From an uncultured Planctomycetota bacterium (lineage in GTDB: Bacteria > Planctomycetota > Phycisphaerae > SM23-33), in NCBI GenBank assembly GCA_903892515.1, contig CAITIS010000067.1:65347-129346 (forward strand): a stretch of DNA of 64,000 nucleotides, read 5' to 3'. The stretch's first letter is position 1. Each line of letters begins with the position of its first letter. This document shows, piece by piece, positions 1 to 64,000 of this stretch. The notes below the pieces were generated by a model that had not been told where the DNA came from, ran no database searches, and saw nothing but the letters and a program-made list of their open reading frames with translations. Made by a program: the position numbers and the translations under genes.

Positions 1-292
1 TCCATCTGAATCAGCAGCAGCGTGGAGATCACGAAGTAGAGAATGTTCAGGACGTTGTTGATCAGCAGCACAGTCGTCAGCAGCGTGCGCGGCATCTTCA
101 TCACGGAAGCGACCATTCGCCCCAGCGGCCTGCCCTCGCGTCCCATCGCGAACAGTTCGGCCGATCCCAGGCTGAAAAAGCCCGTCTCGCAGGCGCTGAC
201 CATCGCGCTGAAAACCAGCAGCAGCGACAGCACGACCAGTTGCCAGCCGTTGAGCAGGAGAAATTGACCGACGCTCGCGTCGTACATTCGCG

Positions 293-967
293 TTATCGCC
301 CCGGTGAGATCATGTAGTTATCGTGGCCACAGACAATCAGGTCGGCGATTTCCAGGATTTCCGTCAGGCTCTGCATGGCGGCCTCGACATCCTGGCAGCC
401 CGACCAGACCTGGCCGGCCAGCACGTGATCGATCGTCAGGGCCGCGTCGCCGGCAACGATGACCGTTCGGGTCGCCCCTGCCACCAGCAGTCCGGCATGG
501 CCTTCGGATGGCCCCGGCAGCGGGAAGAGGTCCACGACGTCTGTCAGCTTGTCAGGCGCCGGCTGAAATCGCTGCAAGATTTCAATGTCGACGTGGATGG
601 CCTGATCGACCTCGCCGCCCTGCCGGTGGCTGGACTCATGCATCGCCTGCAAGTGGCCGCGATAGTCGTCCAGTTCAGCCCCGCTAGCCAGCCAGCGGGC
701 CTTGGGAAAGGCGGCGATGGCCCGGCGGTGCGTTGGCCGGAGGGTGGTGCAGAAGACATCCGTGATGGCGTCGGGTTGCAGGCCGGTGCGTTCAAAGAGC
801 CGGCTGGCCAGCACGATCTCGGGTAAGGACGGGTCGATAAGGATCCGCCGCGCACCGTCCTGGACGAGCGTGGTGGTGGCATGGGCAGTGCGAACACCCG
901 GCGGCTCCTTCCAGAAAGGGTTGGAGCTGACCGTGCCGATACTGACGATGGTGAACGTGACGCTCAT
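293..967 (-). CDS. MBL-fold hydrolase-like protein (metal-binding motif appears degenerate)
   Basis: ORF 293..1021; start trimmed to MSVTFTIVSIG at CAT 965-967. Beta-lactamase-fold-like layout (ILIDPS..VFCTTLRPTH) but no clean HxHxDH. Confidence 0.45.
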   Translation of the reverse strand: MSVTFTIVSIGTVSSNPFWKEPPGVRTAHATTTLVQDGARRILIDPSLPEIVLASRLFERTGLQPDAITDVFCTTLRPTHRRAIAAFPKARWLASGAELDDYRGHLQAMHESSHRQGGEVDQAIHVDIEILQRFQPAPDKLTDVVDLFPLPGPSEGHAGLLVAGATRTVIVAGDAALTIDHVLAGQVWSGCQDVEAAMQSLTEILEIADLIVCGHDNYMISPGR

Positions 968-1053
968 GGCAGAACATGGTATACCAAGCACGAGAGAATA
1001 GGGAGTAGGCAATCGGCCCAACGCCGCAGAAGCCTGAAAACCCGGAGCTGATA

Positions 1054-2661
1054 ATGAAGATTTTGATCGCTGATACGCTGTCCAAAGTTGGCCTGGATTA
1101 TCTCGCCGGCCAGAGTGACGTTCAGGTTGATTACAAGCCCGGCCTGACGCCTGGCGAACTGGCCCAGATCATCGGCGGCTACGACGGCATGATCCTGCGC
1201 TCGGGCATCCGCGTGACGGCCGATGTGTTGGCCAACCCCGGCAAGCTGCGCTGCATCGCCCGCGCCGGCGTCGGCGTGGACAACATTGACGTGCCGGTGG
1301 CCACCGCCAAGGGCGTCATCGTCATGAACACGCCCGGCGGCAACACGCTTTCGACGTGCGAACTGACGTGGGCGCTCATGCTGGCGATGTCGCGCAAGAT
1401 CGTCCAGGCGAACGTCTCGCTGCGCGGCGGCGCCTGGGAACGCAAGAAGTTCGAGGGCACGCAGCTGGCCGGCAAGACGCTGGGCGTGATAGGCCTGGGC
1501 AGGATCGGCAAGAGCGTGGCCAAGCGGGCGCTGGCGATGGAAATGAAAGTGCTCGCCTACGATCCGTACTTTGCCGGCTCGTGCCCGCAGGGTTCCTTCA
1601 CGCGTTTGGAGGACATGCTGGACCTCTGCCGGCAGAGCGACTACATCACCGTCCACACCCCCAAGAGCAACGAGACCAGCGGCATGATCGGCCAGGAGGA
1701 AATTGCCGCCATGAAGGACGGCGTCCGGCTGATCAACGCGGCGCGCGGCGGCATTATCGACCCCGAAGCGCTGCTCTCCGGGCTGGAATCCGGCAAGGTG
1801 GCCGGCGCCGCCATCGACGTGTGGGCAAAGGAGCCGCCCGAGTCGGAAATTGACAAGAAGCTCATCGCCCACCCCAACGTGCTGGCCCTGCCCCACCTGG
1901 GCGCCAGCACCGAAGAGGCGCAGGAGCAGGTCGCCCTCGAAGCCGCCCAGCAGCTTGTGGAGGCCTTGCACGGCGGCGATATCCGCAACGCCGTCAACGC
2001 CCCCGGTTTTGACAAGGCCTTGCCGCCCATCCTATGCCCGTACGTTGAACTGTCCCGGCGGATGGGCACGATCCTCTCGACCATAACCGCCGGCGCCATC
2101 ACGCACGTCGAGGTCGGCTACTACGGCGCGATCGCCGAACAGAATGTCTCGCCCATTACCGCCCACCTGCTGGTGGGGCTGATGACCCCGCACATGGAAG
2201 AACCGGTGAACGTCATCAACGCCCCGGTGCTGGCGCGGCAGCGCGGCATCGAGGTCGAGCAGAGCACCAGCCCGGCCATGCAGGAATTTGCCAACGTGCT
2301 GCGCGTGACGGTGCGGTCTGCCCAGATGCAGCATTCAGCCGTCGGGACGATCTTCGGCCACCGGTACCCGCGCGTCATCGGCATCGACGGCCACTCGGTG
2401 GAGATGCGGCCCGAAGGCCACATCGCCATCATCCTGAACCGCGACGTGCCCGGCGCCCTGGCCACGTACAGCCAGGTCTTTGGCCGGCACGGCATCAATA
2501 TCGCCAGCCTGACGCTGTCACGCGATGACGCTACTGGCCTGGCGCTGGTGGGAATCAATCTCGACCAGAAGCCCTCCGACAAGGTCATGGCCGAGGTCCG
2601 CCAACTGGAAGCCGTGGAGGACGCGTACTATCTCAGCCTGCCGCCGCTGCCGGCGGAATGA
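1054..2661 (+). CDS. serA: D-3-phosphoglycerate dehydrogenase (long form with C-terminal ACT domain)
   Basis: 535 aa. 2-hydroxyacid dehydrogenase NAD-binding motif GVIGLGRIG, catalytic region and C-terminal regulatory domain. Confidence 0.9.
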   Translation: MKILIADTLSKVGLDYLAGQSDVQVDYKPGLTPGELAQIIGGYDGMILRSGIRVTADVLANPGKLRCIARAGVGVDNIDVPVATAKGVIVMNTPGGNTLSTCELTWALMLAMSRKIVQANVSLRGGAWERKKFEGTQLAGKTLGVIGLGRIGKSVAKRALAMEMKVLAYDPYFAGSCPQGSFTRLEDMLDLCRQSDYITVHTPKSNETSGMIGQEEIAAMKDGVRLINAARGGIIDPEALLSGLESGKVAGAAIDVWAKEPPESEIDKKLIAHPNVLALPHLGASTEEAQEQVALEAAQQLVEALHGGDIRNAVNAPGFDKALPPILCPYVELSRRMGTILSTITAGAITHVEVGYYGAIAEQNVSPITAHLLVGLMTPHMEEPVNVINAPVLARQRGIEVEQSTSPAMQEFANVLRVTVRSAQMQHSAVGTIFGHRYPRVIGIDGHSVEMRPEGHIAIILNRDVPGALATYSQVFGRHGINIASLTLSRDDATGLALVGINLDQKPSDKVMAEVRQLEAVEDAYYLSLPPLPAE

Positions 2662-2686
2662 CACGGCGGGCAACCGTCGTCGAGCG

Positions 2687-3607
2687 TCACTCGAACGTCG
2701 GTAGCAATCGCTCGGCCAGGGTCTCGGCCTTGTCATCGGGGGCGACGTCGATCCACTGCACAGCGGCGAAGCGCCGGAACCACGTCCGCTGATGCTTGGC
2801 GAATTGACGCGTGTTGATCTTGATCTGCTCGGTGGCCTCTTCCAGCGTCAGTTCGCCGCGCAGGTGGCGAATCATCTCGGCGTAACCGACCGCCTGGGCG
2901 GCCTGGGCGGACAGCCCCGCCGGCTCGGCCAGCAGCGCTGCCACCTCGTCACACAGGCCCTGCTCAACCATCCGCTTGACGCGGGCGTTGATGCGGTGAT
3001 TGGTGTCCTCTAAGCCGCGCCGCAGGCCGATAAAGACGCATTCGTAGCGGCTCTGGCCACTGCCCCACTGCCGCTGGAGTTGGCTGATGGGCTTGCCGGT
3101 AAGGCGAAAGATCTCGATGGCGCGGATAATCCGTTTTTCGTCGTTGGGGTGGATTCGGCCAGCGGCTTCGGCGTCCAGCGTGGCCAGTTCCACATGCAAT
3201 GCCGGCACGCCCTGCTCCGCGGCGCGAGCTTTCAACTCGCGGCGAAGTCCCTCGTCGGCGGCGGGCCCTTCAAACAAGCCTTCAGTCAGGGCCTTGATGT
3301 ACAAAGCAGTGCCGCCCACGGCCAGGACGATCTTGCCCCGCGACGCCACATCCGTAATCGCGGCGTCGGCGGCCTCGACGAACCGGGCGACGCTGAAGGT
3401 CTCGCTAGGTTCGACCAGGTCCAGGCAATGGTGCCGCACATCGGCCTGCACTTGCGACGTGGGCTTGGCCGTGCCGATGTTCATGCGCCGATAGATCTTC
3501 ATCGAATCGACGCTGACGATCTCGCCAGACAGCCGCTGGGCCAGTGCCAGCCCAAGCGCAGCCTTTCCGCCGCCAGTGCAACCCAGAATGAAATTCACTC
3601 GTGTCAT
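2687..3607 (-). CDS. miaA: tRNA dimethylallyltransferase
   Basis: 306 aa. N-terminal P-loop ILGCTGGGKAAL and IPT-family layout. Confidence 0.9.
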   Translation of the reverse strand: MTRVNFILGCTGGGKAALGLALAQRLSGEIVSVDSMKIYRRMNIGTAKPTSQVQADVRHHCLDLVEPSETFSVARFVEAADAAITDVASRGKIVLAVGGTALYIKALTEGLFEGPAADEGLRRELKARAAEQGVPALHVELATLDAEAAGRIHPNDEKRIIRAIEIFRLTGKPISQLQRQWGSGQSRYECVFIGLRRGLEDTNHRINARVKRMVEQGLCDEVAALLAEPAGLSAQAAQAVGYAEMIRHLRGELTLEEATEQIKINTRQFAKHQRTWFRRFAAVQWIDVAPDDKAETLAERLLPTFE

Positions 3608-3617
3608 GTCGCGTATC

Positions 3618-4026
3618 TCACGACCGGCTCGACTTTACCAAATCGTAGAATCCACGAGGCGACAGGATTGGGATGTTGCCGCACTTCTCAAGGACCAGCA
3701 AGTCTGCGTCACCTGTAACTAGACAATCCGCCTGGCCAGCCAGAGCGGTTCCGAGAATGGCCAAGTCTTCGGGATCGCGACAGGCGTCGGGGCCCAGCGA
3801 ACGCGGGACCACTATCGTGCAGACTTGTCGGAAAGATTCGATGACCTCGGCGGCCTCAGATATGGGAAAGCGAAACTTCCCGGTCAAGTGCCGCTGGACC
3901 TCGGCCAGTATCTGTTCACAAACGAGAATCTCGTGAGACTTCAGGCAGGATGCCAGGAGAGCTTCGCATAGTCCGTGCGTACCAAGTGCGGCCAGCAGCA
4001 CGTTACTGTCGAGCACCACCTTCACG
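3618..4026 (-). CDS. PIN-domain type II toxin (VapC-like ribonuclease)
   Basis: Conserved acidic PIN positions (VVLDSNVLL ... VTGDADLL). GTG start at ~4026 overlaps the stop of the upstream RHH gene. Confidence 0.7.
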
Positions 4027-4237
4027 AGATTTCCCGAAACACGTCTTCGTCTGTCAGGAATCCCTGAGCCTCCGCGAAAGGCAGAACCCGCCCGCGCAGT
4101 TCGCGGAACCTCTCGCCAGCCACATACCGGCGCAGACATTCTCGCACGATCTCGCTGACCGGCTTGTGCTGGCGTGCCGACAGCCGTTTGATTTCCTTGC
4201 GAACTGATTCCGGGATGCGCACCGTCAGGTTGCTCAT
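4022..4237 (-). CDS. ribbon-helix-helix (CopG/MetJ-like) antitoxin
   Basis: 71 aa. N-terminal RHH pattern (LTVRIPESVRKEIKRLSARQHKPVSEIVRECLRRYV), translationally coupled to the PIN gene. Confidence 0.65.
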   Translation of the reverse strand: MSNLTVRIPESVRKEIKRLSARQHKPVSEIVRECLRRYVAGERFRELRGRVLPFAEAQGFLTDEDVFREIS

Positions 4238-4361
4238 GCACTACATTGTAGTACACCCGCGGATTCATGGCAACATCCAAAGCGGACATGGAGATGGTGC
4301 TCTTGTTGACCGGCCGGGGCACGCCCCGTATAGTTCGGCAATCGCATTATCGAGCCATCCA

Positions 4362-5135
4362 TTGACCGCCGACAACTTCATCGTGGGCACGAGCGGGTAC
4401 TCCTTCGCCGACTGGGTGGGCAGCGTCTACCCTGCCGGCACGAAGAGTTCGCAGATGTTCGGCTGCTACAGCCGGCTCTTCCAGGCCGTGGAACTGAACT
4501 TCACCTTCTACGCCACGCCCACCCAGGCGACCATGCAGCGAATGGTCGAAGGCTCCGGGGCGGACTTCGGCTTCTGGGTCAAGGCCAATCAGCAACTCAC
4601 GCACGCGGGCGACCGCTCCGGCACGGGGGCCTTTCTCGACGCGCTGGCACCCATGCGGCAAAGCAACAAGCTGCTGGGCGTGCTGCTGCAATTCCCGCAG
4701 TCGTTCCATCGCACCGTCGAGAGCCGCAAGTTTCTGTCGGAGGCCACGGAGGACTTTGGCGACGTGCCGCTGGCGATCGAGTTCCGCCACCGTTCCTGGC
4801 TGCACCCCTCCACGGCCCAGGGGCTTCGGGAGCGACACCTCACGCTGGTTGTGCCCGACGTGCCGGACATCCCCGACCTGTACGCGACGCCCGCCCTGCT
4901 CACGAGCCGAACGGGCTACCTGCGGCTACACTCGCGCGACGCCCAGAAATGGTACACCGGCAAGGCCCAACGCTACGACTACAGCTACAGCGAAGAGGAG
5001 CTGCGCGAACTGGTAACGCACTGGACGACGCTGCAGGATCAGGCCGAGCGCGTCTATGCCATGTTCAACAATTGTCACCGTGGCCAGGCGGGCCAGAACG
5101 CCCAAACGCTCAGACGCATCCTGGGGCAGATTTGA
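4362..5135 (+). CDS. DUF72 (YecE-like) family protein
   Basis: Motifs IVGTSGYSFADW, FYA(T)P, FRH.SW typical of DUF72. TTG/alternative start inferred, ATG absent near the N-terminus. Confidence 0.7.
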   Translation: MTADNFIVGTSGYSFADWVGSVYPAGTKSSQMFGCYSRLFQAVELNFTFYATPTQATMQRMVEGSGADFGFWVKANQQLTHAGDRSGTGAFLDALAPMRQSNKLLGVLLQFPQSFHRTVESRKFLSEATEDFGDVPLAIEFRHRSWLHPSTAQGLRERHLTLVVPDVPDIPDLYATPALLTSRTGYLRLHSRDAQKWYTGKAQRYDYSYSEEELRELVTHWTTLQDQAERVYAMFNNCHRGQAGQNAQTLRRILGQI

Positions 5136-5263
5136 ATTTCCAGTAAAGTTGCGGACTGGCGGACGTGCGACTGCGAGCGAAGCGCCCCCAATGCAAAGGC
5201 CGCAAATCCGCGGATCGCAAACTCGAGCGAGTTCGCGAATCGGCGGATTCGCGGCCTGGGTGT

Positions 5264-5647
5264 TTATGCCACGCGCGTGTCTGCGTTCTTATCGCTGCGT
5301 GCGGGCAGAGCGGCCTGGCCCCACTGCTTCTTCTGCCGCGAAACCGTTGCGGCGGCCTTGCGCACTTGCCGCACGGGCTCTCTGACGCGGATGACACTGT
5401 CAGCGCCCAACGGACCCATCTCGATGCCGAAGGCAGCGTAATCGGTGAACCATTGGCCATCGCAACGATAGCGGAATTTGTAATCGCCCTGCGGCAGATA
5501 CAGCACGGCCGTCCAGTAGCCTTGCGTGCCGGGCGTCATGCGCAGCTCGTGCTCACGCCAACCATTGAAATCCCCAACCACGTGAACGTTCCGAGCCAAG
5601 GGGCGGTAGAACTGGAACACGACTTTGTTGCCTTCCACGCTGACCAT
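5264..5647 (-). CDS. standalone CBM48 / AMPK-beta-type glycogen-binding domain protein
   Basis: 127 aa. VVFQFYRP..VHVVGDFNGW...YKFRY..DGQW motif set of the isoamylase N-terminal / AMPK1_CBM domain. Confidence 0.65.
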   Translation of the reverse strand: MVSVEGNKVVFQFYRPLARNVHVVGDFNGWREHELRMTPGTQGYWTAVLYLPQGDYKFRYRCDGQWFTDYAAFGIEMGPLGADSVIRVREPVRQVRKAAATVSRQKKQWGQAALPARSDKNADTRVA

Positions 5648-5689
5648 AGCGCACGACTCCTTTTCGGCCGGACCTCCGTCCGAGCCGGC

Positions 5690-5962
5690 TCAGTCTAAGT
5701 GAGCCACCGAATTGACGGTCCCTATGGGACTGATCGCAAAGCTGCTGTTGTCGGGGTCCACGACCCACCGGCCATCCAGCAGGAACTTATACTCATACAC
5801 CCCCGCCGAAACCGGCAGGACCGCCTCCAGAGTGCCGTCGGCCTTTTTCTGCATCGCCACAGGTTTCCAGTTCGTAAAGTCGCCGGCGATGAAACCTTCC
5901 CTCACCTGCGCTCGCAGGGCGAAGCTGACTTTCCTGGCACGAGAATCCTTCTTCTTGTACAT
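5690..5962 (-). CDS. standalone CBM48 / AMPK-beta-type glycogen-binding domain protein (paralog)
   Basis: 90 aa. KVSFALRA..GDFTNW..YEYKFLLDGRW. Tandem with the 5264..5647 gene. Confidence 0.65.
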   Translation of the reverse strand: MYKKKDSRARKVSFALRAQVREGFIAGDFTNWKPVAMQKKADGTLEAVLPVSAGVYEYKFLLDGRWVVDPDNSSFAISPIGTVNSVAHLD

Positions 5963-6341
5963 GACACTCTCTTAAAGGCTTGCACTTACCCGCGGCCTCA
6001 CTGGCCAACGTCCAGTGAACTAATTAGCTCACGGGAGTTCTCGCCGCCATCAGGGGTGATGCCGGTTTTCTTCTGCTACAAGCCCCTAGGCTTGGCCGCA
6101 ATAGTACACCATTCGCACGTACATATTCGCACGCGTTATAAGTGGCTGCATGCACGACTGTTATACATTCACTGCCAATGGGGGCATTGTGCAGTACCAG
6201 TGCACAGCCGGCGGGTATCTTGCCCAGGGGGCCTAGGGAATGTGTCTGCGCGATCTTAAGAATCGCTCTGGTTTACGAAAGATTACGTTGCCCAGCTGTC
6301 ATATGCTGGCGGCGAATCAGTCAACATGAGGAGCGGCCCCT

Positions 6342-7814
6342 ATGGCAGATCAAAGTCGATGGCGAGATGGATTCGGGCCCGATGAGGTCTCTCAACGCGT
6401 CCGGCCAGAGCACACCAACGAGTACCTGAACAACCCGCACAAGGGCCTGGTCACCTTCCAGCGCTTTGCCGGCGACCCACTCATGCAGTACCTGTTCGAC
6501 CAGGGCCGCGGCACGTGGGGCGTTCCGGATGGGGCCGAGGAAATGGAGGCCGAGGGCGCCCAGTACTTCATCAACGGCCAGCCGGCGGTGGGCTCGCAGC
6601 GTCCAATCGGCCCGGTGCCGGATGAAACCAACTACCTGCCCTCTCGCGTGGCGTACTGCCGCTGGGCGTGGCAACTGCTGGAGCCGCAGCGCGGCAAGAT
6701 TCGTTTCGACATCGTTGACAAGGCGCTGGAGACGGCCGCCGCGCGCGGCCAGACGCTGCAACTTCGCACCCAGCCGTTCATCAGCCCGAGCCTGTACCCC
6801 GTGCCGGAGTGGTACTGGCAGAACGGGGCAAAGCGCGACGCCGCCGCGTCCCGGCCCCACTACGCTATTCCCGACCACAACGACCCGCACTATCTCGAAT
6901 ACTGGGGCAACCACATCCGCGCCTTGGGCCAGCGATACGACGGCGACGAGCGGCTGGAAAGCTTCGACCTGTCCTACGGCGGCGGGTGCGGCGAGGGCGG
7001 CGGCAATTGCACGAGCGAAACGGCCGCCCGACTGGCCGACATCTATATGGACAGCTTTCGCCGCACGCCGCTGCTGACCCAACTTGGGACGGAAGGCGGC
7101 CGATATGCCGCACAGCAGCGGCAAGGCCGGATCGGGTGGCGGGCCGACTGCCTCGGCGACGTCCACACCGACAGCAACGGCACGGTGCCTGATGGCCTGA
7201 ACTGGAATCACATGTACGACTCGTATCCAGCCGAGGTGGACCGGTGCGGAGTGACGGATGCGTGGCGGCACGCGCCGGTGGCGTGGGAAACTGGCTGGTC
7301 GGTAGCGTACTGGCACGCCCAGGGCTGGGATGTCGATTGGATCCTGGACCAGGCCTTGAAGTACCACCCCTCGACGCTCAACGTCAAGAGCATGTACATT
7401 CCGCCTGACTTGATGGACAGGATGCGGGCGTTCTGTCAGCGGATGGGCTACTGGCTGCACTTGCACCAGATGGTCCTGCCGCTGGAGGGCCGGGCCGGGC
7501 AGGAGTGCCCGCTGGCCATGGTGATCGACAACAAGGGCGTCGCGCCGCTGTACCGGCCATATCGGCTGGCGCTGCGGTTCTCGCAGGGCAAGACGCACCG
7601 CGTGGTCTGCCTGCGCCAGGATGTGCGGCAACTGCTGCCCGACCTGACGCACTTCCGGGAGAGCTTCATATTCCCCTGGGGCCTGCAAGCGGGCCAGGCC
7701 AAGGTCTCGCTGGGCATCGTCGATTCCCGCGAAAGCCCCGTCGTCCGCCTGGCCATCAAGGCCATCGACGCCGAACTCTGGCACCCGCTGACCAGCGTGG
7801 ACGTGCTGGCCTAA
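6342..7814 (+). CDS. glycoside-hydrolase-like TIM-barrel protein (GH42 / DUF4874-DUF4832-like; paralog of 57454..58842)
   Basis: 490 aa. Shares NPHKG..TFQ.F.GD, YCRW.W.L.EP..GK..F and a C-terminal GW(D)(V/L)D block with the 57454 ORF. The W..EP..G..F pattern resembles GH TIM-barrel N-termini. No signal peptide. Confidence 0.6.
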   Translation: MADQSRWRDGFGPDEVSQRVRPEHTNEYLNNPHKGLVTFQRFAGDPLMQYLFDQGRGTWGVPDGAEEMEAEGAQYFINGQPAVGSQRPIGPVPDETNYLPSRVAYCRWAWQLLEPQRGKIRFDIVDKALETAAARGQTLQLRTQPFISPSLYPVPEWYWQNGAKRDAAASRPHYAIPDHNDPHYLEYWGNHIRALGQRYDGDERLESFDLSYGGGCGEGGGNCTSETAARLADIYMDSFRRTPLLTQLGTEGGRYAAQQRQGRIGWRADCLGDVHTDSNGTVPDGLNWNHMYDSYPAEVDRCGVTDAWRHAPVAWETGWSVAYWHAQGWDVDWILDQALKYHPSTLNVKSMYIPPDLMDRMRAFCQRMGYWLHLHQMVLPLEGRAGQECPLAMVIDNKGVAPLYRPYRLALRFSQGKTHRVVCLRQDVRQLLPDLTHFRESFIFPWGLQAGQAKVSLGIVDSRESPVVRLAIKAIDAELWHPLTSVDVLA

Positions 7815-8908
7815 CGGCGTGCCAATTTGGCGACGGGTGGCTCACATGCCGGCGGGTGCCATGGTCAGGCCGTCGTCTGGCCTGGCCATGCATGGAGGCA
7901 AACAACGCGGCAGGTAGGGCGGGCACTGCCCGCCGCCTTCCAGGCGACGCCAGATATCCGACCCGTCGGCCCATGGGGCGTTGCTGTTCTGACCGGCGAC
8001 GCCCGCCTTGCCCCAGCTTCGCATATGCAGCGTCTAACATGGTCACGCGAACAGCGTGACCATGCCACCCAAGTCGAGTCATGGCACCCATCTCTCAGCC
8101 GAGGGCGGCTGAGCCACGAAGACGGGGAGGAAAGCGGCGCGGGCAAGTTGGGTGCCATGGTCGCCTCGTCCAGCGGGCAAGTTGGGTGCCGTGGCAGCGG
8201 CGTCCAGCGGCCACGTTGCCTCGTCCTGCCCCCGCACCCCGCACGGCCGCGCAGGTCGCGACGGGGATCGATTCTAATAAATGAAGATCGCCGGCCGGGA
8301 GAATCGGACAGGCCGGGTGATCCTGTGCGCAGAATGGCATGCACCGGCCCTTCTATAGAAGCACCTCCGGCCGAGCGGGCGCGGGGGAGAAAGTTTAAAA
8401 AGTGAAGAGAGATCCGGCCTGGCCCAAGACGGTAATCAGACCGCTGCGCGGATGTGCGCATGGGGTATGCGCATGGTCAAATGCGGACAGTCAGGGGCGT
8501 GGCATTTCCGCAAGAACGTGCCGGCCAGAATGATGCGGCGCTTTGCCTGCGTGCAGAAACGTTGCAAACGGTTCCGTTTCGTTCCGAATCGTTCCGTTTG
8601 GTTCCGTTTCGTTCCGTTTGGTTCCGCTTGGTTCCGCTTGGTTCCCGATGGTTCCCAATGGTTTTGTTGGGTGCCGTGGCCGCGGCGTCCAGCGGCCACG
8701 CGTCCCCCGGCTAACCTGCTGCGTCCAAACATGGTCACGCGAACAGCGCGACCATGCCACCCACTACGTTGACAGTTCCACGGCCCCACTCCGCGCGGCG
8801 TCTGAACATGGCCAGGCCTAGACAGCGGCCTGACCATGCCACCCAATTCCACAGCCGAGGGCGGCTGTGCTACGCGTCTGCCCGCGCCGCCGCACTCGTG
8901 CTACGCGT
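7815..8908. repeat. ~1.1-kb non-coding region packed with short hairpin repeats, duplicated ~36-bp units and a 10-bp tandem array
   Basis: Hairpins CATGGTCA(N)TGACCATGCCACCC at ~7860, 8038, 8730 and 8807. ~36-bp GTTGGGTGCC(A/G)TGG..GTCCAGCGG units at ~8140, ~8176 and ~8662. CAGCCGAGGGCGGCTG at 8096 and 8846. GTGCTACGCGTCT twice at ~8862-8905. Confidence 0.8.
8566..8660. repeat. tandem 10-bp repeat (GTTCCGTTTC / GTTCCGTTTG / GTTCCGCTTG ...), ~10 units
   Basis: Directly visible periodic array of gttccgtttc, gttccgaatc, gttccgtttg, gttccgcttg and gttcccgatg units. Confidence 0.85.
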
Positions 8909-10429
8909 CTACTCGCGCAGCTTCCTCTGCACCGTTTCGACCACGGATGAGGCGGCGATGCGTTCCTGCTTGAGGCTGTCGCGGTCGCGGATCGTCACGC
9001 TGCCGTCGGTGGCGGTCTGGCCGTCGATCGTCACGCAGTACGGCGTGCCGGCTTCGTCCTGGCGGCGGTAGCGCCGGCCCACGGCACCCTTCTCGTCATA
9101 GAAGGCCGTCAGCCCGGCCTTCTTGCATTCGCGGTAGACCTTGTCCGCCGACTCGGGCATGCCGTCCTTCTTCACCAGCGGGAAGATCGCCACCTTGATA
9201 GGTGCCAGCCGCGGGTGAAAACGCAGCACAGTCCGCGTCTGCATCGCCCCGTTCTCGTCGGGGGCCTCGTCCTCGGTGTACGCCTCGCACAGGAAGGCCA
9301 GCGTGGCGCGGTCGCAGCCGCCGGAGGGCTCAATGACGTACGGGATGTACCGCTCCTTCGACTCGTCGTCGAAGTAGGCCATGTCCTTGCCGCTGAACTT
9401 CTGATGCTGCGTAAGGTCAAAGTCGGTCCGGTTGGCGATGCCTTCCAACTCGGCCGTGCCGAACGGGAAATCGTACTCCACGTCGGCGCAGGCCCGCGCG
9501 TAGTGGGCCAGTTCTTCCTTTTCATGGGAGCGCAGATGCAACTTACTGCTCTTCAAGCCCAGGTTGATGTACCACTGGTAGCGCGTGTCGCGCCAGTACT
9601 CGTACCACTTGTCGGCCTCGCTGGGATGGCAGAAAAACTCGATCTCCATTTGCTCGAACTCGCGGCTGCGGAAGGTGAAGTTGCGCGGGTTGATCTCGTT
9701 GCGGAAGCTCTTGCCGATCTGGGCGATGCCAAAGGGCGGCTTGATCCGCGCCGTGTCCAGCACGTTGCGATAGTTAGCGAAGATGCCCTGGGCCGTCTCG
9801 GGCCGGAGGTACGCCACGCTGGTGGAATCCTCCATGGCCCCGACGAAGGTCTTGAACATCATGTTGAACTTGCGGGCGTCGGTGAGGTGACCGCCACACA
9901 TCGGGCAGATACCGGCCGGGCCGCCCTCGACCGCGTGATCGACGCGAACGACCGACCAGGTCAGACGGTCGGCCTTTTCTTCCAGGCGGCGACGCGTCTT
10001 GCTGTTGGCCTTGGCGATGGCTTCGGCCTTGGCTTGTTCATCACCGTCGGCCTCGACGCCGGCCTGGTGCACGACCTCTTCGCCGGCCATGGCGATGACC
10101 ATGTACACCTTGTCGGCGCGGAAGCGGGCCTTGCAGCCCTTGCAGTCCACCAGCGGGTCGTTGAAGTTGACCACGTGGCCGGAGGCTTCCCAGACCTTGG
10201 GGTTCATGATGATCGAGCAGTCCAGGCCGACGACGTCGTCGCGCTGGCGGACGATGGTGTTCCACCACTCGTCCTTGACGTTCTTCTTGAGCTCGACGCC
10301 CAGGGGCCCGTAGTCCCAGAAGCCGTTGATGCCGCCGTAGATTTCGGAGGATTGAAAGATGAAGCCGCGGCGCTTGCACAGCCCCACGAGTTTTTCCATC
10401 AAGTCGCCGGGTTTGCTCTCTTTAGCCAT
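8909..10429 (-). CDS. glyQS: glycine--tRNA ligase (class II, single-chain dimeric type)
   Basis: 506 aa. N-terminus RRGFIFQSSEIYGGINGFWDYGPLG plus class II motifs and anticodon-binding C-terminus. Confidence 0.9.
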   Translation of the reverse strand: MAKESKPGDLMEKLVGLCKRRGFIFQSSEIYGGINGFWDYGPLGVELKKNVKDEWWNTIVRQRDDVVGLDCSIIMNPKVWEASGHVVNFNDPLVDCKGCKARFRADKVYMVIAMAGEEVVHQAGVEADGDEQAKAEAIAKANSKTRRRLEEKADRLTWSVVRVDHAVEGGPAGICPMCGGHLTDARKFNMMFKTFVGAMEDSTSVAYLRPETAQGIFANYRNVLDTARIKPPFGIAQIGKSFRNEINPRNFTFRSREFEQMEIEFFCHPSEADKWYEYWRDTRYQWYINLGLKSSKLHLRSHEKEELAHYARACADVEYDFPFGTAELEGIANRTDFDLTQHQKFSGKDMAYFDDESKERYIPYVIEPSGGCDRATLAFLCEAYTEDEAPDENGAMQTRTVLRFHPRLAPIKVAIFPLVKKDGMPESADKVYRECKKAGLTAFYDEKGAVGRRYRRQDEAGTPYCVTIDGQTATDGSVTIRDRDSLKQERIAASSVVETVQRKLRE

Positions 10430-10889
10430 GTCTGAGACTCTCCTAATGACTGTCCGGCTGGGCCGGAAAGATTCAGATCATAGGCCCCTGGGGGCGAGAA
10501 AACAACGCTTTGCATGGTATGGCGTCGCATGTCGATGTAACTATGGCACACAACCATCGCATATCGAGCAGGCCCTTCAGAGGTTTGGCCAGAGGCGTGT
10601 CGTTCGGGCGGCGCCACCCTGCGGGAGTCCCAACATGGTCATCCCAGACGGCGGGATTGACCATGCCACCCCAAAATCGCCCATCTACGAGCGGTTATAC
10701 GCTACAGACCGCACGGCCCGGAAAGGTCAGCCAGATTCGCACCCCATATCCGCCATTTTCTCCAGATTCAAATGTGCGTAACGCAATGGTGACAAGACAC
10801 TTGCGTATTCACTTTTGGCCTATTCAATCTGAACAAATCGGATACTATGAAGTCAGAGGAAGCACCGATTGCCCAAGGAGGTAATCCCA

Positions 10890-10961
10890 ATGTCTCGCAC
10901 GCTACGTCACAAGATCAAAGTGTTGCTGTTCGTCGCACTCAGCTTCGCCGCGATGTGCTAG
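10890..10961 (+). CDS. candidate small ORF (23 aa, MSRTLRHKIKVLLFVALSFAAMC) with canonical Shine-Dalgarno
   Basis: AAGGAGGT 8 nt upstream of ATG. Hydrophobic signal/TM-like peptide. Followed at once by a long hairpin. No homolog recognised. Confidence 0.25.
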   Translation: MSRTLRHKIKVLLFVALSFAAMC

Positions 10962-10963
10962 TA

Positions 10964-11009
10964 GTCCTTCGACTCTGATTTTGCAGTCACAAAATCACAG
11001 TCGAAGGAC
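10964..11009 (+). other. long near-perfect hairpin (11-bp outer stem GTCCTTCGACT / AGTCGAAGGAC) following the small ORF
   Basis: Inverted repeat read directly. No clear T-tract, so terminator assignment is uncertain. Confidence 0.4.
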
Positions 11010-11228
11010 TACAGAGCAGGCGAGCAGCAGAACAGGTGAGCAGGCGAGAAGACTGACCGCTCGCCTGCGGTCGCCTGTTCACCTGCTCACGACTCACAGA
11101 ATCGACGGTGACGAATATCACTGCGTCACCTTCGGTGAACGCACCGGGCCAGCGAGCGATTGAGTCGATGAACACACGACCAGTGGCCGGTGAAACTCCG
11201 GCCCACGCCCGCAGCCGGCCTGCGGGTT

Positions 11229-13962
<2,734 letters not shown>

Positions 13963-14198
13963 CGATTCCCTTTCCTGGTCGGAGGTCAATTGCCCCGCCA
14001 CTGTATGGCCCGCGACGGGTTCTCGTCAAGCCGATGTGGAGTGGCATCCACATTCCCTGCCTCCCGAACAAATCTCTCGACAGCCGCGTGGTAACAAAGT
14101 ATTGATGGGCGCCAAAGTCGCAAATCCGCCGGGGACTGGGCGTTGACACGAATGATTGCCTTTGCTAAGATTTGGTGCTTTTAACGAAGAGGTTCGCT

Positions 14199-14582
14199 AT
14201 GGCTGGAAAGCTTGAAGGAAAGAAGATTCTGCTGGTTGACGATGATCAGGACATTCTGGCGTCGCTGCAGATGGCGTTGGCCGACACCGGTGCGACGATC
14301 CAAACCGCCAGCGATGGCAATACCGCCGTCGAAATGGCCCAGACCTTCCAGCCTGACCTGATGGTGCTGGACCTGATGATGCCCAAGCGAAGCGGCTTTT
14401 TGGTCTTGGACACCATCAAGAAGGGCAAGAAGAAGGGCGATGCTCCCAGGGTGATTATGATCACCGGCAACACGGGCATGCGGCACCGGGCGTACGCCGA
14501 GAGCCTGGGCGTCAGCAAGTACTTCAATAAGCCCTTCCGCATGGACCGGATGGTCGAGTCAGTGATGGGATTGCTGTCTTAG
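14199..14582 (+). CDS. single-domain response regulator (CheY-like receiver)
   Basis: KKILLVDDD ... DLMVLDLMMP ... K receiver motifs. GAAGAGG SD-like purine-rich sequence ends 8 nt upstream of the ATG. Confidence 0.8.
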   Translation: MAGKLEGKKILLVDDDQDILASLQMALADTGATIQTASDGNTAVEMAQTFQPDLMVLDLMMPKRSGFLVLDTIKKGKKKGDAPRVIMITGNTGMRHRAYAESLGVSKYFNKPFRMDRMVESVMGLLS

Positions 14583-14685
14583 GACGGCTTGACGAGACGA
14601 TACACGAAGCGATTGACAGAGAAAAACAGTACGGCCGACGGGATACGCTCGACGGCCAAGCAATGAAGGATAGTGAAAAGCAGGT

Positions 14686-14955
14686 ATGACCACCGACACG
14701 ATTGACAAGAAAAGCGTAGTGACCACCCACCAGCGGCATGAAGGCGACACGGGTTCAGCCGAGGTTCAGATCGCCCTGCTGACCGAGCGCATCAGCCACC
14801 TCACTGAGCACCTGCGGAGCCACAAGAAGGATTTTTCTTCCCGCCGCGGATTGCTCGTAATGGTCGGCAAGCGCAGCGGGATGCTGAAGTACCTGGCCAA
14901 GACTGACGTGGGCCGTTACCAGCAGATCATCGGCAAGCTGGGCCTGCGCAAGTAG
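14686..14955 (+). CDS. rpsO: 30S ribosomal protein S15
   Basis: 89 aa. Typical S15 sequence ([37 protein letters not shown]) upstream of pnp. Confidence 0.9.
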
Positions 14956-15005
14956 CACGTCGAAGGCACTCCATAAGCCTCGGACGACCTGAGCGAAAAG
15001 GTCCT

Positions 15006-15032
15006 GAGCGGCTCTCTCCGCGCGAGCCGCTC
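15006..15032 (+). promoter_or_regulatory. 9-bp perfect stem hairpin (GAGCGGCTC..GAGCCGCTC) in rpsO-pnp intergenic leader
   Basis: Inverted repeat seen in sequence. Position matches the conserved rpsO terminator / pnp-leader processing hairpin. Confidence 0.4.
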
Positions 15033-15237
15033 CGGGCCCAAGGCTTCCAAGCTGTGGCAGCGCGGGTCTTTGATGTTTTCTGTACCCCGCAGGGACGCAC
15101 TGGCCGCCCTAGGGGCCGCCGGTGGTCGTCTGGACGGTTGGTCCTGCGCGGCGAGTATGAGTTGTGTCGGCATAGTGTCGGCTGTGAAATAGGCAAGTTG
15201 GTAGACAGGCAAACAAAGTAGGTAAGGCAAAGAGAAA

Positions 15238-17385
15238 ATGGCAACGATTGCAAGTGTAGAGAAGAAAATTGGATCCGGAACACTCACTATCGAAACTGGC
15301 CGTATGGCCAAGCAGGCTCATGGCGCCGTGACCGTGCGCTATGGCGACACCGTGGTGCTGGCGACGGTTCTGTCGGCCCCCTCCACCCGCGACCTGGATT
15401 TTTTCCCGCTGTACGTGGACTACCGCGAGATGCAGTACGCCGCGGGCAAGTTCCCCGGCGGGTTCTTCAAGCGTGAAGGCCGGCCCTCCTCCAAGGAGAT
15501 TCTGACCGCCCGGTTGATCGACCGCCCGATTCGCCCGCTGTTCCCCGATGATTTCAACGACGAAGTTCAGATTCAGTGCATGGTCATCGCCGCCGACAAG
15601 GAAAATGACGGCGACGTGCTGGCCGTGATCGGCTCCAGCGCCGCCCTGGCCTTGAGCCACGCGCCCTTCATGGGCCCGATGAGCTGCGTCCGCGTCGCCC
15701 GTGCCGACGGCAAGTTTGTCGCGTTCCCCTCATATACGGAGCGTGCCGCCAGCGACTTCGACCTGATCATTGCCGGCCACAGCAAGGCCGTGAACATGAT
15801 CGAGATGGGCGGCAAAGAAGTTCCCGAAGCCGACATGGTTGCCGCCTGCACCTTCGGCTTCGAGCAGATGCAGATCGTCATCGGCATGATCAACGAGCTG
15901 GTGGCCAAGGTCGGCAAGCCGACGACGTACGTGCCCACCCCGCTCTCCGAAGAGCTGATCAAGAAGGTCATCGGCATCGCCGGCGACCGCATGCGGAAGC
16001 TCAAGACCATCAAAGCCAAGCAGGAGCGCAACGCCGCCATGTCCGCCTTGGCCGACGAAGTTGTGGCCCAGCTTTGCCCGCCCGACGAGACGGCCCCGCA
16101 GTTCCTGCCCGCCGATGTCAAGGCCGCCTGCTACAAGGCCGAGGGCAAGATCCAGCGCGAGCTGATTCTCTCGGGCATCCGTCCTGATGGCCGAGGGCCC
16201 AAGGAAGTTCGCCCCATCAACATCGACTGCCCGGTCCTGCCCCGCGTCCACGGTTCGGCGTTGTTTTCCCGCGGCGAGACGCAGGCGTTGGCGATTGTGA
16301 CCCTGGGCACGCCGCGCGATCAGCAGAAGATCGACGGACTCCAGGAAGAGTACTTCAAGCGATTCCTGCTGCATTACAACTTCCCGCCCTTCAGCGTCGG
16401 CGAGATTCGTCCTGTTCGCGGCCCGTCGCGACGCGATATTGGCCACGGCGCCTTGGCCGAGAAGAGCCTCGAAGCCGTCATCCCCAGCCAGGAAGAGTTC
16501 CCGTACACGATCCGCGTTGTCAGCGAGATCATGGAGTCCAACGGCTCCAGCTCGATGGCGACGATTTGCGGCGGCTGCCTGGCCATGATGGATGCGGGCG
16601 TTCCGATCAAGACCCCGGTGGCGGGCATCAGCATCGGCCTGGTTCGCGAAGGCGACCGGAAGCTGCTGCTGACCGACATCATCGGCGAGGAAGACTTCCA
16701 TGGTGACATGGACTTCAAGGTCGCCGGCACCAAGAACGGCATCACCGGCATCCAGCTGGACTTCAAGCCCCCCACGGGCATCGATCTGCCGACAATTGCC
16801 GAGACGTTCGCCCAGGCCCGCGAGGCCCGCATGCACGTGCTGGCTGAGATGGCCAAGGCCCTGGCCGAGCCGCGTAAGGAAATCAGCCGCAATGCCCCGC
16901 ATCTGCTGTCGATCCATATCGACCCCGAGAAGATCGGCAAGGTCATTGGACCGGGCGGCAAGATGATCAACGGCCTGAGCCAGAAGTACGCCGTCACCAT
17001 CGATATAGAAGACGATGGCTCGATCTTCATCGGCGGTATGGATGCCGAAGGCGTCGAAGGCGCCCGCGGCGAAATCGAGGCCATTACCGAGGAGATCAAG
17101 GTCGGCAAGACATACACCGGAAAGGTGGTAGGAATTCGCGAATTCGGCGCGTTCCTGGAGATCGCCCCGGGCAAGGACGGACTTTGCCACATATCAGAAT
17201 TAGATGAAAAATACGTGAAAAATGTCGCCGATGCGGTTAACCTTGGTGACACCTTCAAGGTGAAGGTTATTGCCGTCGACGATCAAGGCCGAGTGAAGCT
17301 GTCCCGCAAGGCCGTGATGAAGGACGAGCGGCCAGCCGGCGAAGAGCCCACGGCCGAAGGCACGACCGAGGGCGAATCGAAGTAG
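15238..17385 (+). CDS. pnp: polyribonucleotide nucleotidyltransferase (PNPase)
   Basis: 715 aa. Two RNase PH domains plus C-terminal KH and S1 (GKVV.I..FGAF). Strong SD AAGGCAAAGAGAAAATG. Confidence 0.95.
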   Translation: MATIASVEKKIGSGTLTIETGRMAKQAHGAVTVRYGDTVVLATVLSAPSTRDLDFFPLYVDYREMQYAAGKFPGGFFKREGRPSSKEILTARLIDRPIRPLFPDDFNDEVQIQCMVIAADKENDGDVLAVIGSSAALALSHAPFMGPMSCVRVARADGKFVAFPSYTERAASDFDLIIAGHSKAVNMIEMGGKEVPEADMVAACTFGFEQMQIVIGMINELVAKVGKPTTYVPTPLSEELIKKVIGIAGDRMRKLKTIKAKQERNAAMSALADEVVAQLCPPDETAPQFLPADVKAACYKAEGKIQRELILSGIRPDGRGPKEVRPINIDCPVLPRVHGSALFSRGETQALAIVTLGTPRDQQKIDGLQEEYFKRFLLHYNFPPFSVGEIRPVRGPSRRDIGHGALAEKSLEAVIPSQEEFPYTIRVVSEIMESNGSSSMATICGGCLAMMDAGVPIKTPVAGISIGLVREGDRKLLLTDIIGEEDFHGDMDFKVAGTKNGITGIQLDFKPPTGIDLPTIAETFAQAREARMHVLAEMAKALAEPRKEISRNAPHLLSIHIDPEKIGKVIGPGGKMINGLSQKYAVTIDIEDDGSIFIGGMDAEGVEGARGEIEAITEEIKVGKTYTGKVVGIREFGAFLEIAPGKDGLCHISELDEKYVKNVADAVNLGDTFKVKVIAVDDQGRVKLSRKAVMKDERPAGEEPTAEGTTEGESK

Positions 17386-17711
17386 CACGGATTCGCTCAG
17401 ATGCATATCACAAGTTAGTGCAGTAGCCGCGATAGACGAAACCGGTCGGTCGGGCGGAGGGCGTCGCCTTCCGCCTGGCCGGACCGTTGACTGTCGAATA
17501 ACGCAAAAGGTGGTGGTGCGTTCGCGGACAAATAATCGGAAAGCGATGGCGGCGGGCATTAGTTCCGTTTCCGGCCGGAAGCGGGTGGCTCGGGGGTAGC
17601 AGCCGTCCCGAGTCCTTTGCCATCGCGGCTCATGTCATTTCGAAACACTGGATCTGGCCGGCCCCTCGGCTGAATTTCGTTCTGGGGCAGGACGAAAAAG
17701 GAGGTGGGATC

Positions 17712-17987
17712 ATGCCCACCGGGAAAGTGAAATGGTTTGATCCGAAGAAGGGGTATGGCTTCATCATTGGCGAGCAGGGCCAGGACGTCTTCGTCCATTA
17801 CACCAGCATCCAGGGTGATGGCTTCCGCGCTCTCAAAGATGGTGAGATCGTCACCTACGAGCTAGTCCAGGGCGACAAGGGACACCAGGCTCGGACCGTC
17901 ACGCGGCAGAAGGATATCGGGAAGCTCCCCGCTCTTCCCCGCCCCGCCGCCGGTCAGCAGAGCGGCTCGACTGCCCAGCTTTCTTAG
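17712..17987 (+). CDS. cold-shock protein (CspA family) with short C-terminal extension
   Basis: GKVKWFDPKKGYGFI..DVFVHYTSI cold-shock domain with RNP1/RNP2 motifs. ~325-bp upstream leader. Confidence 0.85.
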   Translation: MPTGKVKWFDPKKGYGFIIGEQGQDVFVHYTSIQGDGFRALKDGEIVTYELVQGDKGHQARTVTRQKDIGKLPALPRPAAGQQSGSTAQLS

Positions 17988-18093
17988 GAACTCGCAGGAG
18001 CGGCTTTCCGGCTTGCGGGGCAGGAACAGGCCGGGTGGTTCCGTGCAACTTCGCGCTCTGGCTTTTTGCCCCGGCGTCAGGCAGAATGCCGCA

Positions 18094-18915
18094 ATGCAAT
18101 GGCTTTTCTTTTCCTTGGGCGCCGCATCGGCCGCGATCGTGACGGCTGTCACCGTCTTGTTGCTCGTGCGCCGACGACTTCGCACTGCCCGCAACCTCAT
18201 CCGCCACGTCCACGACCATGAACACTTGGCCGAACTCGGCCGCCTTACCGGCGGCTTGGCCCACGAGATCAAGAACCCCTTGTCCACGATCCGGCTGAAC
18301 CTTCAGCTTCTGGCCGAGGACTTCCAACTGGCCGACGATGATATGGGCCGGCGGCACTATCAGCGGCTCAACCGGCTCCAGGACGAGGTCCAACGCCTGC
18401 ACGACATCCTGGGCGAGTTCCTCCGCTTCGTCTCTAATCAGGAACTGCACACCGACCAGCTCGACCTTCGACAGGCGCTAGAGGAATTGATCGATTTCTT
18501 TCGCCCCCAGGCCGAGGCTTCCCGCGTGGTCATTCGTGGCCTCATGCCGCCTCAACCCGTCCTGGTTGATGTGGACGTCACGCTCATTAAGCAGGCGGTG
18601 CTCAACCTGCTGATCAACGCCGTTCAGGCCATGCCCGAAGGCGGCGAGTTGATCCTCCGCCTGACCACCTCATTGAGCAAGGCCGTGCTGGAGGTCATAG
18701 ATACCGGGCCGGGTATCCCGCCTGACGTGCTGGGGCAGATCTTCGATGCGTACTACTCGACCCGCTCTGGAGGCACCGGCCTGGGGCTGCCGACCACGCG
18801 CCGGATCATCCGCCAGCACCATGGCCAGATCGCCGCCGACAGCGAACTGGGCAAGGGCACGCGTTTCCGTATAACCTTGCCTCTGGCCCGTCACAAACCG
18901 CCGACGAGCAAGTGA
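18094..18915 (+). CDS. sensor histidine kinase (single TM helix, HisKA + HATPase_c)
   Basis: TM helix at the N-terminus. H-box LTGGLAHEIKNPL. N, G1 and G2 boxes (DTGPGIP, GTGLGL). Confidence 0.8.
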   Translation: MQWLFFSLGAASAAIVTAVTVLLLVRRRLRTARNLIRHVHDHEHLAELGRLTGGLAHEIKNPLSTIRLNLQLLAEDFQLADDDMGRRHYQRLNRLQDEVQRLHDILGEFLRFVSNQELHTDQLDLRQALEELIDFFRPQAEASRVVIRGLMPPQPVLVDVDVTLIKQAVLNLLINAVQAMPEGGELILRLTTSLSKAVLEVIDTGPGIPPDVLGQIFDAYYSTRSGGTGLGLPTTRRIIRQHHGQIAADSELGKGTRFRITLPLARHKPPTSK

Positions 18916-18960
18916 TTCCCCAAGCACACGGCGCTGGAACTGTGTTGCTCAGGCCGCGTG

Positions 18961-19362
18961 TTACCAGCCGAATCCGAAGGAGAAGCCGTTGCCCGGATAG
19001 TAGTTGTACCCATATGGGTAGCTGTAGCTATACGGGTATCCATAGTAATACCCGTACGGGGCATAGTACGGATAGCTGCGGTAGTAATATCCCCGGCCGC
19101 CGCCGTATCCGCCCCAACCACGGCCGCCACCGCCCCAGCCATGCCCACCGTAGTGACCGCCCCGGCCTCCGCCGCGGTCGATGAAGTACATGTGAGCCTG
19201 ATTGTCTCCCTTCGCCAGCAGATCGCTTGCGATGGGCGCAGGGGCCGAACCGGATGCCGGCATTACGGCCAGTTGCTGATCGGGCACGACGGCCGCCGGT
19301 GCTGCAATGCACCAAACCATCGCTCCCGTAACGGCCACGAGTGTTAGAAGTAACTTGTTCAT
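18961..19362 (-). CDS. secreted Gly/Tyr/Arg-rich low-complexity protein
   Basis: Signal peptide MNKLLLTLVAVTGAMVWCIAAPAA. C-terminal half is GGRGGHYGGHGWGGGG...YYYGYPYSYSYPYGY repeats. Confidence 0.55.
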   Translation of the reverse strand: MNKLLLTLVAVTGAMVWCIAAPAAVVPDQQLAVMPASGSAPAPIASDLLAKGDNQAHMYFIDRGGGRGGHYGGHGWGGGGRGWGGYGGGRGYYYRSYPYYAPYGYYYGYPYSYSYPYGYNYYPGNGFSFGFGW

Positions 19363-19623
19363 GTCATCATCTCCCATGAACCGGGCGGGAACATTCCCGC
19401 CTCTTCTCTTGTTTAATACGAATGGCAACGGCTGTGGCTCAAACAGAGAAAGTTTGTGCTGCATTGAATCTCGTGTGAGATCCTGGCATGGGAACTCGCA
19501 GTTGGGCCGCGGCGCCCCTCCGGGTTCACCTGCTTCGATGCCCCTACGACCTATGACCTATGACCTATGACCTCGTCTTCGTTTGCTTGCTTCGTGGCCA
19601 GCGGCAGGTAAGATGTTCCGTCT

Positions 19624-20823
19624 ATGCTCGAGCGTATCAGGCGGATTGCCATTATTGGGTCCACCGGCAGCATCGGGCGGCAGGCCCTGGAAATCATTGC
19701 CAGCGACCGCCGCCGCTTTCATGCTTGCGCGTTGGCAGCGGCCAGCAGCGCCGACAAGCTCATCGAGCAGGCGCGGGCGTTCCGGCCTGAGTTCGTTGCC
19801 CTGGCCAAGCCGCCTGCTGACATGGCGAGCATTGCCGCCGCGCTGCCGGATGGCACGCGGCTACTCACCGGTCCCTCGGCGGCAGAAGATGCTGTTCGGC
19901 AAAGCCGGCCCGACATGGTCCTGACGGCGTTGGTCGGTTCCGCCGGCCTGGCTCCCACGCTGGCCGCCATTGACGTCAAGGCCGATCTGGCCATCGCCAA
20001 TAAGGAGTCGCTGGTCATGGCCGGGGCGGTGGTCATGCCCACCGCCAAGAAGGCCGGCATCAACGTCCTGCCGGTTGACAGCGAGCACTCAGCCTTGTTT
20101 CAGTGCCTGCTGGGCCACCGCCATCGCGACATCCGCCGCGTGGTCATCACGGCCTCAGGAGGGCCCTTCCGCGACTGGCCAATCGACCGCATTCAGTCGG
20201 CCTCGGTGCAACAGGCCCTCAATCACCCCACGTGGCAGATGGGCCCGAAAATCACGATCGACTCGGCCACGCTGATGAACAAGGCCCTGGAGATCATCGA
20301 GGCGCATTGGCTTTTCGATGTGCCCGCTGAGCAAATCGACGTGCTGATTCACCCCGAGTCCATCGTGCATGGCATGGTGGAATTCCGCGACGGCAGCGTA
20401 CTGGCCCAGATGGGCACGCCGTCGATGACGACCCCCATTGGCTTTGCGATGTATTACCCAGAGCGGGCGGCACAGGCCTGGGGGCTGCTGGACCTGGCCA
20501 AGGTCGGCACGCTACATTTTTCGGCCATCGATCCTGCGCGGCATCCGGCCATCGCTTTAGGGTATGATGTGATCCGTCGAGGCGGAACGGCCGGGGCGGT
20601 GCTCAACGGGGCCAACGAAACCGCGGTGGCCGCCTTCCTCGATGGCCGGATCGCCTTTGGGCAGATTATCCCGATTGTGCGGGATGTTCTGAACCAAGCC
20701 CAGCTTACGTCCGAAATAGATAAAGACGTCCTTTTGGCCGCCGATGCGCTTGCGCGCCGGCGGGCCGATGAACGGGTTGAGCAACTACAACAATCGACCC
20801 ATCCCCGCCCTGCGCGCGGATGA
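19624..20823 (+). CDS. dxr: 1-deoxy-D-xylulose 5-phosphate reductoisomerase
   Basis: N-terminal NADPH motif IAIIGSTGSIG and full Dxr layout (399 aa). Confidence 0.9.
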   Translation: MLERIRRIAIIGSTGSIGRQALEIIASDRRRFHACALAAASSADKLIEQARAFRPEFVALAKPPADMASIAAALPDGTRLLTGPSAAEDAVRQSRPDMVLTALVGSAGLAPTLAAIDVKADLAIANKESLVMAGAVVMPTAKKAGINVLPVDSEHSALFQCLLGHRHRDIRRVVITASGGPFRDWPIDRIQSASVQQALNHPTWQMGPKITIDSATLMNKALEIIEAHWLFDVPAEQIDVLIHPESIVHGMVEFRDGSVLAQMGTPSMTTPIGFAMYYPERAAQAWGLLDLAKVGTLHFSAIDPARHPAIALGYDVIRRGGTAGAVLNGANETAVAAFLDGRIAFGQIIPIVRDVLNQAQLTSEIDKDVLLAADALARRRADERVEQLQQSTHPRPARG

Positions 20824-20841
20824 GCCTGACACGAGGTCTTA

Positions 20842-22797
20842 ATGACGAACTGTGCACTGGGCTTGGCGCTTCCTAGCATGCTGACTGACAACATCTGGCC
20901 GCTGCTGCAATTCCTGATCGGCCTGGGCATCGTCGTGATCGTGCACGAATTCGGGCACTTCATGGCCGCCAAGTGGGCCGGCATCAAGGTCGAGGAATTC
21001 GCGGTCGGCTTCGGCAAGAAGCTCTGGGGCCTTCAGCGTGGCGAGACGCTGTATCGCATCAACGCCGTGCCGCTGGGCGGCTACGTGAAGATGCTCGGCC
21101 AGGACGATCTCAACCCGGGGGCCTCGGCCCCGGACGACCCGCGTTCGTGGCAGGCCGCTCCCGCCCGCAAGAAGATGGTCGTGCTGGCGGCCGGCGTGGC
21201 CATGAACATCGTCTTCGCCCTGGTCGTCTTCGTGATTGTGTACCTGGTGGGCATCCGCTTCCAGGCGCCGGTGATCGGCCAGGTTCTCCCCGGGAATCCG
21301 GCCGCCCGTGCTGGTCTTCAGCCCGGCGATGAAATCCAGGCCGTCAACGGCAAGCCTATCCGCAAGTTCGCCCAGATCGTCATGATGGCGGCCTTGAGCG
21401 GGAAGGATCAGCAGTTCGATTTCCAGGTCGCCCGCAAAGAGAACGGCCAAGAGAAGATCCTGCACGTTCAGTTGGTACCCGAGAAGCTCGACACCGGCAA
21501 GCAGGGCTCCCATTACGACTTTGGCATCCTTGCCGCCAGTTCGCTGACCATAGCCAAACCCGATGACACGGGCTATGTCGGCAAAGAACGCTTCCAGAAA
21601 GGCGACGCCATCGTCGCCATCGACGGCACGCCCGTCAACGCATACTGGGAGTTAGACGGCCTGCTGCCCAAGTACGCCGGACAGAACGTGCCGGTCGTCG
21701 TGGAACGTGGGGGCCAACGAGTGACCGTCGAGACCTCCCCGCCGGCGCTGGCAAACGACGCATCGGATGAGCTGCCGCCGACAAGCCAGGCAGCGACTCA
21801 GCCCAGCGACACGCGGAAGCAGGAAATGCTGACGATCCTGGGCATGAACAGCCTGATGCGGATCGGTTCGGTGTCGCCTAAGACCACCGCCGGAAAGGCT
21901 GGGCTCCAGCCTGGCGACATCATCGTTCGCTACGGCACAACGGACTATCCCAGCTATTTTGAGCTGACCCAGATCAACAAGCAGTCGGTGGACAAGCCGG
22001 TGGCAATCCAGGTTCTGCGCGATGGCAAGCCCGTCGATGCCACCGTCACGCCGCAGCAGGTCGGCGAGCGTTCGATCATTGGCATAGGCCCCGGCCCCGC
22101 GCAGGAGCTTCCGATTGTCGCGTCGGTGATGCCATCGTCCCCGGCGGCGGATGCCGGCATCGTGAAGGGCGCCCAACTGGTGGCCGTTGACGGCACGGCC
22201 GTCAGCAACTGGAGCAAGGTCTACGCCCTGCTGGCAGCCAAGCAAGGCAGCCAGGCCAAGTTGACTTTCAAGGTTAAGGATAGCGAGACGGCCGTCACGG
22301 TTAACGTGCCGAAGGACTCACTGAGCCCCCACGATTATCTTTTCGGCCTGGCCGCGTTGGGCGAGATGCAGCCGCTGCTGACGGCCCCGGTGCGCGGCAA
22401 CCCGCTCAAGGCCATTGTATGGAGCGTCGAAGACACGCGCGACTGGATGCTCCAGTCGTATCAGACGCTGGCGCGGATCTTCGAAGGCCGGGTCAGTGCC
22501 AAGGAAGTGGCCGGGCCGGTGGGCATCGGCCAAATCGCCATTTCGTTCGCACGCAAGTCACCCATCGACTTCGTCAACTTCATGGCGATGCTGTCGGCCA
22601 TGCTGGCGGTGATGAACTTCCTGCCCTGGCCGGCGCTGGACGGCGGGCACTTCGTGATCGTGCTGATCGAAAAGGCCCGCGGCAAGCCGCTCTCAACCAA
22701 GCTCATGACCGGCATCCAGATGGCCGGCATCATGGTCCTGCTGGGCGTGTTCCTCATGGTGACGTTCAACGACATCCTGAGGCTGATTAGAAGCTAG
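20842..22797 (+). CDS. rseP: RIP metalloprotease RseP (site-2 protease) with multiple PDZ domains
   Basis: HEFGHFMAAK zinc motif in the first TM helix. PDZ segments. C-terminal NxxPxxxLDGG motif. Confidence 0.9.
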   Translation: MTNCALGLALPSMLTDNIWPLLQFLIGLGIVVIVHEFGHFMAAKWAGIKVEEFAVGFGKKLWGLQRGETLYRINAVPLGGYVKMLGQDDLNPGASAPDDPRSWQAAPARKKMVVLAAGVAMNIVFALVVFVIVYLVGIRFQAPVIGQVLPGNPAARAGLQPGDEIQAVNGKPIRKFAQIVMMAALSGKDQQFDFQVARKENGQEKILHVQLVPEKLDTGKQGSHYDFGILAASSLTIAKPDDTGYVGKERFQKGDAIVAIDGTPVNAYWELDGLLPKYAGQNVPVVVERGGQRVTVETSPPALANDASDELPPTSQAATQPSDTRKQEMLTILGMNSLMRIGSVSPKTTAGKAGLQPGDIIVRYGTTDYPSYFELTQINKQSVDKPVAIQVLRDGKPVDATVTPQQVGERSIIGIGPGPAQELPIVASVMPSSPAADAGIVKGAQLVAVDGTAVSNWSKVYALLAAKQGSQAKLTFKVKDSETAVTVNVPKDSLSPHDYLFGLAALGEMQPLLTAPVRGNPLKAIVWSVEDTRDWMLQSYQTLARIFEGRVSAKEVAGPVGIGQIAISFARKSPIDFVNFMAMLSAMLAVMNFLPWPALDGGHFVIVLIEKARGKPLSTKLMTGIQMAGIMVLLGVFLMVTFNDILRLIRS

Positions 22798-23016
22798 TTA
22801 GTCGGGAATCGGGAATCGGGAATCCGGAATCGGGAAAGACGGGCGGGCGATGCTGCTCGGAGGCTTGATGTTCCTGATCGACTGTTCTTCCGATCAACTG
22901 ATTAGCCGCTTCCTGGTGGCTGGGCTCGCATTGTGTTTGGCCGGAGAGCTGCTCGCGTCGTCTTGACGCCGCCGTGGCGTCCTCGTACCATCACCCGGAG
23001 TTTGCAGGAGATACTC

Positions 23017-24345
23017 ATGACAGGCCGCAAGGAATGTGGCATTGCCATTGTCGGCTGCGGCACGGTGGGCGGGGCGACCGCCAGCTACCTGGTCCAACAC
23101 GCCGACCGGCTTGCCGAACGATACAAGACCCGCCTGGTGTTGCGCCAGGTCGTCGACGTGAACTGGGACCATGCCCGCAAGCTCGGCCTGCCCGAAAGCC
23201 TGCTGACCAAGGACATCGACGCCGTCCTGCGACGCGACGATATCCAGATCGTGGCCGAACTCATCGGCGGCACGACCATCGCCAAGGCCGTGGTGGAAAA
23301 GGCCCTGTCGGCCGGCAAGAACGTCGTCACCGCCAACAAGGCCCTGCTGGCCAAACATGGCGCCGAACTGTGGGCGCTGGCCCGCAAGAACAACGTCACC
23401 ATCGCCTTTGAGGCCAGTTGCGCCGGGGCGATCCCCATCATCGCCGTGCTCACCGAAGAGCTTTCCTGCGACAACATCGAGGCCATGTACGGCATCGTCA
23501 ACGGCACGTGCAACTACATCCTCTCGGCCATGACTCAGCATGGGCAAAGCTACGCCGACGCGCTCAAGCTGGCCCAGCAGGCGGGGCTGGCCGAGGCCGA
23601 TCCGACGCTGGATGTGGCCGGCGGCGATTCAGCGCACAAGCTGGCAATCCTGGCATCTCTGGCCTTTGGCGGACGGATCGACTTTGGCCGTATCTATGTC
23701 GAGGGCATCGACAAGTTGCAGTTGCAGGACATTCAATACGGCCAAGAGCTGGGCTACGTCATCAAGCTGCTGGCCATCGCCCGGCGGCAGGAAGAAGGCC
23801 TGAGCCTGCGCGTGCATCCTTCGTTCATCTCGACGCGGCATCCGCTGGCCTGGGTCAGCGGGCCCTTCAACGCCATCAGCGTGTACGCCGAGAACTCCGG
23901 CCACACCATGTACTATGGCCGCGGCGCCGGTGGCGCCCCCACTTCGGCCGCCGTCATTGGCGACATGGCCGCCGTGGCGCTGGGCACTGCCCAGCGGAAA
24001 TTCGAGGAACTGTCGATCTTCCCCGACGTCGCGCCGCCGGCTCGTCAGGTGGACATCGGCTCGGTGTGCGGGCGGTACTATCTGCGCATGCAACTCGAAG
24101 ACAAGCCCGGCATGCTGGCCAGTATCGCCACGATCTTAGGCCGACGCGATATCAGCATCTCCTCCGTACTGCAGCGTGAGCCGGCCGACGAGTCTTCGCT
24201 GGGCGTGCCGGTTGTCATCACGACGCACCCCGCCCGCGAGGCAGACATTCACGCCGCCCTGGAGGAAGTTAACCGAATGGACTCAGTCAAGGCCCCCTGC
24301 GTCTGCATACGCATTCTGGAGGAGCACCCGGAACGGACCGTATAG
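23017..24345 (+). CDS. hom: homoserine dehydrogenase (with C-terminal ACT domain)
   Basis: Start at MTGRKECGIAIVGCGTVGG (ATG 23017). NAD-binding domain, catalytic domain and ACT domain. Confidence 0.9.
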   Translation: MTGRKECGIAIVGCGTVGGATASYLVQHADRLAERYKTRLVLRQVVDVNWDHARKLGLPESLLTKDIDAVLRRDDIQIVAELIGGTTIAKAVVEKALSAGKNVVTANKALLAKHGAELWALARKNNVTIAFEASCAGAIPIIAVLTEELSCDNIEAMYGIVNGTCNYILSAMTQHGQSYADALKLAQQAGLAEADPTLDVAGGDSAHKLAILASLAFGGRIDFGRIYVEGIDKLQLQDIQYGQELGYVIKLLAIARRQEEGLSLRVHPSFISTRHPLAWVSGPFNAISVYAENSGHTMYYGRGAGGAPTSAAVIGDMAAVALGTAQRKFEELSIFPDVAPPARQVDIGSVCGRYYLRMQLEDKPGMLASIATILGRRDISISSVLQREPADESSLGVPVVITTHPAREADIHAALEEVNRMDSVKAPCVCIRILEEHPERTV

Positions 24346-24363
24346 GTTCCGGCGGAGAGCACG

Positions 24364-25551
24364 ATGAAATACGCTGTAATTATCCCCGATGGCGCCGCTG
24401 ATGTGCCGCTAGCCGAACTGGGCAACCGCACGCCGCTCCAGGCGGCCCGCAAGCCCAACATGGACTGGATTGCCGCCCATGGCCGATGCGGCACGGTACG
24501 CACCGTTCCCCGCAACATGGAGTGCGGCTCGGACGTGGCGATCCTGTCCGTACTGGGCTACGACCCACGCGAGTTCTACACTGGCAGGGCTCCGCTGGAA
24601 GCGGCCGCTCGCGGCGTGCCGGTGGGCGAGAACGAATGGGTCTTCCGCTGCAACTTCGTGACGATTATCGACGGCGTTATGGAAGATCACTCGGCCGGGC
24701 ACATCAGCTCGAAGGAGTCGGCCGCCCTGATCGCCGAGCTGAATCGGCTGGTGGCGCAGGAGCGGCTGCACTTCTTCCCGGGCGTATCGTATCGGCACCT
24801 CATGACGCTCAAGGGCGAGGTCAACGTCAAGACCACGCCGCCGCACGACATTCTCGGCCAGAAGGTCGCTGACCACATGCCCACCGGCCCCGGCAGCGAG
24901 ATACTTTCGACGCTGTTTGCCCGCAGCCAGGAAATCTTCGCCAATCACGAGGTCAACCAGGTGCGGCGCGACCTGGGCGAAAACCCGGCCACGCACATCT
25001 GGCTGTGGGGCCAGGGAAAGATGCCAAACCTGCCGAATTTTCAGGAAAAGTATGGCATGCGCGGCGTGGCGATCACGGCGGTGGATCTGGTTCGCGGCAT
25101 TGCAAAACTGATCGGCTGGGACTGCGTCGAAGTGGCCGGCGCCACCGGCTTTCTTGACACCGACTTTGCGGGCAAGGGCCAGGCCGCCATCGGCGCGCTG
25201 GCCAATTACGATGTGGTCTGCGTTCACGTTGAGGCCTCCGACGAGTGCGGCCACCAGGCCGACGCCAAGGGCAAGGTCCAGGCCCTTGAGCAGATCGACA
25301 AGTTCATCGTCGGGCCCCTGCTCAAGCACTTCCAAGCCGGACAGGACGAGTGGCGCATCCTCGTGCTGCCCGATCATCCCACGCCCTGTACGAAGCGGAC
25401 GCACACCTCCGAGCCCGTGCCCTTCGCCATGGCCGGCAGCGGCCTGTCAGCGGTGGTTGAGCATCCCTTCACCGAGCAGGCGGCCGTGGAGTCGGACGTC
25501 CACGTGGCCAAGGGCAGCGACCTGATGGAGTTCTTCCTCCGCGGATCGTAA
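24364..25551 (+). CDS. cofactor-independent phosphoglycerate mutase family protein (ApgM-like); probable non-canonical homoserine kinase
   Basis: 395 aa. Metalloenzyme-superfamily N-terminus (IPDGAAD) and PhosphMutase-like core. Sits between hom and lysC, 18 bp after hom. A divergent paralog lies at 31047..32264. Confidence 0.7.
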   Translation: MKYAVIIPDGAADVPLAELGNRTPLQAARKPNMDWIAAHGRCGTVRTVPRNMECGSDVAILSVLGYDPREFYTGRAPLEAAARGVPVGENEWVFRCNFVTIIDGVMEDHSAGHISSKESAALIAELNRLVAQERLHFFPGVSYRHLMTLKGEVNVKTTPPHDILGQKVADHMPTGPGSEILSTLFARSQEIFANHEVNQVRRDLGENPATHIWLWGQGKMPNLPNFQEKYGMRGVAITAVDLVRGIAKLIGWDCVEVAGATGFLDTDFAGKGQAAIGALANYDVVCVHVEASDECGHQADAKGKVQALEQIDKFIVGPLLKHFQAGQDEWRILVLPDHPTPCTKRTHTSEPVPFAMAGSGLSAVVEHPFTEQAAVESDVHVAKGSDLMEFFLRGS

Positions 25552-25706
25552 CGGGATATCTGGGATTCGGCCTTTGGATTCGGAACTGTCTCCGCCGCTT
25601 TGGCGGCCTGAAAACCATTGGACTTTTCCCGCGAGTTCGCTAGTCTTTCAGCCCTAATCAACTGGTTGCGAGGCCCGGGCTCGCGTCAGCAAGGAGCGGC
25701 GTTGCG

Positions 25707-26957
25707 ATGAGTATCGTGGTAATGAAATTCGGCGGGTCCAGTGTGGCCGACGCGGACAAGATTCGCGCCTGTTCCGCCCGGGCCATCGAAGCACGCAAAG
25801 CCGGCCACAAGGTCGTCATGGTCGTATCGGCCATGGGCGACACGACGGACGACCTCGTCGCACTGGCCAAGCAAATTACGTCCACCCCGTCCAAGCGCGA
25901 GTACGATCAATTGCTCGCCACCGGTGAGCAGGTGACGATTTCCCTGGTCGCGATGGCGATGGAGGCCATGGGCCAGCCCGCCATCAGTTTCACGGCCGGT
26001 CAGATCGGCATGGTCACCGACGACAAGCACACCAAGGCCCGCATCAAGCGCATCGACGTGCAGAAAGTCCTGCGCGAACTCAAGTCCGGCAAGATCGTCA
26101 TCGTGGCCGGCTTCCAGGGCGTGACCGAGGACGGCGCCGTCACCACGCTGGGACGCGGCGGCTCGAATGTGACGCTGGTGGCCATAGCCGCGGCCCTCAA
26201 GGCCGATATGTGCGAGAACTACACCGACGTCGATGGCATCTTCACGGCCGACCCGCGGCTGGTGCCCAACGCCCGCAAAATCGACCAGGTCAGCTACGAT
26301 GAGATGCTCGAACTGGCCTCGCTGGGCGCCAACGTGCTGCACAACCGGGCGGTAGAGTTTGCCAAGAAGTACAATGTGCCGATTCATGTTCGCAGCAGTT
26401 TGAACCATTCCAAAGGAACGATGATCGTGGCGGAATCAGAGGAAATGGAGCGTATCGTCGTCAGCGGGGCCGCGTTGAAGAAGCAGTTGGCCCGCGTGAG
26501 CCTGCGTAACGTCCCGGACCGGCCGGGCATGGCGGCCAGGATTTTTCACACGATCGGGGCGGCCGACATCGTCGTGGATGACATCATCCAGACCGAGACG
26601 ACGAACAAGCTAGCGGCCGTTTCGTTCACGGTGGACATGGGCGACATCACCGACGTCAAGGCCGTATGCGAGAAGCTGTGCAGCCAGCACGCCGGCATGA
26701 CGGTTGAATTCAAGACCGACCTGGCCAAGGTCAGCGTGGTGGGCGTGGGCATGCGCGTCCACACGGGCGTGGCCCAGCGGATGTTCGCCGCCCTGGCCGG
26801 CGCTGGCATCAACATCCACAACATCACCACCAGCGAGATCAAGATCTCCTGCATCATCGACCAGGTCCAAGGCCCCATAGCGCTGCGCCTGATCCACGAC
26901 GCCTTCGACCTGGGCAAGACTCCTGGGAAAGCCAAGGCCAAGAAAGGTAGGAAGTAG
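25707..26957 (+). CDS. lysC: aspartate kinase (with tandem ACT domains)
   Basis: MSIVVMKFGGSSVAD... amino-acid-kinase fold plus two ACT repeats. 416 aa. Confidence 0.9.
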   Translation: MSIVVMKFGGSSVADADKIRACSARAIEARKAGHKVVMVVSAMGDTTDDLVALAKQITSTPSKREYDQLLATGEQVTISLVAMAMEAMGQPAISFTAGQIGMVTDDKHTKARIKRIDVQKVLRELKSGKIVIVAGFQGVTEDGAVTTLGRGGSNVTLVAIAAALKADMCENYTDVDGIFTADPRLVPNARKIDQVSYDEMLELASLGANVLHNRAVEFAKKYNVPIHVRSSLNHSKGTMIVAESEEMERIVVSGAALKKQLARVSLRNVPDRPGMAARIFHTIGAADIVVDDIIQTETTNKLAAVSFTVDMGDITDVKAVCEKLCSQHAGMTVEFKTDLAKVSVVGVGMRVHTGVAQRMFAALAGAGINIHNITTSEIKISCIIDQVQGPIALRLIHDAFDLGKTPGKAKAKKGRK

Positions 26958-27006
26958 ACCTGCGCGGTCAAGGAACATGTTTTGCCAATGAAAGGCAACG
27001 ATAGCC

Positions 27007-27504
27007 TTGCGGGACTACGTCGAAAAGCACCCGGAGACAGTGCAGGACCTGGAGTTGGCGAGCGAGGATCGGCTCTGGGAAGGTCTTGAACTGCTGGCTT
27101 CTGGACAAACAGCAGGCGGCATGTACTTGCTGGGTTACGTTGCCGAGATGGTATTGAAGAACGCGTGCTTTCTGTTTGAAGGAGCTCGTCCCTCCGACCC
27201 AATATCTGCTCGGCTCGGACCCATGCGGGCTTTCGGCAAGTCTCATTTTCCGACAATCGACAGGGAGAATTACCACAGCCTTGTCTTCTGGTATCATGCA
27301 CTGCTTCATAAACGAAACTTGGCAGGACGCTCGCTGCCAAGTCCCACGGCGCGCCAGTTGGGGCGCAGGGTCGCCAGCATTCACAGCATGTGGGTCGTAG
27401 CCATGCGATATTATCCGGCTGCACTTCTTCTCCCAAGTCACGCAGCGACGATCTACAATGATGTGATCTGGCTGTACGATCATCGTCTCCAACTGAGGAT
27501 GTAA
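27007..27504 (+). CDS. hypothetical protein in lower-GC cassette (possible HEPN-like; carries RAFGKSH, an Rx5H motif)
   Basis: 165 aa. No recognised family. Alpha-helical character. R-x5-H motif. TTG start is tentative. Local GC is visibly lower than flanks. Confidence 0.45.
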   Translation: MRDYVEKHPETVQDLELASEDRLWEGLELLASGQTAGGMYLLGYVAEMVLKNACFLFEGARPSDPISARLGPMRAFGKSHFPTIDRENYHSLVFWYHALLHKRNLAGRSLPSPTARQLGRRVASIHSMWVVAMRYYPAALLLPSHAATIYNDVIWLYDHRLQLRM

Positions 27505-27505
27505 C

Positions 27506-27826
27506 ATGCCCATCAAGCATCGCCTGCAACGTACTTTGCCTTCCACCGCAGCAGAACTTACTCGGCAGCTCATGCACGAATGGACAGAGCCCAGCAGCGC
27601 GGGGCAGCCGCTAATCGTGCTTGAAGGTGAGAGGGGGCAGCCCCAGCATGTCTACGTCATCTGGGACGAGTGGAAAGGCCTCGACCAGAGAGAGAGGTCT
27701 GAGATCATCATGGACGTTGTTGAGCAACTGAGCGGCCCACAGGGTATGCCCGACTTGTCCCTAGTGACAGTGGCGATGGGATTGACTATCGAAGAAGCGA
27801 AGCGGATGGGCATTGATGTGTCCTAG
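27506..27826 (+). CDS. hypothetical protein, tightly coupled partner of 27007..27504
   Basis: 106 aa. ATG lies 1 nt after the upstream stop. No recognised family. Confidence 0.45.
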   Translation: MPIKHRLQRTLPSTAAELTRQLMHEWTEPSSAGQPLIVLEGERGQPQHVYVIWDEWKGLDQRERSEIIMDVVEQLSGPQGMPDLSLVTVAMGLTIEEAKRMGIDVS

Positions 27827-27934
27827 CCACTCAACTCCCGTGCGGTTGTGAAGACTGGGAATACATGCTAATGCCTTCTGGTTCCCGCCTTTCGCCGGTC
27901 GCCGGTTTGTGATGTTGCTTTGCCTGTCGATGTA

Positions 27935-28636
27935 ATGGCACACGACACGCCCGACCTTCCTTCACTCTTTCGCATCACGCCGGCCGATGAATACCTCATG
28001 CCACGATTCAACATCCCTTTGCCGATGAGCGGTCCGAGCCGGCGACGGCGCTACATGGGCCGGCACGCCCGCATCGGCGGCGTGGCTGGGCTGATCGTGA
28101 TGGCGCTGTTCCTGCTGGATCGGCAAGGCGTGTTTGGCCGGACCACCGGCCCGGACGTGCAGCGGTACGACAGCAAGTCATGCCAGGTCATCCACGTCAC
28201 CGACGGCGACACCGTGGACGTGGATATCCCCGACGGTGCCAAGTCCAGCACCCGCATCCGCCTGCTGGGCATGGACACGCCAGAGACGGTCAAGCCCGAC
28301 ACGCCCGTGCAGTACTTCGGTCCCGAGGCCAGCCAGTACACCAAGAGCCACCTGCTGCGCAAGACCGTTACGCTGCAATTGGACAAGAGCCGCTCCGCCC
28401 GCGACAAGTACGGCCGATTGCTGGCGTATATCATGATCGACGGCAAAAACTACAACCGCCAGATCGTGGCCGAGGGCTACGCCTACGCCGACCCGCGCTT
28501 CCCCCACCCGCTGCTCAAGGACTTCAAAGCCGCCCAGGAACAAGCCAAGGCCGCCGGCGCAGGCCTGTGGCGCGGCGTACAGGACAAGGACCTGCCCTAC
28601 TACTATCAGGGCAAACTCAAGCTGCCGGGACGATGA
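27935..28636 (+). CDS. thermonuclease (staphylococcal-nuclease-like, SNase) family protein with N-terminal membrane anchor
   Basis: VIHVTDGDTVDV..RIRLLGMDTPE...GRLLAYI...NY.R..V..GYA SNase motif set. TM segment IGGVAGLIVMALFLL. Start ambiguous (27920 TTG, 27935 ATG). Confidence 0.75.
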   Translation: MAHDTPDLPSLFRITPADEYLMPRFNIPLPMSGPSRRRRYMGRHARIGGVAGLIVMALFLLDRQGVFGRTTGPDVQRYDSKSCQVIHVTDGDTVDVDIPDGAKSSTRIRLLGMDTPETVKPDTPVQYFGPEASQYTKSHLLRKTVTLQLDKSRSARDKYGRLLAYIMIDGKNYNRQIVAEGYAYADPRFPHPLLKDFKAAQEQAKAAGAGLWRGVQDKDLPYYYQGKLKLPGR

Positions 28637-28781
28637 TTCACGGGAAGAACGCGTGCAACGAGTTGCACCCCTACGTGCCGATCATTGCCAGCGCCGGATG
28701 GGGTCAGCGCAAGTACGGCTTGCGGGTGAGTGAATCCTGCCTTCTTCTTGGGGGCTTGACCCGATAGAATCAAACCTGCCC

Positions 28782-30929
28782 ATGAAAGAGCCCGCGATCG
28801 CCATGCAACCGTCACCCTCTGCCACTGCCCATTGGTTGGGTGTGGCCGCTGCCGCGGCGGCACTGGCGTTTGCTGTCACCCTGTCCATCCGGCCAATATC
28901 GAGTTACGACATCGGCTACCACTTGGCCTATGGCGAAAAGCTGCTCACCTACGGCCAGATCGTGCAGGGCAACGACTTCGTGTACACGAAACTGCCCGCC
29001 AACTTCGGCCAGAACCCCGCGGACACGCCGCCGGGAGGCTGGATCGACCAGAGCGGCAGATACCGCTTCGTCAACGCCAACTGGCTCAGTCAGGCCATCA
29101 TGTACGAGGTCTACCACCTGGGCGGTTTTGCCGGGCTGGAAGCGCTGCAGGTGGCACTGGTGGCCGGGGTGTTTCTGCTGATCCTGCTGACGCTTCGCCT
29201 CTCGGGCGTTGGTTGGCCCGCCACGGCCGCGGCCTTGCTGCTGGCGGCTCTGGTCTCTTACGAGCGATTCGTGCTGCGTCCTGAGTTGTTCGGATACCTG
29301 CTCCTGGCCGCTCAATGGTGCCTGCTCTCCCGGCCAGCGTTCACCTGGCGCAAGATGGCCGGCGTGATCGCGCTGCAATTGCTGGCGGTCAACGTGCATA
29401 GTTATTTCTGGCTGGGTTTCTTCCTGGTCGGCGCGGTCTGGGCCGATGCGTTCGCGCGATGGTGCTGGGCGAAGGCCCACGGGCAGTTGCTGCCGCGGGA
29501 GTGGCGGGCAAAGCTCAAGTGGCTTTCCTGGACGCTGGGTGGCTGTGCGGCCGCGGCGCTGGTCAACCCATGGTTCGTTCGCGGCGCCATCATGCCGATC
29601 CAGACGGTCTTGTACATGCGCCGCTATCACATCGGCGGCGGCCGGCCCGGCGACATCTTCGAGCACCCCTGGGCCGTCATCGGTGAACTTTACTGGCCCT
29701 TCGTGCCGCGGCTGGCTACGACGTATGCATCGATCGCCCTGTACGTCCTGCTAGGCGTTGCGGCCATCGCTGGCGTCGTCGCCGCGGCTCGGCGGCAGTG
29801 GGCAAGCTTGCTGGCATTGATTGGAATGATGGCTGCGGGCATCAGCGTGCGGCGCAACATGGCCTTGGCAGGCTTGCTGGCTGGGCCCATGGCCTTTGTC
29901 ATTCTGAGCGGCCTGTGGCAGGTCGCGCGGCAGCGTCTGGCCAAGGCCGGCCGATGGTTCGGCGGTCGTCCACGCACAATGCCTGCATTCAGCACGCTTG
30001 TCTCTATCGCACTGCTGGGCCTCGGGCTCTGCGCGGTGTATTTCGTCGTGACCCAACGCTTCTATTTCAACGAGCGCCGGCCCTGGGCCTTTGGCGTCGG
30101 GCCCTCGCGCTTTTCGATCCCGCTGGGAGCGGCCGATTGGCTCTCGCAGCACCGCCTCGAAGGACGCGTCTTCACCGACCAGGAATCATCATCCAACCTC
30201 AGCTTCTTCACCAGCCCGCACGTGAGCGTGCCCGTCCTGACGAACACCTGGGCCATGCCGCCCTCGACCATGACGACCGTCCTGCGCGTCGCCCATGGCC
30301 AGGACGACTGGCGGCCCAGCTTCGACGCCTGCGACATCCAGGCCGTCGTGCTGCACACGATCTACTCTCAGCCGCTCATCAAGGCCCTGGCCCGCAGCCC
30401 GGAGTGGGCCATCGTCAACATCGACGTCAAGCACGTGCTCTTCCTACGCCGCGCCGGACCCAATGCCGATTTGGCAGCCAAGGCGGCATTGAAACCCGAG
30501 ACGTTCGACGTGGCGGATTTCGCTCGCCAGGCCTGCACGTCGGAGATGCCGCCGGCGTTTGCCCTCAGCAACGCGGGCGATACCCTGAGCCTGCTGGGCT
30601 GGCGCGACGCCGCCATCGCTCTGTGGCGTGACTGTGTGCGCCTCAAACCCGACTACGCCGAAGCCAACCAGCAATTAGGGCAAGAACTGGCCCTGCGCGG
30701 CGGCGAGCGGCTGATCCAGATGACCGAGGCCTACAACACTGGACAAGACCGGCACGGTGACGAGTTGCGCGCCGCAGTGCTGGATGATTGGCGTACGGCC
30801 GAGCAGCACCTTGGCCAAACATTGCGACTTCAGCCGGAGAACACGCAGGTGCGCCAGCTTCTCCAGGCAGTCCGGCAGGCAGAGGGCGAACTCAGCTCGC
30901 CGCGCACCACGACATATCCCCAGCGGTGA
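28782..30929 (+). CDS. polytopic membrane protein with C-terminal TPR domain (GT-C/PMT-like architecture, function unknown)
   Basis: 715 aa. >10 predicted hydrophobic helices in the first ~450 aa. C-terminal soluble region carries TPR-like repeats (AIALWRDCVRLKPDYAEANQQLGQELALRG). Confidence 0.6.
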   Translation: MKEPAIAMQPSPSATAHWLGVAAAAAALAFAVTLSIRPISSYDIGYHLAYGEKLLTYGQIVQGNDFVYTKLPANFGQNPADTPPGGWIDQSGRYRFVNANWLSQAIMYEVYHLGGFAGLEALQVALVAGVFLLILLTLRLSGVGWPATAAALLLAALVSYERFVLRPELFGYLLLAAQWCLLSRPAFTWRKMAGVIALQLLAVNVHSYFWLGFFLVGAVWADAFARWCWAKAHGQLLPREWRAKLKWLSWTLGGCAAAALVNPWFVRGAIMPIQTVLYMRRYHIGGGRPGDIFEHPWAVIGELYWPFVPRLATTYASIALYVLLGVAAIAGVVAAARRQWASLLALIGMMAAGISVRRNMALAGLLAGPMAFVILSGLWQVARQRLAKAGRWFGGRPRTMPAFSTLVSIALLGLGLCAVYFVVTQRFYFNERRPWAFGVGPSRFSIPLGAADWLSQHRLEGRVFTDQESSSNLSFFTSPHVSVPVLTNTWAMPPSTMTTVLRVAHGQDDWRPSFDACDIQAVVLHTIYSQPLIKALARSPEWAIVNIDVKHVLFLRRAGPNADLAAKAALKPETFDVADFARQACTSEMPPAFALSNAGDTLSLLGWRDAAIALWRDCVRLKPDYAEANQQLGQELALRGGERLIQMTEAYNTGQDRHGDELRAAVLDDWRTAEQHLGQTLRLQPENTQVRQLLQAVRQAEGELSSPRTTTYPQR

Positions 30930-31046
30930 CTTTACACACACCCGGCCGGTCGGTAAGCTCGCCACTCTTTAGAAGCGCACATCATGGGCGAGGCGTCCAT
31001 GACACACGTGGCCAGGATGGCCATGCAACAAAAACAAGGTGATGCA

Positions 31047-32264
31047 ATGTACGAAGACTATTACGGCAATTTGATTACCTCCCTGGCGATGGCCAACGAC
31101 AAGAAGATCGTCCTGCTGGTGATGGACGGCCTGGGCGACGCCCCCAACGCCACCGGCAAGACGCCACTGCAAGCCGCCATCAAGCCCAACCTCGACGCCC
31201 TGGCGGGACAATCGGCCTGCGGGCTGCTCGTGCCAGTCGCTACAGCCGTCACGCCAGGCTCGGGCCCGGGCCACCTGGGCCTGTTTGGCTACGACCCGCT
31301 GATATACCAGGTCGGGCGCGGCGTGCTCAGCGCGCTGGGCGTGGAATTCCCGCTGGAAGACCGCGACGTGGCCGCCCGGTTGAACTTCTGCACCATCGAC
31401 AAGAGCGGCAACATCGCCGACCGCCGCGCTGGCCGGATTCCCGACGAGGAGAACCGCCGCGTACTGGAGAAGATTCGCAAGGGCTTGAAGACTCCTGCGG
31501 GCGTAGAGGTCTTCTTTACGACTGAGGCTGAACACCGCGCCGTGCTGGTGCTGCGTGAGAACAATCTCGACGACAACATCGGCGACACCGACCCGCAGCA
31601 CACGGGCGTCCCGCCGCTGAAGGCCAACCGCGCCCCGTACGACAAGAGCCCCACGGCCGCTATCGCCGCCAATATCATCGAGCAGGTGCAGAAGATGCTG
31701 GCCGATGAGCCCAAGGCCAACATGATCGTCGCCCGCGGCTTTGCCAAGCACCCGGCCTGGCCGAAGTTCCCCGACCGCTACAAGGTCAAGCCGGCCGCCG
31801 TGGCGGGCTACCCGATGTATCGCGGCGTGGCCAAGTTGGTGGGCATTCCCGTGGTGGCCAAGCCCACGACCGCCCAGGATGTCTGCGCCGAAGCCGCCAA
31901 GGCAATGGCCGAGCACAGCTTCGTCTTTGCCCATTTCAAGTACACCGACAAGACCGGCGAAGACGGCGACTATGACGGCAAGGTCAAGCGGATCGAGGAG
32001 ATGGACAAGGCCCTGCCGACGCTGCTGGCGGCCAAGCCCGACGTGCTGATTATCACCGGCGATCACTCCACGCCGTGCGTGTTGAAGAGCCACTCCTGGC
32101 ATCCCGTGCCGGTGCTGATGAAGGCCCCGTGGCTGCGTGGCGGGCAAGTGGCGAAGTTCGACGAGGTCAACTGCCGCGGCGGCGAGATCGGCACCATCCC
32201 CAGCCGTGAACTGCTGCCTCTAGCCATGGCCCACGCCGGCAAGCTGGAGAAGTTCGGCGCGTAG
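31047..32264 (+). CDS. apgM: 2,3-bisphosphoglycerate-independent phosphoglycerate mutase, archaeal-type (ApgM family)
   Basis: LLVMDGLGD ... GHLGLFGYDP ... ITGDHSTP motifs of the ApgM/metalloenzyme family. Start tentative (MYEDYYGNL); upstream ATGs overlap a palindromic repeat. Confidence 0.7.
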   Translation: MYEDYYGNLITSLAMANDKKIVLLVMDGLGDAPNATGKTPLQAAIKPNLDALAGQSACGLLVPVATAVTPGSGPGHLGLFGYDPLIYQVGRGVLSALGVEFPLEDRDVAARLNFCTIDKSGNIADRRAGRIPDEENRRVLEKIRKGLKTPAGVEVFFTTEAEHRAVLVLRENNLDDNIGDTDPQHTGVPPLKANRAPYDKSPTAAIAANIIEQVQKMLADEPKANMIVARGFAKHPAWPKFPDRYKVKPAAVAGYPMYRGVAKLVGIPVVAKPTTAQDVCAEAAKAMAEHSFVFAHFKYTDKTGEDGDYDGKVKRIEEMDKALPTLLAAKPDVLIITGDHSTPCVLKSHSWHPVPVLMKAPWLRGGQVAKFDEVNCRGGEIGTIPSRELLPLAMAHAGKLEKFGA

Positions 32265-32292
32265 CCGTCGCCTCGGAAGTGTCAGAAACATC

Positions 32293-32319
32293 AGCAGGGA
32301 TGCATGGGATTCAAGGGAT
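32293..32319. repeat. 27-bp direct repeat, copy 1 (AGCAGGGATGCATGGGATTCAAGGGAT)
   Basis: Exact copy at 32882..32908. Flanks a ~560-bp lower-GC segment. Confidence 0.85.
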
Positions 32320-32427
32320 AGGAATGATTTTCGATTCTCGATTTGAGTTCAATGCCTTGGGAAATAGCGCAGGCCTCTGGCGCTTCCGGAGGTCTAAGGA
32401 CAGACCGCAGGAATAGGAGGGTCTACG

Positions 32428-32883
32428 ATGTCTTGGATGGCTTGGAAGATGTTGGACTCGTGCCTGATGGTGGCCATGCTGCCGTTGCTGGTCGTAAACA
32501 TAGTGCTGAACGCGCGAGCCAGGCAGGCGATGAAGCGCGAGGGATCCGCTGCCAAGGCCTGGCCTGAGACACGCTTCTGGAAGACATTACGCCGATTTGT
32601 GATGGTGTTGTTTCTTGCCTCGTTCGGGTGGGCTATCTTCTGGGATTACAGGTTGTCACGAGACTTACCGACTACACCTGATGCAGGCGCAGGCCGCACT
32701 CATGAACTCCACGTTGGCCACGCCTTGCATTACGCGACTGAGCAGGAGTACAGTCGGTCTAAGTCGTCCGAAGCGACCCTTTGGGCTTCCGGCATTGTCG
32801 TTCTGGCTTACAACGCAGCGAGAGAGCTTAGCAAGAAGCGCAAAAGCCCACAGAGCGGCGAGTTGAACGTCAACAAAAACTAG
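32428..32883 (+). CDS. small two-TM membrane protein of unknown function (inside direct-repeat-flanked insert)
   Basis: 151 aa. Good SD (AGGAGGG then ATG). Two hydrophobic helices then a polar Lys-rich tail. Lower GC than surroundings. Confidence 0.5.
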   Translation: MSWMAWKMLDSCLMVAMLPLLVVNIVLNARARQAMKREGSAAKAWPETRFWKTLRRFVMVLFLASFGWAIFWDYRLSRDLPTTPDAGAGRTHELHVGHALHYATEQEYSRSKSSEATLWASGIVVLAYNAARELSKKRKSPQSGELNVNKN

Positions 32884-32908
32884 CAGGGATGCATGGGATT
32901 CAAGGGAT
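32882..32908. repeat. 27-bp direct repeat, copy 2
   Basis: Identical to 32293..32319. Confidence 0.85.
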
Positions 32909-32967
32909 TTAACTCCATCCCATACATCCCTGCTGTGTTTTCCAGATTCCGACTTCCCGATTCCAGG

Positions 32968-34179
32968 CTACTTCGTGTACTCGCCCTTGTTCCGCGGGCC
33001 CGTCAGGCCTTCCCACTTCGGGTCGAGCCTGGCCACGCCGTACCACGCGCGGGACATGTACAGGGCGTCCAGCACCGAGCAGGCCACCATGGCCTCGGCC
33101 ACCGGGTAGATGCGCGGGCAGATGCTGATGTCGCGGCGGGTGACGGCGGCCAGTTTCTTGGCCTGCATCGTCTTCAAGTCCACGGTGTCCTGCTGCTTGG
33201 AGATCGTCGGCGTGGCCTTGACGTACATGCGTATGATCAGGTCTTCGCCGTTGCTCATGCCGCCCGAGAACCCGCCACTGTGGTTGGTCTGGAAGCGGAC
33301 CTTGCCGTCTTCCAGTACGGGCTGGTCGTTCCATTCGCTGCCCAGCGTGCGAGCGGCCGCGGCGCCAGAGCCGAACTCCAGCCCGGTCATCGCCCCGATG
33401 CTGCACAGGCCGTGCGCGATCGTGGCCTTGAGCTTGTCAAAGACCGGCTCGCCCAGGGCCGCCGGCACACCTCGGGCGATGATCTCGATGGTCCCGCCGG
33501 CCGTGTCGCCCGCATCGCGGACTTTCAGCAAGTCAGCGATCATGACCTTGGCCTGGTCAAGATCGCAGCAGTTCAGGTCGTTCTTGCGATAGTTGGCCTT
33601 GAGTTCCTCGAAGGTCATCGTGCCTTCGGCCACGCTCCTGCCCTTGATGCCGTGACTCTCAATGACGTGGGCGAGGATCTCGATGTTCTCGCGGGCGAGA
33701 ATCTGCTTAGCCACAGCGCCGCCGGCCACCCGGCCCACCGTCTCACGTCCACTGGCCCGGCCAGCGCCGCACCAGTCGCCGTGCTCGCCATACTTGTACA
33801 GGAAGTTCAGTTCGGCATGGCCGGGGCGAACGACATCTTTCACGTCGCGGTACTGCTGGACGTGAATGTCCTGCGTATCGACGTTGCGGACGAGCAGCCC
33901 GACGGGCGCGCCGGTCGTGATGCCTTCCTGCAAGCCGGCGACGACCTCGACGATGTCGGTTTCCTTGCGCGGGCTGTCGAGCTTGCTCTGGCCGGGGCGG
34001 CGTTTGAACAGTTCGTCCTGGATTCTCTTGACGTCGAGCTTGATGCCCGGCGGCACGCCGTTGACGATGCAAAAGAGCGAGCCGCCCCAGTTGCCCGGGT
34101 CCTCGGCCGTCGCGTGCCAGCCGTAGCTCTCGCCGCACGTAGTGATCTGGAAAATCCGTCCAAACGTGTTGCCCAGCAT
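32968..34179 (-). CDS. aroC: chorismate synthase
   Basis: MLGNTFGRIFQITTCGESYG ... full chorismate synthase layout (403 aa). Confidence 0.9.
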   Translation of the reverse strand: MLGNTFGRIFQITTCGESYGWHATAEDPGNWGGSLFCIVNGVPPGIKLDVKRIQDELFKRRPGQSKLDSPRKETDIVEVVAGLQEGITTGAPVGLLVRNVDTQDIHVQQYRDVKDVVRPGHAELNFLYKYGEHGDWCGAGRASGRETVGRVAGGAVAKQILARENIEILAHVIESHGIKGRSVAEGTMTFEELKANYRKNDLNCCDLDQAKVMIADLLKVRDAGDTAGGTIEIIARGVPAALGEPVFDKLKATIAHGLCSIGAMTGLEFGSGAAAARTLGSEWNDQPVLEDGKVRFQTNHSGGFSGGMSNGEDLIIRMYVKATPTISKQQDTVDLKTMQAKKLAAVTRRDISICPRIYPVAEAMVACSVLDALYMSRAWYGVARLDPKWEGLTGPRNKGEYTK

Positions 34180-34265
34180 TTCATTCTCCTTCTTCTATAT
34201 TCAGGCCGCTTGGCCTTTAGTCAAACGGAACGGAAGCCGGAATCTGGAGTCCGCGGTCGCGTGGG

Positions 34266-34487
34266 CTAGGCTTCAAACAGCTCTCGTGGCAGCCGACTCT
34301 GCCGGATGATTGCCAGCAGCGCACCCATCCGCAATTCCCTGTGATCCGGAACAGGCACGGTGATGGTTGTTCCGCCAGTCTTCTGCTGCATGGTGACGTG
34401 GCTGCCTCGCTGCCGAATCTGCTGGAATCCCTGGGCCAAGAGGATTGCCATGACCTCTTTTCCGGAAAGGATCCGCAGCCTAGCCAA
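34266..34487 (-). CDS. hicA: HicA-family toxin (mRNA interferase)
   Basis: 73 aa. GKEVMAILLAQGFQQIRQRGSHVTMQ matches the HicA dsRBD-like fold motif with catalytic His in GSH. Confidence 0.8.
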   Translation of the reverse strand: MARLRILSGKEVMAILLAQGFQQIRQRGSHVTMQQKTGGTTITVPVPDHRELRMGALLAIIRQSRLPRELFEA

Positions 34488-34716
34488 TCCTCACCTCAAG
34501 GGGCGAAACGACCACGTCGCCGTGCAGTCGGTCTCGGATTTCCTGAGCTGACGCCGTTTCCAGGAATAGCTCGACGGCCTCACGCAGGTTTTCGCGAGCT
34601 TCATCCAGCGTGTCTCCCTGGCTGGCGACATCCAATTCCGGACACAAGGCCACATACCCGTCGCCTTCGCGGTGAATCGCAGCCGTGAACGTTCGAGTAG
34701 CCATAACTAGCCTCAC
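34480..34716 (-). CDS. hicB: HicB-family antitoxin
   Basis: 78 aa. YVALCPELDVASQGDTLDEARENLREAVELFLE is a HicB N-terminal RNase-H-like motif. Overlaps hicA by 8 nt. Confidence 0.75.
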   Translation of the reverse strand: MRLVMATRTFTAAIHREGDGYVALCPELDVASQGDTLDEARENLREAVELFLETASAQEIRDRLHGDVVVSPLEVRIG

Positions 34717-34792
34717 AATCTTGCTGCCATTATACCGCTCGCCACCTCGTGCGGGACGCGCTTCTTGCTCCCCATGCCCTTCGTCCTACGCC

Positions 34793-36088
34793 CTAAATCT
34801 TCTGCATCTCGCAGCCCAGCAGCGTCATCTGCTCGATGAAGTTGGGAAAGGTCTTCTTGACACACTCGATGTCGCTGATGTGCGTCTGGCCACTGGCGAC
34901 CATGCCGGCCAGGCTCAGCGTCATTACCATGCGATGATCGGCCCGGCTGTTGAGGTGCGCCCCGTGCAGCCGGCTGCCACGAATCACCAGACCATCGGGC
35001 CGCTCCTGCACGTCGGCGCCCATTGCCCGCAGGGCCTTGTGCATCTCGGCGATGCGGTCGCACTCCTTCTGCCGGCAGATGGCGGCGTCGTACAGTTCGG
35101 TCGTCCCTTCGGCGCAGGCCCCGACGACGGCCAGCAGCATGAACTGATCGACGAAGTCGTTGCAGTCGATCCGCATGCCCTTGAGTTGGCTGGTGCGGGC
35201 GATCACGCCATCAGGCAGGATCTCCAGGTTCGCGCCCATCTGCCGCAGGACATCCAGAACCAGCCGGTCGCCCTGCACGTCGCGGTAGTCCACGCCCTGC
35301 ACGTGCACCTCGCTGTCGGGGCACAGCAGACCCGCCACGATCGGGTACATGGCCGCCGACCAGTCGCCGGGTATGCGGGCGTCAAAGCCCTTCCAGCGGC
35401 TTCCGCCGGCCAACCGGTATCGAGCGAAGTCCTCGTTCTCCAACTTGATGCCGCACTGATCCAGCCAGTACAGCGTCACGCCGATCCAGGGCTTTTCGCC
35501 CGGATTGTGTACGATCAGTTCCGTCGGCGCCTCGGCCATGCTGGCGGCGATGAGCATCGCGCTGACTGGCTGGGAATCGGCCCCGTCCAGTTCCGCCCGC
35601 CCGCCCTTGAGCCGGCCTCGAACGACTACCGGCGCATGACCGTCATTCTTGGTCGAATACGCGCTGGCCCCCAGCGCGTTCATCGCGTCGAGCAGCGCCT
35701 GGCAGGGACGAATATGCCGGATGGACTCGTCGCCCGTCAGGATGGTCGTGCCGTCGCACAGCCCGGCCAAGGCCGTAAAGAAGCGAAAGATGATGCCGCT
35801 GTTGCCGCAGTTGATCACGTCATCGGGAATCCGCAGCTCCCCGGCGGTGCCCGTGATCTGCCAGCAATCGTGAGCTTCGGGCTCGATCCTGGCCCCGAAC
35901 ATCTCCAGGGCCTCGGTCCCACGCATCCAATCGGCCGAGACGGCTGGGGACTCAATGCGGCTGGTCCCCTCCGCCAGCGCAGCCATAATGAGCGCTCTAA
36001 ACGAGTGAGACTTGTTGGGGGGAATCTTGATAGCCCCCCGCAGCGACCGCGATGACTGCACAGATACGTTCATTTTGTCCTCAGCCAA
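34793..36088 (-). CDS. aroA: 3-phosphoshikimate 1-carboxyvinyltransferase (EPSP synthase)
   Basis: GAIKIPPNKSHSFRALIMAALAEG ... LVIRG motifs. 431 aa (start may be the internal MNVSV). Confidence 0.9.
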   Translation of the reverse strand: MAEDKMNVSVQSSRSLRGAIKIPPNKSHSFRALIMAALAEGTSRIESPAVSADWMRGTEALEMFGARIEPEAHDCWQITGTAGELRIPDDVINCGNSGIIFRFFTALAGLCDGTTILTGDESIRHIRPCQALLDAMNALGASAYSTKNDGHAPVVVRGRLKGGRAELDGADSQPVSAMLIAASMAEAPTELIVHNPGEKPWIGVTLYWLDQCGIKLENEDFARYRLAGGSRWKGFDARIPGDWSAAMYPIVAGLLCPDSEVHVQGVDYRDVQGDRLVLDVLRQMGANLEILPDGVIARTSQLKGMRIDCNDFVDQFMLLAVVGACAEGTTELYDAAICRQKECDRIAEMHKALRAMGADVQERPDGLVIRGSRLHGAHLNSRADHRMVMTLSLAGMVASGQTHISDIECVKKTFPNFIEQMTLLGCEMQKI

Positions 36089-36293
36089 GTGAAGTAATCG
36101 TATCGATTCAGGCCAAAATGGTCAACCCAAACCCGCTATCCGCGAGGGCATGCTGTGAAATTGTGAACGCGATTGGGTGAAAACACTTGACGAATGTATA
36201 CTCCTTAGCCGAAAAGACTTCAATGCGGTGCCAAGGGCCTGCGCACCGGTTAGACAAATCGCGCTTCATGTGCATAACTTATAGGAGACGTTC

Positions 36294-37979
36294 ATGACAG
36301 AGTACATGCCGCTGTTGCTGACCCTGCTGCCAATTGCAGTCATTCTAGTCATGCTCATTATCCTTCGCCGAGCAGCCGACATCAGCGGCATCGTGGGCTG
36401 GATCGTCATTTCGCTCGTGGCCTATTTCGCGTTCAGCACTTCCGTGGACGTCATCCTGCGTTCGACCGTGGCCGGGTTCGTGCGGTCGTTCTCCGTCTCG
36501 CTCATCGTGGCCACATCGCTGCTCCAGATGGCCTTGATGGAGAAGAGCGGTGCCTTAAAGCGGATCATCATCTTCATCAAGACCATTGCCCGCGACCACC
36601 GGGCTGTGCAGATCATGATGATAAACATCGGCTTTGGCACGCTCATGGTGGCCGTCGGCGCCACGCCGGTGTCGCTGCTGCCGCCCATTCTGATTGCCAT
36701 GGGCTATTCCACCTACGTCGCCATCGCCCTGCCGGCCATCGGCTATGACTCGCTGTGCACGTACGCTTTGCTGGGCGCGCCCATCGTCGTTTTCGTCGAT
36801 ATTGCCAACGGCTTTCTGGGCAAGGGCAACGAAATCAGCCTCCACCAGGCCGGCATGGTTTTCTTCATGTTCCTGCCGGTGGTCTCAACGCTGATCGGCT
36901 TTTGCATGCTGTGGATCGTCGGCAGAGGCAAGGCCCTCAAGGAGGGCTGGCTGCCCTGCCTGATCACCGGCGCGGTCATCGGCGTGGTGGCGTACTTCAC
37001 CAACCGGCATGACAATCTCGTCGTGCTCACAGGCATCCTCTGCGGCCTGGCGGTCATAATCGCGATGGCCTTGTACCTAAAGGCCGGCGGAAGGAAGGTA
37101 ATCGACAAGAGCCAACTCACCACCGACGAGTTGGCGTATGAGAACACCTATTCACTCTGGAAGGCCCTGTCGCCCTGGATACTGCTGGTCATGCTGGTCC
37201 TGGCGATGAACCTGCACAAGGGTTCAGTCATTCTGACGCCTCAAAACACCCTCGCCTTCACGGACAACGCTGAACTTGTCAAGCAGGGGCATGTCCTCGT
37301 GCCTGGCTTTGACCATCTCTACCGTACGCTCAAGATGCCCATCATGGGCCTGACCGCCGACAAGAAGCCGCTGGACACCCGCGCCCTGTGGAACGCGTAC
37401 ACGTGGATCCTCATCAGTACGCTGCTGGCCATTCCGATCCTGCACCCCACCCGCACGCAGCTTAAAGACACGCTGCGCATCTGGCTGAAGCGTGCCCCCC
37501 GGCCCGTTTTCGCGGCGGCCATTTTCTTCGCCATCGGCGAAGTGATGAACATGTCCGGCTTCAGCATGGGCAGCGGCAAGTTCGAGACTGCCAGCATGGT
37601 CAAGGTGCTGGCCGACAGTTCGTCGGGCTTCTTCGGCAGCGCGTACGGCTGGGTGGTATCTTTCATCGGCCTGTTCGGCGGCTTCATCACGGGCAGCGAG
37701 GCATCGACCATCGCCATGTTCGCCAAGTATACGCTGACGACGGCCAAGAACCTGAGCATGCCGCTGGATGGGCTCATCATCATCACGGCCGGCCTGGCGT
37801 TTGGCGGCGGCTTGGCCAGCGTGATTTCGCCGGCCAAGCTTCAGAACGCAGCCGCGTCCATCGACAAGATCGGCGAAGAAGGCAAGGTCATCCGCGTGGC
37901 GTTCGTCTTCTCGATCCTGCTGACCATCGTGACGACGGTCTTCGTGGTGATTCTGCTGAAGTGCATGTGCCCGGCCTGA
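36294..37979 (+). CDS. L-lactate permease family transporter (LctP/LldP)
   Basis: 561 aa polytopic. C-terminal blocks FITGSEASTIAMFA and SVISPAKLQ resemble LldP FLTGSDTSSNALFA and KMISPQSIAIA. AT-richer upstream region. Confidence 0.7.
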   Translation: MTEYMPLLLTLLPIAVILVMLIILRRAADISGIVGWIVISLVAYFAFSTSVDVILRSTVAGFVRSFSVSLIVATSLLQMALMEKSGALKRIIIFIKTIARDHRAVQIMMINIGFGTLMVAVGATPVSLLPPILIAMGYSTYVAIALPAIGYDSLCTYALLGAPIVVFVDIANGFLGKGNEISLHQAGMVFFMFLPVVSTLIGFCMLWIVGRGKALKEGWLPCLITGAVIGVVAYFTNRHDNLVVLTGILCGLAVIIAMALYLKAGGRKVIDKSQLTTDELAYENTYSLWKALSPWILLVMLVLAMNLHKGSVILTPQNTLAFTDNAELVKQGHVLVPGFDHLYRTLKMPIMGLTADKKPLDTRALWNAYTWILISTLLAIPILHPTRTQLKDTLRIWLKRAPRPVFAAAIFFAIGEVMNMSGFSMGSGKFETASMVKVLADSSSGFFGSAYGWVVSFIGLFGGFITGSEASTIAMFAKYTLTTAKNLSMPLDGLIIITAGLAFGGGLASVISPAKLQNAAASIDKIGEEGKVIRVAFVFSILLTIVTTVFVVILLKCMCPA

Positions 37980-38064
37980 TCCGGCCGAACGTAAAGATGC
38001 TGCCGCAGCAACGCAGTGCGTGCAGATTCCGGGCCAACGGTGCGGAGTCTGCACACCGAACTGC

Positions 38065-39069
38065 CTACGCGTCGGATCGGTCTCTGATCACGCGCCGCAC
38101 GGCGTACGTGTGCCGCTGGCCGCTCTCGAAGTAGACCCGCATGAGCATCTCGCCCATCAGGCCAGTGGCCAGGCACAGCAGGCCGGCGACCAGGAAGAGC
38201 ACGCCCATCGCCAGCAGCGGGCCGTGCGTGTGGACGATGGAGAAATCCTGCCAGCTAACCAGCTTGCGGATCAGCAAGTACAGCAGAATCGCCCCGCCGC
38301 TGGCCAGTCCGAGCATGCCGCCCTTGCCGAAGAAGTGCATGGGGCGCGTGAGATAGGCCGTGGTGAAACGCAGCGTCAGCAGATCGAGTGCGACGCGGAA
38401 GGTCCGGCCGATGCCGTAGTTGCTCTTGCCGGCCTTGCGGCGGACGTTCTTGATGGGCACCTCGCAGATGCGCGCCCCCCACCGGGCGATGATGGCGGGC
38501 ACGTACCGGTGCATGTCGCCATACAGGCGGATGCCTTCGAGCACTTCGCGCCGATACGCCTTGAACGTGGTGCCGAAATCATGCAGCGGCACGCCCGACA
38601 CGGCCGCCAGCAGTTTGTTGGCGATCCGGCTGGGCAGACGCCGCAGCAGAAAGCCGTCGCCGCGACGAATCCGCCAGCCGCTGGCCACGTCGTAGCCCTC
38701 GTCGATCTTCTTGATAAAGAGCGGAATCTCGTACGGATCGTGCTGTAAATCGCCGTCCATGGCGATGATGACCTGCCCGCGGCAGTGGTCAAAGCCCGCC
38801 TGCAGCGCGGTGGTCTGGCCAAAGTTCCGACGCAAGTCCACGAAGATCACGCGGCCATCGTCTCGGCTGATTTGCTCCAGCATCGCCGGCGTGTCATCTT
38901 TGCTGCCGTCATTGACGAAGACCATTTCGTACGGCTGGCCGACGTGCTTCATGACGCGTGCGATCCGCTCGTATAACGTGCGGACGATGCCAGCTTCGTT
39001 GTAGAACGGCACGACGATGCTGTACTTGATGTCGCTGTTTGAACTATCCATGCTGTTAAAGCTGTCCAT
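38065..39069 (-). CDS. GT2 glycosyltransferase (polyprenyl-phosphate sugar transferase-like, C-terminal TM helices)
   Basis: YSIVVPFYNE ... VFVNDGSKD ... DGDLQHDP motifs. Two C-terminal TM segments. Confidence 0.8.
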   Translation of the reverse strand: MDSFNSMDSSNSDIKYSIVVPFYNEAGIVRTLYERIARVMKHVGQPYEMVFVNDGSKDDTPAMLEQISRDDGRVIFVDLRRNFGQTTALQAGFDHCRGQVIIAMDGDLQHDPYEIPLFIKKIDEGYDVASGWRIRRGDGFLLRRLPSRIANKLLAAVSGVPLHDFGTTFKAYRREVLEGIRLYGDMHRYVPAIIARWGARICEVPIKNVRRKAGKSNYGIGRTFRVALDLLTLRFTTAYLTRPMHFFGKGGMLGLASGGAILLYLLIRKLVSWQDFSIVHTHGPLLAMGVLFLVAGLLCLATGLMGEMLMRVYFESGQRHTYAVRRVIRDRSDA

Positions 39070-39904
39070 AATGAATCAACTGCACGCCACGCAGGCGGAT
39101 TCTTTCCTTTACCCGTTCATCGCACAACGCGTCGAGTTCGGCCCGGCGGCTTTCACGCAGCCGGGTCTGCCCGTGGGGCACGTCCTCGGCGTAGCCGGGA
39201 TGAACCATGATCTCCGTCGCCCCGGCCGTCAAACCATCGATGGCCGACAGCAAGTACGCCACGTCGATGTGGCCCGTGTGCGCCACGCCCAGCGTGCCCG
39301 TCGTGCCGACTAAGTCTCCGCCACGGCGAGCGTTGCCCCGGCCCAACCAGTTCAGCACACAGCTGAGGCGGCGCCGCTTGGCCGAGGTCGGCTCGAACGC
39401 GCCGGCGGCCAGGTGTTCAGCGTGCCGGCGCACGTGCGGGATATCATAGCGGCGGCAAAGCCCCAGCACGAGGCGGAAAACCGCCGGCCAGCCGTGCACG
39501 TGCCGGTGACTGTCCATGTGCGTAGGTTTCAGGCCCAGTGAAAGCGCCCGTTCGATCTGGGCGGCGAACTCAGCCTCGATGGCCGGCAAGAAGCGGCGTC
39601 CGTGTAACAGGCAGCCCTTGATGATGGCATCGCCACTGGAGTTCATGACGCCGTTTTGGTCCGCGAGGACTTCTCGTCCTTGCTTTGAGAGTGCCGGTCC
39701 CTGACATGCGTTCAAGTGCACTCCAACGCCCAGGCTGGGCGTCTGGATGGCGATCGCGGCGGCGTACTCACAGGCAGGCATGTTGGCCGCCAACGTAGTG
39801 GAAGTAATGACGCCGTGCCGATGGCCATGCACGATGCCGTCGGTGATGCCGCGCGACCAGCCGAAATCGTCGGCATTGACGATCAGGCGGACCGAGTCGG
39901 ACAT
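39056..39904 (-). CDS. YdjC/ChbG-family carbohydrate deacetylase (HpnK-like)
   Basis: LIVNADDFG..GI..GI...H..G.ITSTTL motif at the N-terminus. Start set at MSDSVRLIV. Confidence 0.7.
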   Translation of the reverse strand: MSDSVRLIVNADDFGWSRGITDGIVHGHRHGVITSTTLAANMPACEYAAAIAIQTPSLGVGVHLNACQGPALSKQGREVLADQNGVMNSSGDAIIKGCLLHGRRFLPAIEAEFAAQIERALSLGLKPTHMDSHRHVHGWPAVFRLVLGLCRRYDIPHVRRHAEHLAAGAFEPTSAKRRRLSCVLNWLGRGNARRGGDLVGTTGTLGVAHTGHIDVAYLLSAIDGLTAGATEIMVHPGYAEDVPHGQTRLRESRRAELDALCDERVKERIRLRGVQLIHYGQL

Positions 39905-40011
39905 GGCACAGCCGTGGCTCGACTGAACTAGCCGAAGCGCCTTGGCTGTGGGCATCTTCGTAGCACAGCCGCCCTCGGCTGTGGGTTTGCTCGTATCCTG
40001 CTCTCCCGCCA

Positions 40012-40962
40012 TCATTGCGGCCTCTCCCGCAACTTCACGCCCATCGCCCAGGCCCCAAGCACGCCGACGCAGGCCGGGAGCAGCAGCACGATCAAGGCGT
40101 TAGTCAGGTACGCCGCCAGCACCATCGACGGCGTGAACCCGAACGCCCCGAAGACCCCCACCGCCACCGTCTCGCGCACGCCGAAGCCGCCGGGCGTAGC
40201 CGGGATGAGGTTATTGAGCATGACCACCGGCGTCAGGGCTGAGGCCATCAGCAGCCCGATGGGCCCGAAGGCGCGCAGGCAGAGATAGACGGTCAGCACA
40301 CTGAGAACTTCGGCCAGGATCGAAGTGGCCAGGAACACGCCAAATGGCCACCATGGCAGCGTGATTTCCGCCAGTTGCTTGGCCTTGCCTGGCAGCAGGC
40401 GGGTAAACAAGCCCCACAGTCGAGCAGGCCGATAGTGCAGCAGCAGCGGAAAAGCCAGGGCCAGACACAGCAGCACAGGACAGGCGACCAGAGCGGCCGG
40501 TGGGATCTGCGAGCCGCCGAGTTTCACGTCGGCCGTCACGAGATACACCAGCCCCAGCAGGCACAGCAGCAGCACGCCAGCCAGGTCGAAGAGCCGTTCG
40601 ACCACGACCCACCCCGCCAGTTTGAGCCGCACGCCCTTGGGCACGAACATCGGCCTGACGACTTCCCCGCCGCGAAACGGCGTGGCCAGCCCCACGCCCA
40701 AGCCCGCCAGCATGGAAACCCACGCCTGCCGCCAGAGGATGGGCTGCCCCTCCAGCCCGGTCATCCAGCGCCACCGCGCCACCCGCACCGTCCAGTACGC
40801 CAGAGCCAATACGACGGCTCCCAGGAGATGCCCTGCGCTGGCGTGGCGAACCTCGGCGGCCAAGCTGGACCACTGCTGATGGCTCAGCAAATACGCCAAC
40901 AGCCCCGCGGCCAGTGCCAGCGAGAGCCCCTGCAAAATCCACGCTTTCAGACGAGACGGCAT
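40012..40962 (-). CDS. flippase-like / UPF0104 (lysyl-PG-synthase TM-region) family membrane protein
   Basis: ~316 aa with ~8 hydrophobic helices. Start at MPSRLKAW. Stop overlaps the YdjC start (ATGA). Same operon as the GT2 gene. Confidence 0.55.
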   Translation of the reverse strand: MPSRLKAWILQGLSLALAAGLLAYLLSHQQWSSLAAEVRHASAGHLLGAVVLALAYWTVRVARWRWMTGLEGQPILWRQAWVSMLAGLGVGLATPFRGGEVVRPMFVPKGVRLKLAGWVVVERLFDLAGVLLLCLLGLVYLVTADVKLGGSQIPPAALVACPVLLCLALAFPLLLHYRPARLWGLFTRLLPGKAKQLAEITLPWWPFGVFLATSILAEVLSVLTVYLCLRAFGPIGLLMASALTPVVMLNNLIPATPGGFGVRETVAVGVFGAFGFTPSMVLAAYLTNALIVLLLPACVGVLGAWAMGVKLRERPQ

Positions 40963-41034
40963 GAGGGGACAGCGTAGTCGATTTCGCCCCCTGGGGAAAG
41001 CGACTGATGCGCTGCATGACCGGGTTGTGCCTAA

Positions 41035-41292
41035 TACTACAACGCTACGAATGGAGCTTTGATAATTCGCCTGGCTTGGAGGCCCGGAGGGCCGAAACGA
41101 TTGTAGCCGTGGGCGTAAGCCCACGGAGACCGCCCCAGTGGCAAAGAGCCCCGGCGGGGCGACAGAGTCGTTGGACAAGCCAACGGTGTCGCCCCTTCGG
41201 GGCTCAGGCACAAGCCCATGCATACCGGGGGCTTACGCCCCCGGCTACAGTAGTACCGACCCTTCGGGTCTGAATTTCGTAGCGTTGTAGTA
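41035..41292. repeat. 258-bp structured element bounded by 17-bp perfect inverted repeats (TACTACAACGCTACGAA), MITE-like or structured RNA
   Basis: IR-L 41035..41051, IR-R 41276..41292. Nested internal inverted repeats (GGCGTAAGCCC/GGGCTTACGCC, GGGGCGAC/GTCGCCCC, CCCTTCGGG). Confidence 0.55.
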
Positions 41293-41539
41293 CTAACTGC
41301 GTCATCTGCAAATGGCGACTACTTCTCTGCAGGCAGTTGCGAATTGCGACGCAGAGAAACGGAGAGGCAGAGAAGGGCCGAGAATATTCAAGGGAATAAG
41401 GCGGAAGTCTCTCAATGGCTCCCCGAATCAGTTCTTCTCACAGTGCCTTTCTTCTCTGAGCCTCTCGACCTCTGCGTCGAATGCTGCCTGCTCTTCAAAG
41501 AGGTTCCCGCCAGAGAAGACAAGCGCGCCCAATCCCCCA

Positions 41540-42607
41540 CTAGCTCCACGGGGTCCGCTTCTTGATGACCTTCTTATCGCGGAAGTACTTCACGCGCTTG
41601 TAGTGGTCCTGCACGTTCGTCAGCAGCGGGTTGGTCTCATTCATGTCCTGGCCGGTGATCATGGTCAGCAACTCGGAGAACTCCTTCTCCGCCCGCAGCC
41701 AATCCTGGTCCTTTTCCAGCAGGTACGCATTGCGGTACTGTTCGCTGACCCGCTGCGTGACCTTTTCCAGCACCTGCTGGTACATGCGGTCATTTTCCGG
41801 ATCGGCAAAGAAGTTCCTGCCGCTGTACGCGTAGGCCTCCTTAAAGGCCTCCAGCACGCGGTAAAGGTGCGGCGAATCCAGCCCGTACTGCTGGTAGAGC
41901 CCCAGGGCGTAGTGCAGGCGATCTTCCATCAGCACCGGATTGACCGCCCGAACAGGCCGGGTCTCCAACGCTTTGGCGATGTCAGAACGCGAAAGTTCCG
42001 GCGGAATGGGCATTTCGTTCTCGTGCCGGCTGCTCAAGCCGGAGAGAAACAAGAACAGCAGCACCATCGCGGCCATGTATACGCCCAGGATGATCAGCAG
42101 CTTCTTTCGCCGCGAACTCTTGGGCACCGTCAACTTGTCCTGCAGGCCGACGCCGACGGCCTTGATGGCATTGCGACCTTCCGAGAGGGCAGGCAGCGTT
42201 TTGCCGGCATCAGGCTGGACCTTCTTGACGGTCTGGCCAAAGGCGTTGCGGCGTTTGTCGGGCTTCAACATGGCGGCCACGGCCTGCTCAACATCATCGC
42301 CGACGGCCACGAAGAGCAACTCGGTCTCGCGACCCACGCCGATGAGGTCGCCCGTATCCAAAAGCACGCTCTTGCCGCTTTTATACTTCCGGCCGTTGAT
42401 CCACGTGCCCAGGGCTGAAATGTTTTCGATGACCAGGCCGTCATCCACCCGGCGAAATCGAGCATGCTCGCGAGAAATGTACTGCTCGCTCAGAGACACA
42501 TTGGCCTCGGCAGAGCGGCCCAACAGCATGAGCGGGTCGGTCAGGATGACCCGCTTGCCGGCCTGGGGGCCCGCGAGAAACACAAGTTCGGCGTAAGTTT
42601 GACTCAT
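41540..42607 (-). CDS. FHA-domain protein with central TM helix (Tad/Kil-locus associated)
   Basis: N-terminal FHA (LLGRS..NVSLSEQYISREHARF ... NISALGTWINGRK). TM segment LLIILGVYMAAMVLLFLFLSGL. Confidence 0.75.
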   Translation of the reverse strand: MSQTYAELVFLAGPQAGKRVILTDPLMLLGRSAEANVSLSEQYISREHARFRRVDDGLVIENISALGTWINGRKYKSGKSVLLDTGDLIGVGRETELLFVAVGDDVEQAVAAMLKPDKRRNAFGQTVKKVQPDAGKTLPALSEGRNAIKAVGVGLQDKLTVPKSSRRKKLLIILGVYMAAMVLLFLFLSGLSSRHENEMPIPPELSRSDIAKALETRPVRAVNPVLMEDRLHYALGLYQQYGLDSPHLYRVLEAFKEAYAYSGRNFFADPENDRMYQQVLEKVTQRVSEQYRNAYLLEKDQDWLRAEKEFSELLTMITGQDMNETNPLLTNVQDHYKRVKYFRDKKVIKKRTPWS

Positions 42608-42710
42608 GGCTTGCTGGTTAGTCAGTTAATCGGTGAAGCAGCTAATCTCACGCGTCATCAGCATCAGCGTACGCCCGCGACCGGTCGCTGATTAACTGGT
42701 CTACTCTCCC

Positions 42711-43649
42711 TCAGAACAACTCCCGCTTCAAGGCCCGGATGATAATCGGAGCGAACACGGTCAGCACGACTGAAAGCAGCACCAGCAGGCTGGGCACGAG
42801 AATCCGCACCGAAGCGGCCGCTGCCAGTTTCTCCGCCCGCACAGACCGCTGCAACCGCATCAGGTTGGCCTGTTCTTTGAGCACAATCGACAGCGGCGTA
42901 CCGAGCCCTTCGGCCTGGATGATCGCCGCCACGATCGAGCGCAGCGATTCCAGCGGAATTCTATCGGACAGGTTGTGCAGTGCCATCGCCCGCGTGGTGC
43001 CCAGTTCCACCTCGGCCAGGACCGTGTTCAATTCCACGTTGAACGGGTGGCTGGGGTCTTCTCGGATCACCGTGCGAATCGCCTCGGTGAAGGTTGCGCC
43101 GGCCCCCATTGCCAATGCGATCAGGTCCAGCGTGTACGGCACGCGCCGGGCGATGTCATGCACCCGCCGCTTGGCCATGTTAAAGAGGTGGTACAGGTAA
43201 AAGCCGAAGCCGCCGACCAAACCAATGACGAGGGCCGCCGGGCTGAACTGCTGCTGCAGGGCCATGTTACCGACTGTCAGCAGGCCCGCTGAACCCACGC
43301 TGACGAGCAAGGCCATGGCAATGGCCTCATCCGTGGTGTAGAAGTTCGGGCTGCCGGCCGCAATGAGCGTCCGCCGAAGTCTTTCTCGCAAATTCGGGGC
43401 CGGAAGCTGCCGGGACAATGCCAGCAGCAGCCACAGCATGGGCGCGAAGAATGAGTTTTCAAAGAGCGTGCGCCGGTCGGCATGGCCAGTGGCAAGCGCC
43501 ATCTGCCGCTCGGGCGTGACCTCGACCCGGCCGTGCACGCCGAAGACCGCCAGCACGAACGCCACCACGAAGGCGAAGATCGCCCCCGCCAGGCCCCACT
43601 GCAGCAGGCTCATCTCGGCCAACGGGATGTTCAGTTCGATGTTATACAT
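42711..43649 (-). CDS. Tad pilus inner-membrane platform protein TadC-like (T2SS-F family)
   Basis: Polytopic. T2SSF-domain-like. Adjacent to and overlapping the TadB-like gene. Confidence 0.65.
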   Translation of the reverse strand: MYNIELNIPLAEMSLLQWGLAGAIFAFVVAFVLAVFGVHGRVEVTPERQMALATGHADRRTLFENSFFAPMLWLLLALSRQLPAPNLRERLRRTLIAAGSPNFYTTDEAIAMALLVSVGSAGLLTVGNMALQQQFSPAALVIGLVGGFGFYLYHLFNMAKRRVHDIARRVPYTLDLIALAMGAGATFTEAIRTVIREDPSHPFNVELNTVLAEVELGTTRAMALHNLSDRIPLESLRSIVAAIIQAEGLGTPLSIVLKEQANLMRLQRSVRAEKLAAAASVRILVPSLLVLLSVVLTVFAPIIIRALKRELF

Positions 43650-44507
43650 CGATGGACACAATCTGGCGGATCCACAGGAACCCGGCAACGTTGAGCAGAA
43701 TAATGAAAAACAGGATGACCTTTCCGGTGTCCTCGGTCACCAGCAGGCTCACGCCGTACGGGTCGATCATGTACAAAATGGCCAGAATCACCGCCGGCAT
43801 GGCGCCCATCCACCTGGCGGCCGTGCGACCCGGGGCGGTCAGCGTCTCGATCTGCTTCTCCAACCGATGAATCTCGCGGATGCTCTCGGCGATCCGTTCC
43901 AGCGTTTCGCCCAGGTCACCGCCGCGCTCGCGGTGCGTTAATAGAGCGGAAAACAGCAGCCGGTAGTTGCTCGACCCAATCCGGGAGGCCGCGTTCTGCA
44001 TGGCCTGTTCGAGCGAAATTCCGTGCTCGTACTCCCGCAGCAGGTGGGTGAATTCCTCGCTGATGGGCTTGGAGGCGTTGTGGGCCAACAGTTCCATCGC
44101 CTGCACCAGGTTGAGCCCGGCCCGCACGCCGCTGGACAACGTCTGGATGCCGTCAACAAGCTGATCCTCCAGCCGTGAAAGCCGCCGGCGTTTGAGCATC
44201 TTGATCGTCAGCACCGGCACGGCCAGCCCCAGCAAGGCCCCGCCCACCGCCACGAGCGCGTGCTGAATCAGCGTGTAGCCGATGGTAGCGAATAACGCCA
44301 TGCACAGGCCCGTCAGGACCGTCACCGTTCGCGGACTGATCTCCAGCAGCAGCGAGCCGCGTAGGACGGATTCGTACCCGCTCTCCTGACGCAGCACGAA
44401 ACGCCGAAACGGCGCCCAGCCGCCCAGAACAACCAGGAATACGGCCGTGAAGAGCACCGCTCCCATCGCGATCTGCCACAGCCGTTCGTCAGCCACCACC
44501 GCCATCA
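43642..44507 (-). CDS. Tad pilus inner-membrane platform protein TadB-like (T2SS-F family)
   Basis: Start set at [10 protein letters not shown] (first 148 codons of the long ORF overlap cpaF out of frame). Polytopic T2SSF-like. Confidence 0.65.
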
Positions 44508-46412
44508 CTGAAAGACCTCCAGCGCCAGCAGATCCTTTGCCATGAGTTCCTGCGTGAATTCCGGAATGTAGCCGGTGTGCTGGAGCCGCAGTTCGCCCTT
44601 CCACGCGCTGTCGAAGATATTGCCGCTGCCGAAGGACTCGTGTGCCGGCCGGAGGACGAAGATGTCCTCCGTGAGAATCTGCGAGGTTTCCTGATCCAGC
44701 CCCACCACCTCCGAAATATGCGTAATCCGCCGCCGGCCATCGGGGAATCTGGCTACCTGCACCACCAGGTGGATGGCCGCCACGATCTGCTCGCGAATAG
44801 CCCGCACCGGCATCTCGACGGCGGTCAGAACCATGGTTTCCAGCCGCATCATCGTGTCGGTCGGCGTGTTGGCGTGGATCGTGGTCAGCGAACCATCGTG
44901 GCCGGTGTTCATGGCCTGGAGCATGTCCAGAGCCTCGGGGCCGCGGCATTCGCCGACAATCAGCCGGTCCGGCCGCATACGCAGCGCGTTGCGGACCAGG
45001 TCGCGGATCGTGTAGGCGCCCCGGCCCTCGATGTTGGGCGGCCTGGTCTCCAGCCGGACGACGTGCTCCTGCGGCAGTTGCAGTTCGGCCGAATCTTCAA
45101 TGGTGACGATGCGTTCTTCGGCCCCGATGAAGGCAGCCAGCACGTTTAGCGTCGTGGTCTTGCCGCTGCCCGTGCCGCCGGAGATCAGGATGTTCTTCCG
45201 GCCTTGCACGCAGGCCTTGAGAAAGTTGGCCGTCGCCTCCGTCAGCGTGCTCCGCTCGACGAGGTCGTCGATGGTGAAGGGAATGCGGGCGAATTTTCGG
45301 ATCGTCAGGGTTGGCCCCGACAGGCTCAGCGGGTTGATGATAGCGTTGACGCGCGAGCCGTCGCTCAATCGGGCGTCCACCAGCGGCGTGGAGCGGTCGA
45401 TGCGCCTGCCCACGGGCGTGATGATTCGCTCGATAATGCTCAGGACAACTTCGTCGGAGAAGAAACTGCGGTCGGTGTTGGACACCTGGCCGTCCTTCTC
45501 AATATAAATGTGGTCCTTGCCCACGACCATGATCTCGTTGACGTGGGGCATCTCCAACAGATCCTGCAACGGGCCGTAGCCAAAGACGACGTCCTCGATT
45601 TCCTTGCTGACCATCCGCGTGGCCACGTAGCGGCGCAGCTCGTCAGTCACCTTGTCATCGCACCGCCGCAGCACGTTGTCGAAGTCCGCCTCGATCATGG
45701 CGGCGTCTTCCCGAATGGACTGCGGCGTCAGCCGAACCGGGAAGTAGCTGATGATGTCGCCCACAAGCCGGCTGAGCGTCTTTTCCAGTTCGCCCTGCAG
45801 GATGTCGGAATCCTCGAAACCGTAGCTGTACATCATCCGGCCTGTAGAACGCATGGTCAGTTCGGTAATGACGGAGCGCCAGAGGAATTCACGCAGCAGG
45901 TGAGCGAGCATCTCCTCGTCGAGTTCAGGCAACCGCTGCTGGATGATCTCGGCCAGGTGCCGCTTGATCAAGGCCGCGTAGTCCGCGTCGGCCTTGGCCA
46001 CTTGCGAGGCCACGCGCAAGTTCAGCCGTTCGAGCAATTGGGCGTGCAGCGACTGTTCGAATTCCACCAGCCGGCGGCGTGGCGTGGTCGTTTCGGCCGA
46101 GGCGCGTCCGCGCCGGGCCGATGGCTCCATCATGAACAGCGAGAACTCGCCCAGGCGAATCTCGTCACCGTAAGAGATCTTCGCACGCGTGTGCGGCGGA
46201 ACGTCGCGGTTGGCAACCGTCGTGCCGTTTAAGCCCAGGCTCTCGACGAAAAAGCTGCCGCTGTCCTTGAACAGCCGGGCGTGCTGACGCGAGACAAACG
46301 GGCTCTTGAGCGCAACCGTATTGCGCTCATCCCGGCCGATAGTGACTTCGCCATCGCCGACCTGGACGACCTTGCGCTCATCGGACAGGTGATTGTAGAC
46401 CCAGATTTCCAA
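44505..46412 (-). CDS. cpaF: Tad secretion ATPase CpaF/TadA with N-terminal FHA domain
   Basis: FHA motifs ([21 protein letters not shown]...GLNGTTVAN) then VirB11/CpaF core (Walker [10 protein letters not shown], Asp box, Walker B, His box). Confidence 0.85.
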
Positions 46413-46428
46413 ACGCCTCTCCCGCTGC

Positions 46429-47262
46429 CTATTGTCCCGGCTTTCCCGGTGTCACCGGCGCGTTGCTCAGCAGCGCCTCGACCTCCGGGTTGAGCTTGTT
46501 GTCGAACTGGGCCTGGTTGTCGGTGGGGTTCCTCACCGCCAGCCAAAGCTTGCCCTCGATCCGCGGCATCAGATCGGCCAGTTGCACGGCCACTTCAGGT
46601 TTGAGTTCCACGGTGAACGACCGGTACACGCGGGCGGCGCTGTCGCGGGCCGAGGAAACGCCTGGCCGGTCGTCGGGTGATTCGCTGCGCCCACCGATCG
46701 CGATGACGCGCAGATTCTGAATCAGCACATACGCCTTGGCCGGCCTGCCCTTGATGCTGAACAAGCCGATCAGATCGGCGCGGTCACCCACCTGAAGCAA
46801 GCCGCCGGGCGTGTAGCTCGGGTCCACCGGCAGCGAGACGCCCAGCATGCCCTTGCGGATGTTGATTGACGGGCTCTCGCGGTCGGAGCCGACAAGCTGA
46901 ACGAAGCGAATGTACTCGTCGCGGCTGACGGCGCGGTTGACGTGTACGTTTGGCCCCAACACAAGCTGTCGATCGGCCTTGGTCAGCACCTTGCCCTGGC
47001 TGTTGTATTCGTTGCGGTGGATGTCCACCTCGGCAAAGTCGTTGGGCGTGATTTCTTCGCCGCTCTTTAAGTCGCGAGTCCACTTGAGCACCGTGACGGT
47101 GTCGCCGGTCAATTGCCGCTCGCGGGCCGAGTCGTAGGCAATGAACAATCCCACGGCCACCAAGCCGGCGATCACCGCCACGAGCAGCAGCTTCTTGTTG
47201 ACCTGGCCGTCGCCGCCGGTGGGCGTCCCAGGGGCAATCCTCTTGGCAGTCGTTTCAGCCAT
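46429..47262 (-). CDS. cpaB: Flp pilus assembly protein CpaB/RcpC (SAF + periplasmic domain)
   Basis: N-terminal TM segment LLLVAVIAGLVAVGLF. SAF-like region and conserved CpaB C-terminal domain. Start at MAETTAKR. Confidence 0.75.
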   Translation of the reverse strand: MAETTAKRIAPGTPTGGDGQVNKKLLLVAVIAGLVAVGLFIAYDSARERQLTGDTVTVLKWTRDLKSGEEITPNDFAEVDIHRNEYNSQGKVLTKADRQLVLGPNVHVNRAVSRDEYIRFVQLVGSDRESPSINIRKGMLGVSLPVDPSYTPGGLLQVGDRADLIGLFSIKGRPAKAYVLIQNLRVIAIGGRSESPDDRPGVSSARDSAARVYRSFTVELKPEVAVQLADLMPRIEGKLWLAVRNPTDNQAQFDNKLNPEVEALLSNAPVTPGKPGQ

Positions 47263-47399
47263 CGTCTTCCTCGACCTCGTTTCGCCGCGTGACACGGGCG
47301 TCTCGCCCGTGCGTGTCACGGCCGTCTCGGCCGTGTTTCCTTCAGAACCATGGGCGAGACGCCCATGACACACATGGCCGAGACGGCCATGTCACATTC

Positions 47400-48014
47400 C
47401 TATCTCTTTAGCGGACGGGAGATCGCCAACGCAATCTCCGCCTGATCTTTTCTATCGGCTTGTCGAATGCCCACCCAGTAGGACTCTCCGTGGGCTTGGA
47501 CGAACGTGAGAGCGGATGAGCCGTCAATACCGGTGCGTTTCACGAGTTTGTACCCAAGTTTAGGCATGGCGGTTCGATAGAACGATTCCACGTCGTCCGG
47601 GCTAGAGGCCGCCGCATAGTGTAAGCTCCAACTCTCGATCCCGCCAATGTCGCGTGAAAAGCCGTACAGAAGCCGGCTCCCAGGCGGCGAAACCACCCAC
47701 GCCGGCGGCTGGGTCACCGGCCGCATGTGCTCCATCGCAAAGGGCTGGCTGGCCAAGGCAAACGGATCGGACGCGGGCATGGTCGAGTTCGCCGCCCAGG
47801 CATCTGCGTAATCTGCGGACGGCTGGGGCAAGTGACGAGCCCGCAGATTCCGCTCGACGACAAGAACATGCCCCGCAAGCCCCAACCCCACTGCCAGCAA
47901 CACGCCCATAACTTTCCACGCCAGTCGATGTCCAGACAGTCGGGGGCGGCTGGGCCGCTGGCTCTGGCCGTTGCCGCATTGCGCGTGCTCAGTTGGGCGG
48001 TCTGGCACCGTCAT
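47400..48014 (-). CDS. hypothetical membrane-anchored protein within Tad locus
   Basis: 204-aa ORF with an N-terminal hydrophobic segment. No recognised family. Overlaps the tadE-like stop by 4 nt. Confidence 0.45.
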   Translation of the reverse strand: MTVPDRPTEHAQCGNGQSQRPSRPRLSGHRLAWKVMGVLLAVGLGLAGHVLVVERNLRARHLPQPSADYADAWAANSTMPASDPFALASQPFAMEHMRPVTQPPAWVVSPPGSRLLYGFSRDIGGIESWSLHYAAASSPDDVESFYRTAMPKLGYKLVKRTGIDGSSALTFVQAHGESYWVGIRQADRKDQAEIALAISRPLKR

Positions 48015-48619
48015 TGCGTCGGCCGACCCCAGTAGCCCAGGTACAAGTTCTGGATCATCCCAACCATTCCCGCAGCCACCGGGTCAGCCGTTTCCAGCGA
48101 CTGATCCAAGTCCGAGAGGTACAGGGTCCGCAAGGCGTTCCAGCAACTGACGTCGTCGAGAACCCAGGTCACGCCGTCGCGGCTGTGGTGGCTCGATATC
48201 GTCGGCGAGAATCTCGCCCCCGCCCGGGGCTGAAGGGCTAGAAAATCGGCCGAGGCGCGAACATCGGTGCCGCCGGGAAAAGCCTCTCCGATGGTGGCAT
48301 CAGCCAGCGGCTGAGCGCCTTGACTGATCTGGCCAAGCAAGTCCTGCATGGTAGTAACCTCGGCGTTGCTGGGCGTGATGACGACGTTGACGCCCTTGCT
48401 GGCCATGGCCACCTCGTTGGTTCGGTCCTCACTGGGAGTGCCGTTGTAGATCGTCTCCCAGGCGGCGTATCGACTGGCCATGATGACCTGCTGCTTGTGC
48501 AGCATCGCCCAGCCAAAGAAGAAGATGAACGACACCACGGTGGCCAGGAACGGCAAGGCCAGCACCATCTCGGTCATGGCGGTGCCCGCGGCGAATTGTC
48601 GGTTGTGCGTGTGCATCAT
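48011..48619 (-). CDS. TadE-like pseudopilin (TadE/TadG N-terminal motif)
   Basis: N-terminus AAGTAMTEMVLALPFLATVVSFIFF matches the TadE-family pattern. Confidence 0.65.
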   Translation of the reverse strand: MMHTHNRQFAAGTAMTEMVLALPFLATVVSFIFFFGWAMLHKQQVIMASRYAAWETIYNGTPSEDRTNEVAMASKGVNVVITPSNAEVTTMQDLLGQISQGAQPLADATIGEAFPGGTDVRASADFLALQPRAGARFSPTISSHHSRDGVTWVLDDVSCWNALRTLYLSDLDQSLETADPVAAGMVGMIQNLYLGYWGRPTQ

Positions 48620-48706
48620 CTTCTCTCGGTCATCAGGTGGGCCTCACAATACAGCGTTCGGCCCAGCCTACGCATTTCCCTACGCCCTGCGCCCTACGCC
48701 CTGCCT

Positions 48707-50700
48707 CTAATGCTGCATCATCTGCTGGGCCATCTCGGCGCTGAAGTTCGACAAGTATCGGTACGTTTCAGAAACGGCCGACATGGACACAATCCCTTCC
48801 GTCTGGTCGGCCTGGTCTACTCCCTGCGATAGCCGGCTGATCCAGTCGTCCCAACGAGTAACAGGCACGAGTTTGACCTTCCAGTCCTGCGTCCAGAGAT
48901 CCCAACTCGTGGCGTTGAAGATTTCCACCTGCGACACCGCCAGAATGTGATCGAACGGATTCCCGCTGCCAAACCGCTGGGCCCAGGCCGTCGGCGTGTT
49001 TGGCTTGCGCGCGACGCCCAGCCAGGTAAACTGGCTCCGCCGCGATCCCTGATCGTGGTCGCTTGTGTAATCCTTGGCGTTGTCGGCCATCAGGATCGGC
49101 GCCGGCAAGCTTGCGTCATCGAGGCTGTCATAGTTGCTCGGGTCGTGAATCGGTTCGTCACTGCCCACATCGATGCCGCCAAAGACGTAGTCACTCACCA
49201 CGTACACGTTGAACAGAACCGGCTTGCCGCTGGCGTCAAGTTGCAGGGCGATGCCGATGGTTGCGTCTTGCTCCGTCTGGTAGAACCACTGGTCCTCCCA
49301 GATCCACTCGCCAATTTGTTGCAGCGACCATTTGGCAGGGTTTTCCCAATGATCCACCCAAACGGCCATGGGTGTCGGCGGGATGAAAAAGCTACCGGGA
49401 GAGAGGAACCGCCCATCCGTGCGAGGGTATCGGCTGCGAACTTCGATCCTGTAGAACATCGTCTGCCGAATCGTCACACCGCCGCGGTCGGCCAGAGCCA
49501 ATGCCTGCGGATAGTTGATCACCCAGTGGGGTCTGTGAATCTGCCGCTGCGCCTTGTCGCCCCACATGTACGCCAACTTAGCTGGGGCCAGCGTTCCCAT
49601 GTAGTAATTGGTCTGGTCGATGGGACGTTGCGTGGCGTAGCCGGCCGGGCCCGCGCTGGTCCCTGACCAGGGTCTGGCGAAGAGTGTGTCGCTCAGCCCC
49701 GAGGTGGACTGCGCCCACCACCCGACCTGGTCCATCATCCAATCGAAAGGCCCATATGGGGCGTAGCCGGTCTGGTCGATGGGACGCCAGGTCCAGTAGC
49801 CGTTGGGGTTGCCCATGCCGCTAAGTGCTCCGCTGCCGGTGGCACGCGTCTGGCCGCCCAGGCTAAACCCAGACGAGCCGGGTTGTATCTGCCCTGATCC
49901 AGGCGCCGGCGGCACATACCGGCCGGGCACGGTGTGGCCTCGGTAATCGCGCCAGCGAAAGAGTCGATCAAATGGCCCCAGGCGATACGGCCACTGCCGG
50001 TCGGGGATTATGCCATGTTTCACCGGGCCGGCGAAGTCGATGAACGCGCCCCGCCGGCCGGGGAACTCGGGCAGGATCGGCGTGACGAAGGCGTCGCTCG
50101 CCCCATCGCCGTGGCCATACTGCACCGCATTGGACTGGCTCAGCACGCCGGCAGAGGAGGTGACTGACTGGCTCAGTTCGTCCAGACTGACGGCCGCACG
50201 CCACAGTTCGCCGTGCGGCGGCGGTCCCGGCTGGTCGGCCAAGTGCCAATACGTCAATCGCTCCATGCGAAAGATGCCTTGGTTGAACAGCCGGTCCATC
50301 GGATCAAGAATGTTCTTCTGCCGCTCAAAGCGGTCTCGCAGCAGTTTCAGGCCCTGGTAGAGCGGCGAATCCTGGTTGTTGATCGTCTTGAGTTGCGCGG
50401 CCCCCTCCACCACGGCCAGTTGGTCATTCAGCCGGTTCAGCCAGGCGGTGGCGTCGAGGTTCGCCAGTTCCGTCGCCAGCGGAAGGGAGTCCAGGATCGG
50501 CACCAGGGCCAGCATGCGGGTCTGGGCCACGTTGTTCATGGCCACGGTGTTCATGCTGCGGGCCATCCACGTGGCGCCGCCCACGGCCGTGGCGTCGGCA
50601 GCGTTCTGCATCGCCAGATGACCGTTGAGTTGATCGCCGACATTGACGACGTAAAAGATCATTCCCGCCAGCAGCAGAATCCCCAGCAAGACCACCACGA
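48707..50700 (-). CDS. TadG-like large pilus-assembly/pseudopilin protein
   Basis: Tad_N-like pattern VVVLLGILLLAGMIFYVVNVGDQLNGHLAMQNAADATAVGGA. True start likely a GTG near 50690; the long ORF N-terminus is translated repeat DNA. Confidence 0.6.
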
Positions 50701-50947
50701 GAATCTGGCCAGGTTGGAAAAGCAGGCCAGAGGTCAGAGGCCTGAGGGCAGAGGGAGAAGCAACCGCTGGGTGCCATGGTCGCGGAGTCCAGCGACCATG
50801 CGCGCTGCCTGCGTCCGTGTGGCCGCACGCGCCGCGACTACGACCCGCGCGGAAACATGCTTCCCCAAACAGCGTGGAAGCATGGCACCCAATCAAGCGC
50901 GGGCGAGACGCCCATGTCACAAAATGCCTCAGGCCCATGGCAGCTGA

Positions 50948-51014
50948 CCTCAGGCCACTGGCCTCGGGCCTCTGACCTCCGGCCTCTGACCTCCGGCCTC
51001 CGGCCTCTGGCCTC
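50948..51014. repeat. tandem GGCCTCTGACCTCC-type repeats (inverted copy at ~50722-50756)
   Basis: ggcctctgacctccggcctctgacctccggcctccggcctctggcctc seen directly. Reverse-complement copy across the 50760-50940 spacer. Confidence 0.7.
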
Positions 51015-51051
51015 TTCTCTTCGTGGCCTTTGTGGTCCAGGTTTTCCCGCA

Positions 51052-53712
51052 TCACTGGGGCCTTTTGGAGGCATCCTCGATGAGCTTTTCCACTTCGGGC
51101 GTCTGGCGGAAGCTCCTGGCGAGCTTGAAGTACGCCAGGGCCTGCACGTAATTCTGATCGGCCAGCTCCTGCTTGCCGCGCTGGAGGTTGTCCTGGTACT
51201 TAACCTCGTTGATCCGCTCCCTCACCTCGGGCTTGTCCAGCACGTTCTTGGCGGCGGTCAGCCGGTTGAGGGCCTCGCCGTAGTTGCCCTTGGCCCGTGC
51301 GGCCTCAGCCTGGTTCATGAGGTCGGAATACTTCTTCTCAAGCTGCACCTGCTCGATGCGGGCGCGGGCTTCGGGCGTGTTGGGCCTGGCCGCGTCGGCC
51401 CGCCGATAGGACGCCTCGGCCTTGGCCCAATCCTTGGCCGCGACAGCCTGATCGCCTTCGTACATCGCCTTGGCGTATTGCGCGTCGGCCAGTTTGGCCT
51501 TGATCTCGTCTCCCGGCCGGACGCCAGCGGCGGCGTGGTACTTCTCAATCGCGTCGTCAAATTTCTTCTCGGCCAGCAGCTTGTCGCCGGCCTGCGTGAG
51601 GCCCTGATAGTCTTTCAGCTTGCTCGCCTCGGCCAGCTCCGCCTGCACCTCGGGCGTATCACGACACTCCTTGGCCTTGTTGAACTCGTCCAGCGCCAAC
51701 TCCACCTGGCCGGTCGTCATGTGCTGCCGCCCCTGCTCCAAGTTGTAGTTGTAGCGGAGGTCCTTGACCTTCTCCGCCAGTTCCGGCGTGCTCTTGAGCT
51801 TCAGGGCCTTGTCGTACGCGTCGGCGGCCGCCATCATCTGGTTCTGGCTCAGCGCGGTCTCGGCCTCGGCGATGGCCTTGCCGTACTCGATGCCGACCTT
51901 CAGCTCGGCCTTCTTCTGTTCGGCCGTCTGCTTGAGCTGCTGATAGACCTCCGGCGAAAGCGACTGCCGCTCGCTCTCGACCACGGCCAGCGCCTTCTCA
52001 CACTCAATCATCGCCTCGTCGGGCTTGTTCTCGGTCATGGCCTGATCGGCCTTCTGCAGGTGGCCCAGGTACTCGCTCTGCTTTTGCATCTCCTGGATCT
52101 TGGCGGTCAAAGCCTTGACCTCGTCAAACTGTTCGGTCAGCAGGGCCTTCTTGCCGGCCTCCTCGGCCTCGGTCAGCGCTTGCGCCAGATTGCCGCTGGC
52201 AATGCCGGCCTTGGCGGCCTCGAGCCTCTTCTGGTAATCCCGCTGCTGCATGTAGTAGTCGCTGAACTCCTTGAGTTGGTCCTTCATGTCCTGCGTCCAC
52301 TTGTACAGCTCCCCCTGGGCGTTTCGCTGGATATCCACGTTCCGGTCGGACGCTTTGGACCAGTACATATCCACGCTGTTGCTGTTGTTTTCGAGCACGC
52401 CCAGTTGCGCCGTCGTCAGCCAGCTCATTACCTCGGCCTTGGAGGCTGTGTTGGGCGCCTGCTCGCCATAACGCTTGGCGATGCGGCCAAACGCTGCGCC
52501 CGCCTCGCCGAACTTAGCCTGTTTGACCGCGCGGCTGGGAGCCTTGGCGGCTTCGCGATAGTCCACCAGGGCCTGGTCATAGGCCTGCTGGGCATCGCGG
52601 CGAACCATGTCGCGCTGCAAGTAGCTCCGCACCAGCAGGAACACGAGCACGACCACCACCAAGCCCATGATCGATGCGACATAGGCGAGCTTCTTGCCCA
52701 GTGACATGCTCGTCTTTGGAATGCTCGCCGTCAGTGCCTCTTGAGGCGAAGGCACCGCCCCCGTCGGCGGCACGGACAACTCCGCCGAGTCGCCGGGGCT
52801 GATTGGAGCAGGCCGCTCCGCCGTATCTCGGCCAGGGCGGCTGAAGGAAGCCCGGATATCCCGGCCTAGCGCTTCAACGTCGGCGTATCGCTTGGCGGGG
52901 TCTTTGGCCATCATCTTCTCGACCACGGATGAAAGGCTTGCCGGCACGGATGGATTCGCTTCCGCCAGCGGCGGCGCCGACACATCCGGCGAGGAATGCC
53001 ATTTCATCCACCGCAGCGCTTCGCTGTGCGGATCGCGCACGATGTCCTGGAAGATCTCGTTGAACTTACTCCGCCCGCACAGCATCTCGTAGGAAATAAT
53101 GCCCAGCGAGTAGATGTCCGACTGGCCGTCCACCTGGGCGGTCGAGAACAATTCCGGCGCCATGTACTTGGTGGTGCCCAGTTTCATCGACGCAGCCGAA
53201 CCCGTCCGGGCCGCCACGCCGAAGTCGGTGATCTTGACCCGCAGATCCTTGGTGATGAGGATGTTGCCGGGCTTGATGTCGCGGTGGATGATGCCCGCGC
53301 GGTGAATCGACGACAGCCCGGCCGCGATCCGCCAGATGATCTGCAGGGCCGATTTCGTCTCGATCGGCTTACCCGGGGTGAGCATCGATTCGAGACTCTG
53401 GCCGTCGACGAACTCCATGACCACGAACATGCCGCTGGGCTCTTCGAGCATGTCCAGAAGCGTCACGACGTGCTCGCTGCCGAGCTTGGCCACCTGCTGG
53501 GCAACCTCGCGGTAGCGGCGAATGAACGCGGCATCGGAAGAAGCCGGGGCGGGAATCTGCTTGATGGCGACGAAGCGGTCGAGCACCGGGTCGTGGGCCT
53601 TGTACACAATGGACTGCCCGCCCGCGCCGATGCGTTCGAGGATGACGTACTTGCCGATCTTCGTGCCCGGCGGCAACGCACCGGCCATAGCTTGTTTCAT
53701 ATCAACGGCCAT
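51052..53712 (-). CDS. Hanks-type Ser/Thr protein kinase, single TM, long C-terminal TPR/coiled-coil domain
   Basis: GAGGQSIVYKA..VAIKQ, HRDIKPGNIL, DFG, YMAPE motifs. TM segment LAYVASIMGLVVVVLVFLLV. ~500 aa of TPR-like repeats. Confidence 0.85.
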   Translation of the reverse strand: MAVDMKQAMAGALPPGTKIGKYVILERIGAGGQSIVYKAHDPVLDRFVAIKQIPAPASSDAAFIRRYREVAQQVAKLGSEHVVTLLDMLEEPSGMFVVMEFVDGQSLESMLTPGKPIETKSALQIIWRIAAGLSSIHRAGIIHRDIKPGNILITKDLRVKITDFGVAARTGSAASMKLGTTKYMAPELFSTAQVDGQSDIYSLGIISYEMLCGRSKFNEIFQDIVRDPHSEALRWMKWHSSPDVSAPPLAEANPSVPASLSSVVEKMMAKDPAKRYADVEALGRDIRASFSRPGRDTAERPAPISPGDSAELSVPPTGAVPSPQEALTASIPKTSMSLGKKLAYVASIMGLVVVVLVFLLVRSYLQRDMVRRDAQQAYDQALVDYREAAKAPSRAVKQAKFGEAGAAFGRIAKRYGEQAPNTASKAEVMSWLTTAQLGVLENNSNSVDMYWSKASDRNVDIQRNAQGELYKWTQDMKDQLKEFSDYYMQQRDYQKRLEAAKAGIASGNLAQALTEAEEAGKKALLTEQFDEVKALTAKIQEMQKQSEYLGHLQKADQAMTENKPDEAMIECEKALAVVESERQSLSPEVYQQLKQTAEQKKAELKVGIEYGKAIAEAETALSQNQMMAAADAYDKALKLKSTPELAEKVKDLRYNYNLEQGRQHMTTGQVELALDEFNKAKECRDTPEVQAELAEASKLKDYQGLTQAGDKLLAEKKFDDAIEKYHAAAGVRPGDEIKAKLADAQYAKAMYEGDQAVAAKDWAKAEASYRRADAARPNTPEARARIEQVQLEKKYSDLMNQAEAARAKGNYGEALNRLTAAKNVLDKPEVRERINEVKYQDNLQRGKQELADQNYVQALAYFKLARSFRQTPEVEKLIEDASKRPQ

Positions 53713-53720
53713 TCAATTCC

Positions 53721-54452
53721 CTATCCGCCCGCAGGAATGTCGCGGGGAAACTTCTCCACATCGATCTCATCCACCAGCCCCTCATTGGGCAAGGCAAAGG
53801 ATGCCGCTGCCGCCGTGGCGTAACCGCCGCCAACACCTGTTGACTCGCCAAACAGGCGATTGGCGTACGGCACCGACAGGAACAGCAAGTGCGTCACGCG
53901 CACCTGCAAGTCTTCGTGCGCGGCATACGCCCAGCCATCCGCCGGCGGCGCCAATGTAACCTGCGTGTTCTCATACGCGTAATTATACTTCGCCGCCAGC
54001 AATTGGCCGACCCAGTTGGGCACGCCTTGGCCTGAACGCAGGAAGAACTCCCGCAGCCCATCGCTGATCGCACCGGTCGAATCGCCCTGACCGCCGGCAC
54101 TCTTGCCCGACGATATCGGCAGCACCGTGAACACCGCGGCCATGCGAATGTGCTGGTACTTTTCGTCGGTGAGCTTGTTCCAGTTCCGAAAAGCTGGATC
54201 GGCTCCGCTACTCGACGGCAGATCTTCTGGTATCCAGACCACGGCCGACCTGGCCGCAGCATAAGCGGCCGCGTTCACGGCCAGATTGCCCGCCATCAGC
54301 AACATCGACTGAATCAGGATCAGCACGATCGCCAGTGCGACCGGAAAGACCAGCGCGAACTCGACCGCGGCCGTGCCTTCCTGACCGCCGAATCGACGGG
54401 AACCGTAGGGCGGGCACTGCCCGCCGCGATTTCTCCCCAATCGCCGCATCAT
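53721..54452 (-). CDS. TadE-like pseudopilin (second copy)
   Basis: N-terminus MRRLGRNRGG...GTAAVEFALVFPVALAIVLILIQ (TadE motif). Start trimmed. The 22-bp palindromic element falls in codons 7-14. Confidence 0.6.
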   Translation of the reverse strand: MMRRLGRNRGGQCPPYGSRRFGGQEGTAAVEFALVFPVALAIVLILIQSMLLMAGNLAVNAAAYAAARSAVVWIPEDLPSSSGADPAFRNWNKLTDEKYQHIRMAAVFTVLPISSGKSAGGQGDSTGAISDGLREFFLRSGQGVPNWVGQLLAAKYNYAYENTQVTLAPPADGWAYAAHEDLQVRVTHLLFLSVPYANRLFGESTGVGGGYATAAAASFALPNEGLVDEIDVEKFPRDIPAGG

Positions 54453-54690
54453 GCCGCACAGGAAGACCAGCACCGCACCGCTGGCCAACATGCATAGACC
54501 GGCAATCACGGTCAGCCGGTTGGTCAGGAACCCGTCAAACCAGACTGGCCGGGCACGCCAAGCGATCCAGAGCACCACGGCCAGTGCGGCCACAGCGCTC
54601 AATTTGCACAACGCAAGGCCAACACGGCCGAACGACACATGGACGCGACGCCCATGCCGCGGCTCTCTGCCACCAGAATGAATCGATTGT

Positions 54691-55311
54691 TCAACCAAGC
54701 GGCCTCCCGCCGTGCATGATTGCGTACCACGCCAGTTTTCCGACTGCCCCAAGCACGCCCACGCACAGAGCAACGGCAAATGGAATTCGCGGGCTCTCGG
54801 GCGTGGTGGGATCGGCTGGGCGGACGCCGCCAAACAGCAGCGCGGCCGCGTGAAACACCCGCCGCAACGTCTGGCGGACAACTTTCCGCCGAATCATAAC
54901 CCAAATCGCCATCACGGCCGCTGCCAGGCAGCCAAGGAACAATGCGTCCACTGCCACCAACCAGCCGCCGATGCTGCCGATGGCTCCCATCAGCTTGGCG
55001 TCGCCACCGCCGATGCCGCCGGCCAGCCATACCAGCATCATGGGCACGAAGCCAACGGCCAGCCCGGCCAGCGATCCGGCCAAGCCCATGTCGTTGTCGG
55101 TCCCGACCACCCCACCGGCCAAGGCATGCCCCGCCAAACCCACGAGAACCGCCGAGTAGGTCAGCCAATTTGGAACCAGCCCCTTACGCAGGTCAACGAC
55201 GGCCGAGGCAACGGCCATCGCCACCAAGGCGGCCGCGCACCACGTTGGCAGTCCCAGCGGGGACTGTACCAGCCAAGCCATCGCACTCTCGACTCGGTCG
55301 AGCCATGGCAT
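54691..55311 (-). CDS. A24-family prepilin peptidase (TadV/CpaA-like)
   Basis: Polytopic with GGGDAKLMGAIG motif. Start set at MPWLDRV. Confidence 0.75.
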   Translation of the reverse strand: MPWLDRVESAMAWLVQSPLGLPTWCAAALVAMAVASAVVDLRKGLVPNWLTYSAVLVGLAGHALAGGVVGTDNDMGLAGSLAGLAVGFVPMMLVWLAGGIGGGDAKLMGAIGSIGGWLVAVDALFLGCLAAAVMAIWVMIRRKVVRQTLRRVFHAAALLFGGVRPADPTTPESPRIPFAVALCVGVLGAVGKLAWYAIMHGGRPLG

Positions 55312-55315
55312 CAGA

Positions 55316-55504
55316 TCAACCGGTACCTTCCGACTTGGTCGTATTCCAGAGATCCTGCACCCAGGTGGCCAGGTCCTTCCGGAACCAGATAAGCAGGCCC
55401 AGCAGCGGCAGCACAACGGCCGCGATGATGAGCAGTTTTTCCAGACCTTCGGCGCCGCGCTCGTCGGAGTGGAGCTTTCTCAAACTCGTCCAGATTCTCT
55501 TCAT
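55316..55504 (-). CDS. Flp-family type IVb pilin
   Basis: 62 aa. MKRIWTSLRKLHSDERGAEGLEKLLIIAAVVLPLLGLLIWF has Flp-like G/xxxxE + hydrophobic-stretch architecture. Confidence 0.55.
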   Translation of the reverse strand: MKRIWTSLRKLHSDERGAEGLEKLLIIAAVVLPLLGLLIWFRKDLATWVQDLWNTTKSEGTG

Positions 55505-55712
55505 ACTTCCATCCATATCTTTGTGATACATCCGCGGCTCGACTGAGCTCGCTGAAGTCCATCGGCTGTGCGCGTCGGTGGCACAGCTTTTCCAAGCTGT
55601 TCCTTTCCGAACCGGCACGGGCTAGAAAGCCTGTGCCACCACAGACTCAACTGTGTTCTCACCGCGGCACCAGCACGGCTGCAAACTCCGCAGCCGTGGC
55701 ACCCGCCCAATA

Positions 55713-55886
55713 CTCAGGGAAACGGCAAGGTCTCCAGGAACGACACCATCCGGTAGTGCGACGCCAGGGCTGACGTTCCCAGCTTGATCACGCCGAACAT
55801 CGGCAGGGCCACAGCGGCCAGCACCAGCGACCACTCCAGCGTCATTTGGCCGGCACGATCGCGCTGCAACTTCAGCCACGTCTTCA
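55713..55886 (-). CDS. Flp-family type IVb pilin (second copy, unlisted 57-aa ORF)
   Basis: MKTWLKLQRDRAGQMTLEWSLVLAAVALPMFGVIKLG fits G/xxxxEW processing motif + hydrophobic helix. ATG overlaps the cpaF2 stop region. Confidence 0.55.
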
Positions 55887-56999
55887 TGCCGCCCCCTCGG
55901 CCGACGGGAAGAGAATCTCCCTCGTCAGCTCAGCTTGGGGCTCCAGCACGCGCATGGACGCCTCGCCGCCGTACAGTGACTTCATGCCAGTCCAAACGAG
56001 CCGCCCCTTGCCCGTATTGCCGGCCTCCAGCTCGTAGCGGAAAATCGTCCGCAAGTGGTACTGGCCCTGCTCCAACGCCTGCACCTCGGCGATTTCGGTA
56101 ATGGCCCGCCGGCCGTCGGAAAAACGCATCATCTGCACGATCACGTGGATGCCCGAAGCGATTTGCGCCCGCATCGCGTGCAGCGGCAAGTCTATCTTCG
56201 ACATCATGCACAGCGTCTCCAAGCGGTTCAGCGCGTCCAGCGGATTGTTTGCGTGAAGCGTGCTCATCGAGCCCGCATGGCCGGAGGTCATCGCCTGGAC
56301 GATCTCAAGGGCCTCACCGCCGCGGCACTCGCCGATGATGATCCGGTCTGGCCGAAGGCGCAGCGACGAGCGGAACAAATCGCGAATCGTGACTTCGCCT
56401 CGCCCGTAGCGATCCGCGCCGCGACTTTCCAAGCTGATAACATGCTCCTGTTGCAGCTTCAGCTCGGACGAGTCTTCGATCACGACAATCCGCTGATGCT
56501 CGGGGATAAACCCGCTGAGCACATTGAGCAGGCTGGTCTTGCCCGAGCTGGTTCCACCGGCCACGAGCAGGTTCTTCTGGGCCAGCACGACCAGCTTGAG
56601 GTATTCCATCCCCTGCGGTGTGGCCGAACCCATCTGGATCATGAAATTGGCGTCGAAGAGCACCTTCGCGAATTTTCGGATCGTCATGCACGTGCCATGC
56701 CGGCTGAGCGGCGCAAGGATGACGTGCACGCGCGAGCCGTCGGGCAATCGCGAATCCTGCAGCGGCCGCTCGGAGGTGAGGCGTTTGCCCGTGTATTGCA
56801 GCACATTATTGACCGCGGCCAGGAATGCCGCTTCGCTGTCGAAGTGAGCGTCGGTGCGGATCAGCTGCCCGCTCTTCTCGATGTATATTTCCGAGGGCGT
56901 GTTGATCATGATCTCCGACACGGCCGGGTCGCGCAGGTACTCTGCCACCGGGGCCAGGAAGTGATTGATCGTGACGGAGAATATCTCGCTTCGGTCCAT
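55884..56999 (-). CDS. cpaF: Tad secretion ATPase CpaF/TadA (second copy, no FHA)
   Basis: 371 aa. Walker A GGTSSGKTS, Asp/His boxes, RLRPDRIIIGECRG. Confidence 0.85.
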   Translation of the reverse strand: MDRSEIFSVTINHFLAPVAEYLRDPAVSEIMINTPSEIYIEKSGQLIRTDAHFDSEAAFLAAVNNVLQYTGKRLTSERPLQDSRLPDGSRVHVILAPLSRHGTCMTIRKFAKVLFDANFMIQMGSATPQGMEYLKLVVLAQKNLLVAGGTSSGKTSLLNVLSGFIPEHQRIVVIEDSSELKLQQEHVISLESRGADRYGRGEVTIRDLFRSSLRLRPDRIIIGECRGGEALEIVQAMTSGHAGSMSTLHANNPLDALNRLETLCMMSKIDLPLHAMRAQIASGIHVIVQMMRFSDGRRAITEIAEVQALEQGQYHLRTIFRYELEAGNTGKGRLVWTGMKSLYGGEASMRVLEPQAELTREILFPSAEGAA

Positions 57000-57221
57000 T
57001 GAATATCCAAGCTGACAGCCTCGCAGCGGACAGGTCTTCCGTCCGGCGGTGAGGCCGTCTCAAAACACAACCCAACCTCGGTACTAAGTTTAGATCGGCC
57101 CGAGGACTGGAGCAAGTTGAGCACTCTGACGATAAGCTACGAGTAATACTCTGGAAAGAAAAGGAAGGTTTGCTAGAATGACGCTCCCTCGTCCGAAGCC
57201 TTTGGGCTCGGCGGGTCCTCC

Positions 57222-57310
57222 GGAGAGGTGTCCGAGTGGCCGAAGGAGCCGGTTTCGAAAACCGGTGTACACCCAACGGTGTACCGTGGGTTCGAATCCC
57301 ACCCTCTCCG
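57222..57310 (+). tRNA. tRNA-Ser (anticodon CGA), type II with long variable arm
   Basis: GGAGAGG acceptor, D-arm, anticodon stem CCGGT/ACCGG with loop TTCGAAA, long variable arm, T-arm GGGTTCGAATCCC. Acceptor 3' strand CCTCTCC pairs with the 5' end. Confidence 0.85.
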
Positions 57311-57324
57311 TATCCAGAGAGTAC

Positions 57325-57375
57325 GGCCTCGCAAGCGGCTCAGTCTGAGCAACTTGCGAGGCCGTTTGTTTTTCC
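57325..57375 (+). terminator. rho-independent terminator after tRNA-Ser
   Basis: GGCCTCGCAAG...CTTGCGAGGCC stem followed by GTTTGTTTTTCC. Confidence 0.65.
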
Positions 57376-57453
57376 GGCAGGTTCGTGCGACCAACCTTGC
57401 CCGCGCGCCTGCTATTCCCCAAGACGGCTGGGCGCAGGCTTGGGGCAGCGAGC

Positions 57454-58842
57454 CTACACCACTTCCATCTTTCCCAGTTGCAGCCAGCGGTCGAAGAAGC
57501 GTGGCTTGTTGGCAAAGCTGACCTTGCACTGCTTCTTGGCGTCGATGAGTCCGGCCGACAGTTCCACCAGCCCGGGACGAAGCCCCTTGGGCAGTGTCAC
57601 CTTGCGATCCATGCACGTGTCGCCCGGCAGCCAGGTCCGCACGTCCACGTCCTTGCAGGGCACGATGAATGCGTTGTCGCCCTGGCGGAAGCGCAGGGCG
57701 AAATCGTAATGATGGTACAGCGGGGCCACGCCCACGTTCTCAATCCAGGATTCAAAGGCCATTCGCCCGCCCCTTTTCACCCTGGCCTCGAACTTGGCCT
57801 GGCGGAAGATGTACCGGTAGCCCATCATCCGGCTGAACTTGTCCAGCTTGTCGATCCACGCGTCCGGCAGATACGTGTACTTGGGCGAGAAATACGTCGT
57901 GTGGAACTTCAACCCCTGCTGAATGATGAAGTCCAGATCCCAGCCCTTCTGATACCACCCCATGGGCACCCAGCACGATTCGAAGAACACCGGGCCGGTC
58001 TTCCATGCCTCCGTCACGCCCGAGGCGCAGAGGTGTTGCGGGTAGGAGTCGAAGTGGTGATTCCAGGAAACGTCACGTGTGACAAGATCCGAGCCCACGC
58101 TGCTCAGGTCGCCGTAGCAGTTGGCTCGCCAGCCGCCCCGGCCATCCGTCTTAAGCCCGATTGGCATCTGGTGGCCGGCGAATTCCCAAAGCTTAATCGT
58201 CCTGGGAAAGGCTTCGCAGAAGACGTTGACGAACTTCTGGATCTGTCCGTCGGACATGTCCGCGTCGCCTTCGCCCCAGAAGCCGACGAAGGCCGGCGTG
58301 TAGTTCTCAATGAAAGGGTGGCCATCGTATCGCCGGCCCAGTTCGCGGATGAAGTCGCCCCAGTGCTTTAGATACTCTTTGGAGTTGGGAACCGGCACCA
58401 TCCAGTCCGTGTCGTTGTAGGGTTCCATCGGACACTTCTGGCTGTACCACTTGGGCACCGCCGGCTGGCTGGAGGGGCCGTAGGCCATGGCGCGCATGGC
58501 CAACCGCTGGCCACGCTCCTGGCAGGTCTGCAACGATTTCTCGATAACGGTGAAGTCGTACTTGCCCTTCTCCGGTTCCATCAAGTTCCAGAACCAGCGG
58601 CAGTACGCCACGGTCGTGGGCACGTACCCCTTGACGGTGATTTGCGCGCCGCTTTCAGGCGCTCCCGATGCCAGCCCGGTGCCCTTGATCGGTGGGAACG
58701 TTTCTGGGCCCGACTCCGACCACGTCGTGCCCGGGAACAATTCATCACCGTTGAAGTGCTGGAAGGTAGTGATGCCCTTGTGCGGGTTGGCCAGGTACTC
58801 GTCGGTGGGTTGGGGACGGACACGAACGAATTGTTCTGCCAT
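57454..58842 (-). CDS. glycoside-hydrolase-like TIM-barrel protein (paralog of 6342..7814)
   Basis: 462 aa. Shares NPHKGITTFQHF, YCRWFWNLMEPEKGKYDF and C-terminal GWDLDF blocks with the 6342 ORF. Confidence 0.6.
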   Translation of the reverse strand: MAEQFVRVRPQPTDEYLANPHKGITTFQHFNGDELFPGTTWSESGPETFPPIKGTGLASGAPESGAQITVKGYVPTTVAYCRWFWNLMEPEKGKYDFTVIEKSLQTCQERGQRLAMRAMAYGPSSQPAVPKWYSQKCPMEPYNDTDWMVPVPNSKEYLKHWGDFIRELGRRYDGHPFIENYTPAFVGFWGEGDADMSDGQIQKFVNVFCEAFPRTIKLWEFAGHQMPIGLKTDGRGGWRANCYGDLSSVGSDLVTRDVSWNHHFDSYPQHLCASGVTEAWKTGPVFFESCWVPMGWYQKGWDLDFIIQQGLKFHTTYFSPKYTYLPDAWIDKLDKFSRMMGYRYIFRQAKFEARVKRGGRMAFESWIENVGVAPLYHHYDFALRFRQGDNAFIVPCKDVDVRTWLPGDTCMDRKVTLPKGLRPGLVELSAGLIDAKKQCKVSFANKPRFFDRWLQLGKMEVV

Positions 58843-59078
58843 GTTCTATCTCCTGTTGGCGATGCCAGCTTGTCGGACAGCAATGCTACCCGGCCGCCAT
58901 CAACACTGCCACAACTCCCTTCGCCAAGCGGCGATCCACGAGGACGGCGCCGGCGGCCCCTATTCCATGAAAACTTCGCGACAGGATACATGCTTGCCTG
59001 TATAATGGGGCCAGTCGCCTGCGTTGCCTGGCAGTCACATCTATCGGCCTTGAAACGTGGAAAAAGGAGCTTTCAGCC

Positions 59079-60188
59079 ATGCGACCTGGCCGTTCGCACA
59101 TACGGATTCTGACGACGATTCTAATGCTGTCGAGCCTGTCGGCTGCGCGGGCAGGCACAATCCTGGACAACGTACCGGATTCGCAGTATCTCGCCCTGGC
59201 TGCGCAAAGCCAGTTTAGCGCGGTGGGATGTTTGACCTGGAACAACGGCTATCTCGCCTCCGGCACGTATCTGGGGAATGGCTGGGTGCTGACGGCTGGG
59301 CATGTCACCAGCGGCAACGACTATGCCGGCGGAGGCATCACCAACGCGAGCTTCGCAATCAACGGCCAAGTCTACTCAGCCAGCCAGTTCATCCCTAACC
59401 CAGGATGGACGGCCACCAGCGGCGACCTCAGCAAAGGTTACGACATCGGCCTGGTCCGACTGGGCCAGGACATCCCCGGGCTCGCGCCAGCGGCGCTGTA
59501 CACGGGATCGAGCGAACTGAACAGCACATTGACGATCGTCGGGTACGGCTTTACCGGCACGGGGCTGACGGGATACGCCACCGATGCCATCGGCACCAAG
59601 CGGGCCGGTCAGAACGTGGTGGACCGCGTTGGCGGCCAGTCCAACCCCACCAACGACTGGCTGTATGGCTATTCGCCCAACACGATGTTCACCGACTTCG
59701 ATAGTCCCAACCGCAGGGAGAGCATGTGGGGCAGCCGCACTCCGCTGGCGATGGAGTACTGCGCGGCCCCGGGCGACAGCGGCGGAGGCGACTTCATCCA
59801 GGAGGGCGGCCAGTGGTATGTGGCCGGCGTCACGTCCTTTCTCGTGGCTGGCACCGACGGCACAGTGAATGCCAGCTATGGCGACATGGCCGCCTTCACG
59901 CGGGTCTCCCCCTTTGTCGACTGGATCGACCAGATGATGGCCACCCCATCGCTGCCTGGCGACGCCAACCATGACGGCAAGGTCACCTTTGCGGACTATA
60001 TCATCTTGGAACTTAACTTCGGCAAGACCAACGCCCTCTGGACCGACGGCGACTTCAACGGCGACGGTCGGGTCGACTTCAAAGACTACATCATTTTGGA
60101 AGGCCACTTCGGCCAAATCGCTCCGGAGCCGGCCACTTTTGCGTTCCTGCTGAGCGGGCTGACGGCATCACTGCGGCGCAGGCCATAA
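59079..60188 (+). CDS. secreted trypsin-like (S1) serine protease with dockerin-like Ca-binding repeats and PEP-CTERM sorting signal
   Basis: Signal peptide. LTAGHV (His), DIGLVRL (Asp region), GDSGGG (Ser). DANHDGKVTFADY / DFNGDGRVDFKDY repeats. C-terminal PEP..FAFLLSGLTASLRRRP. Confidence 0.8.
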   Translation: MRPGRSHIRILTTILMLSSLSAARAGTILDNVPDSQYLALAAQSQFSAVGCLTWNNGYLASGTYLGNGWVLTAGHVTSGNDYAGGGITNASFAINGQVYSASQFIPNPGWTATSGDLSKGYDIGLVRLGQDIPGLAPAALYTGSSELNSTLTIVGYGFTGTGLTGYATDAIGTKRAGQNVVDRVGGQSNPTNDWLYGYSPNTMFTDFDSPNRRESMWGSRTPLAMEYCAAPGDSGGGDFIQEGGQWYVAGVTSFLVAGTDGTVNASYGDMAAFTRVSPFVDWIDQMMATPSLPGDANHDGKVTFADYIILELNFGKTNALWTDGDFNGDGRVDFKDYIILEGHFGQIAPEPATFAFLLSGLTASLRRRP

Positions 60189-60214
60189 TCGATGTCGGCC
60201 CGTTGAACATTTTC

Positions 60215-60293
60215 GTGTCGCGGGCGTCTCGCCCGCGCGTGCAGAGGCCATGATTCCGAGGATTTCCAGACGCGGGCGAGACGCCCGCGACAC
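60215..60293. repeat. perfect 23-bp inverted repeat (GTGTCGCGGGCGTCTCGCCCGCG ... CGCGGGCGAGACGCCCGCGACAC), 33-bp spacer
   Basis: Read directly. Each arm contains the GCGGGCGTCTCGCCCGC sub-palindrome. Related to ATGGGCGAGACGCCCAT elements elsewhere. Confidence 0.85.
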
Positions 60294-60544
60294 TTATTCA
60301 ACAGCTGTCAGCTCTGGCCAAGCATGGCTCGCCACGCTCGCAAAGTGCCCATTCCCTGTATCCCTGCCACCTCGCTGGCACTTCATCTTGCTGCCGGAAT
60401 ATCATTGCGAACCATCCCCGTTTTATGCAGAATGCATGACTTTGTTGCCCGGCGCGAGACAGCCATGCAGGGAACGTTCCCCCAATAGCGCCGGAGAGAG
60501 GCCAACGGCCTCGCCAAGTGCCTACTTCAGAAGGGATGCAGAAG

Positions 60545-63500
60545 ATGAAACCGACGTCCGACAAGCGCCGAACGGCGACAATCGATGCCAACGAAGCAGT
60601 GGCCCTCATTGCCCACAAGCTCAGCGAAGTGATCGCCATTTACCCGATCACGCCCTCCAGCGGCATGGGCGAGCACAGCGATGCCTGGAGCTCCGAGGGC
60701 AGGAAGAACCTCTGGGGCACCGTCCCGCTGGTAGCTGAGATGCAGAGCGAAGCCGGCGCCGCCGGCGCTGTCCACGGCGCCCTGCAGACCGGCGCGCTGA
60801 CCACCACTTTCACGGCCAGCCAGGGCCTGCTGCTGATGATCCCCAACATGAACAAGATCGCCGGCGAGCTTACCCCGGCCGTGTTTCATGTCACCGCCCG
60901 CTCGCTGGCCTACCAGGCCCTGAGCATCTTCGGCGACCACAGCGACGTCATGGCCGTGCGCCAGACCGGCTTTGCCATGCTCTGCTCCAACAGCGCCCAG
61001 GAAGCCCATGACCTGGCCGTGGTGGCCCACGCCGCCACGCTGGAAGCCCGCGTGCCGTTCATGCACTTCTTCGACGGCTTCCGCACCAGCCACGAGGTAC
61101 AGAAGATCGAACTGCTGGCCGACGAAGTCCTGCGCGAGATGGTCAGCGACGACCTGGTCAAGGCCCACCGTGATCGCGCCATGTCGCCTGAACGTCCTTT
61201 CCTGCGCGGCACCAGCCAGAACCCCGACGTGTACTTCCAGGGTCGCGAGACCGTCAACCCCTTCTACGACAAGTGCCCCGCCATCGTGCAGAAGGCGATG
61301 GACAAGTTCGCCAAGCTGTCGGGCCGGCAGTACAAGCTGTACGAATACGTCGGCGCTGCCGATGCCGATCGCATCATCGTCATGATGGGCTCGGGCGCCG
61401 ACTGCGTGCACGACACCGTCGAGCACCTCAACGCCCAGGGCCAGAAGGTCGGCCTGCTGAAGGTCCGGCTGTACCGCCCCTTCAGCATGAAGGACTTCGT
61501 TTCGGCCATTCCCGCCAGCGTCAAGAAGATCGCCGTCATGGACCGCACCAAGGAGCCGGGCGCCGGCGGCGACCCGCTGCACCTGGACGTGGTGATGGCC
61601 TTGTCGGAGATGGGCCGGCAGATCAAGACCATCGGCGGCCGGTATGGCCTGTCGAGCAAGGAATTCACGCCCGCCATGGCCAAGGCGATCTACGACAACC
61701 TGGCCCAGAGCGAGCCCAAGAACCACTTCACCGTGGGCATCAACGACGACGTGACGCACACGTCACTGGCCGTCGATGCCAGCTTCAACATCGAGCCCAA
61801 GGACGTGGTCCGCTGCATGTTCTACGGGCTGGGTTCCGACGGCACGGTGGGCGCCAACAAGAACTCCATCAAGATCATCGGCGACGAGACGGACAACTTC
61901 GCCCAGGGCTATTTCGTGTACGACTCCAAGAAGGCCGGCGCCATGACGGTGTCGCACCTTCGCTTTGGCCCCCGGCCTATCCGCTCGACGTACCTGATCA
62001 ATCACGCCAACTTCGTGGCCTGCCACCAGTTCACGTTCCTGGAGCGGTTTGACATGTTCACCCAGTTGGTGGAAGGCGGCGTGTTCCTGCTGAACACCCC
62101 CTACACCATCGAGGAGACGTGGGACCGCATGCCGCGCAACGTCCAGCAGGCCATCATCGACAAGAAGGCGCGCTTCTACGCCATCAACGCCTACGAAGTG
62201 GCCAAGGCCACCGGCATGGGCGGCAGAGTCAACACCATCATGCAGACCTGCTTCTTCGCCCTCTCGGGCATCCTGCCCAAGGACGAGGCCATCGCCAAGA
62301 TCAAGAAGGCCATCTTGAAGACGTATGGCTCCAAGGGCGAGAAGGTTGTGCAGATGAACTACAACGCCGTGGACCAGACGCTGGCCCACCTGCACGATAT
62401 GAAGGAGTACATCACCGCGAAGCCAACCTCGAAGATCGAGAACCCGCCGGTGGTCTCCGACAAGGCGCCGGCGTTCATCAAGAATGTCACGGCCGCCATC
62501 CTGGCCGGCAAGGGCGACGACATTCCGGTTTCGGCCATGCCCATCGACGGCACCTGGCCGACCGGGACGACGCAGTGGGAAAAGCGGAACATCGCGCTGG
62601 AAATCCCGGCCTGGGACCCGGCCGTTTGCATCCAGTGCGGCAAGTGCTCCATTGCCTGCCCGCACGCCACCATCCGCATCAAGGTGTACGACCCCAAGTG
62701 CGTGGCCAATGCCCCGGCCACCTTCAAGAGCACCGATGCCAAGGGCAAGGAATTTGCCGGCATGAAGTGCACCGTGCAGGTCGCCCCCGAAGACTGCACC
62801 GGCTGCGGCAATTGCGTGGAAGTCTGCCCGGCCAAGAACAAGGCCGAGCCGCGCCGCAAGGCCATCAACATGGAGTTCCAGCCGCCGCTGCGTCAGGCGG
62901 AGAAGACCAATTACGAGTTCTTCCTGACGCTGCCCGAGGCCGACCGCACGCAGCTCAAGGTCAACACCGTCAAGGGCAGCCAGCTCTGCCAGCCGCTGTT
63001 TGAATACTCCGGCTGCTGTGCCGGCTGCGGCGAAACTCAGTACATCAAGCTGCTCACCCAGCTCTTCGGCGACCGGCTGCTGATCGGCAACGCCACGGGC
63101 TGTTCGAGCATCTACGGCGGCAACCTGCCCACCACGCCGTATGCCAAGAACGTTGATGGCCGTGGCCCGGCCTGGAACAATTCGCTGTTCGAGGACGCCG
63201 CCGAGTTCAGCTACGGCTTCCGGCTGACGACCGACAAGCAGACGGAATTCGCCACCGAACTGGTCGAAGCCCTGCGTGAGCAGATCGGCCAGGACCTGGC
63301 CAACGGCCTGCTGAACGCCAAGCAGGATTCCGAGGCCCTCATCGCCGAGCAGCGCACCCGCGTGGCGGCCCTCAAGAGCAAGATCGCCTCCAACAGCGAC
63401 CCCAAGGCCAAGCTGCTGCTGGGGCTGGCCGACGCGTTGGTGGCCAAGAGCGTCTGGGCCATTGGCGGTGACGGCTGGGCTTATGACATCGGTTACGGCG

Positions 63501-64000
63501 GCCTGGACCACGTGCTGGCCAGTGGCCGGAATATCAACATCCTGGTCCTGGACACGCAGGTGTACTCCAACACCGGTGGCCAGTGCTCCAAGGCCACCCC
63601 GCGAGCGGCTGTGGCGAAGTTCGCCGCCGGCGGCAAGGGCGTGCCCAAGAAGGATCTGGGCCTGATCGCGATGAGCTACGGCTCGATCTTCGTGGCCCAG
63701 ATTTCGATGGGCGCCAACGACAACCACGCCGTCAAGGCCATCTGCGAGGCCGAGGCGTATCCTGGCCCCAGCCTGGTGATTGCCTACGCCCACTGCATCG
63801 CCCACGGCATCAACATGCGGACGGCCTTTGACCAGCAGAAGAAGGCCGTGGATTCGGGCTACTGGCCGCTGTACCGGTTCGACCCGCGGCAGTCGCCCCA
63901 GGGCAAGAACCCGCTGCAGTTGGACAGCAAGGCCCCGTCCATCAGCCTGAAGGACTACGCCTACAACGAGACCCGCTACACCATGCTGGCCAAGAGCAAC
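60545..64000 (+). CDS. nifJ: pyruvate:ferredoxin (flavodoxin) oxidoreductase, 3'-partial (continues past window)
   Basis: Plus-strand ORF (absent from the supplied track, which shows antisense ORFs). PFOR domains I, III, II, two 4Fe-4S ferredoxin motifs (CIQCGKCSIACP, CTGCGNCVEVCP) and TPP domain GDGW..D. AAGGGA SD before ATG 60545. Confidence 0.9.
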   Translation, partial: MKPTSDKRRTATIDANEAVALIAHKLSEVIAIYPITPSSGMGEHSDAWSSEGRKNLWGTVPLVAEMQSEAGAAGAVHGALQTGALTTTFTASQGLLLMIPNMNKIAGELTPAVFHVTARSLAYQALSIFGDHSDVMAVRQTGFAMLCSNSAQEAHDLAVVAHAATLEARVPFMHFFDGFRTSHEVQKIELLADEVLREMVSDDLVKAHRDRAMSPERPFLRGTSQNPDVYFQGRETVNPFYDKCPAIVQKAMDKFAKLSGRQYKLYEYVGAADADRIIVMMGSGADCVHDTVEHLNAQGQKVGLLKVRLYRPFSMKDFVSAIPASVKKIAVMDRTKEPGAGGDPLHLDVVMALSEMGRQIKTIGGRYGLSSKEFTPAMAKAIYDNLAQSEPKNHFTVGINDDVTHTSLAVDASFNIEPKDVVRCMFYGLGSDGTVGANKNSIKIIGDETDNFAQGYFVYDSKKAGAMTVSHLRFGPRPIRSTYLINHANFVACHQFTFLERFDMFTQLVEGGVFLLNTPYTIEETWDRMPRNVQQAIIDKKARFYAINAYEVAKATGMGGRVNTIMQTCFFALSGILPKDEAIAKIKKAILKTYGSKGEKVVQMNYNAVDQTLAHLHDMKEYITAKPTSKIENPPVVSDKAPAFIKNVTAAILAGKGDDIPVSAMPIDGTWPTGTTQWEKRNIALEIPAWDPAVCIQCGKCSIACPHATIRIKVYDPKCVANAPATFKSTDAKGKEFAGMKCTVQVAPEDCTGCGNCVEVCPAKNKAEPRRKAINMEFQPPLRQAEKTNYEFFLTLPEADRTQLKVNTVKGSQLCQPLFEYSGCCAGCGETQYIKLLTQLFGDRLLIGNATGCSSIYGGNLPTTPYAKNVDGRGPAWNNSLFEDAAEFSYGFRLTTDKQTEFATELVEALREQIGQDLANGLLNAKQDSEALIAEQRTRVAALKSKIASNSDPKAKLLLGLADALVAKSVWAIGGDGWAYDIGYGGLDHVLASGRNINILVLDTQVYSNTGGQCSKATPRAAVAKFAAGGKGVPKKDLGLIAMSYGSIFVAQISMGANDNHAVKAICEAEAYPGPSLVIAYAHCIAHGINMRTAFDQQKKAVDSGYWPLYRFDPRQSPQGKNPLQLDSKAPSISLKDYAYNETRYTMLAKSN

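Follow-up and report, generated by a model that had tools for sequence, protein, structure and literature searches.

An ORF scan of the window (the whole stretch that was analyzed, 64 kb of the source genome) revealed 14 co-directional, tightly packed minus-strand genes at positions 41540-56999 (Table 1). From the 5' end, the gene order is CpaF2, FlpA, FlpB, A24 peptidase, TadE1, Hanks kinase, and TadG-like, followed by TadE2, a small membrane-anchored protein, CpaB, FHA-CpaF, TadB, TadC, and FHA-TM. The end points proposed by an earlier sequence-only reading were exact: position 41540 is the stop of FHA-TM, and position 56999 is the start of CpaF2. Its gene list, gene order, and strand assignment were likewise borne out by Pfam and NCBIfam searches and by the ORF coordinates, which were refined for several genes because the longest-ORF starts were too long. 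The 71-aa gene call for FlpB was taken from an identical public contig. Neighboring genes overlap or are separated by gaps of at most 182 nt. The start of FlpA and the stop of CpaF2 share 4 nt, as do the start of the small anchored protein and the stop of TadE2; the TadB ATG at 44505 overlaps the FHA-CpaF stop, TadC and TadB overlap by 8 nt, and the kinase and TadE1 genes are 8 nt apart. A divergent tRNA-Ser gene marks the 5' boundary. The neighbors of the module within the window are housekeeping genes.

Table 1. Genes of the Tad-family module and the matches or motifs on which their assignment rests
Gene product	Coordinates	Strand	Support
CpaF2, CpaF/TadA-type ATPase paralog, 371 aa	55884..56999	-	Pfam T2SSE 188.9 bits
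FlpA, Flp-type prepilin (…RAG↓QMTLEW…), 57 aa	55714..55887	-	conserved Flp signature
FlpB, Flp-type prepilin (…ERG↓AEGLEK…), 71 aa	55316..55531	-	Flp1_like and Flp signature
Prepilin peptidase, TadV/CpaA type A24, 196 aa	54691..55281	-	Pfam Peptidase_A24 51.1 bits; GGGD motif
TadE1, TadE-type minor pilin, about 290 aa	53721..54593	-	Pfam TadE 31.3 bits
Bitopic Hanks Ser/Thr kinase, 886 aa	51052..53712	-	Pfam Pkinase 177.7 bits, above gathering score
TadG-like large minor pilin, about 670-743 aa, start uncertain	48707..50938	-	Pfam Tad (TadG-type N-terminus)
TadE2, TadE/TadF-type minor pilin (AAG↓TAMTEM), 202 aa	48011..48619	-	Pfam TadE 23.5 bits
Small membrane-anchored protein, 204 aa	47400..48014	-	one TM helix 33-56 and a domain of about 120 aa
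CpaB/RcpC periplasmic alignment protein, 277 aa	46429..47262	-	Pfam RcpC 39.4 bits
FHA-CpaF motor ATPase, 635 aa	44505..46412	-	Pfam FHA 58.5 bits and T2SSE 200.5 bits
TadB platform protein, 287 aa	43642..44505	-	Pfam T2SSF 73.7 bits
TadC platform protein, 312 aa	42711..43649	-	Pfam T2SSF 59.2 bits
FHA-TM, bitopic, 355 aa	41540..42607	-	Pfam FHA 46.3 bits (residues 28-92)

Judged by sequence, the module encodes a complete inner-membrane assembly set, comprising two Flp prepilins, a TadV-type peptidase, three TadE/F/G-type minor ("tip") pilins, CpaB, a split TadB/TadC platform, and a CpaF motor, plus a second CpaF paralog. Pfam matches above the gathering score were obtained for T2SSE (twice), FHA (twice), T2SSF (twice), RcpC, TadE (twice), Tad, Peptidase_A24, and Pkinase. 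The exception was the Flp profile: FlpB reached 26.2 bits on Flp1_like, under the cut-off of 33.5, and FlpA had no Pfam match. In both Flp products, the signature G↓xxxxE(Y/W) nevertheless precedes a hydrophobic helix. Among FlpA orthologs, Gly13 is kept in 65/66, Glu18 in 66/66, and Trp/Tyr19 in 65/66, again followed by the hydrophobic helix; Gly26 and Glu31 of FlpB are present in all 71 orthologs. The A24 peptidase is devoid of a methyltransferase domain. TadE1, whose orthologs have 305-311 aa, combines a cleavage-type site (G↓TAAVEF) with an unusually long leader that contains an extra hydrophobic segment. The head of the TadG-like protein differs between loci, exemplified by a Golvesin_C insertion in locus L087. 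CpaB passes the NCBIfam model TIGR03177 CpaB with 76.7 bits (cut-off 71). The small anchored protein had no match in Pfam or NCBIfam and a weak precomputed match to AF_1845. It was detected by tblastn, for which its sequence is too divergent, in 15 of 64 loci, and a gene for 169-189 aa occupies its position in L001-L003 and L087.

The two motor ATPases differ in architecture. FHA-CpaF consists of an FHA domain (residues 23-88), a conserved [ST]PR[KR]R motif (110-115), a helical linker, and a CpaF core (268-589), within which the Pfam T2SSE match spans residues 280-554. Its closest PDB relative is CpaF (E 3e-104), and its domain combination is a recognized architecture, class III (PMC12019362). 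CpaF2 has neither an FHA domain nor an N-terminal extension; it shares 44% identity with the core of FHA-CpaF and is most closely related in the PDB to CpaF 8rkd/9e24 (E 3e-74). Both appear catalytically intact, as the Walker A Lys, the Walker B Glu, and the His box of CpaF2 are preserved in 66-68 of 68 orthologs, and in FHA-CpaF the Walker A Lys (54/54 loci), the Walker B Glu (53/53), and the His-box His (53/53) are all retained. The FHA residues Gly26, Arg27, and Ser41 of FHA-CpaF, of which the Arg and the Ser are pThr-binding, are conserved in 58/58 loci.

In the AF2 model of FHA-TM, the cytoplasmic FHA domain (1-103) is joined by a disordered linker to a TM helix at about 167-195, beyond which lies an all-helical periplasmic domain (207-350). 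Structure comparison placed its fold nearest to OdhI, GarA, and DgcB (E about 1e-7), which bind kinase-made pThr. Gly30, Arg31, and Ser45 are kept in 30/30 loci; the H and N positions vary (His48 in 18/30 loci, Asn71 in 15/27). Both FHA domains also gave a secondary Pfam match to Yop-YscD_cpl. Phosphate is not always required for partner binding by FHA domains, as those of the PrgH/YscD type show.

The kinase domain covers residues 22-278 and, in an alignment of 27 orthologs, bears the family signature VRDxHSEALRWMKWH at 226-239. A TM helix is predicted at about 337-368, beyond which a periplasmic helical-repeat (TPR-like) domain of ~520 aa extends. The designation as a kinase-TPR protein holds in part: the periplasmic region is an Ala-periodic helical repeat, and orthologs yield matches to TPR_1/TPR_2 and related Pfam families, but the protein of the window itself has no significant TPR match in Pfam. 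The catalytic residues (Lys51, HRD, Asn150, and DFG) are kept in 79-81 of 81 loci, and Thr180/Thr181 of the activation loop are invariant in the 27-sequence alignment. A juxtamembrane motif, T328-A-x-[I/L]-P, is near-invariant (Thr328 in 72/77, Ile/Leu/Val at +3 in 75/77, and Pro at +4 in 76/77) within a linker that cannot otherwise be aligned among orthologs. A pThr with a hydrophobic residue at +3 is a classical ligand of FHA domains, and the motif fits such a ligand.

Pfam searches detected no secretin, ParA/TadZ-like, TadD, or PP2C domain in 36 ORFs of the window, comprising the 14 module genes and the larger ORFs elsewhere with coding-like codon-position GC. For these ORFs, the absence of secretin, TadZ, and TadD agrees with the sequence-only reading, and the view of the apparatus as a non-canonical Tad/Flp system is supported. 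A secretin was also not found in the module flanks of five annotated contexts. Because the module contains no cognate PP2C phosphatase, the reversibility of the proposed phosphorylation is left unexplained.

The kinase signature was used in a scan of one genome per species, which returned 179 genomes. The best 80 of these 179 are all Phycisphaerae/Planctomycetota MAGs. The gene order of the module recurs in essentially all of about 85 loci of sufficient length, all of them from such MAGs; their kinases are only 30-50% identical, and their flanks are unrelated. Counted only where the contig reaches the expected position of the gene, CpaF2 was present in 64/65, FlpB in 71/72, the A24 peptidase in 71/72, TadE1 in 74/76, TadG in 63/69, TadE2 in 63/66, FHA-CpaF in 50/51, and TadB in 43/44 loci. 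Loci L001-L004 and L087 have an identical gene order and unrelated flanking genes. Recurrence in about 80 independent genomes means that the clustering is far beyond chance. Order conservation between unrelated flanks, across at least 80 genomes, also upheld the proposal that the kinase belongs integrally to the apparatus, as do the two FHA modules. As far as these genomes show, the module is confined to uncultured Phycisphaerae, of which it marks a large clade, and no description of this kinase-bearing Tad module was found in the literature searched. A metagenomic scaffold, L086, carries TadE, kinase, TadG, and a fourth gene as an isolated group, apart from any motor or FHA gene. Therefore, the kinase is linked most tightly to the tip pilins and less to the FHA proteins.

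The sequence-only reading had likened the apparatus to the Kil system of Myxococcus. In Kil, the motor is FHA-KilF, and FHA or FHA+TPR proteins adjoin KilH/KilG/KilB, with minor pilins and a TadG-like gene coming next (Seef 2021, supplementary table); the clusters are FHA-rich, and the kinase acting on these FHA proteins is still unknown (PMC8460266, PMC12428579). Common to the two systems are a motor of the FHA-CpaF kind, FHA proteins encoded next to the platform, the absence of TadZ and TadD, and a local order of minor pilins, TadG-like, CpaB, TadB/C, and FHA. In gene content and order, the likeness is genuine. Kil, however, possesses a secretin (KilC) and only one ATPase, and its clusters are devoid of kinase domains; the Phycisphaerae module is the opposite on all three counts, with a kinase, a second CpaF, and no linked secretin.

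We consider it probable (about 0.6) that the region is one conserved 14-gene operon-like module for a filament machine of the Tad family (type IVc), with a kinase/FHA circuit standing in for TadZ and gating the recruitment of the motor. TadZ is the recruitment hub of canonical Tad systems (PMC6668835; bioRxiv 10.64898/2026.07.08.737194), and its role in recruitment and localization would be taken over by this circuit. The helical-repeat domain of the kinase would sense a periplasmic or envelope cue; candidates for it are contact with a surface or a cell and the state of the tip pilins, which are encoded on either side of the kinase. The activated kinase would phosphorylate its own activation loop (Thr180/Thr181) and the juxtamembrane T328-A-x-[I/L]-P motif. 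The pT-x-x-I/L site so formed would lie within a few residues of the membrane and might then dock the FHA domain of FHA-CpaF and/or FHA-TM and thereby bring the motor to, or hold it on, TadB/TadC, so that filament extension would be licensed. One bifunctional motor suffices in canonical Tad systems (PMC6920026); the FHA-less CpaF2, outside kinase/FHA control, could, as a guess, be an antagonistic (retraction) motor or a constitutive partner. The filament may pass the outer membrane through an unlinked secretin or may not cross it at all, and adhesion, contact with prey or partners, and uptake are candidate outputs. That assembly would be phosphorylation-gated can be inferred with good motive, because the catalytic and pThr-binding residues are intact and the TxxI/L motif is conserved. 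Counting against this reading are the missing phosphatase, the variable H and N positions of FHA-TM, the secondary Yop-YscD_cpl matches, and the gene arrangement of L086.

Less likely, but to be taken seriously, is an adhesive Tad pilus of the ordinary kind, whose secretin, pilotin, and perhaps TadZ would be encoded elsewhere and which the kinase and FHA proteins would tune as a lineage-specific regulatory accessory. The module lacks none of the core inner-membrane parts of Tad and has CpaB, several systems often share one secretin or peptidase or have it unlinked (Denise 2019, PMC6668835), the tad genes of Bdellovibrio are dispersed, and the search spanned 64 kb here and about ±10 kb around the other loci. 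However, the five annotated contexts and about 80 loci are without adjoining secretin or TadZ while the other 14 genes stay together, and with its additional CpaF and without TadZ the apparatus departs from the classical type in structure and not in regulation alone. It is doubtful that the kinase is mainly structural or pilin-sensing, its TM helix and periplasmic repeats binding tip pilins or replacing TadD/RcpB and the FHA domains working phosphate-free. The position of its gene, always between TadE1 and TadG, its company of tip genes alone in L086, the absence of the TPR protein TadD, and the secondary YscD-type matches would agree with this. Yet the catalytic residues and the activation-loop Thr pair are kept across such divergent kinases, and neither FHA domain varies at the Arg and Ser that contact pThr, which argues for selection on catalysis and phosphate binding. 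That the kinase is an unrelated insertion, for which only the a priori rarity of kinases in tad loci speaks, is refuted by synteny, the gene occupying the same position in 63-76 loci of different species with unrelated flanks and kinases of only 30-50% identity; the 8-nt gap to TadE1 also speaks against it.

By analogy with Kil, the machine might be a contact-dependent weapon assembled at cell-cell contacts under phospho-signaling, with variable TadG heads recognizing prey. The shared features listed above point in this direction, and the variability of the TadG-like head echoes the "adaptable tips" of Kil (PMC12075869). We regard such a weapon as quite unlikely, because the two split clusters of Kil, its extra tip clusters, and its functional link to a needle-less T3SS are not seen here, the secretin and ATPase complements disagree, and the neighbors in the window are housekeeping genes. 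A secretin-less periplasmic (endo)pilus, acting within the enlarged periplasm of planctomycetes as a piston or scaffold, e.g. for secretion or macromolecule uptake, with the kinase reporting periplasmic load, would be in line with the lack of a secretin in every locus examined, the large periplasmic helical domains on both signaling membrane proteins, and the very short Flp pilins. It is nonetheless improbable: T2SS pseudopili need a secretin too, the large TadG-type tip pilin with its 500-residue head suggests an exposed tip, and CpaB/RcpC normally forms a conduit towards a secretin (PMC12307814).

The proposed phosphorylation-gated Tad machine of the Phycisphaerae would offer a natural kinase-plus-reader circuit, by which phosphorylation control of Tad/Flp-type pili becomes open to direct testing.

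Raw ORF lists were noisy because of the high G+C content of the window (~63%). Codon-position GC was of the coding type for the long minus-strand ORFs between 41540 and 56999, and gene starts were refined from gene calls on the identical public contig and by inspection. The 14 genes of this module and coding-type ORFs elsewhere in the window, 36 ORFs in all with smaller ones left out, were scanned with Pfam. The domain list proposed in the sequence-only reading was matched exactly (T2SSE, Peptidase_A24, two TadE, Tad, Pkinase, RcpC, FHA plus T2SSE, two T2SSF, and FHA). Its two Flp pilins were borne out by a processing signature followed by a hydrophobic helix, both conserved in 66-71 orthologs of the two genes, but HMM support was weak, with FlpB scoring below the cut-off and FlpA giving no match. 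NCBIfam returned no matches for the pilins, TadE, TadG, or the 204-aa protein. The absence of a secretin, TadZ/CpaE, and TadD from the window, which had also been claimed, was upheld: no Secretin, ParA/TadZ-like, TadD, or PP2C domain was found among the 36 ORFs.

Neighboring genes of the module overlap or lie no more than 182 nt apart, with start/stop overlaps at four junctions (CpaF2/FlpA, TadE2/204-aa gene, FHA-CpaF/TadB, and TadB/TadC). A divergent tRNA-Ser(cga) gene bounds the 5' side, and on the 3' side a 316-nt spacer is followed by an LPG-synthase-type gene. Rfam gave no riboswitch or leader RNA upstream of the operon or between the flp genes even at E ≤ 1, and promoter and terminator scans yielded counts no higher than in shuffled sequence.

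Elsewhere the window carries housekeeping genes. Two matches above the gathering score to Acido-Lenti-1, an RNA named after Acidobacteria and Lentisphaerae and seen here in a planctomycete-like genome, lie on opposite strands, one on either side of the start of the LPG_synthase_TM gene that directly follows the module. One of two paralogous DUF4832/GH42-like genes is situated immediately upstream of it, beyond the tRNA. Elsewhere, two paralogs resembling cofactor-independent phosphoglycerate mutase, 5 kb apart, flank a 715-aa protein without a Pfam family. A trypsin-like protease carries a dockerin-type domain and a weak PEP-CTERM tail, and a pyruvate:ferredoxin oxidoreductase gene running off the end of the window hints at an anaerobic or microaerophilic host.

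Features of the module, in gene order, and of its surroundings; the last column gives loci with the gene over loci reaching its expected position
Feature	Position	Strand	Length	Match or signature	Loci
CpaF2		minus	371 aa	Pfam T2SSE	64/65
FlpA		minus		no Pfam match; G|xxxxE[Y/W] processing signature, then hydrophobic helix	65/70
FlpB		minus		Pfam Flp1_like below cut-off; G|xxxxE[Y/W] processing signature, then hydrophobic helix	71/72
TadV-type prepilin peptidase		minus		Pfam Peptidase_A24, 51.1 bits	71/72
TadE1	53721-54593	minus		Pfam TadE, above cut-off	74/76
Kinase		minus	886 aa	Pfam Pkinase, 177.7 bits	
TadG-like		minus		Pfam Tad N-terminus (TadG-type), above cut-off	63/69
TadE2		minus		Pfam TadE, above cut-off	63/66
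204-aa protein		minus	204 aa		
CpaB/RcpC		minus		Pfam RcpC and NCBIfam TIGR03177 CpaB, above cut-offs	49/59
FHA-CpaF		minus	635 aa	Pfam FHA and T2SSE in one protein	50/51
FHA-CpaF linker motif (aa 110-115)	46068-46085	minus		[S/T]-P-R-[K/R]-R-[V/L]	
TadB (adjacent to TadC)		minus	287 aa	Pfam T2SSF	43/44
TadC		minus	312 aa	Pfam T2SSF	
FHA-TM		minus	355 aa	Pfam FHA; one TM helix	
tRNA-Ser(cga)	57221-57311				
Acido-Lenti-1 RNA	41225-41271, 41080-41126	plus, minus		Rfam, 42.9 and 41.2 bits	
DUF4832/GH42-like paralogs	6342-7814, 57454-58842	plus, minus			
Phosphoglycerate mutase-like paralogs	24364-25551, 30984-32264	plus, plus		PhosphMutase/Metalloenzyme	
Protein between these paralogs	28782-30929	plus	715 aa		
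Trypsin-like protease	59079-60188	plus			
Pyruvate:ferredoxin oxidoreductase	60440-64000	plus	at least 1187 codons		

More than 100 full-length homologs of the kinase were found (about 900 aa, 32-45% identity), and those with names came from Phycisphaerae or Planctomycetota metagenome-assembled genomes (MAGs). The same 14 genes occurred in the same order around three divergent homologs and a fourth (locus L087), with different outer flanks each time. When the 14 window proteins were compared by tblastn with 84 loci, this order was repeated wherever the contig was long enough. The 204-aa protein was too divergent for tblastn, and a gene of 169-189 aa always occupied its position in annotated loci. 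The kinase is thus a fixed component of the module, always located between TadE1 and the TadG-like gene. The sequence-only reading had allowed for the kinase being an unrelated insertion; this was rejected because its position and the gene order recur across divergent loci. Possible exceptions, or paralogs, are a distant TadG-like relative (L085) with no kinase upstream, but at a contig end, and L082, where a kinase homolog (32% identity) lies ~9.4 kb into the locus and tblastn detected no upstream module genes. In the latter case the locus may have been rearranged, or the kinase homolog may be a paralog that does not belong to the module.

GTDB was scanned, with one genome per species, for a family-specific part of the kinase including the signature …VRDxHSEALRWMKWH…, which was found in at least 179 species-level genomes. 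The best 80 of these 179 were all MAGs labeled Phycisphaerae, Planctomycetota, or similar, two bearing an Anaerolineales label, and no cultured isolate was among them. The TadG-like profile retrieved 325 clusters (50% identity) at E ≤ 1e-30 among 1.84 billion representatives, showing that the module is widespread in metagenomes. The module is real, conserved, and clade-wide. Searching the literature on Tad systems of Planctomycetes or Phycisphaerae with a kinase or FHA domain, or with two CpaF paralogs, we found no account of this module.

The canonical references were flp-tadV-rcpCAB-tadZABCDEFG of A. actinomycetemcomitans and cpa of C. crescentus. Shared with these are the short Flp pilins with a G|xxxxEY motif and their TadV/CpaA-type A24 peptidase, RcpC/CpaB, a CpaF/TadA-type ATPase, a platform split into TadB and TadC, and minor pilins of the TadE/TadF/TadG type. 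The module encodes the full set of inner-membrane parts of a Tad/type IVc filament machine. It differs from canonical Tad loci in lacking TadZ/CpaE, the RcpA/CpaC secretin, RcpB, and TadD and in having a Hanks kinase, two FHA domains, and a second CpaF. No ParA/MinD-like TadZ/CpaE was found in the module in any annotated context or among the 36 window ORFs, and no Secretin domain in these ORFs or in five annotated loci. What the module encodes is a machine of the Tad family into which a Hanks kinase/FHA circuit from the same operon and a second CpaF have been wired, without a linked secretin or TadZ.

For both ATPases the closest solved relatives were CpaF structures (8rkd, 9e24), with E values of 3e-104 for FHA-CpaF, the motor with an N-terminal FHA domain, and 3e-74 for CpaF2, its FHA-less paralog. 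The two are 44% identical; FHA-CpaF is nearer to Caulobacter CpaF (352 versus 253 bits), and CpaF2 has no sequence N-terminal to the CpaF NTD. Across the orthologs of both, the residues of Walker A, Walker B, and the His box were kept. CpaF2 as a degenerate pseudo-ATPase was rejected because its catalytic residues were intact in the 66-68 orthologs examined.

Residue conservation in the kinase was assessed from an alignment of 27 orthologs and from column counts over loci. The VAIK lysine (Lys51), HRD (143-145), Asn150, DFG (163-165), the activation-loop pair Thr180/Thr181, and APE were invariant or nearly so, and the protein is predicted to be a catalytically competent transmembrane Hanks kinase. 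The linker after the kinase domain is unalignable and of low complexity. It ends in a near-invariant T328-A-x-[I/L]-P, 8-10 residues before a single TM helix (about 337-368), with Thr328 present in 72/77 loci, Ile, Leu, or Val at +3 in 75/77, and Pro at +4 in 76/77. Phosphothreonine with a hydrophobic +3 residue is a classical FHA ligand, and we therefore propose Thr328 as a candidate FHA docking site. The C-terminal ~520 residues, predicted to be periplasmic, consist of Ala-periodic helical repeats, and in many orthologs this region gave TPR matches in Pfam. The tightest linkage of the kinase is to the tip pilins: on a TARA marine scaffold (L086, 6560-12977), a TadE, a Hanks kinase (866 aa), a TadG-like, and a 229-aa gene form a cluster of their own, next to genes for cytochrome oxidase and a fragment of an rve_3 transposase. 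Nothing encoding a motor, platform, or FHA protein was found near this kinase/tip cluster, so the kinase may first and foremost sense or scaffold the tip pilins.

Both FHA proteins kept the phosphothreonine-contacting Gly-Arg and Ser in every ortholog (FHA-CpaF, 58/58 loci; FHA-TM, a bitopic FHA protein, 30/30). The FHA His and Asn positions were conserved in FHA-CpaF and variable in FHA-TM. In the AlphaFold model of FHA-TM, a disordered linker connects the FHA sandwich to the TM helix, beyond which lies a periplasmic domain that is entirely helical and confidently modeled. Among solved structures, the FHA domain of this protein was closest in fold to OdhI, GarA, and Bdellovibrio DgcB, genuine readers of kinase-made phosphothreonine, and the FHA domain of ArnA (5a8i) was among its structural neighbors. 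For the periplasmic helical domain, Foldseek gave FHA matches only, and a profile-profile comparison with the kinase revealed no meaningful similarity (30% probability over 27 columns).

The linkers of both proteins contain conserved stretches. Directly after the FHA domain of FHA-CpaF, the motif listed in the table is conserved in almost all of 57 aligned loci; possible roles are those of a phosphosite or of a basic docking motif. Most FHA-TM orthologs carry 'KRPSEMSAxERL' and 'RNAFGK' in the otherwise disordered cytoplasmic linker (alignment columns about 180-200), which could be kinase substrate sites; 'KRPSEMSAxERL' has been lost from the FHA-TM of the window.

Following Herrou et al. 2025 (PMC12075869), TadE1, the TadG-like protein, and TadE2 may be read as a tip complex. 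The high-confidence model of the TadG-like protein (pLDDT 88) shows a 100-residue N-terminal helix and a large head that has no relative in the PDB. This head varies between loci and is modular. A 943-aa ortholog in L087 (10001-12832) contains an inserted Golvesin_C domain (PF25275), which was also matched in orthologs P0184 and P0186. In P0241, P0244, P0251, and P0279 (930-1070 aa) the TadG-like profile matched only in two separated stretches, suggesting that these proteins also carry insertions. In TadE1, the G|TAAVEF site is preceded by a ~70-aa leader that is unusually long for a TadE prepilin and contains an additional hydrophobic segment; TadE1 orthologs are likewise 305-311 aa.

The sequence-only reading had likened the apparatus to Kil of Myxococcus xanthus (Seef et al. 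2021, PMC8460266; Herrou et al. 2025, PMC12075869). Kil includes KilF (FHA-CpaF), KilD (FHA and TPR), MXAN_3104 (FHA), MXAN_4648 (FHA and TPR), and MXAN_4649 (FHA, PrgH-like), with MXAN_4648/4649 beside KilH/KilG/KilB, followed by pilins and a TadG-like gene (PMC8460266). It uses a short N0-less secretin, KilC, and a single ATPase, and its clusters contain no kinase domain (PMC8460266). Its genes form two separate clusters with extra tip clusters, and its partner is T3SS* (PMC8460266, PMC12075869). The resemblance stands in part. An FHA-fused CpaF, a further FHA protein (FHA-TM) beside platform genes, the absence of TadZ and TadD, and a TadE/TadG/TadF-type tip set are common to both, and the order TadE-TadG-TadE-x-CpaB-[motor]-TadB-TadC-FHA is strikingly like the Kil layout, a likeness of gene content and order. 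Unlike in Kil, all 14 genes of the module, a kinase and two CpaF paralogs among them, form one unit, and no secretin was found among the ORFs scanned. By analogy the module would work like Kil in layout, yet the secretin, the single ATPase, and the kinase-free clusters do not carry over. The Kil authors cited the T6SS threonine-phosphorylation pathway (PMC8460266), and the Kil FHA proteins are still regarded as 'candidates' for signaling (Seef 2021, PMC8460266; 2025 review, PMC12428579). The FHA-fused motor is itself a known architecture, class III CpaF (FHA-IDR-3HB-NTD-CAD, e.g. Achromobacter E3HIW0), which the available text of its description assigns mostly to betaproteobacteria and for which that text names no linked kinase (PMC12019362). 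Both share an N-terminal FHA domain, a linker, and a CpaF core; unlike class III CpaF as portrayed there, the fusion studied here is genetically linked to a kinase, a second FHA protein, and a short paralog.

The nearest mechanistic analogue appears to be the PpkA-Fha1-PppA pathway of the P. aeruginosa H1-T6SS. There, an in-cluster transmembrane Hanks kinase and an FHA protein, together with the phosphatase PppA, lead from a cue through the kinase to FHA-dependent assembly of a contractile machine. The module likewise has a transmembrane Hanks kinase with intact catalytic residues and FHA domains with intact phosphothreonine-binding Arg and Ser inside an envelope-nanomachine cluster. Unlike the T6SS pathway, it consists of type IV filament genes, its FHA domain is fused to the motor itself, and no cognate PP2C phosphatase was found in the module, the other scanned window ORFs, or the annotated loci. 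A more distant parallel is the Sulfolobus archaellum, a type IV filament relative under Ser/Thr kinase and FHA control, where ArnA (FHA), ArnB, and the Hanks kinases ArnC/D act on expression and are neither fused to the motor nor encoded in one operon with it.

In the most economical mechanism, the kinase/FHA circuit would do the recruiting in place of TadZ. A periplasmic cue would activate the kinase, which would generate phosphothreonine sites, Thr328 being the prime candidate; the FHA-tagged motor and FHA-TM, encoded beside TadB/TadC, would then be recruited or locked onto the platform. CpaF2, having no FHA domain, would not be subject to this control and may drive filament retraction. What was observed is the set of parts, their conservation, and their intact active sites; every arrow joining them is one that we infer. 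Counting against this scheme are the lack of a phosphatase linked to the module, the ability of YscD/PrgH-type FHA domains to work without phosphate, and the occurrence of the L086 kinase with tip genes alone. To the whole reading taken jointly we give roughly one chance in five: a self-contained two-motor type IVc machine, independent of a secretin and of TadZ, in which the periplasmic repeats sense TadE/TadG tip engagement or cell contact, the juxtamembrane TxxI/L is phosphorylated, the FHA-tagged extension motor is recruited, and CpaF2 retracts.

Canonical Tad systems use a single bifunctional CpaF motor (PMC6920026), and the module challenges this generalization as well as that of TadZ-dependent recruitment. 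A further question posed by the module is by what route a Tad filament would cross the outer membrane of a diderm planctomycete in which no secretin is linked. FHA-fused CpaF motors and FHA-rich Kil clusters are known, and the kinase writing their phospho-marks has not been identified (PMC8460266, PMC12428579). In this module, one conserved operon encodes a receptor-type Hanks kinase as writer, two readers, and the motor, together with a conserved candidate docking motif, T-A-x-I/L-P, which brings the long-standing idea of phospho-gated pilus assembly within reach of simple biochemistry. If the two-motor writer-reader reading is true, this would be the first Tad lineage with dedicated antagonistic motors and a natural model for the triggering of FHA-CpaF and Kil-type systems. 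Uncultured Phycisphaerae might then use the machine to capture macromolecules or for predation on contact. Because its carriers are all uncultured (the best 80 of the 179 genomes being MAGs), the module flags a conspicuous surface or contact organelle in an environmentally abundant, poorly known class.

Follow-up and report, generated by a model that had tools for sequence, protein, structure and literature searches.

A conserved Tad-like pilus operon of Planctomycetota encoding an FHA-fused CpaF, a second CpaF-family ATPase and a Ser/Thr kinase

Background

What does an FHA domain do on the motor ATPase of a pilus machine, and why would the same operon encode a second motor without it? This question is raised by a Tad-like (type IVc) operon in a stretch of 64,000 nucleotides from an uncultured Planctomycetota bacterium (hereafter the window). 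The fusion itself is a known and very common architecture, and there is nothing new in it: cryo-EM work on Caulobacter CpaF (PMC12019362) described FHA-bearing motors as "class III CpaF" (FHA-IDR-3HB-NTD-CAD), the Myxococcus protein KilF is an FHA-fused CpaF (PMC8460266), and the JGI annotation already calls such proteins CpaF/FHA proteins. The novelty that a preliminary description of this DNA had implied for the fusion is therefore withdrawn. Less ordinary is that the operon of the fusion protein (FHA-CpaF) also encodes a Ser/Thr kinase and a stripped-down CpaF paralogue (CpaF2). The locus is a clean natural test case in that a single conserved operon brings together both motors, the kinase, a pair of FHA proteins and a threonine on which FHA might dock; the coupling of Ser/Thr phosphorylation to Tad/Kil motor recruitment through FHA has so far been proposed for Myxococcus only, and is directly testable here.

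Gene content and conservation of the operon

The operon, approximately 14 minus-strand genes with short gaps between them, extends from 56999 to 41540. Its features, including those within genes that are discussed below, are:

55884..56999, minus strand: CpaF2, the second ATPase (371 aa), NTD and ATPase domain only; first gene of the operon
55714..55887, minus strand: small protein of 57 aa that resembles a pilin; its translation shows a G/QMTLEW leader and a hydrophobic helix
55316..55504, minus strand: major pilin of the Flp type (62 aa when Met39 of the listed ORF is taken as the start); its translation shows a G/AEGLE processing motif
54691..55311, minus strand: prepilin peptidase of the CpaA/TadV type (Peptidase_A24, 51.1 bits)
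53721..54881, minus strand: TadE-like pseudopilin (TadE PF07811, 31.3 bits)
51052..53712, minus strand: membrane Ser/Thr kinase (886 aa; Pkinase, 177.7 bits)
52714..52731, minus strand: T328-A-S-I-P-K motif in the juxtamembrane linker of the kinase, a candidate site for FHA docking on phosphothreonine
48707..51055, minus strand: TadG-like large pseudopilin or tip protein (Tad PF13400, 23.9 bits; position conserved in related loci)
48011..48619, minus strand: TadE-like pseudopilin (202 aa; TadE PF07811, 23.5 bits)
47400..48014, minus strand: membrane protein of 204 aa with a single TM helix (aa 35-53); position conserved in related loci
46429..47373, minus strand: CpaB/RcpC (RcpC, 39.4 bits; TIGR03177 pilus_cpaB, 76.7 bits at a cut-off of 71)
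44505..46412, minus strand: FHA-CpaF (635 aa), composed of FHA domain, helical region, NTD and ATPase domain
46125..46412, minus strand: FHA domain of FHA-CpaF, aa 1-96 (Pfam, AlphaFold2, Foldseek and conservation)
45582..46124, minus strand: linker and helical region of FHA-CpaF, aa 97-277 (conservation profile and AlphaFold2)
43642..44505, minus strand: TadB-type platform protein (287 aa; T2SSF, 73.7 bits; gene call in L001)
42711..43649, minus strand: TadC-type platform protein (312 aa; T2SSF, 59.2 bits; gene call in L001)
41540..42607, minus strand: second FHA protein (355 aa; FHA, 46.3 bits), last gene of the operon

The Tad partners of FHA-CpaF (tadB/tadC, cpaB, the flp pilin and the prepilin peptidase) thus all lie on the minus strand between 42711 and 56999, and the tadB start overlaps the FHA-CpaF stop codon. 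The start of the prepilin peptidase was set at Met36, which fits orthologues of 185-203 aa; the first TadE-like gene probably starts some 60 codons downstream of the listed start (its orthologues have 304-314 aa), and that of CpaB/RcpC is probably Met38 at 47262. Orthologues of the Flp pilin match Flp_Fap or Flp1_like weakly, a small ORF occupies the position of the 57-aa pilin-like gene in four of the related loci (L002, L003, L159 and L162), and the 204-aa membrane protein has no Pfam or NCBIfam match. The product of the last gene places its FHA domain in the cytoplasm and, across a TM helix at aa 170-188, a helical domain of approximately 165 aa on the outside; the gene comes after tadC in 7/7 related loci. 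The whole operon, including the kinase and this second FHA protein, is syntenic in all seven (54-78% identity), which belong to Phycisphaerae/Phycisphaeraceae where named.

A profile scan of most window ORFs of at least 150 aa revealed no secretin and no TadZ/CpaE, and there is no ParA/MinD-type protein among the operon genes; as seen here, the machine is therefore incomplete. Promoter and terminator predictions across 41000..57400 were as frequent as in shuffled controls, and the scan is therefore uninformative on transcription units. Two minus-strand ORFs further along (60527..61759 and 61763..63805) were considered as operon genes and rejected, being shadow ORFs of a long plus-strand gene.

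FHA-CpaF is a genuine fusion of an FHA domain and a CpaF-type motor

The FHA-CpaF ORF is uninterrupted, beginning at TTG 46412 with a ribosome-binding site (GGGAGAGG) a few bases upstream. An assembly or frameshift artefact that joined a separate FHA gene to cpaF would be the trivial explanation of the fusion. However, the frame is continuous from the ribosome-binding site, independent gene callers agree on the 635-aa product, the 100%-identical protein is present on four contigs (ENA, NCBI), and FHA plus T2SSE in 620-647 aa is the architecture of 119/119 full-length homologues among the best 120 hits; an FHA fusion is also found in 70/138 distant CpaF representatives (50% clusters). Neither the reading frame, the contig records nor the homologue architectures gave anything in favour of an artefact. 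Since the protein is identical on four contigs and the close homologues share its architecture, we reject this explanation, to which we give practically no chance.

The preliminary description had assigned the first ~100 aa to an FHA domain and the remainder to a complete CpaF-type ATPase, and both assignments are borne out. Residues 23-88 match FHA PF00498 over the entire profile (1-67 of 67) with 58.5 bits (E 9.1e-16; Pfam cut-off 20.7), and AlphaFold2 predicts an 11-strand beta-sandwich for aa 1-96 (strands over aa 2-95, pLDDT 84-91), for which Foldseek returned GarA (7rj3), FhaA (3poa) and Bdellovibrio DgcB (6hc1) with TM scores of 0.69-0.79 and an rmsd of ~3 Å. The FHA hallmarks are present as G26-R27, S41-R42-x-H44 and N62-G63; across 40 orthologues G26, R27, S41, H44 and N62 never vary, and R42 is conserved in at least 90%. 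Judged from the alignment, the phosphothreonine contacts of canonical FHA domains (G-R, S-R-x-H and N-G) are thus intact.

Residues 280-554 match T2SSE PF00437 (200.5 bits), and Walker A (GGTGSGKTT), the Asp box, Walker B and the His box are intact. Among solved structures, Caulobacter CpaF (8rkd/9e24; 352 bits, 43% identity) is the closest, and the model beyond the FHA domain matches CpaF 8rjf/9e24 in Foldseek (E 5e-28). Scores of FHA-CpaF and CpaF2 against FlaI/GspE2 are 117-149 bits, against VirB11 95-114 and against PilT 34-47; both proteins are closest to CpaF, not to VirB11, PilT or GspE. FHA-CpaF is the operon's principal Tad motor ATPase, a CpaF/TadA orthologue.

Between FHA domain and motor, aa 97-277 contain a conserved [S/T]110-P-R-[R/K]-R motif followed by approximately seven predicted helices, with AlphaFold2 helices at 111-131, 142-163, 166-190, 207-222, 230-250 and 257-277 (pLDDT mostly 70-87). 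The connector from the FHA domain to the core is thus a linker of ~15 residues and then extra predicted helices (pLDDT 72-86). The last three helices (207-277) probably correspond to the three-helix bundle of CpaF; the Foldseek alignment covers ~426 columns against the 424-residue CpaF chain, with a high rmsd and a poorly modelled ATPase core.

CpaF2 is a minimal CpaF-family ATPase

An FHA-less CpaF had been placed at 55884..56999, some 10 kb from the first. The protein is real and the distance is about right (~9.5 kb); the two genes belong to one and the same minus-strand array and not to separate loci. CpaF2 matches T2SSE with 188.9 bits and Pfam detects no FHA domain, so that of the two CpaF-family ATPases only one carries FHA, as had been stated. 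Its Walker A, Walker B and His box are intact, its best solved relative is Caulobacter CpaF (about 254 bits), and it shares 44% identity with FHA-CpaF aa 280-624. Its alignment to CpaF 9e24 starts at residue 150, and only 16 aa of CpaF2 come ahead of the NTD; its AlphaFold2 model (pLDDT 86.9), which matches CpaF 8rjf over 351 columns with a TM score of 0.81, has no three-helix bundle. A three-helix bundle ahead of NTD and ATPase domain has been described as the minimum architecture for CpaF (PMC12019362), and CpaF2 falls short of it by the missing bundle.

The phylogeny suggested in the preliminary description set the two copies apart. In a neighbour-joining tree of 259 ATPase cores, CpaF2 belongs to a separate clade (bootstrap 100) that takes in second ATPases from loci of Phycisphaerae, Pirellulaceae and Myxococcota, while the close FHA-CpaF clade has bootstrap values of 98-100. 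Deeper nodes have values of 0-29, too low to count the origins of the FHA fusion or to derive CpaF2 from a duplicated FHA-CpaF. Taken together with the 44% identity, the separate clade shows CpaF2 to be an anciently diverged paralogue of FHA-CpaF, not a recent duplicate.

A CpaF2-clade gene lies beside CpaF in 6/19 FHA-positive loci vs 0/61 FHA-negative loci (p = 9e-5, related genomes counted as independent), and such genes adjoin FHA-CpaF in two phyla, Planctomycetota and Myxococcota. In two Myxococcota-type loci (L085 and L086) CpaF2 and FHA-CpaF share one operon, where CpaF2 has conserved, uncharacterised neighbours of its own: the gene of a TPR protein precedes it and genes for proteins of about 500 and 230 aa follow. 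A third locus (L084) has a fragmented T2SSE ATPase in that place, and FHA was not detected. Ancient divergence together with co-occurrence favours non-redundant roles. A literature search for a conserved CpaF pair within one operon returned only tadA/cpaF paralogues at separate loci (Bdellovibrio and Sinorhizobium), an absence that is no proof of novelty.

The kinase carries a conserved candidate docking motif

That the ORF at 51052..53712 is a Ser/Thr kinase of the same operon also stands. Its Hanks kinase domain (aa 22-278) is connected by a juxtamembrane linker, which varies among orthologues, to a TM helix at aa 343-361, and the outer part of ~520 aa consists of helical repeats that are TPR-like in look. 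With the VAIK lysine and the HRD, DFG and APE motifs present, it is a complete Hanks-type kinase that looks active. The gene holds the same operon position in the six related loci whose available sequence extends that far (L002, L003, L004, L159, L160 and L162), and in the seventh (L161) it is upstream with an extra gene inserted. Orthologous kinases were gathered operon by operon; a metagenome scan with the kinase as query returned generic Hanks kinases only (29-38% identity).

Within a linker that is otherwise hypervariable in length and sequence, T-A-x-[I/L]-P-[K/R] is invariant in 8/8 orthologous kinases. From this pattern we infer that the motif around T328 would be an FHA ligand of the pT-x-x-[I/L] type.

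A Hanks kinase is encoded within 10 kb of CpaF in 6/19 FHA-positive vs 1/61 FHA-negative loci (Fisher p = 5e-4, again with related genomes counted as independent). The remaining 13/19 FHA-positive loci have no kinase within that distance, and neither Myxococcota operon (L085, L086) has one in its vicinity; a neighbouring kinase is therefore not a fixed feature of FHA-positive loci. The scan of window ORFs (most of those of at least 150 aa) and the ORFs listed in related loci yielded no PP2C phosphatase, and the signalling circuit is thus incomplete as seen.

A proposed model of kinase-gated motor recruitment and its alternatives

The reading that we prefer, with a probability of roughly 0.6, is a kinase-gated FHA-CpaF with CpaF2 as a second, phosphorylation-independent motor on the same Tad-like machine. 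With its large helical-repeat domain on the outside, the transmembrane Hanks kinase would sense a cue from the envelope or the surface and phosphorylate one or several threonines, the prime candidate being its own T328-A-S-I and another possibility the TT of the activation loop. The FHA domains of CpaF and of the membrane-anchored 355-aa protein would dock on the phosphothreonine, and docking would recruit or activate the hexameric motor at the TadB/TadC platform such that the pilus is assembled only when and where the kinase fires. CpaF2 would most likely serve the same machine independently of phosphorylation, e.g. in retraction or as an auxiliary motor. The kinase-substrate relationships, the binding of T328 by FHA and the division of labour between the ATPases are what we infer. 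In Myxococcus, NG-KilF gathers where cells touch their prey, and a signalling cascade through FHA has been proposed there, with the T6SS PpkA-Fha1 pathway cited as precedent (PMC8460266).

Kinase input might not be needed at all if the FHA domain were a phospho-independent scaffold for ATPase oligomerisation or for docking on the platform or the FHA/TM protein. Some FHA-like domains of secretion systems (YscD/PrgH type, T3SS basal body) act without phosphothreonine, and both FHA proteins of the operon match the Yop-YscD_cpl profile (28.7 bits for FHA-CpaF; 35.3 bits, over the cut-off of 33.2, for the 355-aa protein); the 13/19 FHA-positive loci without a kinase within 10 kb and the fact that no phosphatase was found in the window point the same way. 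On the other hand, the phosphothreonine contacts are present and invariant in the 40 orthologues, the closest folds bind phosphopeptides (GarA, FhaA and DgcB, the last of them solved with a phospho-peptide), and the kinase is fixed in 7/7 related operons together with its invariant T-x-x-[I/L] motif, and we regard a pure scaffold as unlikely. The FHA domain could also act within the motor by binding a phosphorylated site on its own linker or on a neighbouring subunit, e.g. [S/T]110-P-R-[R/K]-R, and thereby switch hexamer assembly or autoinhibition instead of being recruited to the kinase. Position 110 is S/T in ~90% of 119 homologues, P111 is invariant and R112 and R114 are near-invariant, and the FHA domain of DgcB (6hc1), one of the fold matches, binds its own phosphorylated N-terminal peptide. 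FHA domains prefer pThr over pSer, however, and because Ser is the consensus at position 110 and the +3 residue is basic, not I/L/D, [S/T]110-P is less likely as a ligand; we hold intramotor binding to be quite improbable.

A further alternative concerns the ATPases and not the FHA ligand, and gives them different outputs in place of opposite directions of one pilus: CpaF2 might polymerise the neighbouring Flp pilin while FHA-CpaF drives contact-triggered, Kil-like secretion or killing, or the two might form mixed hexamers. CpaF2 is at the head of the operon by two small pilin genes and FHA-CpaF is with cpaB and tadBC, the Myxococcota operons surround CpaF2 with the conserved genes mentioned above, and Kil systems kill on contact with an FHA-fused ATPase (PMC8460266). 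Yet the operon has a single TadB/TadC pair and a single CpaB, no effector or toxin candidates were identified, and CpaF2 has no three-helix bundle, which is reportedly essential for CpaF/FlaI as sole assembly motor (PMC12019362). We regard this alternative as unlikely.

Under the preferred kinase-gated reading, extension and retraction may be split between FHA-CpaF and CpaF2; for this or a regulated/constitutive split, both suggested in the preliminary description, the one argument is an architectural analogy, in that short PilT-type motors have no extra N-terminal domains. If the CpaF2 pairing is functional, the Tad switch between extension and retraction is not always inside one bifunctional motor, and the two-motor reading, if true, contradicts the current view that Tad-like pili have one bifunctional ATPase. 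Only tentatively do we extend this to a widespread Tad-like pilus subtype of Planctomycetota and Myxococcota, in which a full-length, phosphothreonine-gated CpaF and a minimal CpaF2 might share one TadB/TadC platform and split extension/retraction or triggered/basal activity, the trigger in Phycisphaerae possibly being the operon kinase, with FHA docking on pT-A-x-[I/L].

Comparison with known systems

Class III CpaF, e.g. Achromobacter xylosoxidans E3HIW0, shares with FHA-CpaF the N-terminal FHA domain and the CpaF-type motor, but is mostly from Betaproteobacteria (PMC12019362), while the protein described here is from Planctomycetota; the class III connector is a long disordered region, in contrast to the short linker and extra predicted helical region of ~100 aa in FHA-CpaF. 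The Kil system (PMC8460266) and this operon are both Tad-like with an FHA-fused ATPase and further FHA proteins and without TadZ; the gene for MXAN_4649 (FHA, PrgH-like) adjoins the Kil platform gene, as the gene for the 355-aa FHA/TM protein follows tadBC here. Kil has a single ATPase and a short N0-less secretin (KilC) in its cluster and is confined to predatory delta-proteobacteria (PMC8460266), whereas here the host is a planctomycete, CpaF is represented by two paralogues, a Hanks kinase is embedded in the operon, and no secretin was found in the window. Myxococcaceae KilF-type sequences (L079 and L080) did not group with the window protein in the neighbour-joining tree, where deep nodes have bootstrap values of 0-29.

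Canonical Tad/Cpa loci (Caulobacter and Aggregatibacter) share Flp, the A24 peptidase, TadE/TadG, CpaB/RcpC, TadB/TadC and a CpaF-family motor with this operon. In the canonical system a single motor both extends and retracts the pilus, and the locus also encodes the positioning ATPase TadZ/CpaE and the secretin CpaC/RcpA (PMC12019362; bioRxiv 10.64898/2026.07.08.737194); this operon encodes two motors, has a kinase and FHA proteins where those loci have TadZ, and contains no secretin gene. The Pseudomonas aeruginosa T6SS module PpkA/Fha1/PppA likewise combines a membrane Hanks kinase that has an outer sensor domain with FHA protein(s) in the cluster of an envelope-spanning machine; the machine is a different one, and here FHA is fused to the motor ATPase itself and no PP2C was found in the window. 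PilB and PilT of type IVa pili are also two paralogous hexameric ATPases, PilT being short like CpaF2 and PilB having extra N-terminal domains like FHA-CpaF. Both ATPases of this operon are nevertheless of the CpaF lineage (253-352 bits for CpaF vs 34-47 for PilT), and the functional parallel is an analogy.

Organization of the operon

From position 56999 down to 41540 the genes all share one strand (minus) and are closely spaced, and hence FHA-CpaF and CpaF2, the second CpaF paralogue, which lacks the FHA domain, are encoded in one operon and not at two loci. The gene order is as follows, and the identity of the parts is virtually beyond doubt.

Genes of the Tad-like pilus operon (all minus strand)
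Gene 1, 55884..56999 (-), CpaF2
Gene 2 (-), 57-aa pilin-like protein
Gene 3 (-), Flp-type pilin
Gene 4 (-), A24 prepilin peptidase
Gene 5 (-), TadE-like protein
Gene 6, 51052..53712 (-), Ser/Thr kinase, 886 aa (Pkinase, 177.7 bits)
Gene 7 (-), TadG-like protein
Gene 8 (-), second TadE-like protein
Gene 9 (-), 204-aa membrane protein
Gene 10 (-), CpaB/RcpC
Gene 11, 44505..46412 (-), FHA-CpaF
Gene 12 (-), TadB
Gene 13 (-), TadC
Gene 14, 41540..42607 (-), 355-aa FHA/TM protein: FHA domain at the N-terminus, a single TM helix and an outer helical domain

The 355-aa FHA/TM protein scores above threshold on the profile of the T3SS YscD cytoplasmic domain, and its gene is always 3' of tadC. TadZ/CpaE, a secretin and a PP2C phosphatase were searched for, and none was found in the operon or in the other ORFs scanned (most of those of at least 150 aa).

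Seven related loci (L002, L003, L004, L159, L160, L161 and L162), where FHA-CpaF is 54-78% identical to the window protein, keep this gene order with the kinase and both FHA proteins in it; named relatives are Planctomycetota, Phycisphaerae or Phycisphaeraceae. FHA-cpaF follows directly after cpaB with no gene between in the Phycisphaerae-type loci, and a secretin gene lies between the two in the Myxococcota-type loci L041, L085 and L086. Directly downstream of the operon are genes for an LPG_synthase_TM protein and a YdjC-like protein (38065..41223 (-)), followed by a third ORF that, by position only, corresponds to the glycosyltransferase-2 gene of related loci. The 38065..41223 block is also downstream of the operon in L001 and L002 and partly in L159 and L161, and might be a module for envelope modification associated with it.

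FHA-CpaF is an authentic and common fusion

The 635-aa reading frame of FHA-CpaF is unbroken and starts with a TTG a few bases 3' of a GGGAGAGG ribosome-binding site. In Pfam, amino acids 23-88 match the FHA domain (PF00498; 58.5 bits, E 9.1e-16, profile covered in full) and amino acids 280-554 the T2SSE ATPase (PF00437; 200.5 bits). The motifs G26-R27, S41-R42-Q-H44 and N62-G63 are legible, and 40 aligned orthologues (67-79% identity) all share G26, R27, S41, H44 and N62. An AlphaFold2 model predicts a beta-sandwich for amino acids 1-96 (pLDDT 84-91), which according to Foldseek resembles the solved phosphopeptide-binding FHA domains of GarA (7rj3), FhaA (3poa) and DgcB (6hc1, the Bdellovibrio protein complexed with a phospho-peptide) with TM scores of 0.69-0.79, while the remainder resembles Caulobacter CpaF (8rjf/9e24; E 5e-28, 43% identity). 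The N-terminal FHA hallmarks and the CpaF ATPase noted in the preliminary description are thus borne out by the profile searches, and FHA-CpaF is a CpaF/TadA family member, apparently of the FHA-fused class III/KilF type. That the fusion is an assembly artefact is refuted: an identical (100%) protein is present on four contigs (ENA and NCBI), an independent gene call gave the same 635-aa product, and of the 120 best hits, the 119 that are full-length (620-647 aa) all combine FHA and T2SSE.

The fusion is very common and already described, and is ordinary in itself. Among 1.84 billion 50%-identity cluster representatives there are 39,687 relatives, and with an HMM built from the family an N-terminal FHA was registered in 70 of 138 cluster representatives drawn from the top 150. 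Full-length matches in species-level genomes belong to Phycisphaerae, Pirellulaceae, Planctomycetaceae and Myxococcota; the family HMM registered no FHA in one Spirochaetaceae MAG protein that also matched over its full length. Close homologues in JGI are already annotated as "CpaF family ATPase / FHA protein". Moreover, cryo-EM work on Caulobacter CpaF groups the orthologues that have FHA at the N-terminus as "class III" (PMC12019362), and the Myxococcus Kil paper emphasizes that the ATPase KilF is fused to such a domain and proposes an FHA-based signalling cascade in analogy with type VI secretion (PMC8460266).

The Kil system shares with the window operon the FHA-fused ATPase, an additional FHA protein beside the platform (PrgH-like MXAN_4649 in Kil, the 355-aa FHA/TM protein here) and the lack of TadZ. 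It differs in having a single ATPase instead of two CpaF paralogues, a secretin in the cluster (none was found in the window operon) and a delta-proteobacterial host. The type VI PpkA-Fha1 module has a similar logic, but a phosphatase was not found in the window operon.

CpaF2 represents a separate clade

As described preliminarily, the second copy is FHA-less; it comprises 371 aa with T2SSE as its only domain. It is 44% identical to FHA-CpaF over 350 residues spanning the NTD and the ATPase domain, and Walker A, the Asp box, Walker B with its catalytic Glu and the His box are intact in both. Caulobacter CpaF is the nearest solved structure for both (352 bits for FHA-CpaF, 254 bits for CpaF2), with archaeal FlaI/GspE2, VirB11 and PilT scoring far below. 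In addition to the FHA domain, CpaF2 lacks the entire region matching FHA-CpaF amino acids 97-277: its alignment with CpaF begins at CpaF residue 150, where the NTD starts, preceded by just 16 CpaF2 residues, and the three-helix bundle (3HB) is absent from its model (pLDDT 86.9, pTM 0.79; TM 0.81 on CpaF over 351 columns). This is notable since the Caulobacter study takes 3HB, NTD and ATPase domain as the minimum CpaF architecture and reports that CpaF is abolished once the 3HB is removed (PMC12019362).

Neighbour-joining of 259 CpaF cores with 100 bootstraps places CpaF2 in a clade of 18 (bootstrap 100), none of whose members has FHA. The clade includes second ATPases of Phycisphaerae (L002, L004, L051), Pirellulaceae (L006, L027), a Myxococcota MAG (L010) and a "Deltaproteobacteria" MAG (L041), and FHA-CpaF is present at every one of these loci as well. 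It is deep, without FHA and three-helix bundle, and below the published "minimum" architecture. A search from the L041 protein revealed a large family of CpaF2-like proteins (366-391 aa) in Myxococcales, Polyangiaceae and Myxococcota. Two of the three Myxococcota-type contexts examined (L085 and L086) have the one-operon order CpaB, secretin, FHA-CpaF, TadB, TadC, unknown gene, TPR protein, CpaF2, unknown genes; at L084, the third, the ATPase preceding tadB/tadC is broken into T2SSE pieces, and FHA was not detected. Across 80 species-level loci, from phylogenetically non-independent genomes with several short contigs, 6/19 FHA-bearing versus 0/61 FHA-less CpaF genes have a member of the CpaF2 clade within 10 kb (Fisher p = 9e-5). 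Clade, divergence and co-occurrence together indicate that the pair is old, non-redundant at the sequence level and tied to the FHA-bearing form.

In the searchable literature Tad is a single-motor system, with tadA/cpaF paralogues reported in separate loci only, and the conserved pairing of FHA-CpaF with a 3HB-less paralogue is a specific addition of interest to Tad and type IV pilus specialists. Short PilT-type motors are without N-terminal extra domains and PilB-type motors have them; this analogy is the sole argument by which CpaF2 and FHA-CpaF might divide retraction and extension between them.

Kinase and phospho-control

The kinase, also present as preliminarily described, has the VAIK lysine, HRD, DFG and APE motifs, an activation loop GTT (T188/T189), a TM helix (amino acids 343-361) and an outer domain of ~520 aa. 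A Hanks kinase is found within 10 kb of 6/19 FHA-bearing versus 1/61 FHA-less CpaF loci (p = 5e-4).

Sites and domains considered
52714..52731 (-), kinase aa 328-333, motif T-A-x-[I/L]-P-[K/R] (T328-A-S-I331 in the window protein)
51052..52630 (-), kinase aa 362-886, outer domain of repeated ~60-aa helical units
46080..46094 (-), FHA-CpaF aa 107-111 and following, linker motif [S/T]110-P111-R-[R/K]-R, conserved across 119 homologues

Each unit of the outer domain bears "[ST]PE[VAL]" (e.g. DTPEVQAEL, STPELAEKV, DKPEVRERI, QTPEVEKLI), and the outer domains of orthologous kinases give faint TPR hits only. Alignment of eight orthologous operon kinases shows a juxtamembrane linker of no fixed length or sequence except for T-A-x-[I/L]-P-[K/R], which is invariant (8/8) and situated ~12 residues before the TM helix. 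In the classic FHA ligand a phosphothreonine is followed at +3 by Ile or Leu. Because an invariant motif of this shape stands in a variable linker, we propose T328 as a candidate residue on which CpaF, the 355-aa FHA/TM protein or both could dock through their FHA domains; the motif is a specific, testable addition beyond the ordinary fusion.

Our data suggest, with a probability of roughly 0.6, a main Tad-like motor controlled by phosphothreonine and a second motor without such control. The membrane kinase would make phosphothreonine on an external cue, which would recruit or activate FHA-CpaF as the main motor of the pilus machine; the membrane-anchored 355-aa FHA protein, beside the platform, would probably join the same docking, and CpaF2 would be the second motor, free of phospho-control. 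Taken by itself, gating of the FHA domain by the kinase is slightly better than an even chance.

Other explanations carry less weight. That the FHA domain, with its invariant motif residues and its likeness to phosphopeptide-binding domains, is a phospho-independent scaffold appears unlikely, and that the two ATPases serve different outputs or form mixed hexamers slightly more so. Less probable still is an intramolecular switch. The conserved [S/T]110-P-R-[R/K]-R with which the linker of FHA-CpaF ends could be a phospho-site or a basic docking patch. It is an alternative, intramolecular candidate site, but Ser dominates at position 110 and the +3 residue is basic, which makes it a less likely FHA ligand than T328.

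Other features of the window

The operon head is closely preceded by a tRNA-Ser gene (anticodon CGA; 57221..57311 (+)) in the opposite orientation. On the plus strand, a long ORF (60530..64000 (+); at least 1150 aa) continues past the window end, and its last residues, ..YNETRYTMLAKSN, presumably recall pyruvate:ferredoxin oxidoreductase; the 410-aa and 680-aa minus-strand ORFs opposite were rejected as shadow ORFs (GC by codon position 0.91/0.43/0.56). Finally, paralogous proteins with GH42-like and DUF4832 domains are encoded at 6342..7814 (+) and 57454..58842 (-), and a dockerin-bearing trypsin-like protease at 59079..60188 (+).
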